A stretch of DNA of 64,000 bases from Geosiphon pyriformis uo1 (lineage: Eukaryota; Fungi; Glomeromycota): positions 496,001 through 560,000 of the forward strand of contig JAAOMT010000718.1 of assembly GCA_016748015.1 (NCBI GenBank). Reading direction: 5' to 3'. The first letter of the stretch is position 1. Each line of letters starts with the position of its first letter. This document shows positions 1 through 64,000 of this stretch, in pieces. Made by a program: the position numbers and the translations under genes. The notes beneath the pieces were generated by a model. The model made no database searches and was not told where the DNA came from. It was given only the letters and a program-made list of their open reading frames with translations.

Positions 1-166
1 TGATAATATTAAACACTTTGACAATAAAAAAAAATTTTTTTAATTAAATATGGCTTTAATAATAGTATATACTCAAATATAAAAAATGAATTCAGTAACA
101 ATAAAATTAGTGATGCTTTAATGAGTATTAATGGTAGTTTTTTTTGGCTTAATTGTAATCACTTTT
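1..166 (+). mobile_element. Oldest LINE (LINE-C), fragment 1: degenerate ORF1
   Basis: Reads as a C>T/G>A-eroded version of the LINE-B ORF1 segment GNVKHLGDEKDISL..; continues at 6923 after the LINE-A insertion via duplicated TTGTAATCACT. Confidence 0.7.
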
Positions 167-298
167 TTTTTTTTTTATATGTTTATTGAGTGAAGTCCAA
201 ACACAATCTAAAACTATATATCAAATAATTGATCTAAATTAGGCATGAATCATGCACTTTCTACACGTAATTAGCCACTCAGACCAATCAGAACAACA

Positions 299-3200
299 CT
301 ATGTACCTATATAAACAGAAACCGCATCTAAAGCACCTGAAACAAACAAACTAAATTTGCGCAAACCAAACCTAATGCCCAATGCATCATCAATACCCAA
401 CAATCTGACAACTCCAGCCGAATACAGGGAAGACAGACCAGAAATAAAAACTGGCACCGAACTGTCTCGAGGAATTAACCCATGCTTCTCCATAAAAGCA
501 CAATGTTTAACACAGACCAACCAAACCTCATCTCTAAAAGCTAGGCAAAAATCATAAACAAAGTCCACAATTTTCGCACCAGTAAGTTTCAGGTCACCAA
601 AAACAGAAACTGCCTCAAAAAACCAATCATTAAAAACAAAGTCTTTGCATAGAGCAACACAAACCAAGGTGTCAAGAATACACGAAGAAAGAGTTCGCAG
701 CACACAAGAAAAAAGACCACGAAGGCCAGAAATGCCTTCCCATTTAACCGCAAAATCACCAAGCAGCCGATTACAATTAGCAAAGTCAGAATTACAAGAA
801 AAAACATGGTCCGAGACCTCCACACTTTCACAAAACAAGCAAACCACACTAGGGTAACTCTTATCATAAAGGTGTTTGTGAACGGTTACAGGCAGTCTAT
901 GATGTAGAGCTTTCATAAAATACGTGTGCAAGCCAGCAGTCCAAATACTGGTGAAGCCAGCAGCCATGTGTGAATCGGGATGCCAAACAGAAGAAGACCT
1001 ATGCCAATTGATATCAGTGAGCAATTTGCCAGTGACAGCTCTAGTACCTGAACTGAAACCCCAACACGAACGGTGAATGGACCAATAAATGTCACACACA
1101 AAATGCCTAGAATTACCCGAAACCGGATTACCACCAGCCAGAATAAACTGCTCGTCCAGCCGAGGGGAAAGAACAAAATCAGAAAGAGCTGCACGGCTAG
1201 CCAGATCATCAGCCCAGTCATTACCTACAACACCAGAATGTCCTTTAATCTTACATCAGCTGACATCCAACCTCTTAGCATAAATAAAACCAGCAATATG
1301 ACAGCACTTCACCCAACAACTATTCCAAAAATCCGGATGCACAAAACCCAATTCCGACCTGCAAACGTCCAATGCGGCCTGACTATCTGAAAATAAACTA
1401 ACTTTGTTAACCACAGGAACACACTCGAAAGCAAGTGCAATAGCTTGCAATTCTGCTAAAATAGATGACAACAAACCCGAAACCTTAACACCTAAACTCA
1501 TATTAATATTATCAAAGAAAACTGCCACACTTGATTTAACACTGAAAGTGCCCAAATCAGCCAAGGATCCATTAGTATAGACTGAAAGGCTATCAGCACC
1601 CAATCCCAACAAATGATTATGAACCAAATCAAAATCAGTGGATTCCAAGACACTAGGAGCAGAAGAAATGTTCACTGAACAGCCATGAACAAAAGAAGAT
1701 GACCCCACACTACCAAGATAACCAACAGAGACACCAAACCAATCAGGAATGGGGCCATGCAGATCCAGCCTTTTCCAATACTTGAAAGTCTTCCAGTCAA
1801 AAACACTACCATTGTGTCAACGCAATTGTTCTACAAAGGCAATTCCATACCACTGAAGTGAGGAGAAACACCTAGAGAATTTCACCTCTCTAAGAACCCA
1901 AGACATGGGAGTTCCATGGGAGAATCGGAATGCACTGGGGCCAGGACTACTAAAGGATAAGCTGCAATCGGCAAAAATACGAACCACACCTGCCAGAAAA
2001 TTGTTCGAGGGATTTAATTTTAAATGAACCGGGGAGACCAAAGGGTGCACAGGACACCAGCTCAAAGTCTATAAGTTATGAGACCTATGGAAAAACAACT
2101 GACCCAGAATTCCAACAGCATTGACAAAACACACCATGGATGCTGATTTACTTTCAGCCTGAATCTGCTCAAAAGTCTTTAAGCCGTAAAAGGATGGATG
2201 ATGAAGAGCATCATTGGGAAAGTCCAAAGGAAGACCCACCTTGGATTTGAAACCTTTACAAATCAGAGCGTCCCATTTACAACAAACACTAAGTAAAACA
2301 AAACTAAACTGTGTTCTATAACTGATGATAGGTTGCAGAACTGCCGAAACCAAATACAAGAACTGCTTATCAGAGATGGCTTTTTTCAGGACGAGATTAG
2401 TGAAAAACCGAACATCCAAATGTGCCTTGGCCAAACTGGGCTTTGACAAACCATCCATAGACAGAAAGATGCCCAAATACTGGTGAGGTTTCTCTTTCTT
2501 GGCAATAGAAATTGGTGAACCACTGATTGTCAGAAAGGGGCTCACAACCTTACAGTTAATGAGAATTGCCACCATTTTGTCATTGTTAATTGAAATATCA
2601 TTAATTCTAAAAAATTCACTAGCAACATTGAGAATGTGTTGTGTTGCAGCCTGACTGCTGCCGATCCAAATTGTATTGTCCACAAAAGCACTAGCCACAA
2701 AGAAAGAAGAAAAACCAGCTTAAGATTCAACACGGCCAGTTTTAGCAATGAAATAAAAATTCAACCTATATCCACAAAATTCTTCTTGCCTCTTGACTTC
2801 ACACAAAAGAGAATCATAAAATATATGCCAGAGAAGAGGTGAGAACACTTCCCCTTGATCAAGACCATCATGGACTTGATAACCATCAGTTAAGCCAAAG
2901 TCAGTTATTACTCAGTTGACTCAGTTATTGTGAATGTCACCAAAAAATTGAATGAACCTGCTACACATCTTAATCCTAATTAAACTTTTTTTCAAATGCC
3001 CCCAGCCAACAGAATCATAGGCCTTCTTCATGTTCTGCAATACCAGCCAAAGTTCACGGTTCTTTTCCAGAGCATCCTCAACCACAGAACCGACAGCAAA
3101 GATAGGAGACTGTGTCATCGTGCCCTTCAAAACAGAAAAATTGTCCTTGCAGAGAACATTGTGAGTACTGCATGCCAAAAAAATCCTGTCTGAGAGGATC

Positions 3201-4990
3201 TTTAAAAGGATCTTATGAGCAGTTTCAATCAAAACAATGGATCGGGTGTTCATAAGAACTCCCTCCCACTCATAAGGTTTGGAGATCATAGACACCCAAG
3301 CTTCCTTTCAAGGACCAAAAACTGACTCACAGAGCAAACAAGAGTTCAAAAGCACCAACAACATATCCAGAACTGATTCGTCACAATGCTTTCAAAGCTT
3401 GTTCGAAATACAAGACAAACCAGCAGCTTTATTATTAGACAAGTCCAACACAACACTAAGCAACTCAACAGAACTAATAGGGTCTATTATTCTCAAAAAT
3501 GCCTCATCAAATACGTACTCCAAGAGTTGGTACTGGCGACACCAATCAGCAGAGACATCAGCAACCAATTCACGTTTTCTGGTCCAGCCTTTCATGATAA
3601 CATCCACCTTAGATTTAACCAAACTAGGATCCAAAACCAGTTTATTATCGACAACCAAATGATTCAATACCACTTTGCGAAAGGGGCGCTCTAGCACACT
3701 CCTAATTGTATGACCCTTATCCACCTCAAAACTTTCCATCCTCCTACTAACTGCTGATCTAATACAAGATTTTTCAACATGCTTTGACTTGGACAATTTA
3801 GAGGAACGATACAATTTCCTGACTCTGAACAAAACAAATCTTATGACCTCAAAATGCAACCCCGAAAGAAAAAGAAACTCCACCACAGAAGCATTTGTAG
3901 CATCCAACAAATTCCATGTACTCAGTAGTGCAACAAATTCCTCAGAAGAAACCAAACGTGATGCTTTAACTAGTTTAGACACCAAAAGTTCTAGCTTGTG
4001 AAACTTAGAAGATTCCTTAGTAAACACATTATCATAATCCTTGAACCATTTTTTTTTGAAAATATCACTCGCTGATAAGCACACAATTTTGTAGACGACG
4101 TTCTACATAGCATCCAAATCCAGAAACAATAGAGCAGCATCAAACTCATACTTAAACATCACTGTGGTGGCAGCAAAAGATTTCTTAAATGCAGCCCATT
4201 TGGCAGCCATAGCATCCTTAAAATTAAACTTCCACTGATCTTTATTTGTCTGCTTGTGAAGAGACATCAAATTAATGTCCAAGAGACCATTCAGGCCCAT
4301 GGAAACAGCAACAGCCCTATGATCAGTATCAAAATATTCATCAACCCCGGCTATACTTTGATCTAAGATTGCATTGACCAAGCTCGATGACACGAACACG
4401 TAATCAATAACCTTGGCCACTCCTTGAGAATTGGTCCAAGTTGCATTCCTCTCAAACAAACTCCCTCTCAAGGCATTGACCAAACCCAAATCAAAACATT
4501 TCCTGAAACTAGCACACCTGTGAGAGCCATTTTCATTGAAATCACCACCCAATATCACGAAAGATGATTCATTAACAGCTTTAGCAATCAAAGAGTTTAT
4601 CTCATTCACTTGTGAGAAACGCGTGAATACTGAAGCACCTGCATACAAACCCAGAATTGACACCAAGAGCTTATTTTTGAAGAGCAACTTAACAGACAAA
4701 AGTCATCCAGAAATCTCAACAACTTTATATACATGTTTTGCCAGAGTGTTGTTTATAATGATTGCCACACCAGAATCAAGATAACCAGAATCCAAACCAG
4801 AAACAAAGATCCGAACACCATCAAATTTATTAGTAATCCAAGGCCAAACTCTATCTTTTAACTTTGTCTCAGTAACAATTGAAACCAAATTGTTCATATC
4901 TCTGTGCCAATGAATGACATCATCTTGCTTCGTAAGATTGTTCAACCCATGAACATTACACGTAGCAATCTTCTATACCAGATTACTCAT
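299..4990 (-). pseudogene. LINE-A ORF2: AP endonuclease, reverse transcriptase, RNase H, C-terminal CCHC finger
   Basis: KIATCNV..TETKL, GGDFN, IDYVF, TDHRAV (APE); RSIVLIE, KAYDSV, QG, AFVDN (RT); VYTNGS..AELQAI..SDSQAA (RNase H); CLFC..DHVFSC. Many premature stops. Confidence 0.93.
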
Positions 4991-6786
4991 TAAGAATGAG
5001 GTAGAGAAAAAGCACCACCAGCCAAAGCCAAACCATCCAAGTGCGCTAATAGGCTCATGACCAAAGCAGAGAGACCTTCCAATATGTTTTCCAATTTCAC
5101 AACCTCAAGTGAGGCAGTTGAACCAAGAACAGCAGCAGTCTTGTTACTAGTGGCATCACCCAAACCCACTTCCATCACTATATCCTCCCCTTGATTCTGC
5201 GATGGAGAGGTCACCGGCAGCTGACATCCAGAGCTAGGCTGGGAAACTGCTGACATGAATGAGTCCAATCTCTTAGCCAACTCACCAATTTGTCCTGCGA
5301 GGCTGACAAAACTGCTCTCAATATTCTTCAAATGGTCTTCCAGTTCACCACTAACAGTCAGGAGAGGTTTACTATAAGATATGGAACCAGATTGAGCTGA
5401 ACCACTAAATAACGCTAATGAGAGTAGTTTACCAACCACGGAGGCCCAAGTTTTTCCACCGAAAGCCAAAGGACGGAAAATGGAGACAGATTTTTTTTCA
5501 TATATCTTAGCCAGACAGAGCTGATCCTGAGCTGAGAGAGGAGCTCTCTTGCTCCTAGGACTTGAGAACACACCAGCAGTACAACAAGCAAGAGAAGTAT
5601 GACCAGAATTTCTGCAAATTAAGCACAGTGCAGCAGTTAAATGAGACCATCAGAGACCAACGCCTTTTATAACAAGAGTGTTTGCCATTGCCTGAATAAA
5701 ACTACCCTCAGAATCGAAGCACACAGTGGCACAGCATGCCTGAACATAACTGACAGAGCTGCATTCAATAACACATGTTTTCCCACCAACTGAACCAATG
5801 AAGTCCCAAAGATCATGAGCAGTGGTGCCCATAGGAAGAGTATAAAGCAAAGCCTTGAACTCATCTCTAGCATCCCATGTCTGTTTGTTAACATTGGTCC
5901 AGGCCACACACACTGCATTTTTCCCAATAAGGATGGACCACTTAGCTGCCAAGAGATCAGCCTGAATTTGATCCTCCAATTCAATGATCGCCTTTTGCCA
6001 TAGACCCACCAACTGCATTTTAATTGACTTAATAAGCCCAAATTCAGAAATGGCTGCACACACTGCCTCGATGGAAGTTCCCACAGAAATTTCTTTTAAC
6101 ACAATTGCCTGATTTGTACAATTGTTGATAGGGCACTTAAGATTGGTGTTTACCACAACACCATGATTATTTGCCAATTGAGCAACCGTCATCATCACTT
6201 TTTTGGAAGTGAAAGATGCCCAGATGATTTCACCAAATTTTGAGGGAGTAGAGACTCCCCCAAAACCATTCACACCTGAAAATTTTTTTTTGACAAAGTT
6301 CAATTTCTTTTGAGATGATTTCCCAGCAACAGCCATGAGATTAATATCCAAAGCAAAGGATTTGCGAACAGACACTTGAATGGACAGTTTGATAGGTAAA
6401 GGGGGTGAGAGAAGGAAGGAACCATCTAACATGTCATTGTCTGCATTGACAGTACCATAATCAATTACACCCAGAGGCTTCTCTAACACCTTCTTGGTCT
6501 TTACACGCAAACTTTTAGGCATTTGATCAGAATCTCCTCCTGCGAAAGCACTATTCTCACCATAGTCAATACTGGTTTTCTCAACCAAACACTCCTCCTC
6601 CATGTCAATACTCTCAGATTCAGTAGTATTACCCGCCTTAGAACCCTATGAATAATTACCAAGAGCTTTATCAGCAACCTCTCTATTATCAATACTCTCT
6701 GCCAATACACCACCCTTTCTCTTCTTCCTCAACATGACTGTCTTAAAACCATCTTCAGAACCAGAAACTTTGGTAGCCTTTTTTAT
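4990..6786 (-). pseudogene. LINE-A ORF1 (gag-like, zinc knuckle, coiled coil)
   Basis: ORFs 5650-6603 and 4990-5571 joined by CLICRNSGHTSLAC (CX2CX4HX4C, ~5585-5626). The start is a probable ATG>ATA at ~6786 (approximate). Confidence 0.85.
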
Positions 6787-6922
6787 AACAGCAATAACAG
6801 AGCCAACAGTGGCCTCGTAATCGAAAAATGGTTTTGATTTATCGTATTGAATAGTAAAAAACTTCTTTCGAAAAAACTTTTGACTCTTTTTTGGGAATTT
6901 TGGATGAAGGAGAAAAAGAAGT

Positions 6923-8712
6923 TTGTAATCACTTTTAAAGCTAAAAAAATTAATACTAACTTGAACTGTAGTTTTTTTATTGATATAATTAACTATAAAA
7001 TAGATGAAAATAAAAGTTTTTTTTTCTCTTTTCTCAATATTTTTCTTAACAAAAAATGAATTAACTCAAAAATTATCAAAACTCAGATTAAAATACTTAT
7101 TAAAAAATTTTTTGCTCTTGATATTAATCTTTCTGTAATGAAAAATAAATCAGTTACAACAAAAACTCAGACTATTAGAAAAAATTTTCTAATAATTAAT
7201 GGTTTTAGAAGTGCTATTATTCTTTTATAATTTAAAAAAATCATCTGATTAACATTTATATTAGAAAAAAGTATTAAAAAGACTGTATTATTAACTAAAA
7301 ATAAAGAAATCATTATAAACAATAATGTTAAGAAATAAAAAATGTGCTTAAATCAGACTATAGTAATCAAAAAATTCTCAAAAAAAATAATTATTGCTAC
7401 AATATTCAAATATGATTAGATTATGTTAATAAAATTACAACTTATTAAACTATGATAAAAGACTGTAATAAAGTTTGCTAAATTAGGACAGATTAATTAT
7501 TTGACAGCTAAATGGTTATTCTTAATTGAAAAAACTCAATACATATAACAAAAACTGTAAAAAATTATTTTAGGGTGTTTTTGTTTACTTTATTTGTGAA
7601 AATAACTGTTTACAATCTTGGTAATTTGTTAAAAAAGACTGGTAAGAAAATTTGTATTATTAACTATTTATTTAAAACTGGTAATAGAATTTGCTATATA
7701 GTAATTGGCTTTAAATCAAAAAAAAAATTGGAATTAACTTTTTGTACAGAACCTATTCTAAATGATATTAAACTTTCTTAAACTAAAATAAATCTGGTTT
7801 TTTGTAAAAAATATGAATCTTTTGGTTATTTATCTCTTAAGTATAATTTTTATGGCTTATCTACCTTTATCTTAAAGAAAATTTATAAAAAAAATGTGTT
7901 AAATAAGAATTGTCTTTAGTTGGCTCATTTTTATGTAAAAAAATATGTTTCTATAGTTTAATTTGCTACTTTTAATAACAAATCTTAAGTACAAGTAATG
8001 TTACTAATAATTTTGTTTATTATATTATTTAATAATACTCATTTTGGTTCTGGTTCTAATTTATCTTTGGTTAATGCTTTGTATATTGGTAAAGCTTTTT
8101 TTGTTATCTTAAATGATACATCTATTAATATTTATTTGGTTTTATTGAAATATTTCTTAAAACTTTTGGCTAATTAAGTGTCTAGTATTGTGTATAAGCT
8201 AAGCAATTTAGAACTAATGTTTTTGGTGTCTACTTTTTAACCTTTTATTCCAGCTGTTTTAATGTTCTTAAACTCAGATTTGAATTTAAACATAATCTTA
8301 AATAACTCTTTAATATTGTCTTATTTCTTATTTTCAGTTGTTGAGAACAAGTTTTTTGATTTAGGTTTAAATAGCTTAAGAATTCTAATTACCAAATTTA
8401 GTAGCTTGAAATTAAAGATGGTTGTTCTTAAGATTTTTTTGGTTTAGTTTTGAGAAAATTAGATTAATTATGTATTGGTTTAAGTTTCTTGACACATTTT
8501 TTATTTTGATGAATAATTTTGTCTGAAAAATAGATATATACAATATTAAAGGCATAAACAATATGGCTAAGGAGAAAAATATAATTAAGTGGCACAATAA
8601 ATTTGGCAATTGGATTTTTATTATTACTAAGACTAAGTAAAAAAAACAAATTAAATCTTAGATAAAAAATAGATTTCAAAGTATAAGAGTTTTTGTTTCT
8701 GGTTTGAATACT
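6923..8712 (+). mobile_element. LINE-C fragment 2: eroded ORF1 and start of ORF2
   Basis: Collinear with LINE-B ORF1 (KTQIK..FALDINLS..NGF..); ORF1/ORF2 junction TGATG at 8507-8511 followed by MNNFV*KI..NIKG. Confidence 0.85.
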
Positions 8713-8848
8713 TTTTTTTTATTAAAACAATTTAATGAGTGAAGCCCAACTACTACCTAGTACATAGAACCAAACTAAGTGGTTCAAACTAAGCACAATT
8801 CACACACTTTCTATATATGATTAGCCACTTAGGCCAGACAAGACAACA

Positions 8849-10594
8849 CTACATACCTAAAACAACATGCGGATTACTATCCAAGCCAGAAAAGAAAGAA
8901 CAAAGCCTGCAATGGCCAAAACTCACAGCAAAAAACTCTACAATACCAAGCAACCTGACCACTCCATCTGAAAGCATAAAAGACTTACAATATGAAAGAC
9001 CCACCACCAAACCATCATTACCAACTAGGCCTGTCTTCTCCATATCTACTCTAAATTTAGACCTTGTCAACCACACCTTGGATCAATGCAACTCAACCAA
9101 ATACCTTACAAAGTCAATCATCACACTAGTAGCACACTTAACATCACCAAAAATGCTAACCATCTCTGCACACCAATTCTTAAGCACAAACTCTTTACAT
9201 ATAACTGAATACAAGCTGACATCTGAATAACAAAGATCAAAAGTCCTCAAGACAAAGGAAGAAGATGGGTTACAAGCACCAGCCAAAGAAATCCAGCGAG
9301 CAAATGCCTCTGACAAAATGTCCTCCCGAATATAAACATTCTGTGAATAGGTGAAAACATGGTCTGGCAATTCCACTTTGCCACACAACAAACACTGCAT
9401 ACTAAGATAACTTTTATCATATAACCTTTTGTGAACAGCCACCAGCAGCTTTCTGTATAGAGCCTTCATCAAGTATGTGCGAAGAGTCACAGACTTACAG
9501 CTGGTAAACCCAGCAAGCATATGCAAATCAGAATGCCAAACCTGTGCAGAAGCAATCCAATCAAAACTCTGCAATAAAGCAACTGGAACCACATTATGAC
9601 CTGGACCAGCTTCTCAATAAGCACAACAAATAGATCTATAAACATCTCTGATAAAGTGACAAATATTACCCAAAATTGCAGTACTCTTAGCCACCAAAAA
9701 ACACTTATGAACCCCAGCCGGCAAAGAAAAAAGAGAGCCAGCAGTCTCATCAGCCAGCGTATTGGTTCTATCATTACTAGGGATCCCAAAATGACTCTTG
9801 ACCTTAACCCAACTCACAGCAAGATCTTTATCCTTAATCAAATTGGCAATATATTTTTTCTCAATGTAACAATGATTGCAAAAATCAGGAACAGCAAAAG
9901 CTAATTCGGACACACACACATCAATGGCAGCTTGGTTGTTGAGATGCAAAACCACTGCACAGGAGGGAGGAACACATTCCAGAGCAAGAGCCACAGCCTG
10001 CAATTCTGATAAAGTTAAAGATAAAAGCCCATGAACACCAACACCAACTCCTGAATTCAAAGCAGAAAAATAAGCAGCAGTCCCGCTAATTACACTGGAG
10101 GAGCCAGAAAATTTCAACAAACTATCAGTATAAACATCAAAAGAGCCAGACCAAACTTTGAACAGACCATTACACACAAAAGCAAACTGTTCAGAATCCA
10201 AAATGCTACAGCCTGAAAAACCACCAGCTTTAATAGCAGCAAGTGGCACTGAATTCTTATTCAGCAAAAACCTCAATGTGACATTGAACCAGTGAGACAC
10301 AGGGCCCCTAGGATCAAGCCTTTTCTAACAACAAAAAGTCTTCTAATCCATTACAGCACCTTTTTTGTCAAGGAGTCTGTTATCAAAAGCAACTCCAAAA
10401 TGCTTCAAAGAACAAACACAACTAAGAAACAAGGATTTCCCCAAAATTTCAGACATAAGAAAATTACCAGGGTTCCTAAATGCACTAGGTAGAAAGCCCA
10501 CCAAAGACAGCTCACAATCCAAAAAAATTCTGACTACACTAGCTAAAAAATTGTTTACAGAACTAATGAGCAGCTTAACTGGGAACTGCAACAG
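8849..10594 (-). pseudogene. LINE-B ORF2 3' part (RNase H, CCHC finger)
   Basis: DVYTDSL..SELQAVALA..WVKVKSH..NDRTN (RNase H); CLLCGKVELPDHVF. Confidence 0.9.
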
Positions 10595-11458
10595 TATTAC
10601 AGGTGATTATTTTTGCTGTTGATTAAATAACAAACCCATAACTTGGTGCTTAAAAGCTACTTCCATGGATGAAGTTCTGCAAGTGTTGTATCTGAAGGTT
10701 TTGATAGAGTTTTTTGTATAATAGACAGAGATTCAATAGTGTTGATAGTAGATGTATCTTTCCAAGAGTTTTTCCAATTTCTTTCTTAGTGTGGTGGCTG
10801 AATTTAGTCTGGCAGTCATGCCTTTCTGGTAAGCTATCTGATAATATATAAAATCCTACCCTTATTTCTGGGTCTTTTACTAGGCTATTCTTGATGTCAA
10901 TAACTCAGTGCTTAATCTTTTAATCAATTAGTATACAACAACAAAATCAAAAAAAAGAAAGAAAAGAAATAAAAATAAAAAAAATAGAGAAAATAAGCCA
11001 AGACAATTTGGTATGTTAGTATCTCATTAATAGCCGTGATCAAGAGCTATTGTTCCAGCGTGGTTAAGTATCAATTACTATCAACACTTCATGTTGATAG
11101 TAGAAAGTGGGTTGAGATATGGAATAATTATTTATTTGATAATTGGGAACTAGAATGTTGCTTAGATTAAATTTAAACTAAGAGGTCTGTCTTTTCAGCT
11201 TCTAATCCTACTGCTATATATACATAATTGAGATTCCTCAATTTCTCAATTTTTTGCAACAGGAATCTTGCAATTCTTGATAAAAGGAATTCTGGAATTC
11301 TAAAATCCTGCAATTCCTCATTGGGGAATTCTGAAATTCCTGGAATCCTGCAATTTCTCTGGGAAAAATTCTGGAATTCCACATTTACTACATATTCCTC
11401 TGATTGGCTAATATCTACTGACTAATAATACTATATTTCCTATATTCTATGAGTAACA
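10595..11458 (-). repeat. 3' LTR of L copy a
   Basis: TGTTACTC...CTGTAA(T)A termini; preceded by PPT AAAAGGAAGGAATAA; matches 33779-34668. Confidence 0.95.
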
Positions 11459-11471
11459 TTATTCCTTCCTT

Positions 11472-12132
11472 TTAATATTGAGCTCTATCGAAATCCAATT
11501 CATTTAATTCTTCCTCTTAAAGTATTTTCTGAATTTCATTTTCAAGAATTACTTGTGTTATTTGAGTCCATAATTCTTCAAATTGAGCATTGGTGATTTT
11601 TCCCAATTGATTACTGGTAACTGTATCCATTGCTTTGTTGAGTAGAATTTCTGGTCAATCCTAAAATGCTGTGTGTATTCAGTATATAGCTTGAGCTTGT
11701 GTGGATAAATTGTTTTTTCCCACAAAATGTTCTAGTTGTTGTAGTATTGTTGTGTTGAATACCCACTTTGTTTTATCCATATATAAGTTCTGGATATTTA
11801 CGTGTTGTCCCAAGTAAAAATAACAATAGTTTTTTGGAAATTGTTGTATCCATCAAGTCCAAGTTTCTCTGGTAAGTTCTTGGTGTAATCTGACTATTTG
11901 TTGTTCTTTCATGGCCAATTTTATCTTAGTCATGATCTTGTCGACCATGTTTTCAAGTCTTTTCTATGCTTTGTTTTGTGGTATTTTTGCTGTTTTTTTG
12001 TAACAAATAGTTTGTTAATTGATGGTAATTTTCATCTCTTGGTGTTAGATTAATTGAAAAATTTGTTGGGCTAGTGAATGGATATTGTCCATAATCTCCA
12101 TTTTTCTGCTCTCTTCTGTCATGTCAATTATG
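11472..12132 (-). pseudogene. Extra 3' ORF (ORF3) of L copy a, unknown function
   Basis: Manual translation MEIMDNIHSLAQQ..WIQQFPKNYCYFYLGQH..ILQQLEHF..NQLGKITNAQFEEL..ELDFDRAQY*, homologous in copies b and d. Confidence 0.75.
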
Positions 12133-12154
12133 TTCTTATATATTCTTTTGTCGA

Positions 12155-13537
12155 TCAATTGGATGTGTTGTTGTCAATGATAATGATTGGTTTCAGATTT
12201 CATGAAATCTCATCTGGTTGGACTAGTATTCTCTGTACTCCTAATTGTAGAATATTACTAGTGGATAATGATGCTATATGGTGGTATGGTTTCAGTCAAT
12301 CTCCATGTGCTGCTTTGGTCAAAATTTTGTTATTCAATCTTAATTTGTAAGCTTCATTTCCTAGAATTTCTTCTATGTGAAATGGTTTGTCCTATTTGGG
12401 ATCAAATTTTCCACTCTATTGTTTTTCCACTTTGGTATGATGTAGTAGTACTTTGTCTCCAATCCTGAATTCAACTGGTTTATCTGGTAGTTGGTTATCA
12501 TGTCTTTCTTTTTGTTTCTCTTGTGACTTTTGTATGTTATCAGCTGCTCTTTGTTGTTTGTTTTTTAATGTTTCCATTAAGTCATATGTTCTTTTCAACA
12601 ATGTATTTTTGAAATTTTCTTCTGTTATTGGTTCAGTTGAATATGTGCTGACTTCTATTTCCACTGGTAGTATTGCTGTTCTATCATATATTAATTCAAA
12701 TGGTGTTGCTTGTGTAGTATCTTGCTTTATTGTCTGATAAGCAAATAGTACTAATGGTATCAACAAATCCCAATCATTTTGGTTTTCTTGGCTGAATTTA
12801 GCTATTGCTTTACACAATGTTCTGTTGAATTTTTTGACTAATCTATTGGTTTGTAGATGGTATGGTGATGATAGTAGTCTCTTAATTCCGAATCTTTGAT
12901 TCAATTCTGTTAATGTTTTGTTTACAAAATGAGTTCCTTGGTCTAATAATAATTCTTTTGGACATCCATGTCGACAGATCAAATTCTGATGAACGAATTC
13001 AGCAATGAATTCTGCATCCGTTCTTTGAATTGCTTTTCCCTCTGGCCATTTAGTGAGATAGTCCATGGCTACTGCTATGTACCTGTTTCTTCTGCTGGTG
13101 ATTGTTAATGGTCCAACTAGATTAATTCCAACATGGTTGAATGGTTGTCTTACTTTGATTGGTCTTAACGGTTCACTGGGTTTTGTACCTCCTTTTCACT
13201 GACAAGCATCACAATTTTGAACATATTGGATAATGTCTGGATACATTGATGGCCAATAGTATCTTTTTCTGGTTCTTTTCATGGTTGCTTTTTTATAAAA
13301 ATGTTCTGCTGTTGGATTTGAGTGCATGTTGAATAATATTGTCTCTTTTTCTGGCTCTGTAATTACTCTGGTTGGTTGATCTGGATCTTTTTTATTTTTC
13401 CAATAAAGTATATTTTGGTGAGTGATAAAATATTTTGATTGTTGTTTGATACTTCTTCATTCCATATGAGATAAATTCTCCTTGAACTGTTAAGTGTTTA
13501 GATAATGTTGCAATTGTTGATATTTTTGTATGTTCAT
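12155..13537 (-). pseudogene. Integrase ORF of L copy a (HHCC, DDE, GPF)
   Basis: MDYLTKWPE, LDQGTHF, PYHLQTN..FNRTL, TPFELIY; own ATG at 13537. Confidence 0.93.
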
Positions 13538-13629
13538 CTTTTGTTGTATTTTTCCATTGGTATTGTTCTAGTTTTATTATATTTTTGGGTTGAAATGTTC
13601 TTAGATTTGTTTTATTCGCGATAAACCGT

Positions 13630-14612
13630 TGTTACCGAAAGTTTTTGGTCTCTTTTCTGTAATGTTGTTGATACTTATTTGCTGTGAATTCACGTTTTCA
13701 GGAAGTAGTTGAATCTCCAATAACTGAATTTATCTTCAAATTATCTCCTATAATTTGAACTTGCTGGGTTTATGAGTGGAATGGCCAATTTCATGCCAGT
13801 TGCTTTATGTAGTTACGTTGTAGTAAACGTCAACTCTTTCCTAGAAATTGCTCGTCTGGAAGCTCACTAAAAAATGTGTAGTTACTTTGCTGTGAAAGTC
13901 AACTCTTCTACAGGAATCTTGTCTGTAGGCTACCCTAATGATTGTAATAAGAAAAGAAAAAAAAAATAAAAGAAGTGTAAAAGAAATAGGATTTTATCAA
14001 GAGAAACGTTTTCTATCCAGGCCTAGAGTCACTAACAGTTCACTGAAATCGGTAGCTAATCAATTTTAAAATGTTAGTTGGGTTTTGAGAATTTTCCAAG
14101 TGCAATAATTTAAAGAATTTGGTTTTTCGAATTATTTGATATTTATTTCTTTTTGTGTGTATAAAAACGGTTTTAAGAGATAAATCTAAAGTAAGATACA
14201 TTTTCTCGAAGAGAGAAGCTCTTCTTTTATACAACTTGTCGTAACACTATTCTATGAACTTGAATTTTACTATTTTCTACAATTTCGCTGAACTAAAGAT
14301 ACATTTCAGCGAACTACAAGTTATTTCTGCAAACTATTAGATATTTCGGTAAACTATCAATTATTTCGGCGAATTTCTATAAATTTCGGCGAACTTTTGA
14401 ATGTTACATAATTTGGAGTATTGCATGATTGATCATCGCAATTAGGTTACATTTGTGTTGTGTACAATTTGGGTTATTAATTAAATGATAATTTCAGACA
14501 TTCTTTGCTAATGTAATAAGTGATAATTTGAAATGATAATATATGCTAATTAATGATAGGAATTATGAGATAGTTTCATGCTAAATAATATCTCTAATTT
14601 CGTCTGGTAACA
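13630..14612 (-). mobile_element. Element M copy 1 (solo-LTR-like or non-autonomous, 983 bp)
   Basis: TGTTACC...GGTAACA termini; TSD CCGT/CTGT; interrupts the RNase H NADGL motif of copy a. Confidence 0.92.
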
Positions 14613-17600
14613 CTGTCAGCATTTCCATTGTCTTTTCCCTTTTTGTAATGTATAGTATAATTGTATAGTGCGAGTGCCATTTTTCATTTTGACTGTCTTC
14701 TATTTCCAAATTCTTGTTTTTGGAGTGATGTTAATCCCTTGTGATCTGTGTATACTTCAAACTTCTGGCTCAAGTATTCTTTTCATTTCATGACTGCCCA
14801 GTATATTGCTAAGTGTTCTTGTTCCAGTGTTCCATAGTTTTTTTCGGCTGGTGTTAAACCTCTGCTGGCATATGCTACTAGATGTTCTCTGCTGTCTGAT
14901 CCTCTCTGAAATAATACTGCTCCCAATGCTTGGCCAGATGCATTGGTGATGATGATGAATGATTTGCTGTAATCTGAATAAATCAGTACTGAAGCTTAAA
15001 TGAGCTTTCTTTTCAAAATGTCAAAAGCTTCTTGTTGACTTTCTGCCCATTCATATTTGGTATTCTTGGTTTGCAGTTGATTGAGTGGCTGTGCTATCTT
15101 GGAAAAGTTCTTGATAAAACGTCAATAGTAGCTGGCAAATCCCAAGAATGATTTCAGTTCTGTCATATTGGTCAGCACTAGAAAGTTCTTTACTATCTTT
15201 ATTTTCTCTGGATTTGTTTTGATGCTGTCTTTGCTGACTATATGTCCCAAAAATTTTAGTTCTGTCTTGCCAAAGAAGCACTTTGTTGCATTTAACTTTA
15301 GCCCTGCTCTTTTTAGTCTTTCAAACACTTGTTAAAGATGATGAAGATGATCATCAAATGTTTTTGAGAATATGTTGGTGTCATCCAAGTATACAACTAC
15401 TGATTTCTACAATAAGCCAGTATAGACAATTTCCATTAGCCATTGGAAAGTGGCTGGTGTGTTGGTTAAACCAAATGGCATTACTTCAAATTCAAAATTT
15501 CCTTCTCTTGTGGTGAATGCTGTCTTCTCTTTGTTGGCTGGATCCATGGCTACTTGCCAGTAACCACTATCTAAGTCTAACGTTGAGAACCATTTGTTTC
15601 TGCCAAAAGCATCAAATAATTCCTGTATCCATGGAATTGGATAGCTGTCTCCACGAGTTACACCATTGAGTTTTCTGTAGTCTACACAAAATTGGATCTT
15701 TCCATTCTTCTTATGGACAAGTACCACTGGTAATGACTATGGGCTTATTAATGGCTGAATTAGCTCATTGTCAAGCATTTGGTTTATTTCTTGACGAATA
15801 ATTTCATGGTTGACTAGTGGCACTCTGTATGCTCTTTGTTTAATTGGCATTGTATCTCCAGTTTTGATCTAATGCTGGATGATGTCAGTTCGGCCAAACT
15901 CATTTTTGCTGGCAAAGATTTTATTGAACTGGTTGAGTAACATCTTGAGTTGCATACATTGGAGTGGATCTAAGTTTCTCATGTTCATTTGTTCCAATTG
16001 TTCTGGTTGGAGCAAATAACATTCACTTTGTCTGTATATTGTTTGTGATGTGATATCAACATATCCACAAAGTTGTGGAAAGTCTGGAATGGGATTTGGT
16101 GGTTGATCTTCTATTTCAGTGTTTAAGTATCCAATAATAGTTCTGGCTGGTATTTCTATGATATTTCCTGTATTGTTGTAGATGGAAATTTTGATGTGGC
16201 TGTAATCTTTGGCTGGTATGTGGAGATTGATGAGTCCAACTTCTCCTGATTTACAAAGACTGGCTTCTGCTTCAAAAATTTGTGCTTGGTCTTTTTCCTT
16301 TCTTTCTATTGCTAGCATATACTGGTTATATGGTGAAATAGAAATAGCTTAACTGGTTGAGATAATTTCTTCTTGGCCAACAATTTCTTCCTCCACCATA
16401 TTAATTGGTATATCTATTCTACCTGTTAATCCAAATCCCTGTATTCCTCTCACTGTTATTTCTAATTCCTCCTTCTTTCCCACTGATATTAACTGGACTA
16501 CTCTAACCAGAGACAGGAATATTGTTTGTGCTATCTTTTTGTTGGGCTCTATTATATAGGCCTTTTCTGAATCATTTTGTAGCATAGCGATGATATTTCC
16601 TACATATCCTGTGTCAATTATTCCTCCTCTTATATTAATCTCTCTTTTCGCTAAACTACTCCTAGATGCTAATTGAACCATTGTTGTTGCTGGGATTTCT
16701 AGTGCTACTTTCAGATTAATGCAGGTGCATGAATGTGGTTCCAATTTGATGGCCTCTTTTCCTGGATATCTCAGATCAAACCCTGCATCAATATCATGTG
16801 CACATTCTGGCATAATACCTTTTCCATTGTCACTATACCATTTCAATTCTTGTTCTTTGGAGAGATCTAATAGTGCAATGTATTGTTTATAGTTTAAATC
16901 GGAGTTTGAATCTGAGTTTAAATTGTCTTTGTTGTCATTACCATTTTGAATAGAGCTGGAACTGGTGTTTTTGTCATCGTCATCGGAGTCTGGATCATGA
17001 TTGATCAGTGATTCTGATTCCGATGCACAGCTGCTGATTGGTTCTTCTTTTTCAGGAATCGTGTAGATCATGTATGGTGGTAGATTGTAAATGAGATCAC
17101 AATTGTCACAATATTCAAAGTCACTGAGAATTAAACAATGGCAACACAGTCTTGTATTTAACTGTGCTAGCCATTGTTTTTGCTTTTCTCTAGTGGGTGC
17201 CAAGTTTTGGTAGTGTTCATAGAACTCTTCTGGTTCCAGAAAATTTATGACTGGCTTTGCATCCCAGTCAAGCTTGATGGGTTCTGGTGGGTTGTTTTTA
17301 ATTGTCCTAATTTCTTCTGGCAATATGTTTTCAATTTTGGTGATTGCCATCCACCATAATTCATTGTTATTGTGTAGACAACTGTCCAATTGCTGTACAG
17401 CTCTTCTCCAGGCAGTTTCTATGGGTGTTCTTTTCTCAACCCAGTCATTGATAAGGATCGTGTATTGGCAGAACACGTCACACATTTCTCTTCTCCCTGA
17501 AATGTCGTTTCACATTCCTTCATCGAGGAAAGTTTTTCCATAGGCTATACATGGTGTATTATCCCATTTTCCCACTCATTTTGGTCTTCCAAAATGTTTG

Positions 17601-18519
17601 ACATGGCATGTATGGCAATAAAACTTGGTTGCCGTCTGATATTCTTCATCATCACCACAGCATGCACCCATTGACAACAATTTCTTGCCACAATCAATGC
17701 ATATCAGTTTGGGTTAGTGATAGGTTGATGATTGTTGTTGACTATAGATGTATGGAATATAAGTGTTGTTGACTTGAGTGTTTTCTTCCTCTCTCTCTTT
17801 CTCTTTTCCTTTTTCTTCTTTCCACTCCCAACTCGATGGTTCTTCTTGTTCATTGTCAGTTCAGATCAAATCGTCTGTTTCCCAAGTCAGTTCCTCTTTT
17901 TGCTTTCTCTTAGGGTTGTCGTTTCACGAGAGTATTGGTGGTAGTTTGTTGTGGTCAGTGTTGGCCCAAGAGACTTGGTAAGCTTCCCAGATAGGTTTCT
18001 CTTTCTCCTCCTCCAGTTCGATCAATAATTTCTTTCTTAAAGAAGTCTTGAAATGGCCACACGTGGCCAGTACACATATATGTTGGCCCTAATATGTTAG
18101 CTGGAGTTCCTGAGTGTTCCAGTCTAACGTCGTGTTGACTTTGGATAGCCAGTCATTATCAATAAGAGCTTGGTATTGAGTGGCTTCCATCACTAGAACT
18201 TTAATGGAAGTCACAATGCCATTGACTTTGAAAGAGAAGTCGTTGATTTCACCGATTGGAGTTTTGGTCACTCCATTGGCTGTGATGATTCTGGCACTGG
18301 CAGCTTGATCAACTCAGTGACCTAATTGATCCATGAGTTGTCATGTAATGATGCTGCCTGCTGAACTGCTGTTAAGGATTAATTTGATGGATTGTTCCTC
18401 AACTTTGGCATTAGTGTACATTGCAGTGATTGGTTTGGCTTCAAGAGTGGCTTCACTAAATAATGGCATTGCAGTTGTTTTCTCGAATTCGAATGGGAAT
18501 ATAGCAGCCAAAGACTTGT

Positions 18520-19390
18520 TGTTACTCATAGAATATAAGAAATATAGTATTATTAGTCAGTAAGATATTAGCCAATCAGAGGTAGACATAGTAAATGTGG
18601 AATTCCAGAATTCCTTTTAGAGGAATTGCAGGATTCCAGGAATTTCAGGATTCTCTGGTGAGGAATTGCAGGATTCTAGAATTCCAGGATTCTTCTCATC
18701 AGGAATCTCAGGATTCCTGTCACAAAGAATTGAGGAATTGAGGAATCTCAATTATGTATATATAGCAGTAGAATTAGAAGCTAAAAAGACAGACCTCTCC
18801 GTTTAGATTTAATCTAAGCAACATTCCAGTCCCCAAATCATCAAATAAATAATTATTTCATATCTCAATCCACTCTCTACTATCAACACTTCATGTTGAT
18901 AGTAATTAATACTTAACTATGCTGGAACAATAGCTCTTGATCATGGCTATTGACGAGATACTAACAAATTGCCTTGGCTTATTTTCTCTATTTTTTTTAT
19001 TTTATTTTTTTTATTTTATTTTCTTTCTTTCTGTAATTTTGTGGTTGTATACTAATTGATTAAAAAGATTAAGCACTGAGTTATTGACGTCAAGGATAGC
19101 CTGGTAAAAGACCCAGAAATAAGGGTAGGATTTTATATATTATCGGATAGCTTATCAAAAGAGCATGACTGCCAGACTAAATCCGGCCACTATGCTGAGA
19201 AAGAAATTGGGAAAACTCATGGAAAGATACATTTACTATTGACCCTATTGAATCTCTGTTTATTATACAAAGAACTCCATCAAAACCTTCAGATACAATA
19301 CTTGCAGAACCTCATCCACGGAAGTAGCTTTTGAGCACCAAGTTACAGGTTTGTTATTTAATTTAACAGCAGAAATATTCACCTGTAATA
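18520..19390 (+). mobile_element. Solo LTR of family L (copy c)
   Basis: Full LTR homology with no internal sequence; TSD TTGT/TTGT; the empty site in copy b reads TCGT (25780-25783, minus). Confidence 0.93.
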
Positions 19391-19993
19391 TTGTCTTTGG
19401 TAAGAGTAGCAGGTAGAATATTACTGGTGAGTAGTTGTTTTTGGGCGAATGCTGGGTTATTGGTTGAGGCATCTTCTGGGGTAATCAAAAGACTTAAATA
19501 GTTCTGGGAATTCGAGTTCTGGGGTTGACCAGTACCCGAATTTCACTGACATAATCCAAATGGTTGCTGTAAAAAACTGGGGATCAGTTGATGTACTACC
19601 ATTACCGATCTCCAGTTCTGTTAAGTCATTCTCAGTCTTTGAGTTCCATTGGGTGGTAAGCTTTGAGGTGGTGTTTGGATTTGTTGGGGCTAATAGATTA
19701 TTTGTGGCTGTGGTTGTTGATAAATTACTTATGGCTGTGGTTGATAGATTGGAGCTTGATACACCAGAGATTGATAGACTGATGACTGCATCACTAGTAG
19801 GTAAGCAGATTGGTTTTGATTTGGATATTGATTCAAAGTTTGGAACTGGCGATTGGGGTTTCAATATTGATTTCCTGATCGTTAGTTATTTAAATGCTGG
19901 CAACAGTCAATTTGGATATGTTCTTGTTTACCACAATAGTGGCAGATATGCATTTTCTGTTGCCACTATTGATTGGTCGATGAAGATGGACAT

Positions 19994-20961
19994 TATTACT
20001 AGACAAAATTAGAGATATTGTTTAGCATAAAATTACCCTTATAAATTTTATCATTAATTAGTATATATTATCACTTATTATATTAGCAAAATGTCCAAAA
20101 TTAGTATTTAATTAATAATCCAATTGGTACATAACACAAATATAATCTAAGTACAATGATCAATCATGCAATACCCTGAAATATGTAATACTCAAAAGTT
20201 TGTTGAAATTTGTAGAAATTTGCTAAAATAATTGATAATTCACCAAAATATCTAATAGTTTGCAGAAATAACTTGTAGTTTGCCAAAATGTATCTTTAGT
20301 TCAGCGAAATTGTAGAAAAGAGCAAAGTTCAAGTTTATAGAATAGTGTTATAACAAGTTGTATAAAAGAAGAGCTTCTCTCTTCGAGAAAATGTATCTTA
20401 CTTCAGATTTAACAATTAGAATCATTCTTTACACACAAAAATGAAATAAATATCAAATAATTTGAAAAATCAAATCCTTAATTATTTCCCTTTTAAAATT
20501 AATCAATTTCTACTAAACAGTTTTGAAATTGATTAGCTACCGATTTCAATAAACTGTTAGTGACTCCAGACCTGGATAGAAAAACGTTTCTCTTGATAAA
20601 ATTCTATTTCTTTTATATTTCTTTTATTTTTCTTCTCTTTTCTTATTACAATCATTAGGGTAGCCTACAGACAAGATTTTTGTAGAAGAGTTGACTTTTA
20701 CAGCAAAGTAACTACACATTTTTAGTGAGCTTTCAGACGAGCAATTCCTGGAAAAGAGTTGACGTTTACTACAATGTAACTACATAAAGTAACTGGCAAG
20801 GAATTGGCCATTCCACTTATAAGCCCAGCAGTTCAAATTATAGAAGATAATTTGAAGATAAATTCAGTTATTGGAGGTTCAACTACTTCTAGAAAACGTG
20901 AATTTGCAACCAACAGACATTTACAACATTCAAGAAAAGAGACCAAAAACTTCCGGTAACA
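19994..20961 (+). mobile_element. Element M copy 2
   Basis: Reverse complement of M1; TSD ACAT/ACGT; TATAAAA at ~20361. Confidence 0.92.
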
Positions 20962-22571
20962 ACGTGGTTGATTTTGGGCACTATTAGAGTTTCCTTGATT
21001 ATTGTATCATTGTGGAGGCTGATAAATAGTGTGATTGTTAGTTAAGTATTCTTCCAGTCTCTTATTAATTGATTCACTGAACTTCTCCAATTTGGAATCC
21101 AATTCAGATGATCCGTTTATTACTAGATTAATGGCTTGGATGTGATTAGCCTCTGACTCAGCAGATTCAAAATCTCTGGTGTGTGTGACTGCATCTTGAA
21201 GGGTGCCTGGATGCAATGGACATACATGTTGCAAAATGCTGCTGCACAGGCCACGGATAAACTGGTTGAGTATCTGTGGGGCTGTGAAATAGTTGGCATC
21301 AATTGCTTAAATTTGGCACAGGTTTCAATGGAAGCATCCCAGGTAAGTGGTGACTGCTTCAGTTTTCCTTGTTTTATGGTGGTGAATGTATTGACTAGGT
21401 GATTGATGCTGTTATTGTTGCTGAAATATCTTAGAAATTCCACTTTGAAGGCATTGAAATCTTGTGGTTTATTAACCAAGCTCTAATACCATGAATTGGT
21501 GGTATCTTTGAGAAAGTAGGGAATGGCTTGCATTGCTTGGGCATCATTCTATTTGTTGGCTGCGATGGTCTTTTCTATATCATTCAGCCATATTTGAGCA
21601 TCATCCTCTTCACCAGTAAAGTTGTCAAGTTTTGCGATTGGTACATAGGCCATTGAATCTAAGTTAGGTGGTTGTGGTGGCTATTGAAGCAGTTGTTGTT
21701 GTACTGGTTGTTGGGGTGATAGTTGAAGTGACTGTTGTATGGGTTTGGCTATGGGATTAATTGGCAGTTGATTAATGATGATTACCAGAGGTAAGTTTTG
21801 CTGATTAATTAATTTGGGGTTTGGATTGTTTTGTCTTTGATGATTCGAAGTTTTGATTTCTGAATTTTTTAGATTTAGATTTTGCTGAGTTTGAAAATTC
21901 GGGATTTCAACTTTTCCTTTTTTTCTGATTCTGTTGCTTCTCACAGATCAGAGATTCCGAAATCTGGTAAAGGTAGTGGTGATCAAAGTCCTGATGGGGT
22001 TGATGATCATGAATTAAATTCCTCAAAGTATTTGCTGTTACCAGAGGTTTTTGGCCTCTTCTTAGCTATTGTATATTTGTTGTAATACTGTTAATTCACG
22101 ATTATGGGAAGTGTTTGAACCTCTGATAACTGAATTTATCTTCAAATTATTTCCTATAATTTGAACTGCTGGGCTTGTAAGTGGAATGGCCAATTCTGTG
22201 CCAGTTATTTTGTAGAATTACGTTGTAGTAAACGTCAACTCTTTCCCAGAAATTGCTTGTCTGAAAGCTCACTAAAAATGTATAGTTACTTTGCTGTGAA
22301 AGTCAACTTTTCTACAAAAATTCTCGTTTGTAGGCTACCTAAATGATTTATAATAAGAAAAAAAAGAGAATAAAAGAAATATAAAAAAAAAAAATAAAAC
22401 TGATGATTTATGAAAGTTGTTTCAGATCTAGGCCTGAAAGTGCTTTAACAGTTTACTGAAATTGGTAGCTAGTCAATTTCAAACTGTTAGTAGGAATTGG
22501 TTAATTTCAAGGAAAATAATTTAAGAATTTGGCTTTTTGAATTATTTGATATTTATTTGTCTTTTGGGTGT

Positions 22572-23448
22572 TGTTACTCATAGAAATATAGGAAATATAT
22601 TAGCATAATTATTAGCCAATTAAAAGTAAGCATAGTAAATGTGGAATTCCAGGATTCCTCTCAGGAATTGCAGGATTCCAAGAATTTTAGGATTTCCAAT
22701 GAGGAATTACAGGATTCCAGAATTCCAGGATTCCTCTCAAAGGAATCGCAGAATTTCAGGAATTCCAGGATTCCTGTCATGAAAAATCAAGAAATTGAGG
22801 AATCCCAATTATGTATATATAGCAGTAGTGTTAAAAACAGAAAAGACAGAATCGATACCACAGAATCCTTAGCCAAGAAACCAATCATCAAATAAATAAT
22901 TATTCCATATCTCAATCCACTATTCACTATCAACACTTCATGTTGATAGTAATTGCTACTTAACCACACTGAAACAATAGCTCTTGATCACGGCTATTGA
23001 TGAGATACTAACGGACCAAATTGCCTTGACTTATTTTCTTTATTTTCTTTATTTTATTTCCTTTCTTTCTTTGATTTTGTTGTTGTATACTAATTGATTA
23101 AAAGATTAAGTGCTGAGTTATTGACGTCAAGGATAGCCTGGTAAAAGACCCAGAAATAAGGGTAGGATTTTATATATATTATCAGATAGCTTACCAGAAG
23201 GGCACGACTGCCAGACTAAATCCGGCCACTATGCTGAGAAAGAAATTGGGAAAACCACTTGAGGATACAACCATTATCAACCTTATTAAATCTCTGTTCA
23301 TTATACAAAGAACTCCACAACAAAACCTTCAGATCAACCAAAACCTTCAGATACCATACTTTCTGCACATCATCCACGAAAGTAGCTTTTGAGCACCAAG
23401 TTATGGGTTTGTTATTCAATTCAACAACAGAAATAATCACCTGTAACA
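22572..23448 (+). repeat. 5' LTR of L copy b
   Basis: TGTTAC..GTAACA; CCAAT, GGA(A)TTCC array, TATATA box ~22814, AATAAA, hairpin ~22926-22950. Confidence 0.97.
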
Positions 23449-23450
23449 TT

Positions 23451-23467
23451 TGGTGCTCTCTGTAAGG
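23451..23467 (+). promoter_or_regulatory. Primer-binding site TGGTGCTC(C)CTGT(G)AGG
   Basis: 2 nt after the LTR, begins TGG; same site in copy a. Complements a tRNA ending CCTCACAGGGAGCACCA, which resembles elongator Met or Ile-UAU (identity inferred). Confidence 0.85.
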
Positions 23468-23510
23468 TATAATCCTACAGAAAATCAGCACTGACAACAC
23501 CAAACCAAAA

Positions 23511-26500
23511 GTGGCAGAATCAGAAATTATAGAAGCAAACCATTTAGGATTCGCAAAATCCTTATTTTAACACTATTGTCAATACTTGGGATTAAACCAC
23601 AATCATATATCTGCCGAATTAGTCTTCAATTTCTACGTCAACAAAAAGATTTCCTCTTTATTAGGAACACCAATGAATATTGAATCAGCAAGAGAAACTT
23701 TCTATAAGGAATTAATTCAAAACACCAACCTACCAACAAACCATAATTTTGCATCCATCATCACTGAGATCAACAAAAAAATTGAACACCACACTTAACA
23801 AAGATATCCAATTACATATGCTAGTAAAAACAAGGGAAAATTACAAACACCAGCAATAACACCCAGAAAAATACAGCCACTTGCTTGGAAGAAAAACAGA
23901 GTTGAATCCCCAAGCAACTCATCCTACCACTATACATCTGAAAGCATCATCAACATATCATCAACAGATGCATTCCCATCAATTGCGACATCAGCATTTG
24001 GACGATTCTCATTTCAAAGTAGACAAAGGAAAACAGAATTGTTAAGACCATACAGCAAATACTTTGAGTGATTTAATTCGCAATTATCAATCCCATCAGG
24101 ACTTCGATCATCACTGTCTCCACCAGATTTCGGAATCTCCGATCTGTGGGAAGCAGCGGAATCAGAAAAGGAGGAAGAAGAATCAGAAGATCAAGAATTT
24201 ACTTACCAGCACCCGATCACTGAAAACCCGGAAGTTGAAACTCTGAACCTTTAAACTCAGCAACAGTTAGAAAATCCGGAAATCAAAACTCCAAATATTC
24301 GAATGCCGCCAAATCAAAGAAATCAAAAACCCGAATTAATTAATCAGCAAAACTTACCTCCAGTAATCGTTATCAATCAACTGCCGATTAATCCCATAGC
24401 CGAATCCATACAGTAACTACTTTAGCTACCACCCCAACAGCCAAGACAACAACAACTGCTTCAACAGCCACCACAACCACCTAACTTAAATCCAATGGCC
24501 TATGCACCAATTGCAAAACTTGACAACTTTACGGGCAAAGAAGATGACACTCAAATATGGCTGAATGATGTAGAAAAGGCCATCGCAGCCAACGGATGGA
24601 ATAACACTCAAGCAATGCAAGCCATTCCTTACTTTCTCAAAGATACCGCCAATTCATGGTACCAGAGCTTGATTAATAAACCACAAGATTTTAATGCCTT
24701 CAAAGCGGAATTCCTAAAATACTTCAGCAACAATAACAGCATCAATCGTCTAGTCAATGTATTCACCACCATGAAACAAGGAGAAACTGAAGCAGTCACC
24801 ACTTACCTGGGACGCTTCCATCGAAACCTATGCCAAATTCAAGCAATTAACGCCAACTATTTTACAGCCCTGCAGATATTCAACCAGTTTATCCATGGCC
24901 TGTGCAGCAGCATCTTGCAACATGTACATCTGTTGCATTTAGGCACCCTTCAAGATACAGTCACATACACCAGAAATTTTGAATCCGCTGAGTCAGAGGC
25001 TAACCATGCCCAAGCTGTTAATCTAGTAATAAATGGATCATCTGAATTAGATTCCAAATTGGAGAAGTTCAGTGAATTAATCAATAAGAGATTGGAAGGA
25101 TACTTAGCTGACAATCATGCCATTTATCAGCCTCCACAACGACACAATAATCAAGGAAACTCTAATTGTGCCCAAAATTAACCACATCCATCTCCATCAA
25201 CCAATCGACAGTGGCAACAGGAAATGCGTATCTGCCACTATTGTGGTAAACAAGGACATATCCAAATTGACTGTTACCAGTATTTAAATAACCAATGATC
25301 GGAAAATCAATATCAAAACCCTGATCACCAGTTCCAAACTCTGAATCAGTACTCAAATCAAAATCCACCCGCTTACCTACCAGTGACACAGTCATTAGTC
25401 TATCAGTTTCCAGTATATCAACCTCCGATTTATCAGCCACAGCCACAAGTAATATATCAACCACAGCCACAAATAATCTATCAATACCAACAGATCCAAA
25501 CACTGTCCCAAAGCTTACCACCCAACAGAACTCAAAGACCAAAAATGACTCAACAGAGCTGGAGATCAGCGATAGTAGTCTATCAACCGATCCCCAGTTT
25601 TTCACAGTAACCATCTGGATTATGCCAGCGGAATTCGGGTACTGGTCAACCCCAGAACCCAAATTCCTAGAACTATTTAAGTCTCCTGGTCACTCCAGAA
25701 GATGCTTCAACCAATAGCCCGGCATTTACCCAAAAACAACCCCTCACCAGTAATATCCCACCCGCTACCATTACTAAAAACGAGTCATTAGCTGCTATCT
25801 TCCCATTCAAATTTGAGGAAACAGCTGCAATACCATTATTTAGTGGAGCTGCTCTTGAAGCCAAACCAATTACCGTGATGTACATTGACACCAAAGTAGA
25901 AAAACAATCCATCAAATTAATCCTGGACAGTGGTTCCGCAAGCAGCATAATCACAAGACAACTCATGAATCAATTAGGTCGCTGAGTTGATCGAGCTGCC
26001 AGCACCAGAATTATCACGGCCAATGGAGCGACCAAAACTCTAATTGGCAAAATCGATGACTTTTTTTTTGAAGTCAATGACATCGTGACTCCCATTAAAG
26101 TTCTAGTAATGGAAGCCACTCAATACCAAGCTCTCGTTAGTAATGACTGGCTATTCAAAGTCAATGCAACGTTAAACTGGAACACCCAGGAACTCCAGCT
26201 AATGTATCAGGGCCAACACATATGTGTCCTAGCCATGTATGGCCACTTCAAAACTCCTCCAAGAGAGAAACTATTGATTGAACTGGAGGAGAAGAAAGGA
26301 AAGCCTACCTGGGAAGCCTACCAAGTGTTGTGGGTGGACAAAGAACACAACAAACTACCGCCAATACTCTTTTGGGATGACAGCAACAAGGGAAAAGGGA
26401 AACAAAAGGAAGAACTTACCTGGAAAACTGATGACCTGACATGGACCAACAACAATAAAAACAAATCGACTTCAAGCTGGGAATGGGAGGAGGACAAAGA

Positions 26501-29500
26501 AAATAAAGAAAAAGGGAAAGAAAAAGAGACCACTCAAATCATCACCACTTATAATAATACTTACACTATTCTACAATGATCTATCTATTGTCGATCTAAG
26601 CTTATATGTGTCGATTGTGGCAAGAAATTGTCATCAATGGGTGCATACTATGGCAACAATGAGGAATACCACACCACAACAAAATTCTATTGTCATCCAT
26701 GCTTACTCGAATGTTTCAGACAACCAAAAAGGCAAGGAAAATGTGATAACCAACCGTGTCTTGCTTGTGGGGAGACCCTGCTAAATGAAGAGATATGGAA
26801 TGACATCCCAGGACGTGGAAGAACGTGTGACGTATCATGTCAATACATGATTCTAATAAGTGACTGGGTAAGGAAAGGAACCCCAATAGAAGTGGTCTGG
26901 AGAAGAGCCGTGCAGCGACTGAACAGTTGTCCACATGATGACGACAAAATTTGGCGAATGGCACTGGCAAAAATCAAAGGGGCGACACCAGAAGAGATAA
27001 AAATGATCAAAGACAACTCCCCAGAACCTTTAAAGCTTGACTGGGACGCAGAACCCATCATAAACCTCCTGGATCCGAAACAATTCTATGAACACTACCA
27101 AGAATTAACACCCACAAGGGAAAAACAAGAACAATGGTTAGAGCAGTTGAACACTCGACTATGTCAACACTGCCTAATTCTCTGTGACTTCCAGTATTGC
27201 GATGAGTGTGACCTCATTTACAATCCACCACCATGCATAATCTACACAATCCCGGAAGAGGAAGAACCAATTAGCAGCTGCACATCAGAATCAGAATCAC
27301 TGATCAATCGAGATTCAAACTCTGACAATGATGATGACAACAATGGTTCAAGTTCCGTTCAAGATAGCAATGACAATGACAATGATTCCAACTCAGATAC
27401 AAACTCCGATTTAAACTATGAACAATACATTGCACTACCAGATCTCTCCAAGAAACAAGAGTTGAAATAGTATAGTGACAATGGGGAAGATATTATGCCA
27501 GACTGTGCGCATGATACTAATGCAGGATTCGATTTGAGATATTCAAGAAAAAATGCCATCAAATTGAAACCACATTCACACACCTGTATTGATCTGAAAA
27601 TAGCACTAGAAATTCCGGCAACAACAATGGTTCAATTAGCATCAAGGAGTAGTTTAGCGAAAAGAGGGATTAATATAAGAGGAGGAATAATTGATGCGGG
27701 ATATGTAAGAAATATCATCGCTATGCTACAAAATGACTCAGAAAAGGCCTATGTAATCGAGCCCAATGAAAAGATAGCACAGGCAATATTTCTGCCTCTG
27801 GTTAGAATAGCTCAGTTAGTATCAGTGGGAAAGAGAGAGGAAGTAGGAATAATGGCAAGAGGAATACAGGGATTCAGATCTACAGGTAGAATAGATGTAC
27901 CAGTTAACATGGCAGAGGAAAAAATTGTTGGCCAAGGAGAAATTATCTCAACTGGTCAAGCTATTTCCATTCCACCATATAGCCAGTACATGTTAACAAT
28001 AGAAAGGAAGGAAAAGGAGCAAGAACAGATTTTTGAAGCAGAAGCAACCCTTTGTGAATCAGGAGAGATTGGATTAATCAATCTCCACATACCAACCAAA
28101 AGCTATAGCAGCATAAAAATTCCCATCTACAACAATACTGGCAATGTTATCAACATACCAGAAGGAACTACCATCAAATATTTAACCACAGAAATAGAAG
28201 ACCAACCACCAAACCTCATTCCAGACTTTCCACAACTTTGTGGATATGTTGACATCACATCACAAACAATCTATGGATAAGACAAATGTTATTTGCTCCA
28301 ACCAGAACAATTGGAACAAATGAACATGGAAAACTTAGATCCACTCCAATGTATGCAGCTCAAGATGTTACTCAACAATTTCAATGACATCTTTGTCAGC
28401 GAAAATAAGTTTGGCCGAACTGACATCATCCAGTATTAGATCAAGACTGAAGATGCAATACCAATCAAACAAAGAGCATACTGAGTACCCCCAGCCAGCC
28501 ACAAGATTATTCGTCAAGAAATAAACAGAATGCTTGACAATGGGCTAATTCAACCATCAATGAATCCATGGTCATCACCAGTGGTACTCGTCTGAAAGAA
28601 AAATGGAAAAATCCAGTTTTGTGTAGACTACAAGAAACTCAATGGTGTAACTCGTGAAGACAGTTATCCAACTTCACAAATACAGAAATTATTTGATGCT
28701 TTTGGTGGGAACAAATGGTTCTCCACATTAGATTTGAACAGTGGTTACTGGCAAGTAACCATGAATCCAGCTGACAAAGAGAAGACTGCATTTACTACTA
28801 GAGAAGGGAATTTCGAATTTGAAGTAATGCCATTCGGCTTAACCAATGCCCCAGCAACTTCCAATGGCTAATGGAAATTGTTTATACTGGCTTATTGTGG
28901 AAATCAGTAGTTGTATACTTGGATGACACCAATGTATTCTCAAAGACATTTGATGATCATCTTCATCATCTTCAACAAATATTCGAAAGACTAAGAAGAG
29001 CAGAACTAAAGTTAAATGTGACAAAGTGCTTCTTTGGCAAGACAGAACTCAAATTCTTGGGACACATAGTCAGCAAAGACAGCATCAAAACGGATTCAGA
29101 GAAAATAGAGATAGTAAAGAACTTTCCAGTGCTGACCAATAAAACAGAACTGAAATCATTCTTGGAATTCACCAGTTACTATCATTATCAAGAACTTTTT
29201 CAAGATAGCACAGCCACTCAATTAACTGCAAAACAAAAATGCGAAATATGAATGGACAGAAAGTCAACAAGAAGCTTTTGATATTCTGAGGAAAAAGCTT
29301 ATCCAAGCTCTAGTACTGATCTATCCAGATTACAGCAACCATTCATTATTACCACTAATACATCCAGCCAAGCATTGGGAGCAGTATTATCTCAGAGAGG
29401 ACCAGATGGCAGAGAACATCCAATAGCATATACCAGCAGAGGTTTAACACCAGCCGAAAAGAACTATGGAACACCGGAACAAGAATACTTAGCAATATAC

Positions 29501-29713
29501 TGGGCTGTTATAAAATGGAAAAAATACTTGAGCCAGAAGTTTGAAGTATACACAGACCACAAGGGATTAACATCACTCCAAAAACAAGAATTTGGACATG
29601 GAAGACAGTCAAGATAGAAAATGGCACTCGTACCATACAATTATACTATACATTACAAAAAGAGAAAAGACAACAGAAATGCTAACGGTTTATCACGAAT
29701 AAGACAAATCTAA
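23511..29713 (+). pseudogene. gag-PR-Cys-rich-dUTPase-RT-RNaseH polyprotein of copy b
   Basis: Capsid from 24495; CHYCGKQGHIQIDC ~25233-25274; LILDSGS ~25916-25936; dUTPase 27495-27900; YLDD ~28915-28927; RNase H to TAA 29711-29713. Confidence 0.95.
27495..27900 (+). other. dUTPase domain within pol
   Basis: All five trimeric dUTPase motifs: AGFDL, SRSSLA, GIIDAGY, KIAQAIF, RGIQGF(R)STG. Confidence 0.95.
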
Positions 29714-29776
29714 GAACATTTCAACCCAAAAATATAATAAAACCAGAACAATACCAATGGAAAAATACAACAAAAG

Positions 29777-31159
29777 ATGAACATACAAAAATATCAACAA
29801 TTGCAACATTATCTAAACACTCAACAGTTCAAAAAGAATTTATCTCATACGGAACAAAGGTGTATTAAACAACAATCAAAATATTTTATCACTTACCAAA
29901 ATATACTTTATCGGAAAAATAGAAGGAATCCAGATCAACCAACCAGAGTAATTACAGAGCCAGAAAAAGAAACAATATTATTCAACATGCACTTAAATCC
30001 AACAGCAGAACATTTTCACAAAGAAGCAATCATAGAAAGAACTAGAAAAAAATACTATTGGCCATCAATGTACCCAGATATCATTCAATATGTTCAAAAT
30101 TGTAATGCTTGTCAGCGAAGAGGAGGAACAAGATCCAGTGAACCATTAAGACCAATCAAAGTGAGACAACCATTTGACCGGATGGGAATTGATTTAGTCA
30201 GACCATTAACAATCACCAGCAGAAGAAACAGATACATAGTAGTAACTATGGACTATCTCACTAAATGGCCAGAGGCAAAAGCAATTCAAAGAGCAGATGC
30301 AGAATCTGTTGCCAAATTCATTCATTAAAATTTGATTTGTCCACATGGATGTCCAAAAGAATTATTATCAGACCAAGGAACTCATTTTGTGAACAGAACA
30401 TTAACAGAATTGAGCCAAAGATTCGGAATCAAGAGACTATTATCATCATCATACCATCCACAAACCAACGGATTAGTAAAAAGATTCAACAGAACATTGT
30501 GTGAAGCAATAGCCAAGCTCAGTCAAGAAAACCAGAACGATTGGGATTTGTTCATACCATCAGTACTATTTGCTTATTGGACAACAAAACAGGATACGAC
30601 ACAAGCAACACCATTTGAATTAGTATATAGGAGAATAGCAACATTACCAGTAGAAAAAGAAATTAATACATATCTAGCTGAACCAATAACAGAAGAAAAT
30701 TTTCAAGAAACATTGTTAAGAAGAACATATGACTTAATGGAAACATTGGAAAACAAACGAAGAAGAGCAGCTGATAATATCTAAAAGTCACAAGAAACCC
30801 AGAAAGAAAGACACAATAGTCAACTACCAGACAAACCAGTTGAATTCAAGATTAAAGACAAAGTATTACTACATCGTACCAAAGCAGAAAAACAATGGAG
30901 TGGAAAATTTGACCTCAAATGGGACAGACCATTTCACATAGAAAAAATTCTAGGAAATGGAGCTTACAAATTAAGATTGGATAACAAAATTTTAACCAAA
31001 GCAGCACATGGAGATCGACTAAAACTATATCACAACATCACACTACCATTTATCAGTAATATTCTACAATTAGAAATACAGAGAATACTAGTCCAACCAG
31101 ATGAGATTCCACAAGATCTGGAACCAATTATTATTATCAACAACAACACGTTAAATTGA
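29777..31159 (+). pseudogene. Integrase ORF of copy b, separate from pol
   Basis: ATG 29777; H-X6-H..C-X2-C, GIDL, SDQGTHF, HPQTNG..RFNRTL, W-D-x-P-F (GPY/F); no chromodomain visible. Confidence 0.93.
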
Positions 31160-31183
31160 ACCATCAAAAGAATATATAAAGAC

Positions 31184-31843
31184 ATGGTAGACGTGATAGG
31201 AAATATCAGAAAAATGGAAATTACAGACACCATTCACTTACTAGCACAACAACTCTTTCAATTAATCCAACACCAGAAAATGGAGATTACAATCAATCAA
31301 CAAACCATTTGATATCAAGATACTAGAAAGACATTTCAATTCAGAACACAGAAGAAAACTGAAAATACTGTGGACAAAATCATGGTGAAAGTAAAATTAG
31401 CAATAAAAGAATTGACAAAAGAGTCACTATATCAAGAGTTAACTAAAAGAACTTGGAATTGGTGGATACAACAATTTCCATGAAACTATTATTATTTTTA
31501 CTTGGGACAACATGTAAATATCCAGAATCTATATACAGATAAAACAAAATGATTATTTGACAAAAAAATACTACAACAATTAGAACATTTTGTGGGAAAG
31601 AACAACTTATCCACACAAGCCTGAGCCATATACCAAATACACACAGCATTTCAAGATAAACCAGAAATATTGCTCAATAGAGCAATGGATAGGGTTACCA
31701 GTAATCAATTAGGAAAAATCACCAATGCTTAATTTGAAGAATTACAGACCCAAATAACACAAGTAATTCTCGAAAACGAAATCCAGGAAATACTTCAAGA
31801 GGGGGAATTACATGAGTTAGATTTCAACAAAGCTTAATATTAA
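31184..31843 (+). pseudogene. Extra 3' ORF (ORF3) of copy b, unknown function
   Basis: ATG 25 nt after the INT stop; ends at TAA abutting the PPT; conservative amino-acid changes relative to copies a and d. Confidence 0.75.
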
Positions 31844-31856
31844 AAAGAAGAAATAA
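31842..31856 (+). promoter_or_regulatory. Polypurine tract
   Basis: AAAAAGAAGAAATAA directly before the 3' LTR (AAAAGGAAGGAATAA in copy a). Confidence 0.85.
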
Positions 31857-32711
31857 TGTTACTTATAGAAATATAGGAAATATATTAGCATAATTATTAG
31901 CTAATCAGAAGTAAGTGTAGTAAATGTGGAATTCCAAAATTCCTCTCAGGAATTGCAGGATTCCAGGAATTTCAGGATTCCAGAATTCCAGGATTCCTCT
32001 CAAAGGAATCGCAGGATTCCAGGAATTCCAGGATTCTTGTCATGAAGAATCGAGGAATTGAGGAATCCCAATTATGTATATATAGCAGTAGTGTTAGAAA
32101 CAGAAAAGACAGAATCGATACCACAGAATCCTTAGCCAAGAAACCAATCATCAAATAAATAATTATTCCATATCTCAATCCACTATTCACTATCAACACT
32201 TCATGTTGATAGTAATTGCTACTTAACCATGCTGGAACAATAGCTCTTGATTATGGCTATTGATGAGATACTAACGGACCAAATTGCCTTGGCTTATTTT
32301 CTTTATTTTCTTTATTTTATTTCCTTTCTTTCTTTGATTTTGTTGTTGTATACTAATTGATTAAAAGATTAAGCGCTGAGTTATTGACATCAAAGATAGC
32401 CTGGTAAAAGACCTAGAAATAAGGGTAGGATTTTATATATATTATTGGATAGCTTACCAGAAGGGCACGACTGTCAGACTAAATCCGGCCACCACGTTGA
32501 GAAAGAAATTGGGAAAACCACTTGAGGATACAACCATTATCAACCTTATTGAATCTCTGTCCATTATACAAAGAACTCCACAACAAAACTTTCAGATCAA
32601 CCAAAACTTTCAGATACCATACTTTCCGCACATCATTCACGAAAGTAGCTTTTGAGCACCAAGTTATAGGTTTGTTATTCAATTCAACAACAGAAATAAT
32701 CACCTGTAACA
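31857..32711 (+). repeat. 3' LTR of L copy b
   Basis: About 95% identical to 22572-23448 by hand alignment, with one 22-bp indel. Confidence 0.97.
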
Positions 32712-33778
32712 GTGTAAAAAATTATTCTAATTATTTTTAATCTGCAGTAAGATACATTTTCTCGAAGAGAGACACTCTTCTTTTATACAACTTGTCATAA
32801 CACTATTCTATAAACTTGAACTTTGCTATTTTCTACAATTTCGCTGAACTAAAGATACATTTTGGCAAACTACAAGTTATTTCTGCGAACTATTAGATAT
32901 TTTGGTGAACTATCAATTATTTTAGCAAATTTCTACAAATTTTGGTGAACTTTTTGAATGTTACATAGTTTGGGGTATTGCATGATTGATCATTGCAATT
33001 AGGTTACATTTGTGTTATGTACAAATTGGGTTATTAATTAAATAATAATTTCAGATATTTTGCTAATGTAATAAGTGATAATTTGAAATGATAATATATG
33101 CTAATTAATGATAAGATTTATAAGGGTAATTTCATGCTAAACAATATCTCTAATTTTGTCTGGTAACATCACTGTATGGTTCTAATAATTCTGTTTTCCT
33201 TTGTCTACTTTGGAATGGGAATTGTCCAAATGCTGATGTCACAGTTGATGGGAATGCATCTGTTGATGATATGTTGATGACACTTCCAGGTGTATAATGG
33301 TAGGATGGGTTGCTTGGAGATTCAATTCTGTTTTTCTTCCAAGTAGGTGGCTGTATTTTTCTGGGTGTTATTACTGGTGTTTGTAGTTTTCCCTTGCCTT
33401 TATTAGCATATGTAATTGGATATCTTTGATAAGTGTGGTGTTCAATTTCTTTGTTGATCTCAGTGATGATGGATGCGAAATTATAATTTGTTGGCAGGTT
33501 GGTGTTTTGAATTAACTCCCTATAGAAAGTTTCTCTTGCTGATTCGGTATTTACTGGTGTTCCTAATAAAGAGGAAATCTTTTCATTGACATAGAAATTG
33601 AAGGCTGATTCGGCAAATATATGATTGTGGTTTAATCCCAAGTATTGACAATAGTGTTGAAATAAGGATTTTGTGAATCTTAAATGGTTTGTTCCTATAT
33701 TTTCTGATTCTGTCACTTTTGGATGGTGTTTGTTGGTGCTGGTTTTCTGTAGAATTATACCTTACAGGGAGCACTAAA

Positions 33779-34668
33779 TGTTACAGGTGATTATTTCTGC
33801 TGTTGATTAAATAACAAACCCATAACTTGGTGCTCAAAAACTATTTCCATGGATGAGGTTCTGCAAGTGTTGTATCTGAAGATTTTGATGGAATCCTTTG
33901 TATAATGGACAGAGATTCAATAGTGTTGATAGTAGATGTATCTTTTTAAGAGTTTTCCTAATTTTTTTCTCAGTGTGGTGGCCAGATTTAGTCTGGCAGT
34001 CATGCTTTTCTGGTAAGCTATCCGATAATATATAAAATCCTACCCTTATTTCTGGGTTTTTTACCAGGCTATCCTTGATGTCAATAACTTAGTGCTTAAT
34101 TTTTAATCAATTAGTATACAACAACAAAATCAAAAAAAAGAAAGAAAAGAAAATAAAAAAAATAAAAATAAAGAAAATAGAAAAAATAAGCCAAGGCAAT
34201 TTGGTACGTTAGTATCTCATCAATAGCCGTGATCAAGAGCTATTGTTCCAGCATGATTAAGTATCAATTACTATCAACATAAAGTGTTGATAGTAGAGAG
34301 TGGGTTGAGATATGGAATAATTATTTATTTGATGATTGGAAACTGGAATGTTGCTTAGATTAAATTTAAACTAAGAGGTCTGTTTTTTCAGCTTCTAATC
34401 CTACTGCTATATATACATAATTGAGATTCCTCAATTCCTCAATTCTTTGTGACAAAAATCCTGGGATTCCTGGAATCCTGCAATTCCTGATGAGAGGAAT
34501 CCTGGAATTTTGGAATCCTGCAATTCCTCGTTGGGGAATCCTAAAATTCCTGAAATCCTGCAATTCCTCTGAGAGGAATTCTGGAATTTCACATTTACTA
34601 CATATCCCTCTGATTGGCTAATATCTACTAACTAATAATACTATATTTCCTATATTCTATTAGTAACA
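33779..34668 (-). repeat. 5' LTR of L copy a
   Basis: TGTTAC..GTAACA; followed on the minus strand by the PBS and gag. Confidence 0.95.
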
Positions 34669-37612
34669 ATGGATTTAAGGGTGTTCACCCAAGAACCTGC
34701 AAATCCAAGAAGTGATGAAAAAACAACTGACCAAAAATGCCCGGAGTATTTGAAAAAGATATCACCACAGCCACTTTACTCTCAAATTGTATCTGTTTAA
34801 AAAGCTTCAAGCCATAAAGAGAAGAATGATGCAAAGCTTTATTCAGGAAGTCATGAGACAAACATGTCTTAGACCTGAGGTCTTTCCTAACCAAAACATC
34901 CCACTTGTGGCATATACCAAAAGAAACAAAACTAAACTGCATTCTGTAGCTAACAATTAGTTGCAAAACAGTGGAGACCAAATAAAAATATTGCTTGTCC
35001 ATGATAGTCTTCCTGAGTACAACATTAACAAAGAAACAAACATCCAAATGCGTCTTGGCCAAACTAGGTTTAGACAACCACTCAGTCAACAAAAAAATTC
35101 CCAGGTATCTGTGAGCTTTGCCCTTTTTTGCTATAGAGATCGGCTAACTACTAATACTCAAAGAAGCAATCTTGACATCTTGATTGATTGGAATAGCTAC
35201 TGTTTTTTCATTGTTAATAGAAATATTATTGATTAAAAAAAATTCACTGGCAATATTAAGAGCATACTGCATAGAAGTCTGGCAATCTCTCACCCAAATT
35301 GTATTATCCACAAAAGTACCAGCAGCAAAAAAAGATGACATCCCACCACTATTCTCGATTCTGCCAGTTTTCGCCACAAAATTAGTATCAATTCTGTATC
35401 CACACAAATGTTCATGCCTCTTAATCTCATACAAGAGTAGATTATAAAAAATCCTCCAAAGAAGAGGGGAAAAGACCTCACCTTAATCCAAGCCATTGTG
35501 TACACAATAGCCATCCAACAAACCAAAATCCATCATGACTCTATTAATTCTATCATTATGTATGCCTCTGAAGAAACTAATAAATTTACTGCACATCTTA
35601 ATGCATTTCAAGCTCACTTCCAAGTGATGCCACCCAACTGAATCATATGCTTTACACATATCTTGTAACACCAGCCAAAGTTCACGATTTTTTTCCAAAG
35701 CATCCTCAACCACTAAGCTGACAGCAAAAACTGGAGACTGTGTAGACATATCCTTTAAAACAGAAAAATTATCACCACAAAGAACACCAAACTTGCTGCA
35801 AGCAAACGAAATTCTGTCAAAGAGAATCTTAGAGAAAATCTTCCTGGCAGTCTCAATTAACGCAATAGGCCAAGTGTTTGTAAGAACTCCATCCCAGTTA
35901 TAAGGCTTTGAAATTATTGACACCCACATCCTCTTCCATAAAGTAGGCACCTCACCAACAATAACACATGTATTCAACAGCTCCAGAAGGCAACCCAATA
36001 CCACATTACCACTATGTTTCCACAATTTATTAGGAATGCCAGACAAGCCAGCAGCCTTGTCATCAGAAAGATTATTAACCACTGAGAGCAGCTCATCCAA
36101 ACTGATTTCACACATTATCCCAAAAAAAACATTGTTTCACACATAATTTAAAAGCACATATTGACAAGTCCAGAGATCAGGCATTACTGTAGGTATTACC
36201 CACTTCCTTGTCCATTCCACCATGACCTTATTCACTTTAGACTTCACCTCCTCAGATTTTAAAACCAAGCCTCCATTAACCACCAAATGATCAAGTACCA
36301 CCTTGTGAAAAGACCAGTCCAAAATACTTTTGATCATGCCTTCTTTATTAGAAGTGAAACTCTCCATGCATTTTTCTATAGCTTTTCTAACAGATGCCTC
36401 TTCAGTTAGCCTCGATTTAAACATTTTTGATTTTCTGTATTCCTTGTGAAATGAAGACAAATGCTTAAGAAGAACCCCACTATTTTTACCCAATCTGACC
36501 AAATTAGAGAACGCACAAGCTTTATCCTCATCCAAAGTGGACCATTTTTTTATGAGACAGACAACTTCAAGCATGTCCCCAGAGTGGACTGCACCAAGAA
36601 TCTTAGCAATGAGCAACTCCAATTCAAAGAACTTCAAAGAATATTTGTTCTTAGAGCAATGAAATTCACTAAACCACAGTCTGGAAAAAATCTCATCAGC
36701 AGATTCAACCATCTCCTTTTCCAAAATTGCCCACATAGTATCCAAGTCACCACCAGCTTTGGTATTAACGAAGACGTTTTTAACCAACAGAAGTTTTGCT
36801 GAAACACAATCCCTAAACTTATCCCACTTAGACATATCTGTATTCTTAATCTTCCAATGATCTCTGTTAGCCTGTCTGTACAAGCTATTCAACTGAACAT
36901 CTAAAAGCCCACCCAGACCAACCAACACCATGACAGCACTATAATCTATGTCAAAAAAATCCAAAACTGATCTGACCCAATGCTCAGCAACAGTGGATGA
37001 CAGATTCTCACTAACTAAAATATAATCAATAATCTTTTCAATCCCTCTCAAGTTGTACCACATAGGAGCCAATGCCAACTGATAGCCAGCAAATGAATTG
37101 ACCAGACCAAGACCTAGGCAAAACCTGAAACTCGCACTTCTCCTAAACCCATTTTTATTGAAATCCCCATCCAAAACAACAAAATTGCTGGTATTAACAG
37201 CCTTTGCAATAAAAGAATTAATCTCAGACGTCTGCCCAAAATGAATGCCAGAAAAGGCACCAGCATACAAACCAAGCACAGTCACCAAAAGCTTGCCTTT
37301 GAACAAAAGATGCACCAAAATAATATGACTAGGAACCACTTCAACTTTAGAAACATGGTGAGCTAAAGAATTGTTCATGATCACAGCAACACCAGCACTG
37401 AGATAACCAACATCCAAACCAGAAGTAAAAATCCAAACTCTCTTAAATTCATTTTTAATCTATGGCCCAGAAAAAGGCCTCAATTTCATTTCAGTAACAA
37501 AAAAAACCATACTCCCAGAGCTTACATGCCAACGAACAACGTCCGCCTGTTTGGCTGGAACATTGAAACCCCTAATATTACACATAGCAAACTTCTAAAT
37601 CAGGTCATTCAT
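34669..37612 (-). pseudogene. LINE-B ORF2 5' part (AP endonuclease, RT)
   Basis: MNDLI*KFAMCNIRG, LDGDFN, IIDYIL, PIALIETARK, DMCKAYDSV, TFVDNT. Confidence 0.92.
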
Positions 37613-39476
37613 TTGGAGAAAGAATGCAAAGAAGCACCCAAACTAGAGCACATGCTATTCAAACATGCTAACACTGAACCAATAGAAGCCTCCAAAAATG
37701 CCAACTTAGACTTCAAGCCACCCACTTTGCCAGTGAGAATCCTGGAGCTATTAGAACTGAGAACATGCACACCAACATCAACAGTAGAAGAAAAAGAAGC
37801 AGACAGTATCGAAGTGTCATCCAAAACCATATCTGAGCCTGAACCCGAAGCTAAAGATACAGAAGTATCAGGAGGAGAGACAAAAGAAAAAGACACCAAA
37901 GGCACCAGTTCAGCACTATCAAGACATCTAACAATAGTGGACACCTGGTCAGAAAGAAGCTCAAGTGAGCATTCCAAAGAGGCCAAGCATTCATTCAAAG
38001 AAAAACTATCACCAATGTCATGATAAGAAGAAAGAAGCAGATTTGAGCTGGGACCAGCAGGAAAACCATGAGAGAGGGGGGAAGCCACTGAGACCACTTG
38101 GGCCCAGGACTTTCTACCAAAGGCAACAGGGCAGAAAATAGGAACCTTCTTCTTTTTATATAACTTGGCCAGCTGAAGACGCCTCTCCTCAGAAACAAAA
38201 CCTTTAAAAGACTTAACCGAAGATGACAATGACATAGAACCAACTGGAGCATCACACTCAAGAGCTGAATGCCCAAAATGCCCACACTTCCCACACTGAA
38301 CCAAATCCAATCTAGTCCATGAGAGCTGCACACTACCAAGAACAGGCTCAGTACAAAATGCTAAATCCAAATCTTTCTCAAAATTAAAGCCAACCACAGT
38401 ACACCGAAACCTATTGCCAGTGTCCAAAGATCAATTGATGATACAAGTCTTACTGCCAGTCCTATCCAAAAAAATACCAAGATCATGTGCAGTTGTTCCC
38501 ACTGGCAAAGTAAATAGAAGTGCCTTAAAATGGTTTCTTGATGCCCAGATATCCCGATCTCCCACAGCTTTTGCCACTCGTACTGAGTTTTTCCCAATCA
38601 GAAATAACCATCTTGATGCCAACAGATTGGCTTGACTCAATTCAGCAAATTCTACCATAGTCTTCTGTCACAGACCAATTAATTGAATTTTGATTGATTT
38701 AATATTACCAAATTCAGTGACTGTAGTGACGATCATTTCCCTTGGTGTATTCATGGGAATTTCCTTGATTACTACGGCCTGATCTGAATGCACTCCTGAT
38801 TTCTTGAAATTAGTGTTTATGATGATCTCTCTTTCTCTGGCCAAAAATGCAACCATATTCATGCTTTTTTCGGAAGTGAAGGTAGATTGGATGATCCTTT
38901 CAAATTTTGAGGGAGTAGTAGCCCCCCCAAAACCATTGACTGATGAAAAAATTTTTCTAATTAACTGAGTTTTTGCTGTTGTCGAATTCCCTTTCACAGC
39001 ACTAAGATTGATATTAAGAGCAAAAAATTTTTTGACAAACATTTTAATCTGAGTCTTAACAATTTTAGGGTCAATCCATTTTTTTTTCAGAGAGATTGAA
39101 AGGTGAGGAGGAAAAGAGATCTTTTCATTATCATCCATGACAAAATTAGGAGAACTGAGAGGTGAACTGAAAATAGCACTAGTATTGACACGCTTGGCTT
39201 TAGGAGTATTGGCAGCTGAATCCAGAAGAGACTCAACATTAATGCCAGTCATGTCAGTACCTTTCTCATCACCAGACACACTATTCACATTAGAGAACAT
39301 ATTGTTACCAAGCTCAGACCTGTTCAAAGAAATATCCTTTTCATCACCTAAGTGTTTGACATTCCCAAGCACAACTCTCTTCTTCTGTGAGAAGAAACCA
39401 CCAGCAGGACCATGAAAAGCATTCTTTGGTGCTTTTTTTTAGACATGTTGCTACTAAAGGCAGCCTCCAAGTCCAT
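37609..39476 (-). pseudogene. LINE-B ORF1 (zinc knuckle)
   Basis: ATG 39476 (MDLEAA..); CGKCGHFGHSALEC; homologous to LINE-A ORF1. Confidence 0.88.
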
Positions 39477-39671
39477 GAAGAAGGAGTTATTAAGAAGAGA
39501 AATTGTGAAATACTAACAAGAAAAATAAAAAACTTCTTTATCAGAAAAGTGCTTTTTGAAGATTTGTGGATGTAAGAGAGAAAGAAATTTTTTATGGTTT
39601 TAATAATTTCAAAAAAAATTTTATTGTTTTTAAAATAAAACAAATAAGTTGTATAAAAAATATAATAAACT

Positions 39672-40687
39672 TTTGAATACTGATTATGTAAAAGTTAGAA
39701 TGGCAATAATAATAAATAATGCTTTAGCTTAACATATATATAAAGTTTTTGAGATTCCTGGTTATTTTATCTCAATTTATTTATTGTTTAATAATAAAAT
39801 TTCAGTAAAAATTTTGGATTTGTATGCTAGTGTCTTAGCTAATATGTAATTTAATTAATCCTATAAGATGAATTTAATTATTGCTAAAATAATTATTTTA
39901 AGTTCACATATTATGTTAAGTGGCAACTTTAATAAAGATAATATAGAACATAGTAAAAACTTCAAAAAATGTTTTAATTTAAGTTTGTGCAATTTTTTGG
40001 TAAATAATTCAACTATTAAAATTCTAACATAAAACAATTTAAAAAACATAAGAAAAACTATTAACTATATTCTGATTAATAACCATTTTTTAATGGCAAT
40101 AGTTAGACATAAAATTTGTAATGTTTCTGATTTTTTTAATACTGATTATTTGGTTGTTGTGGTTTTAATTGGCTTGAGTAGCTTTTTGGATGTATATTTA
40201 AATACAATCTACAAGTAAGCTAATAAAAATTAATAAAAATTTGGCATTAAAGATGCAGACAATTCAAAATAGACTTAGTTCAGAGAATACTTATTAGAAC
40301 AAATGTTTAATATGCTTGACAAATTTCATATTGTAAAAAGAACAGAGTAATCTGAATACTATATAAAAGCTTTTAAAATTAATAATGATTAAGTCAGCAA
40401 ACAAAGTTTTTTATAAGATTTGATTTAAGAACTTTAATAATTTTAGAAACAAGCAGTTTTCAAGATTTCACAAATTAAAGATTTTGGTTTTGAAGTTAAT
40501 TAAGATTTTTTTTTCAAAGAATATTATTAATTCTAACTACCTTGAAGAAATTTGGTCTAGATTGAACATTGTTAATTTTTTTAAGCTGTTATCTTTAATC
40601 AAAAGTTGAGTGAAAAATAAAGAGATATTTTTTTTTATTAAAAGTCAAGAAAACATATTGCACATCCAAATATTAAGAATCTAAAAC
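39672..40687 (+). mobile_element. LINE-C fragment 3: eroded endonuclease region
   Basis: Continues from 8712; AIIINNAL..LLFNNK..LYA, SGNFN, TINYIL, TDY are recognisable despite AT erosion. Confidence 0.8.
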
Positions 40688-42994
40688 TATAGGTTTCTTA
40701 ACTATAAAAAAATATATATCAATTATTAAAAATAAATAAAATAACAATTATCATCTTAATTCTTTTCATATTGCTTATTTTTTTTTTCCTATTTTCAAAT
40801 ATCTAAACATTTTAGAATAAAAGATTACTTGTTGGCATTTATTTATTTTTTTTTAATTTATATAATTATAGCATTTGAAGATTATTGAATAAAACATAAC
40901 TAAAAAGCATATCTAATATCTAATATTGAATTTTAAAAACATTAATATAAGACATAGAATTATACCAGTATATTATTATTTATTAACAATATAAACTATC
41001 TCTCTATTTTTAAATTTTCTAGTTATTTTTTAAAAAAAATAGTGACCAAAATATTTTATCTTACTAATCTTGCATATTAAATTCATACTTATTTAATTTG
41101 TTTTTTGAAGTTAAATTCTCTTTAATTCATTTCATTATTTTATAATTTTGTTTTTTTTTGCTATTTATTAACTTATTACTTCAACTTATAACATAAAAGT
41201 GGTGCTTTTTGTGAAGTTGTTAAAATTTATTTTGTTTTTTATTATATAAATAATTATTTATATCTGTTATAACAATTAGAAGAATATTTTACAATACACA
41301 ACAGAAACAATTTAAATTTATTAAATTCAATCTTTTGCCCTTTTGCTTAATTTGCTTTTCTGTTAAAAAACAATCTAATAAATAATTTCAAAATTTTTGG
41401 AACTGGTTTTTAAATAAACATTTAGCTGAAATTTATACAGCCTATACAATCTATTTCTTTAATTAAGCTTACTTTAAAAAAACTCTTAAAAAAAAAATAA
41501 TTACATCAATTAACTTTTATATTCAATAATATTTAATCAACAGCCTTCTGATTTCGAATATTTGAATCACCAAATTCATATTTAGTTTATTGCTTACTAG
41601 TTAGCTAAAACTCCTTTTAAAACAGAAAAAAAAATTATCAAACTGCTTTTGTTTTTAATCTCTTTTCAAGTAAATCAGACCATTTTACACAAACAACTAC
41701 TCTTAAACTAATGGTTGTTAACTCCATACAAGCAAATATTCTGGCTATTTTTCAAGATATACAAACTGCTATAGAGCAAAAAAACAATATTCTATTATTA
41801 TTATTTAAAGATAATATCTAAAACTTAATTGAATAATTAGATAACTTTAAAAAATCAGCAACTGCTAATTAATATAATATTAAATAGAAGTTTTAAATTG
41901 TTGATAACTATTTCCAAGACTCTTTTGCTACTTGGTTCTTACAAAAAACTAATATTAATGCTTATCAAAAAATTATTAGATAAATATCAACAAATATTGG
42001 AGAAAAAAATACTTTTTTCATTATCTGGTTTGAAAACAAATTCAGAATTCTTATTTTAATCTCTAAATAACATATGAAATTAAAAAAAAAACTTAAGGCT
42101 TTGGTAAAATTATGATTAAATACACTAATATTATAAGAAAACTTATTAAAAGGATAAACTTTAAAAGAAATTAAACAAAAAAACAAAAGATTTACTCTTT
42201 TACTAAAAAATTAAGAATTAATTTTTTATATGCTTTTTGGTTTTTTTTGGTCTTAAAAAAATAATTTTATAATTAATATAACTATTAAACTTGTTTAAAA
42301 GATTAAAAACAATCAAAAAATACATTTAAGATTTACTTTTCTAGTTTTTGTTTCTGCTCTTATCATGACTTCTGTACTTTCAATAGCCATTACTTCTTTT
42401 GCTATTTAAACTCAAGACCCAAATAAACAATTAATAAATAGACTTATAGTTAATTTTGTCTGATTATTAAAGCATTTGGCACAAACAATCAAAGATAACC
42501 AGCAATTACAAAGATCTAGATTTAAATTACACTTTAATTAGTCTTAGAAATTATCATACCAAAGATAACAAATTTGTGGCCAATCTGTATGCTATTGTTG
42601 TAAATTAACTAAACACTTTTTAAAAGACTGCAATAACTCTTTATTGTTCTCTTTAGTTCCTAAAAACAATAATAATTAAAACAACAGATCTAATAACAAT
42701 AATGCTTTTAATCAAAGACTTAATTATGCCAATATTAATTTTTTTAGAGAGAATTTTTTAATTAAAACCACTATTTATTAATCTTTAAACTAATAAACAC
42801 ATTTTCAAAGAGTCAAAGTGCAAGCCAATTAAAAGAAAACTTTTTTTTTACTTTTAATCTAATTAATAATAAGTATGATATAAATAAATTAACTATTAAC
42901 TTCTCTAAATTTACAAAAAAAAAAAAAGCCAAAGTTGATTTTATTTTAAATTCCAATAAAGCCTTAATTTTTATTGTTAATAACAATAAGCTAT
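40688..42994 (+). mobile_element. Heavily eroded LTR retrotransposon of a third family (5' LTR, PBS, gag)
   Basis: ..TAACA ~41193 then PBS-like TGGTGCTTTTTGTGAAG at 41200; gag-like frame from ~41712; knuckle CYCCKLTKHFLKDC at 42590-42631. Left boundary approximate. Confidence 0.7.
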
Positions 42995-45900
42995 TGTTAC
43001 AGATGATTATTTGGAATGTTGATATAAATAACAAACCCGTAACTTGGTGTTTAATAGCTTGTATAATTGGTAATATTTGAAAATTTTGGTTAAAATCTTT
43101 TGTATAATAAACAAAGATTCAATAGTTGTTTTAATAGCTTCTTAGAATAAGTATTCTGTCAATTTTTTTTCTTCAGCATAATGACCAGTTTATTTTAACA
43201 GTTGTGTTCTTCTGGTAAGCTATCCTTAAATTTTTAAATTCTATACTTTTATTTTTGGATTTTTTACCAGGCTATTTTTGACATTAATTAATCAGTGCTT
43301 AATTCCTTAAATCAGTTAGTAAACAACAAACAACAAAAGAATTAAAAAAATAAAAAAAATAAAAAAAAAATTAGTATCTCATCAATAGTCATAATTAAGA
43401 GCTATTGTTTCAGTATGATTAAGTATTAGATGTTATTAACATAGAGTATTAATAACAGATAAGTAATAGATATTCTTAATCAAATAATAATAACATGAAT
43501 TGGATGATAATAAGTATGTTTTATTGAATATTTTAATGAATTTACTTCAATTAATAGTAACTATTTATAAAGTAAAGGTTAATTAATAGATAAGAAAGAG
43601 AATATTAAATTGAATCTAAACCAAATACTTTTTTTGCTTTTAATGTTACTGCTATATATATATAGTTAGTGTTATATAAGATTCCTGGAATTCTGGGATT
43701 TTTTTAAAGGAATTCTACAATTCTAAGTAAAGAATTCTGGTATTTTGGAATTCTGAAATCTTGTAATTTTTTCAGAGAAATCCTGAAATTTTTCTGTTAT
43801 TACACCTACTTTTAATTGGTTATTTCTCTAACTATAATACTTCTAATTTCTATGAGTAATAATATTTTTTTTTTAATATTAAGCTCCATCAAAATTTTTT
43901 AAACTTTCTAGATTTTTTTTTTGAATTAGTTTTATAACTTTCTTCTTCAGAATTGCTTTTGTAATTTTTCTCTACAATTCTTTAAATTGAGCATTGGTTA
44001 ATTTTTTTAATTGATTAATGGTTATAGTATTTATTATTAGATGTAGTAATATTTCTGGTCTGTTTTAAAATCTCATCCATAATTAGTAAATGACTCTTAT
44101 ATATGTGGATAAATTGTTTTTTATGACAAGTTGTTCAATTTACTATAGTTAAATTGAATCAAATTTTTTTTTGTTTTGTTGGTGTATAAGTTTTTAATGC
44201 TTAACTGTTATTCTAATTGATAATAATAAAAGTTTTTTGGATTTTGTTGTATTTATTGGTTCTAATTTTCTAAGATCAATTCTTTTTTTGGTATAAATAT
44301 TCTTAAATCTTTCAATGTCTTTTCTATTTTTCTCATTATTTTATCTACAATATTTTCAGAAGTGTAATATCTAAAATATTGTTCCTTGGTTTGGTTTTTT
44401 CATGGTATTTCTTTGTCTTTGTATTGTATTATGTGTTTATTGATAGTGATTTCCAGACTTAATTGTTGTTGTTGAATCAGTTGTAATAGTTGTTGTGTAA
44501 ATGAGTGAATGTTATTGGTAATTTCTATCTTTTCTTGTTGTTTTTGTTATACATATTGGTTTTTTATATACTGTTTTAATAGATTAATTCAACATATTTG
44601 TTTTAATAATAATAATTGGTTCTCGATCTTATGGAATTTTATCTGGTTTGATTAGTATTTTTTGTACTCTCAGTTGTAAAATATTATTGATAGATAATAA
44701 TGCTATATTGTGATATAATTTTAGTTAATTTCCATGTGCTGCTTTTACTAAAATTTTGTTGTTCTATCTTAGTTTATAAGCTCTATTTCCTAGAATTTCT
44801 TCAATGTAAAATGGTCTATTCTATTTGGGATCAAATTTTCCACTTCATTGTTTTTCTGCTTTGGTACAATATAAGAGTATTTTGTTTCCAATCTTAAATT
44901 CAACTGGTTTATTTGGTAATTGATTATTATGTCATTTTTTTTGTTTTTTTTGTAACTTTTAAATATTATTAGCTGTTCTTCATTTTTTGTTTTTTAATGT
45001 TTTCATTAAGTTATATGTTTTTTTAGCAATATTCTTTGAAAGTTGGCTTCTGTTATTGGTTTTGTTGGATATGTGTTGATATTTATTTCTATTGGTAGTA
45101 TTGTTGTTTTACCATAAACAAATTTAAATGATGTTGTTTATGTGGTATTTTGCTTTATTATCTAATAAGCAAATAATACTAATGATATGAATAGATTCCA
45201 TTTGTTCTGGTTTTTTTGGCTGATTTTTGTTATTGCTTTACACAATGTTCTATTAAACTTTTTTATTAAGCCATTTGTTTGTGAATAATATAATGATAAT
45301 AATGATTTTTTTATTCCAAATTTTTAACTTAATTCTGTTAATGTTTTGTTCACAAAATAAGTCTCTTGATTTGATAATAATTCTTTTGGATATTTATGTT
45401 AACAAATCAAATCTTGGTAGACAAATTCAGCTATAAATTCTGTATCTGCTCTTTGGATTGCTTTTGCTTCTGGCCATTTTGTAAAATAGTCTATAACTAC
45501 TGTTATATACTGATTGCCTTTGCTGATTATTGTTAATGGTCTAATATTACCAGTAAAATTTTAGCTATTAATTAGCATAAAATTACTTTCATAATTTCTA
45601 TTATTAATAAGTATATATTATTATCATTTCAATTATTACTTATTATTTAATCAAATTATCAAATATTATCATTCAATTAATAATCCAATTTGTACTATAG
45701 AAATTAAGATGATCAAATTACACAATACTCTAAACCATTTAATATAGTTAAAATTTCCTGAAATTAACAAAAAATTTGCCAAAATAATTAAAAATTTGTA
45801 GAAATAACTTGTAGTTTGCCAAAATATATCTTTAATTTGTCAAAATTGTAGCAAAGAGAAAAGTGCAAGTTTAAAAACTAGTACTACAACAAGTTGTATA

Positions 45901-48900
45901 AAAAAAAAGCTTCTTTCTTCAAAGAAAATGTATCTTATCATAGTATTTTACTTTAAATATCTTAATTAGAACAAATTATCTTTTACACATTTTAAATAAA
46001 AATTAAATATTCGAAAACCCAATTCTTTAAATTATTATACTTGAAATTTCCTTAACACAACTAATATTTTGAAATTAATTAGCTAACAATTTCAGTAAAT
46101 CTGTTAGTAATTCCAGGCCTGAATAGAAAACGTTTTTCTTGATACAATTCTATTTCTTTTATATTTCTTTTATTTTTTATTTTTATTTTTATTATAATTA
46201 TTGGAATAGTCTACAGACAAGATTCTTGTAAAAAAGTTAACATTCACAGCAAAATAACTACACATTTTTAGTGAGCTTCCAGACAAACAATTCCTGGAAA
46301 AGAGTTGATATTTACTACAATATAACTACACAAAGCAACTGGCATAGAATTGGTCATTCTACTTATAAGCCCAATAATTCAAATTATAGGAAATAATTTA
46401 AAAATAAATTCAGTTATTGGAGGTTCAACTACTTTTTTTAGTCGTGAATTCACAGCAAACAGATATTAATAACATTCAAGAAAAGAGACCAAAAACCTCC
46501 AGTAATACTAACTAAGTTAATTCTAATTCGATTAAATAATTGTTTTATTTTAATTGGTTTTAGTGGTTTATTGAGTCTTGTTTCTATTTTTCTTTAACAA
46601 ACATCACAATTTTGAACATATTAGATGATATCTAAGTATATAAATGGTCAATAATATCTTTTTCTGGTTTTTTTCATGGTTACTTTTTTATAAAAATGTC
46701 CTGTTATTAGATCTAAATATATGTTAAATAGTATTGTTTTTTTCTCTGGTTTTGTAATTACTCTGAATGGTTGATTTGGGTATTTCTGTTTTTCTGGTAT
46801 AATATATCTTGGTAAGTAATAAAATATTTTGATTGTTGTTTTATGTTGTTTTGTTCTTTTTGAGATAATTTTTCCTTGAACTGTTGAATATTAATATAAT
46901 ATTGGAGTTATTAATATTTTTGTGTGTTTATTTTTTGTTATATTTTTGGGTTGAAATGTTCTTAGATTTGTTTCATTCATGACAAACTATTGGCATTTCC
47001 ATTTTTTTTTCTTTTTTTATAATATATTATACAATTAAATAGTGATAGTTCTATTTTTTATTTTACATAGTAGTTGTCTCCAAATTTTTGCTTTTAGATT
47101 AATATTAATTCTTTGTGATTAGTGTACACATTAAACTTTTGGCTTAAATATTTTTTTCATTTCATAACAGTCTAATAGATAGCCAAATATTCTAATGCTG
47201 AAGTTTCATAGTTCTTTTTAGCTGGGCTTAAGCTTTAATTAACATATGCTATTAAATATTCTTTTTTATTTGGTTTTTTTTGTAACAATATTGCTCCTAA
47301 AGCTTAATCAGATGTATTAGTGGTAACAATAAATAATTTATTGTAATCTGAATAGATCAGTACTGGTGCTTGAATAAGCTTTCTTTTTAAGATGTTAAAA
47401 GCTTCTTGTTGAATTTTAATCTATTTATATTTTACATTTTTTGCTTAGAACTAGTAAAGTAGTTAAGTCAGTTTGGAGAAGTTTTGTATAAAGTGGTAAT
47501 AGTATTCAGTGAATTTCAAGAATGCTCTTAATTCTATAAGATTTGTTGATACTGAAAAGTTCTTAACAATCTCAATCTTATCTGAATTCATTTTGATCCC
47601 ATCTTTGCTTACAACATATCCCAAAAATTTCAGTTCTGTTTTGTCAAAAAAATACTTTGTAGTATTTAACTTTAGTCTGGCTTTTCTTAATCTTTTAAAT
47701 ACTTGTTGCAAATAGTGAAAATAGTTATTGAATGTTTTAAAAAACACATTGGAGTCATTTAAATAAACTACTATTGACTTTTATAGTAATCCTGTATAAA
47801 CAATTTCCATAAGCCATTGGAAGATAATTGGAGTATTTATTAAACCAAAGTACATAACATTAAATTCGAAATTTTTTTTTCTGATTGTAAATGCTGTTTT
47901 TTTTTGTCAGCTGAGTTCATAACTACTTGTCAATAACCACTGTCTAGATTCAATGTTGAAAACCATTTTTTTCTTCCAAATGCATTGAATAATTCTTGAA
48001 TCTGTAAAATTGGATAGTTGTTTCCATGAGTAATACTGTTGAGCTTTTTGTAATTTATACAAAAGTGAATTTTCCCATTTTTTTTTTAGACTAGTACTAT
48101 TGGTAATAATTATAGACTCATTGATAGTTGAATTAACTTATTGTCCAACATCTGGTTGATTTTTTGTCAGATAATCTTATGGCTTGCTGGTAGTATTTTA
48201 TATGCTTATTGTTTTATTGACATTGCATTTCTTGTCTTGATTTGGTGTTAGATGATATCAGTTTTGTTAAATTCATTTTTATTGGCAAATATGTCAATGA
48301 AATTGTTGAGTAGTATTTTGAGTTATATATGTTAAAGTAGATCTAAGTTTCCCAAGTTTATTTGTTTCAATTGTTCTAATTAAAGCAAATAACATTCTTT
48401 TCATTCATATATTGTTTATAATATGATATCCACATATCTGCACAATTGTGAAAAATCTGGAATGGTATTTGGTAGTTGGTCCTCAACTTTAGTGTTCAAG
48501 TATTTGATGGTGGTTTTGCTTGATATTTTGATAGTGTCTCTAGTTGTATTATAAATAAGAATTTTGATGTATTTATAGCTTTTGGCTGGTATGTAGAGAT
48601 TGGTGATTTCAATCTTTCTTGATTTATAAATAGTTAGTTTTGCTTTAAAATTTTGGGGCTGGTTCCTTATTTTTTTCTCTATTATTAACATATGTTGGTT
48701 ATATAGTGGAATAATAACTAATTAATAAGTAGAGATAATTTCTCCCTTATTAATTGTTTTTTCCTCTGCCATATTAACTAGTATGTTTATTCTACCTGTT
48801 AATTTGAATCCATTTTTTTCTCTGGCTGTGATTCTTAATTCTTTCTTTATTTTTATTGACACTAATTGAGTTATTTTTACCAGAAATAGAAATATTGCCT

Positions 48901-49670
48901 GTGCTATCTTTTTATTTGGTTCAATTATATATAGTTTTTCTAAATCATTTTATAATATTGCAATAATATTTTCTACATATCTTGTATCAATTATTCTTTT
49001 TTTAATACTGATTTTTTTTTTGCTAAGCTAGATTTGAATACTAATTAAACTATTGTTATTGCTGAGATTTTCAATACTATTTTTAGATCAATACAAATAT
49101 ACATATTAGACTCTAATATTATAATATATATCTTAGATCAAATTTTGCATTAGTATTATGTATATGTTCTAACATAATATCTTCATTATTATTGCTAAAC
49201 TATCTTAGTTTCTGCTCTATAAATAGATATAAAAGCATTATATATTGCTCAGGTGTTAAATCAGAATTTGAATTATTATTGTTATTGTCATAGTAAATAG
49301 AATTGGAATCATTGTTGTTATTATTATCAGAGTCTAAATTGGAATTAAATTTCGATTTTAATTCTACTGTGTATTTGCTAATTGATTCTTTCTCTTTAGA
49401 GATTGAATAGATTATTTGTAGTGATAGATTATAAATAAGATTACATTTATTATAATACTTAAAGTCATATAGTATTAAACAATAGTCACATAATTAAGTG
49501 TTTAATTTTTCTAACCATTGTTTTTGCTTTTCTTTAATAAGTAACAATTCTTGGTAGTATTTATAAAATTGTTCTAGATTACTTAGGATATTGAGAAATG
49601 TATCTGGGTTTAAAATAAGAATAGTCTTGACCAGTTTTGGTAAGTTGTTTTTGATTGCCAATATTTTTTA
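42995..49670 (-). mobile_element. Family-L-related copy d, 5'-truncated and strongly eroded (3' LTR 42995-43861, ORF3, INT, RH, RT, dUTPase)
   Basis: Collinear with copy a from the LTR through the Cys-rich region; homology ends at ~49670. Confidence 0.9.
45545..46507 (+). mobile_element. Element M copy 4 (in the integrase of copy d)
   Basis: T(A)TTACCAG...AGTAA(T)A termini; TSD CTAA/CTAA; homologous to M2. Confidence 0.9.
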
Positions 49671-49828
49671 AGAACCAATTAACATTTTTATTATAAAAAT
49701 ACCAAAAAATAAAGTTTATAAATTATAAATAAAAGACAAAATATTATATAAATATTAATTATTAAAACACAAATATTATAATTAAAAATAAAAATTTATT
49801 AATTAAATCAGAAAAAATTTATTATATA

Positions 49829-51290
49829 TTTTTTTATTACAAGTTTTACAAGTGAAGCCCAACTGCTATCTAATTATAATTAAATATAATTTTTATTAAA
49901 AAAATTAAGTTACAAAATTTAGAAAATATATTAAACAAAATTATTAAGATTTTTTAAAAATATTTTTATTATAAATATTTTAAAAAAAATTCTCAATTTT
50001 TTACAATAACTTTAATAGTCTAATACAGACTTAAAAATTACAATTAATTAATATAAAACAATTTATAACAAAAATAAAAAATAAAAATTCAACTAAGATT
50101 AATTATTTATAACTTTATATGTTAATTTTATAAATATTAATAAATTATTAGTAGAATAATAAAAAAACTAAAAAAAATTTAAACAATATACAGACCAAAT
50201 TTAAAAATTTAAAAATAGTTAAATATTTAAATATTATACTTAAATAATAATTAACTATTTAACAAAAAAATATTACAATAAATTAAACAATTTATTAGAA
50301 AAAACAACTTAATATTTAATTATAAAATTATTTATTATTTATATTTGGTTTTTAAATACTGTTTAAATATATTTTTAAATTTAACAATAAATATTTTTAT
50401 AGTAAATAATATTAAATAATATAAAAAGCAATTATTAAAACAACTATTAAATATTATATAAATACAAAAATTTTTTAAAAAAAGTTGTATAATTTTACAA
50501 AAATTTAATTTTAAAAAAAAATGTTATTTAAATAAAAAATTAATTAATTATAAAAAAACATATTAAAAATATAATAATAAACAATATATAAAATAATTAA
50601 TAATAATTAATAATAATATAAATAATTAAAAATAACATAAAATAATATATAATAATAAATTATAATAATAACAAAATAATATAAAAAATAATCAAAAATA
50701 AGGTTTTAAAAACATATATATATATAAATAAAAAAAACAAATAAGAAAATTTAAATTTAAATAAAATTTTTTTATAATAATTTATAAATTAAATATTATT
50801 ATATAAGAATATTAAACAAATTAATTATCAAAACAACCAAAAAATTAATAGACTTAATAATAGATTTAACCAATAAAACCAATATAATTAACTTAAATTT
50901 TAATAAAATTAAGTAAAAACCAATTAAGAAATTAACAATAGCAAAAATAGACAAAAAAATAGCAATAAAAAAACCAATAAAATAAAAGTCTTAACATAAA
51001 ATTTAACTTTAATATAACAAAATTTAAAAACTTTAAAAAAAATTGCAGATTTAAATAAAACTTAGAAAAAAAAGATAAAAATACTTTATAATTTACAACC
51101 AAATAATTTGTATCTTAATACTTAAAACAATATTAATACTCAAAAGTTTTTTATTAATTACAATACTTTTTTAAATATTAATAAATTAACATCTAAAAAT
51201 AAACTTTAATTTCAATTATTATTATTTGATTAATAATTTTTAGTAAAACTTGATTTTTTAATTTAATTTATTATTATAAAATTTATTAAA
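49829..51290 (-). mobile_element. Extremely eroded LINE 3' end (LINE-D)
   Basis: T-run plus AGTGAAGCCCAACT (49851-49864), identical to the LINE-B 3' terminus; the rest is almost pure A/T, so the right boundary is uncertain. Confidence 0.6.
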
Positions 51291-51995
51291 AAGGACAACA
51301 GAATAACAAAACGAGAAATGAAATCTTCAAACGAATATATGTTTCAAAGACCTGTATTCATTAATAGTTATCTACTCAGGGCTGGGGTGTGAATATAGTT
51401 CAAATTCATATTCTTTAGGAAATTTGGCCATTGAAATAGTATGGCGTTTTTTCAATGTTTTACTTCCACATTCTTAGTTCGTTTGATCGGCCAAAATCTA
51501 CCGACACCGGTTCGAATGAAAGGAATGTTCGGTCGCCCAAAAAATCTTTAAAGGAAATAAATTATATGAATATCAGTTTTGGACTTAATAAGTAATATAT
51601 TATTGTCAAAATAGCAAAAAAAACAACAAAGGGTGCAAACAATTTACAAAAAGTTCAAAATCGAAAAATTACATTTGGGCGGAAAAATACTAATGTTACT
51701 CTTAAAGATTTGTATAAATGGTGACATGTTGTGTGTATATATAATAAAGGCTTTATGTATAAACAGAAAAAAAGAAGGGTAAACCTATCAGGGCTGCTAT
51801 ACTCTTCCATTCTTCAAAAAAGGAAAAAGATGGTGTAGGGTGGGGCAGGATTAAGTAAAAATATGAATCTAAGAAATTAATAGAATAATTCAAGTCCAAG
51901 AAAAAGCCCCTTAATTTTGTACAGTTGATTTGAACGTAGTTTAAAGAAAATCGTTTCTTCCAATCCCTTCCCACCATTACTCCATACAACGTATT

Positions 51996-54900
51996 TTATA
52001 TTACAAAAACTACGTCCGTGGTTGCATCTGGACCAACATCATCAATTAGCTCCAATCCATTACAATCGTCACTAGGTGGAAATACTAGTTCATGATCGTT
52101 ATTGTCGTTTTCATCCTCAGGAAAAAATAAATTACCGTCATCAACGTTGTCATCAAATCTTTTTGAAATAAACTCCATGTCATCACTAAATGCCGTGGTG
52201 GAAGTGGTGGTCCTGATCGAGCAAGAAGAAGTCGAGCGTGAAAGGGGTTGTAAATGTTGAAGAGGGGAAGATTCTGTTGAATTAGATGGGTCAAGGTGAT
52301 TTGATAGAGGAGATGTTACCGAGGAAGTTTTGAAGGGAATTTTGGGTGAAGATGTAAAAGACGACGGCGGAGTCGTCAAGTTGATAAGGTCAGGTATAAA
52401 AGAAGTAGAAGGCGAGCAAGCGATAGGTGTAGTAATTATGGTAGGTACGCTTTCCAGAACTTGAACATGAAAAGCATCTTCGAAAGAGAGCGGTGTGTTT
52501 TCTATTCACCGGATATAGCAATAATTTGGAACTTACAATTTCGATTGATCAAAAAAGACCAGTATGAAAGTTAAATAGCAGTGGGATGCTTACCCAGCGA
52601 CGAATCTTTCAGATCAATGAAAGAATCACTGACTGGTTTAACATCAAGAGAACTATGCATTGCGCTCGAAATGTTCGCTAAAAATTGCGAAAAATAAAGA
52701 AATAATAAGTATTTTTGAAACTTGTCCTAAAGAAAAAAAGGTCACTCATACCCGAAATATCTTCCAAAACTCTTCCTACAACTCGCCCATCTTCAACAAC
52801 AATCGCTGTTGCAACTTTGCCATTATTCTTATTACCATTCTTGACCCAACCGTTTTCACCGACAAAACCACCTCCACCATCTTCTTCCTCCACAACCACT
52901 TCTCGTTTAATTTCCAATTTTTTTGCACTCGGGACTTGACCTTTCTGAATTGCATCTAAATGACCCGGAAGGTAAGTTTGAAAACTGAACTGCTGAGAAA
53001 GCCATAATGGTGGTGGTAATGAGGTACGAGAAATCGTATGTGTAGCAATTTCTGCATGTGCCAGCCATTTTTTCCCGGTTTCTCTCTTTGTGGCATTTTC
53101 TCCATCCATAACCAATTGCGAGGTCTCTAGTACGTTTTTAACTTGAGACCAATTTGGCTGGCGTAAAAGATTCCACTCTACTATATCTTCGTATTTTACT
53201 ACCAAATCTAGCATCGGTTCTCCAGGCCTCGTAGAATCTTTTCTCCCGGCTGCTCCCATTCCAATTCCCATTCCCATCCCAACAACACCAGCGGCTCCGC
53301 CAACTATAACTCGACCCATATTGGCAACGGCGGCCGCACTTCCTGTTAAAGGAACCCCTGAAATCCCCATCATAGTGGTTCCATCATCTTTACCTTGTAT
53401 TCCCTGTTCTCCACCCAACAATACGGCTTCCATACGAAGGCGGTGCAATGTCAAAATTCCAGCTGGATGAAAACTTAAAATGTCTTGATAACCAGATTTC
53501 CCTTGTGGAATATCCTCCTCGTCTTCATCATAGCCCAAGTAAGTTTGCGTGGATGCAAATTTCCCAACAAAAGATAAAGAATTTTGGGTCCACGATTTAG
53601 CACGCCGACGTTCTTGAGCCACTGTTTGGCCAGATAGTGAGCTATTTGGTGACATGGCAATATTTGCGGCTGATGGCGATGAACGCCGCTTAGGATTACG
53701 TTTGGGACTACTTCCAGAACTACCAAGTCGATTCGAAAATGAGAATCCAGATCTTGCATCAACTGAAAATGCAGGCAATAGTTTTACGCATATACCAGGA
53801 GGTTTCCGTAAGGGAAGTATGAAAGGAAACGAGGAAGGGGTGAGTGAAGGATTAAAAGGAACTGATTGGTGAGTATTAAAAAGATTGAGATTGTTGCCAT
53901 TAGGGTTTAACGGACTTGAGCGTCGCGCTGGGCTAGTTGCAGCAGAAGATGAATTTGATTCTGACGGTGGGAAGGAATAAAAATCATTAACATTTATAGG
54001 CAAATGGGGAAGAGGGTTGGATGATTGGGTCAAGAAATTAGCAGGATCGGTGGGATCTGGTGGAAGAGGAGTGCGCGGTTTGATCCGGATAACTGGGGAT
54101 TGAGTGCTTGAGTGGAACTATTGTGGAAAGGTAAAAATTGAACATTGTTAGGTAAGACATATCGAAATCAAACTGACTTCACCAAACTCACCGGTTCCTC
54201 AGCATTCATTACCCAACCTTTGATGTGAGAAGGAACGTGCGGTGGACCACCATAAGGATTAATAGCAAATACATCTATAAAATTTCAAGAAAGTCAAGAA
54301 GAGTCTACCAAATTTCAATACTATAAGCTTATTACAGCATTGAAAGTTTAAAAATCGTACGGATAGTCCCACGTCCACTGGCTACTGCACACCATCTCGA
54401 ATCCCCGCTCCATCCAACAGATCCGTCACCGACACTGGCATCAGTGTAGCCTCTAGCTAATCGATATATATGCTTTATGGTCTTGTGATTCGCAACTCCT
54501 CGACGTCGTTTACCCACGATTTCAAAAAGGTGAAATTTGTGACCTTGAATGGAAGTGGAGAACAAAAGAGTCCCAGATGGATTAAAAGAAAGGTGACCAA
54601 CTGGGTGAGTGTGTGGCTTAAAATGAGCAAATATCGGAGGGATTTTTTTCAGCTGAGGGCTCGTCTGCGCTCCGAGATCACGAATCATTATCTTTTAAAA
54701 AGTTAACGTAAAATTTCTGGTCATGATCTGAATCTACCAGGTTTATCTCAAAATACATCTTGTTCATGACTTACCGATCCTACATTATCACTTTCCGGTA
54801 CATTAAGGGCGGGCATGTTATAACTTCCAGCAGTCCCGTTACTGTCCCCACCACTACTGTTAGCACTACCCGATCTTGACGCATACGAATAGATATTTGA

Positions 54901-56643
54901 AGGGCTGGCTTGGGGTGAAAATGGAGCTCTGGTTGTGGGATTCATTCCACCATTCTTAATATTAATTGGCATGGTGGTCGGTGACAATGATGGTGATCCC
55001 GGGGGATGCGAAACATTCGAAAAATAAGCGGAAAAAGTTTGATAGCCATAGTCACCTTATTATTTAATAATAAAAGTTCGATTTCAAACAAATATGTCGG
55101 GGACTGTCAACTTTGAAAAGAATTTAAATGTGACTGTGATTCAAATTGAAAAAGGAAAATATCTTGGAAACATTTACCTAACAACTTAACTCCGTTGACA
55201 ACCTCTTTCGCGACTCCTTTAGCAACATCTTTGGCAACATCTTGATATTTTCCGCTTACAAAGTCTTTTTCGTCTATTTCTCCCAACAAACAATCACCAT
55301 CTTTTTTCCCTCTTTGTTCTGAGGGTTCGGATGTAGTGGCATAGGCTAATAATCTTGGGCCTAGAGAAAATATAGGTCCTCGTGTAGGATGTGAGGCGAC
55401 GTCCGTTAATGGGGATAACGATTGAGTGAGCGTCAAAGTGGATAGAATAAGAAGTCGCGAGGGATTTGCCAAAGCCTTGCTCATATTAAATGGTTAATGT
55501 TTTAAGTTCATTTGTTCAGCGAAAAACAATTTTCTTATCATATTTATCTCAAGGAGCTTACCACAACGATGACCCTCTCATTACATTGGACAGTCGTGAC
55601 ATTTCCTTCATTTTCAAAATTCCTCGGCTTTATTACATCGTGTGTATTGAGCGAGAAAAATCTCAAAAAACTTTTAAACCTCGAACCCGGATCATGAAAT
55701 TCTTCAATCTCGTGAGGCGCTGATGCATTTGGTATTTTGCAACTAAAATAATGATGCTTTTCTCTGTCAGTATATAACAAGAAATATCAGAGATATGAAA
55801 TTTTTTGAAGAAATAACTTACACCAAAGCAACTAAAGGACGAGATTTTTCATGAAGGGGGTCTTTATCTATGTACCTTGGATAAGGTATTACCTATAAAC
55901 GTGGTAGGAATTATTGATAATTAGGTAGAAGATAACATTAAACGCGTTAAAGACTCCTTAGAAATGGGAATTCAGAATGGTTATATATGAATATTTACCT
56001 TTAGAAAGGTAACTTCACCTAAATCTTGTTCATTCTTGATTGAAACAATTTCACGAACATTATTTGGACTAGTAACGTCCCATATTTGGAACCCATCAGG
56101 ATATCCCAGTAAGAGCACGGATCGTCTGTAGAAAAAATAGAGTTGAACAGGTTCTTTAAAGAGTAATATAATAAACATAATCAAGCTTTTTGAACTTACT
56201 TTGCGGAGCCAATACGAGCGCCCAGCACAACGGACTCAATTTCATCAAAAGCCGCGTATACAATGATAGCCTTTTTAATTCCAAACGCTAAATCTCCCAC
56301 ACCTTGCGAAAGAGTATCAACTTCTGTCGCAAGGTGTGGGGATAAATAGTCTGAATAGGGGTTTCCTTGATTTTGATAGGAGTTGATGTCAACAGAAGCA
56401 TTGCCAGCAACTTTTCTGAGGGAAGCAAGGGACGAGGGTATATATGAAGAAAGACCATACAACGCTGAAGAAATCGACTCAAACGTTGATGGGTCTCTGC
56501 CGAGATAACGCGAAGCTCAAATAAGTAAGATGAATGAAACATCTTTTAAGAGGGAAAAGAATTGACTCAACCTAAGGAAGAACGTACCTCAAAAATTTTG
56601 GCTCAACCTTGACTCCTACAGAGTTGCTGGCTTGCAAAGACAT
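51996..56643 (-). CDS. BCAS3: BCAS3-family / ATG18(PROPPIN)-like WD40 autophagy-related protein, multi-exon
   Basis: ATG 56643, exon 1 ends AG|GTACGT at 56588; motifs LLLGYPDGFQIWD, PIFSLGPRLLAYA, HFKPH..LSFNPSGTLL..GHKFHLF..YRLARGYT..WSGDSRWCAVASGRGTI, FAINPYGG, WLAHAEIATH..PLW..QFSFQ; GT-AG introns. Internal exon limits not all resolved. Confidence 0.85.
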
Positions 56644-56997
56644 TAAAAGTGAATAAAAAGGAATTCGGTGTTTGAGAAGCAATAAAGAAGTATGGTGGTA
56701 GAATAGAATTGCGAGATGAGTTTAGGAGAAGGGGTGGTAGTTTTCAGATTGGAAAAGACCAAAATTTCTTATTGTTATAAGGCGTAGTTGGGCAAAAGGA
56801 TTAGGAAAAGTAGGTAGAATGATATTAAGTATAATTAATTATTAGTAATATTAGTTAAAAGTTAGTAATATATAAAAAGCAAGTTAGTAAGATATATTAT
56901 TCGGGAAGAAAGGGAAAGAGAGAAAGAAAGGTATAATGAACGGTAAAGGCAAAAGTGTGAGGGGCAAGGGTGATGTGATCCTGGCATGAACACGTAA

Positions 56998-57129
56998 GTG
57001 ACTCATGTTGCGCGTGTCTTAAATATGGTTACTTAATATTCTGCGTGACTTTTTTGTTTCCCCATGATATAAAAATCTTAAATAATAGTAATAATAGTAA
57101 TACACTTTCTGTTCGAAATAATGAGTCAT
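56998..57129. promoter_or_regulatory. Two Gcn4/CpcA (AP-1-type) consensus sites upstream of the BCAS3-like gene
   Basis: GTGACTCAT 56998-57006 and ATGAGTCAT 57121-57129. Confidence 0.45.
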
Positions 57130-57359
57130 CCTTCTGCAAACAGTGATGTGCCTTATTTGTTGAACAAGCATTGATGTGTCTTTATTTGCTATTTGAAGTA
57201 ACACTTGCCCCAGTCATTATGTAGGTTTTTTTAATAATGTATTAGAATGCGAAAGAGTTTAGCGAAAATATTCACCTATCATGTCTAAATTAAGGTCAAA
57301 TTAGTATTAGCTCCCTAATTATTTCAATGTCATAATATTGATCCTGATTTTCTTAAAAT

Positions 57360-57830
57360 CTTATGTTAAAATGAACAAATTTTTTATTTAAAATATAATA
57401 ATAATAATAAATTTAATGTTATTTTTCTTTTTGTTAATTATTTAAATTGGTTAAATAAATATTTTTTAAATAAATCAAATTTCTAATTTTTTTTAAAAAT
57501 AATAAAATTTGTGTTATATTAAAAAAATCAAGTTTAAATTATTTAATTATTGTTATTTTTGCACTATATTGTATTTAAAATTTATATAATATATAGTTTT
57601 TTTTTTTAATTTTACCATAAAATTTAATTTTGTTTAAAGTTGTTATTATTGTTATTATTTCAGTATTTTAATAATTAATTTAATAAACCAATATCTTATT
57701 TTATAAAAAGTCTAGCAAAAATTTCAATAAGTTAATAAAATAAATAATAAAGTTTTATTTAAAAAGATTTTATAATCAGTTTTAATGTTAATATAATTAA
57801 TTATGAATTTTAACGATTATATAAAAATTA
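57360..57830. repeat. AT-rich intergenic patch, probable eroded TE relic
   Basis: Abrupt near-pure A/T block between genes, with composition like the eroded relics; no family assignable. Confidence 0.4.
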
Positions 57831-58252
57831 AATTAAATTTATAACGAAACTTATCGCGAACAGATTCAGATGGTAATAACAAAATGAAAACAAGCTAGTA
57901 AATAATCTATTTGATCCCGGTTCTGGTTTTAAATAGATGTTGGTTTGTTTATCGATTAAAACCTCAGATAACAGAATTTGAGTTTCTCGCCCGACTAAAG
58001 TTAGTAATAAAAGGTTTTCCAAGCCCAGACCTTTTCTGATCCAATCATAAGTTTGTGTAACATTTAAATTCACGAAACTCCATATACTCGTGTAAATTCT
58101 ATCTTCAATTTGCCAAGGAAGTTCACCACATTTTTACTCGATTAATTTTGCTAGACAACTTTCCAACTCCCAGTGAACGAAATCTTTAAACTCGTAAAAA
58201 TCAAACTTTAGGGGGACTCCAACTCGGTAAGGAATCCATCAATCGAGTATTA

Positions 58253-60385
58253 TTAAAACATCGTCTTAATTAACCAAGTGGCTACACGAACAATACATGG
58301 AACTTTTCTCTCTGATTTTTGAAATGTCTCAGTTGTGACATTTTCCGTATGTTCAGACAGGCGCATCGCTTCCTAAAACATTTTTGTTAGAGATTGGGCA
58401 ACTTAAATATTGTGTTTGATGATCCCCAAACCTGATGCATAGCCTTTTTTAAGGAAGAATTTGTCGTCACAACTATAATTTCGGCTTCAAGGTCTCGATT
58501 CGTGGATCGATAACCATAGTTGGGTGATCCAATCATTGTAAGACTTGGCCAAGATTCCCCATTAATGTAGCACCAAAGTCCTTTTGCATGTATCATTTAG
58601 TGAATAAGACATAATACAGAAATTGTAATAACGCGATCAAAAATACCTTTAGCGTGATATGTCCACCCAGGTCTTTTATATTCAGATATTTTTATAAGAT
58701 GACTCTTTTTACGTCGACATACTTCTTCATAAAATTGTTTTTCAATTAAAGTATAAGATTGGGGGATATATTTGGAAATACCTTTCGATCTAAAAAAACT
58801 ATTTGCCTACATGCAGAAAAATTGCCAATTAATTAAATTCGTAATCAAAATTAACTAAAAAAGTAAAAGATTCTTGCCTCTGGAGAAGCGCAGAGTAAGT
58901 GAAGTTTTGCTTTAATTTCTAGAAATTTATCCTTGTATTTTTGACTGAAATTAAGGTATCCAGATGATAAAATTATAGTAAAAAGTTCATCTTCCTTTGA
59001 TTTTTGTTGCCCGTACCGAGAGATTGTATCTAGAATAGAAATGAGGGCCTTTTCATCCTGTCGTATGCTCAACGGGGGCATTTGGATAACTGGAAAAATT
59101 ACTGTATCATACTCGTCATTTATTGATTTTTTCGTGGTCTTCGTAATAGTATGCCATTTTCTTAGGAACTTTTTCATGATAAAATAACCATGTTCTTTAA
59201 AAAGCCGGCTATGGATTACTGGATCAGGGATTTGAAATTTATCTGACGGTCTTTTGGCGTTTGTTGGTACCAACGGTAAATTATATGATAAAAATCCAAT
59301 AGTCTCTATTAGGTCAGCAAAATACTTGCTTAGACTTGGTGTATTATTGATCAGCATATAGCGATCTTGTCGATTGTAAAAGTAATCATGACTTAAATTA
59401 GCCCTAAATCAATAAAACAATCAAATTCAGCTTAGGAAAGCTTTGAATCTCACTATAATCAAAAATGAACAATAAATGATTCCTAACCCACTTAAAATGA
59501 GGTTGTCATCGAATCCAAAGGCTTTAATATGCATTAAGCCAATGGTTTCATTTAATCTTGGGGGCACGATCTTTTTCAAAATTCCATTAAGATCAGGGGT
59601 GTGATACATAGACACCGTCACTCGACTAGGAAACTCTTGAACTAAAGGTTTCAAAAGAGTAGTGGTAGTTTCGGGAGATCCGTGTTTTCCATTCCGTGTG
59701 GAACGCAAGCAATCGACTAGTATGTAAAGATGAAGTTGAGCTGAGTTCTTGAGAGCTTTTCGCAAAGTGCAGACCTTTATAAGGCGAAGATCGGGATAGC
59801 AATCAAAAGCTAGTAAGGGAAGAAAACAAAAATCATCTCCAGTTGCTTCTGTGGCATTATCTATGAACTTCAATCCCGTACCAAGTCTTTTTCTTTAGGT
59901 CCTATATAAAGGGCGGCTAAAAAAATACGGCGTTTTGCAGAAAGAATTTGGCTCTAATTGAGATTATTTTAAAGAGATTATTTTAATGTTTAACCTTATT
60001 TTCAAAAAATGGCATCAATGGAGTATGAGAAGTCTACCTTTAATTCGGTATAAAATTCGTTTGGATCATGAAATAAGGTGATTTCTTCGCCTTTTAAATA
60101 AAAGGCAGGTGCTATGTCATATAAATCCGAAAAGAAATTGAAACGCTCAGGCAGAGAAATCTCGGTACTTGTAAAAAGATTTGCATCATAGTTCTTGAAG
60201 AAAAATAAAGGTTCAATTCTTGTCTTTTCTTGGGCACATAAAGGTAAATTTACAATATGTCTGTTATTTTTACCAAAACTAATAGGTAACATTCTAAAAA
60301 GCGTATGGAATAAATTACGATATTGACTAGTTAGTTGAAGGGGGTGTCGGAAAGACGAAAGAGCGTTCCCAGAATAAATAGCCAT
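58253..60385 (-). CDS. PGS1: Mitochondrial CDP-diacylglycerol--glycerol-3-phosphate 3-phosphatidyltransferase (phosphatidylglycerophosphate synthase), multi-exon
   Basis: ILSAKRRIFLAALYIG, LVDCLRSTR, SMYHTPDL..PRLNETIGLMHIKAFGFDD (HKD1), ANLSHDYFYNRQDRY, SSGYLNF, ANSFF.SKG, GWTYHAKGLW, TMIGSPNYGYRS..RDLEAE; basic N-terminal presequence; stop at 58253. Confidence 0.95.
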
Positions 60386-61999
60386 CTTGACAATTAGTTT
60401 GAAAATTTTTTAATTTTATATGAGATAAACATGACGCCACAAAAAAAATTTCAGTTGCCATTATGATACTGGGCATGAATTTAATAATGCTTCGTCTTCA
60501 ATCATCACAATAAAATAATCTTTTTGGTTATTTCGTTTTTTTCTACTTCTCTTTCACCTTTGTGCTTTTTTCCCTCGGTTCTCAATAGAAGTCATCCGAA
60601 ATGCATTTCAAATTTGTCGATACATTTTTCACTTTTGTCTGAGCGAGTGGAAATTAATAGGAATATCTCTATGTTGTCTACTGTTGTTGTGCGAAGATGA
60701 ACTAAGTGGTTATCCAGTCAGGCCGCCCATTGCTCGAGAAATTAGATGGGAATCAGTCAACACCTAGCAGGCAATTCTATGTCTCAAAGTATCTTGTTCA
60801 ATAAAAGGAATGTATGACTTGCAAATTCATTCCGTGAGCCAAAGAAATTCTTGCAACAGCGTGAAAAAACACCATCAAAAAACTAATAAAAAACACCAAT
60901 TTTCAAAAATACGGAATTGGGCGCCTTAAGCTTTGATGAGGCCTCTTTCTCTCATTGACAACCGATAATATTTACCGTAAAAAAAAGGAGCATTTGCCGT
61001 CTTTACGGATACATCCAGAATCAAATTTGCGCCTGAACTATTAGCGAACCATATGTGGCTTCAAGTTTCCGAAAAGCAAAGGAAACTATCATCGGCTTTG
61101 CTTCTGAGCCCGTAGTTGCAGAGTTTCCCGCTCGAATCATGAATAATACTAAGCTGGGTGAGAACTAGTGGGGAGATTTTTGCTTCCTAAATCCTGGGAC
61201 CAACCCCGGAACAATATGAATCGACATCTGTATTACAGTTCATGATTCTGAAGGAACTCTTGAGCTCTTTGCTGTCGTAACATATTTCCAAAGATTTGGT
61301 AACGAAATTAGACTAAACCTAGGCCTTTAATTTGATGTTCGGGGTGTTTATCACATAACCTACATACCAAAAAATAGCATCTTGCGACTTCTGATTTGAG
61401 GAGCTGTAATACCATTCAAAGGAAATCAATGTGGCATCGATTTCATTACTCTTTCCTTTGGAATCAAAGAGGATGAATTTTGAAAGGATCCTATTTCTTA
61501 CATTTTGGTCCAAGTTAAGAACACTAAGGTGACAAAAGATTCGGAATATCCGAGTCCACAACCTCCATTTGCTGTTTTTCTCGCTCTAAATAAGCCTTGG
61601 CACATCAAATTCGGGAAACGGAAACGAGCCAAACCTGCGTTAGGGAAGAGTTGTAAACTCAATTAGATGCGAAATAAAAGAGGGGAATGCTCCAATGTCT
61701 ATAAAAAAATGTGATTTGGATCAAGTCAAAATTTGCCTTTGACGTATGATCCAGATCAGTGAAAATGGAATTACTTTCTATCAAATAACATGAACATGGG
61801 AAATGCTGAAATAGTATCAGGACTTGTCACTCACTTTAAATTTCTAAACTTGAAAATTTCACAAGAGATGACAAAATATATTCTCAAAAATGGCATGATC
61901 ATATTAAAAAAAAGCTGCTCAAACAAATAATTGGAATACACTTAAGCATTACAACCATTTTTGGACAAATGAATGGGATTTGAATAATAAAATTAAATT

Positions 62000-64000
62000 C
62001 GTAAATATTAACAACTTGGTGAATTTGCTACCAAAATATTTAATTAATTAATAAAAATTCAAATTAAGTAACAGTTGTTTATTTATAATTAAAAATATCT
62101 TTTTTTTTTAAAGTTTTTTTTAAAATAATATATTAAAAACAATTTTAATATAATTGTTATTATTATAAAAAATCTTGAAATTTTTAATTATAAATTAATA
62201 GCAAAGTTATTGTTTTTTTTAATATTTTTATAATTAATTTTTTAAAAAATATTAACCTTTTTCTTTTTTGTATTTATATAAATACAATCAAAACAAAGAA
62301 TAAAAAAGTCACAACTTCTTTATTTTCAAAATATTTATTAATATTTTTATTATTAAAATAATTATAACTATTAAAAATATTTAATAATACTCTATAAAAA
62401 CACTTTTTATAAATAAAATAATAATAATAAGCCAGTTTTAAAATATTATTATAATTTTTAATTAAAAGTTTTTCTTTTTTTAAAGTTTCTTTAAAGATAT
62501 AATTTTTGTTTTTTTTAAAAATCTTAAAGTTTTTAAAAAATTAATAATTAAATTATTATTTTTTTTTTCTCTCTTATAATTATTTAAATAATTAAAAAAA
62601 TCAAATTAACCAAATAACAATTTTTTTAAGTCTTTGTTATATTTAATTACAATTTTTTTAAAATGCTAAAAAATATTTTTTGGTGTTTTTAATATTAATT
62701 TTAATGTTTTAAAATTAGTTTTTTTTTTGTAGAAAATAAAGTTTTGGTTTTATCTGTTTTATTTGGTTTTTTATTACTTATATTAATTATAATATTTAAT
62801 TTTATTATAATTGTAAATAAAATAAAAATTTTATTTTAAATAATAACAATAAAAACACATTAATTAATTTTAATTTTATCTTTAATTATATTATTTAAGA
62901 TATTAATTTTTAATCAATTATTATTAATTTTAAAAGCAATACAAATTATATTTTTATATTTGTTTTTGATTAATTAAACTATTAAATTATTTAATCTTAA
63001 AAACTAGACTAATTAAACTTATTTTTTTTTGTTTGCTAATAATATTGTTTTTAATAATATTTAAAAAACAATTATTAATTATTAAAGTTTTTTGAATAAA
63101 TAATTTTTATTTTAATGTTTATATTCTTTGATTAAATTAAATTATGTTAAAACTGTTTTTTAGTTTATATATAACTTTATTAATATAATATTGGTTTTTA
63201 AAAATAATATAAAACTGTTTTATATAAAATTTATTTTTTGTTTTTTATTAATCTTTTTACTTTAAAATTATTAAGTTTTTAAGTTTATATTTTTTTGTTG
63301 CTATTGCTTTGCAAAATATTTTTTTCTTATTAAGATAAAATATTTAATAAAGTTTTTTAAGTTATGTTAAAGTTTATTAATATTTAATAATATAATATTA
63401 TTTATTTTAAGTTTTTTTTTATTAAATTTAATAAGTAAAGTTTTAATACAATTTAGTATTATATATTAAATTATATAATCTAAATTAAATATGTATTATA
63501 TATTGTTTATACATAACTAACTATTCAAACATAGTCAAAACAATATAATATATCTATTAAAACAAAAACAATATTATCTAAACTAACATAAAACAAATAT
63601 GATTTATATAATCTAAAACAAATTTTTAAGTTAATAAATACACTTAATAACTTGTTAATACCAAATAAAAATTATACCAAAAAACTATTAACAACAAAAA
63701 TTAAAAAGTTATTACTAAGTATTAAATTATTATTTTTTATAAAAGCTCTGTGCTTAGATTAAATTAATTATATTTTAATATAATAAACTATATCTAAACT
63801 TTGCATTAAATTTACAATTTTTTATAGCAAGCTTGAAGTTTTTAAAAACAAAAAAAACTTTAAAAACAAATCTTTAAAAACATATTTCTTGCTTAGTATA
63901 GTATATAACTTATAATTAAAGATACAAAAATACAGTATTTGTAAAACACAAAACAAAAATTAATTTAATTTTAATATAAAATACCAAATTATAAAAAGTA
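62000..64000. repeat. Near-pure AT tract, probable terminally eroded TE DNA
   Basis: No ORFs, no CpG, same composition as 49.8-51.3 kb; family not assignable by eye. Confidence 0.5.

Follow-up and report, generated by a model that had tools for sequence, protein, structure and literature searches.

A central YR rule and a CpG bias masked by later decay at the insertion sites of two Ty3/gypsy families of Geosiphon pyriformis

Results

Insertions of L and M, two related Ty3/gypsy families of Geosiphon pyriformis (Glomeromycota), were found to duplicate 4 bp of the target, to be centred on a YR step and to fall on CG in excess, and the duplicated sites have since decayed. These features are probably the outcome of an integrase that combines a central YR requirement with a strong CpG bias, hidden later by C>T/G>A decay. 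We analysed a stretch of 64,000 nucleotides (the window), which holds nested L copies and solo LTRs of M, together with a replication set of 11 further Geosiphon loci picked by protein similarity only and blind to their flanks. About 40 aligned termini, together with empty sites, served to set the element boundaries, and the targets were polarised through paralogous empty sites, in up to about 20 paralogous copies. The 33 events counted, of which 17 were paired, make up a small sample of insertions that survived selection, none of them de novo, in loci that are TE-rich by construction.

Structure of the L and M families

Both families encode a dUTPase and have in common the LTR tips TGTTAC...GTAACA and the primer-binding site (PBS; TTTGGTGCTC...). 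Their LTRs are direct repeats with TG...CA ends, the 5' LTR being followed by the PBS and the 3' LTR preceded by the PPT (...GGAGGGAATAA in L and ...GGAGATTA in M). The Pfam matches along copy b, the best-preserved L element of the window, run in the order gag, protease, dUTPase, RT, RNase H and integrase, which is that of Ty3/gypsy elements (Metaviridae), with a Cys-rich region of unknown identity between protease and dUTPase. The best PDB match was the Ty3 Gag-Pol protein (7q5b), and env was not detected in L or M. Homologues numbered 626, all 119 named matches among the 120 listed were from Geosiphon pyriformis, and the longest protein among the 150 best-scoring representatives did not exceed 1064 aa. 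All elements are old, with LTR identities of 91-95%. A relative in an ENA metagenome has LTR tips and a primer-binding site identical to those of L and M, and its flanks are ACGG/ATGC.

The integrase of copy b (29741-31156, plus strand) is interrupted by stops, and its H2C2 zinc-binding, rve catalytic core and SH3-like domains were recognised. At L005:13112-14386, an intact homologue aligns with the integrases of Ty3 (7q5b) and prototype foamy virus (PFV; 3l2q, E = 3e-24) and has Thr at the position of PFV Ala188 and HIV-1 Ser119. Past the integrase of copy b, a conserved extension of about 230 aa reaches to about 31850. This extension gave no recognisable domain in Pfam and PDB searches, a profile search of the integrase C-terminal region against PDB was empty, and the AF2 model of the extension is all-helical at low confidence (pLDDT 43). 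Pfam gave no chromodomain match, even with the threshold relaxed to E <= 10, in copy b, which is decayed, or in C-terminal ORFs that are intact in L005 and L006. The families had been described as chromodomain-free in the initial annotation, which agrees with these negative Pfam and PDB searches, decayed copies being included among the negatives. Membership of the chromovirus clade was rejected, as the chromodomain at the integrase C-terminus was not found in these searches.

Target sites in the window

The flanks quoted in the initial annotation were all recovered at their coordinates and the element ends are sharply defined. Empty paralogous sites carry the 4-mer once, so that the duplication is of 4 bp; this was checked in at least 10 events. 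The L element designated copy a (10595-34668, minus strand; 3' LTR 10595-11458, 5' LTR 33779-34668; LTR pair identity 92.1%) lies in a LINE-like element and has grown to 24 kb through M1, a solo L LTR, M2 and M3, all four inserted directly, and through copy b, which is nested in M3. It is flanked by ACAG (10591-94) and ATGG (34669-72), and this CA/TG discordance points to the target ACGG, as rare T>C or A>G changes would otherwise be needed.

Three solo M LTRs within copy a have firm CG targets, each deduced from the states of the paralogs. M1 (13630-14612, minus strand) lies between CCGT (13626-29) and CTGT (14613-16), and its empty sites in paralogs read CCGT, CTGT, CCAT or CTAT, which gives the target CCGT. 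M2 (19994-20961, plus strand) is flanked by ACAT (19990-93) and ACGT (20962-65), and its paralogs, with ACGT, ACAT or ATGT, give ACGT. M3 (22036-33168, minus strand) has been interrupted by copy b, which leaves the parts 22036-22571 and 32716-33168; the flanks of M3 are TTGC (22032-35) and TCAC (33169-72), and paralogs with TCGC, TTGC or TCAC give TCGC.

Two further insertions have identical TSD copies, which leaves the state at insertion ambiguous. The solo L LTR (18520-19390, plus strand) is flanked by TTGT on both sides (18516-19 and 19391-94), and other L copies have TCGT, TCAT or TTGT at the homologous position, the ancestral CpG being that of TCGT. M4, a solo M LTR (45545-46507, plus strand), is flanked by CTAA (45541-44 and 46508-11), and about 20 L copies have CCGA, CTGA, CCAA or TCGA there, with an ancestral CpG in CCGA. 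Judging from these paralogs, both targets were likely CG. M4 is hosted by an old, heavily decayed L copy of 23% GC (42995-49575, minus strand; 3' LTR 42995-43861), whose outer flank is available on one side only (CTAT, 42991-94); two paralogs of this flank read CCAC.

Copy b (22572-32711, plus strand; LTRs 22572-23448 and 31857-32711; LTR identity 95.4%) is flanked by GTGT on either side (22568-71 and 32712-15), which had been proposed to derive from GCGT. This was ruled out, as all five cleanly aligning M paralogs read GTGT, with CG or CA in none, and the centre was therefore TG. Thus, of the eight window cases initially read as CpG or as compatible with it, four are firmly and two are likely CG, copy b is refuted and the CTAT flank is uninformative.

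The window also contains a gene island at 52-62 kb with a CpG o/e of 0.90, in which pieces of a BCAS3 / WD40-like host gene (52678-55484, minus strand) were identified and no L or M insertion was found.

The central YR rule in further loci

The 11 further loci yielded nine complete L elements, all nine with a YR centre on both flanks. Their TSDs read CCAC/CTGC, CTAC/CCAC, ACAT/ACAT, ATAC/ATAC, ATGG/ATGG, GCGC/GTGC, ACGA/ACGG, CTGA/CCGG and GCAT/GTGT; CG is still present in three of these elements and a discordant CA/TG pair in two. Over all loci, a central YR step was found in 31/33 insertion events against a background of 0.23 of dinucleotides (p = 5e-18). The clear non-YR flank is TTTG at L011, a one-sided event with a TT centre; an ATTA flank is also non-YR and needs later mutation as an explanation. 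T occupies TSD position 1 in 4/34 and A occupies position 4 in 5/34. The insertions follow a general VYRB rule, the one that 4-bp retroviral intasomes obey, to which a large CG bias is added. The constraint lies on TSD positions 2-3 only and no full tetranucleotide is specified.

Excess of CpG among the targets

Among the 17 paired events, nine were surely CG when hit, three lie on ancestral CpGs and four are provably non-CG, their centres being TG, TG, CA and TA (paralogous sites GTGT for copy b, CCAC for L002, ATAC for L004 and ATGG for L005). The claim that all insertions land on CpG does not hold in view of these four events and of the one-sided TT centre; the non-CG events are located in AT-rich, CpG-exhausted flanks. 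A pre-existing CpG was established from paralogous empty sites for M1, M2, M3, L001, L006, L007, L008 and L010 and for three one-sided events, and CG is intact in a TSD copy of five events.

Of the L-internal positions, 3.7% are ancestral CpG, which supplies 16% of the YR steps of that ancestral sequence, and the present-day CpG frequency is 0.011 of dinucleotides. The L-internal insertions nevertheless lie on ancestral CpG in 10/12 cases (p ~3e-13 against random positions, ~5e-7 against YR-only), or in 8/8 when paired insertions are considered (p = 4e-7 against YR-only), which upholds the proposal that integration favours CpG at TSD positions 2-3. The maximum likelihood mixture gave a CG-origin fraction of 0.65 with a wide interval (0.36-0.89) and rejected the YR-only value f = 0.16 (2dLL = 13.6). 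By our estimate from the counts, the per-site enrichment of CG relative to the remaining YR steps is roughly 6- to 20-fold. TA is 8 times as common as CG in the window, yet it is seldom used as a target.

The masking of CpG targets by later C>T/G>A decay was likewise supported. The decay is not confined to the deamination at CpG invoked in the initial annotation: C>T amounts to about 10% whatever the context and is several-fold higher at CpG. The surviving share of CpGs is 0.11-0.54 per LTR pair; for the family as a whole it is 26%. The CG targets all lie in TE sequence with CpG decay, where the flank CpG o/e is 0.04-0.45.

Discussion

For retroviral-type integrases, accounts of local target choice usually speak of a weak palindromic bias. 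The DDE integrase of L and M, which is of the retroviral type, cuts its target with a 4-bp stagger. As in PFV and MLV, it would need an easily unstacked YR step at the exact stagger centre, and it follows VYRB in disfavouring T at position 1 and A at position 4. Atop this shape requirement, the enzyme would have a strong base-level CpG bias: about two-thirds of surviving insertions fall on CG, though CG accounts for about 4% of positions, and TG, CA and TA steps serve where CpGs are scarce. Both TSD copies of a CpG then decay independently via C>T/G>A, and the resulting pairs (CG/TG, CA/TG, TG/TG or TA/TA) no longer resemble a duplication or a CpG. As the register is exact, we infer that the preference resides in direct contact between intasome and DNA; the choice of CG could also depend in part on the methylation state, on nucleosomes or on a cofactor.

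In a fuller model, the integrase would recognise 5-methyl-CpG, and insertions would thereby be directed to young, methylated TEs rather than to the unmethylated CpGs of genes, a form of chromodomain-free heterochromatin targeting that we regard as possible but improbable. The location of every CG target in CpG-decaying TE sequence, the insertion-free gene island of high CpG o/e and the failure to find a chromodomain in the integrase C-terminal searches speak for it, and so do the heavy CG methylation of TEs in the related Rhizophagus irregularis (bioRxiv 10.1101/2021.03.30.436303) and the precedent of CopiaMBD for retrotransposons with methylation readers (PMC6673714). Kitamura et al. 1992 reportedly addressed CpG methylation and retroviral integration in vitro. 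However, the insertion hosts seen here are all TEs, as TE-rich sampling predicts, and purifying selection by itself accounts for insertion-free genes, including the intact BCAS3-like island. Moreover, at least 4 of the 17 insertions lie at non-CG steps, so methyl-C is not obligatory. That the L/M intasome itself reads symmetric 5-methyl-CpG at the stagger centre, the methylation that silences TEs serving as its landing signal, is entertained with greater doubt.

It is unlikely that flexibility suffices, any bendable YR step being accepted as by PFV and MLV and the CG excess arising from small numbers or from an over-reading of TG/CA pairs. Such a rule would accommodate the YR centres of nearly all events, the four paired events that are provably TG, CA or TA, and the VYRB pattern, which is the retroviral one (PMC4422553). 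Yet no more than 16% of YR steps were ancestrally CG, against nine firm and three likely cases in 17 paired events. The 8/8 paired L-internal insertions on ancestral CpG, the likelihood ratio against f = 0.16, the five events with CG intact in a TSD copy and the rare use of the far commoner TA likewise argue against it.

Still less likely is a tether, in which the 230-aa extension would bind a host protein that reads methyl-CpG or heterochromatin and guides the intasome to methylated chromatin rich in CpG. The integrase does have a conserved extension, with no fold assigned, but domain searches of it were negative and its model is of low confidence, and tethering predicts regional enrichment whereas CG was seen at exact positions 2-3 in at least 12 events. 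Chance or artefact, through wrong element boundaries or CpGs that arose after insertion, can be dismissed: although the pattern was picked post hoc from eight cases, the boundaries are anchored by the aligned termini and empty sites, the CpGs are already present in uninserted paralogs, and the pattern recurs in loci chosen blind to flanks with p-values of 1e-7 to 1e-18.

The preferred reading, direct CpG bias on a central YR requirement, was compared with known systems. Retroviruses with 4-bp TSDs (prototype foamy virus, MoMLV, PERV, XMRV) have a DDE integrase and YR at the exact centre of a VYRB target as in L and M, with the same avoidance of T at TSD position 1 and of A at position 4; their central YR is raised by about 63% over a background of 22% whereas that of L and M is found in 31/33, and YR steps were pooled in that study with no CG bias reported (PMC4422553), in contrast to the CG enrichment of L and M. 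The Drosophila errantiviruses and their derivatives, to which sequence specificity was called exclusive, are likewise of the Ty3/gypsy group and have 4-bp, palindromic, sequence-specific targets (gypsy TATA, ZAM/Tirant CGCG, Idefix ATAT; PMC5408687). These are full alternating tetranucleotides, and the centre of CGCG is GC, an RY step, whereas L and M specify the central dinucleotide only; errantiviruses also have AGT...AnT termini and often env. Errantivirus-type integration was therefore rejected for L and M, with their TG...CA termini and constraint on positions 2-3 alone.

A survey of 12 plant genomes reported LTR 4-bp TSDs with GC-rich central dinucleotides and AT-rich flanking bases (PMC6911290); unlike the present analysis, it used a logo pooled over families, with no polarisation of decay and no statement on a CpG centre, and called the preference weak. 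CopiaMBD elements of arthropods, proposed to use CpG methylation for choosing landing sites (PMC6673714), have captured a methyl-CpG binding domain, and their bias is regional, whereas in L and M no reader domain was found and CpG lies at the cleavage centre. Chromoviruses (MAGGY, Tf1-related) share with L and M the Ty3/gypsy integrase, an SH3/GPY-F module and a C-terminal extension, and insert into repeat-rich chromatin, as is proposed for L and M, but they carry an integrase chromodomain, which is undetectable in the L/M extension.

LTR annotation based on TSDs fails for L and M unless C>T/G>A decay is allowed, and paralogous empty sites are an effective route to the original target. The near-absolute central YR rule with a many-fold CpG bias in a fungal Ty3/gypsy lineage represents a stronger form of a known rule. 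Together with loss by deamination, the CpG bias links the supply of integration sites to TE age and, possibly, to methylation, and it provides a simple mechanistic explanation of self-nesting and of the TE-rich compartments of arbuscular-mycorrhizal-type genomes. If 5-methyl-CpG were read, nesting into young methylated TEs would require no reader domain and would be self-limiting, the targets vanishing as methyl-CpGs deaminate.

Insertions of the L and M families in the window

The dUTPase-bearing Ty3/gypsy family L and its sister family M show a strong and replicated preference for CpG-centred targets, atop a near-absolute rule that the central step of the target-site duplication (TSD positions 2-3) is pyrimidine-purine (YR). 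The L elements carry gag, protease, a Cys-rich region, dUTPase, reverse transcriptase (RT), RNase H and integrase in that order, and the integrase comprises H2C2, rve and SH3-like domains. The broken ORFs were searched against the databases piece by piece, and the dUTPase (Pfam PF00692, E about 1e-17 to 1e-19) was located between protease and RT, at 27471-28277 in copy b and 16349-17485 in copy a. The latter, on the minus strand, is the longest L-family ORF of the window; it had 626 homologues at E <= 1e-10, and all 119 named homologues among the 120 listed were hypothetical proteins of Geosiphon pyriformis (GCA_016748015.1). The protease-dUTPase interval holds a 296-aa Cys-rich stretch (26580-27467) without a Pfam match, whose open frame is kept in several copies.

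The nesting order was derived from self-comparison and reading of the junctions. A LINE-like element hosts L copy a (10595-34668, minus strand), which received the solo LTRs M1, M2 and M3 of family M and a solo L LTR; L copy b (22572-32711, plus strand) is a later insertion into M3. Decay is heavy in the third L copy (42995 to about 49575; GC content 23%, CpG o/e 0.09), which carries M4. The LINE-like element is present in two copies (1-10590 and 34673 to about 39400) which carry an endonuclease (Exo_endo_phos) ORF and have diverged to about 67-70% identity; copy a sits in the second, and a homologous LINE copy is host to the L element of locus L010. Extreme AT-rich stretches with 11-17% GC occupy 49576-52000 and 62001-64000, the former with diverged internal repeats at 49894-51017.

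L and M share the LTR tips TGTTAC...GTAACA. In other loci, internal regions which likewise carry dUTPase lie between M LTRs; a primer-binding site identical to that of L (TTTGGTGCTC...) comes after the LTR, and a polypurine tract of M's own before it. This makes M an autonomous sister family, of which M1 to M4 are solo LTRs, and a non-autonomous or unrelated origin of M was ruled out by the L-type primer-binding site and the dUTPase-bearing internal regions. The non-YR "ATTA" flanks seen at M LTRs were rejected as target sites, as they are the M polypurine tract, i.e. inner junctions.

Original target sites and their decay

Every 4-mer quoted in the initial annotation was present at its position. 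Since homologous empty sites hold the 4-mer once, the duplication is 4 bp, and original targets were recovered by comparing each site with all uninserted paralogs in the window and the fetched loci. M1 (flanks CCGT/CTGT; paralogs CCGT, CTGT, CCAT and CTAT), M2 (ACAT/ACGT; paralogs ACGT, ACAT and ATGT) and M3 (TTGC/TCAC; paralogs TCGC, TTGC and TCAC) were thus traced to CCGT, ACGT and TCGC, respectively. Copy a (ACAG/ATGG) is without a usable paralog, the paralogous LINE copy being too diverged; its discordant CA and TG centres, together with the rarity of T>C and A>G changes, require a CG origin. The solo L LTR (TTGT/TTGT; paralogs TCGT, TCAT and TTGT) and M4 (CTAA/CTAA; paralogs CCGA, CTGA and CCAA) occupy ancestral CpG positions where the presence of CG at the time of insertion is ambiguous. 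The GTGT/GTGT flanks of copy b had been considered compatible with GCGT, which is contradicted by GTGT in all five cleanly aligning M paralogs; the centre was TG, not CG.

The proposal that deamination hides the TSDs was borne out by the decay pattern. Between the two LTRs of 11 L elements, from the window and L001-L010, there are 677 transitions and 19 transversions. For the family as a whole, C>T, counted together with G>A, amounts to about 10% in CpA, CpC and CpT contexts and, at CpG, to at least 27% by majority consensus and 74% by a CpG-aware count, whereas the reverse changes are low (T>C 2.9%, A>G 2.0%). The decay thus extends beyond CpG: a general C>T drive operates, roughly ten times stronger at CpG sites. 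The non-CpG component (C>T about 10% against T>C about 3%) resembles a repeat-wide drive which adds to CpG decay and may be RIP-like or due to non-CG methylation.

Young or intact L copies with directly readable TSDs were looked for among the 150 best-scoring representatives, where no protein exceeded 1064 aa. As all the LTR pairs compared among Geosiphon elements are, moreover, only 91-95% identical, a decay-aware inference was required.

Replication in independent loci

We compared 11 further Geosiphon loci (L001 onwards), stretches of ~21 kb surrounding dUTPase ORFs of the L family, picked on protein similarity alone and TE-rich by construction. Nine of them contain an L element complete with both LTRs, whose flanks, given 5'/3' in element orientation, were polarised by paralogous empty sites. 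A CpG target was recovered for L001 (CCAC/CTGC, originally CCGC), L006 (GCGC/GTGC, GCGC), L007 (ACGA/ACGG, ACGG), L008 (CTGA/CCGG, CCGG) and L010 (GCAT/GTGT, GCG(T/C)). The original target was ambiguous for L003 (ACAT/ACAT) and was never CpG for L002 (CTAC/CCAC, originally CCAC), L004 (ATAC/ATAC, ATAC) and L005 (ATGG/ATGG, ATGG). The centre is YR in all 18 flanks of these nine elements.

One more flank pair (CTAG/CTAA) came from an outer element in L008, and among one-sided outer flanks the centre was YR in 14 of 16. Three of the one-sided flanks are CpG sites (ACGT, CCGA, and ATGG which is ACGG in paralogs), and the site of another, ATTA, reads ATGG in 13 paralogs. The one clear exception to the YR rule is TTTG, with a TT centre, at L011:7188-7191, where an M 5' LTR adjoins L-internal sequence; paralogs have TTTG or TCTG at this site, and the opposite M end lies beyond the locus.

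A much better preserved relative was found in a metagenome of another sample (ENA ERZ25039530 contig_55115, 4269-15565). It has flanks ACGG/ATGC, LTRs 97% identical and ORFs up to 1064 aa, among them an intact integrase ORF (11739-13130), and its LTR tips, primer-binding site and polypurine tract are those of M. This points to a lineage still alive beyond the Geosiphon strain that was sequenced.

Strength of the CpG and YR preference

YR steps make up 23% of dinucleotides throughout the window, and stand at the centre of 31 of 33 events (p = 5e-18). CpG accounts for 1.1% of the window overall; L, LINE-like and other repeats have 0.1-1.3%, except for the solo LTR M1 with 2.0%, and the gene island has 2.9%. 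Eleven L-internal regions were aligned for counting only; here ancestral CpG occupied 312 of 8380 positions (3.7%, or 16% of YR positions), and only 26% of these survive as CG per copy. All eight paired insertions into L-internal DNA fall on ancestral CpG positions, as do 10 of 12 when one-sided insertions are included (p = 3e-13 with random placement as the null and 5e-7 with a YR-only rule). The replication set alone gave a firm CG origin in five of nine (p = 0.007 and 8e-6 under the YR-only and random nulls, respectively). Over 17 TSD pairs, with CpG survival estimated separately for every element from its LTR pair (0.11-0.54), a mixture likelihood placed the fraction of CG origin at 0.65 (support interval 0.36-0.89) and rejected 0.16 (2dLL = 13.6).

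The claim that LTR insertions all land on CpG thus holds as a preference but fails in its "all", given the GTGT, CCAC, ATAC and ATGG targets which were never CpG. The non-CG events have flanks of 11-30% GC almost without remaining CpG, and the data fit the use of CG when available and of another YR step otherwise. In the symmetrised site table, T at TSD position 1 and A at position 4 are rare (4/34 and 5/34). In this small sample, T also occurs at -3 from the TSD in 19/34 sites (A at the mirror position) and A at -5 in 20/34.

Methylation, known systems and mechanism

Beyond the target sites, the initial annotation had read the pattern as an integrase possibly selecting 5mCpG and as a heterochromatin-targeting system, both of which stand as proposals; as a whole, its observation was partly confirmed and its interpretation partly supported. 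The gene island at 52-62 kb (CpG o/e 0.90) contains pieces of a BCAS3/WD40-like host gene (52678-55484, minus strand) and no L or M insertion. This gene is known from separate, unjoined ORF pieces searched one by one, which had only two database matches, of 43-46% identity, on short Logan and JGI contigs. The insertion-free island was discarded as evidence of methylation dependence because genic insertions are also removed by selection. The insertion hosts were all TEs with low CpG o/e, in loci that are TE-rich by construction and from which genic insertions would be lost by selection. In Rhizophagus irregularis, a relative of Geosiphon, TEs are heavily CG-methylated (bioRxiv 10.1101/2021.03.30.436303), and a precedent for retrotransposon targeting guided by methylation is CopiaMBD, which uses a captured reader domain (PMC6673714).

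A conserved extension of ~230 aa follows the SH3-like domain of the integrase in frame (31157-31850; L006:14534-15088; L005:14531-14992). It gave nothing credible in Pfam at E <= 10 and the PDB profile search was empty, so that no chromodomain was detectable by these searches. An AF2 model from a 6-row alignment predicted helices at low confidence (pLDDT 43).

The known sequence-specific Ty3/gypsy elements are the Drosophila errantiviruses, with targets TATA, CGCG and ATAT, which differ from L and M in termini and kind of target (PMC5408687); a plant survey found GC-rich centres in 4-bp TSDs, with CpG not resolved (PMC6911290). Functionally, L and M come closest to the 4-bp-stagger retroviral intasome, which kinks the target at the central step; YR is selected there, with T disfavoured at position 0 and A at +3 (PMC4422553). 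L and M differ in the strength of the central YR (about 94% against about 36%) and in adding a CG bias to it. An intact integrase of the family (L005:13112-14386) could be aligned with both the Ty3 integrase in 7q5b (E = 5e-31) and that of PFV (E = 3e-24). It has Thr, in the motif SDQGTHF, at the PFV Ala188/HIV-1 Ser119 position, which affects target base choice in those enzymes (PMC4422553); this residue is a candidate for such a role, nothing more.

CG stood exactly at TSD positions 2-3 in at least 12 events. Regional tethering alone is insufficient to account for this register, and the simplest inference is that the symmetric intasome directly contacts both guanines or both cytosines of the palindromic CpG. 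As L and M share the VYRB pattern of retroviruses with 4-bp TSDs, their basic mechanism is most likely that of the retroviral intasomes.
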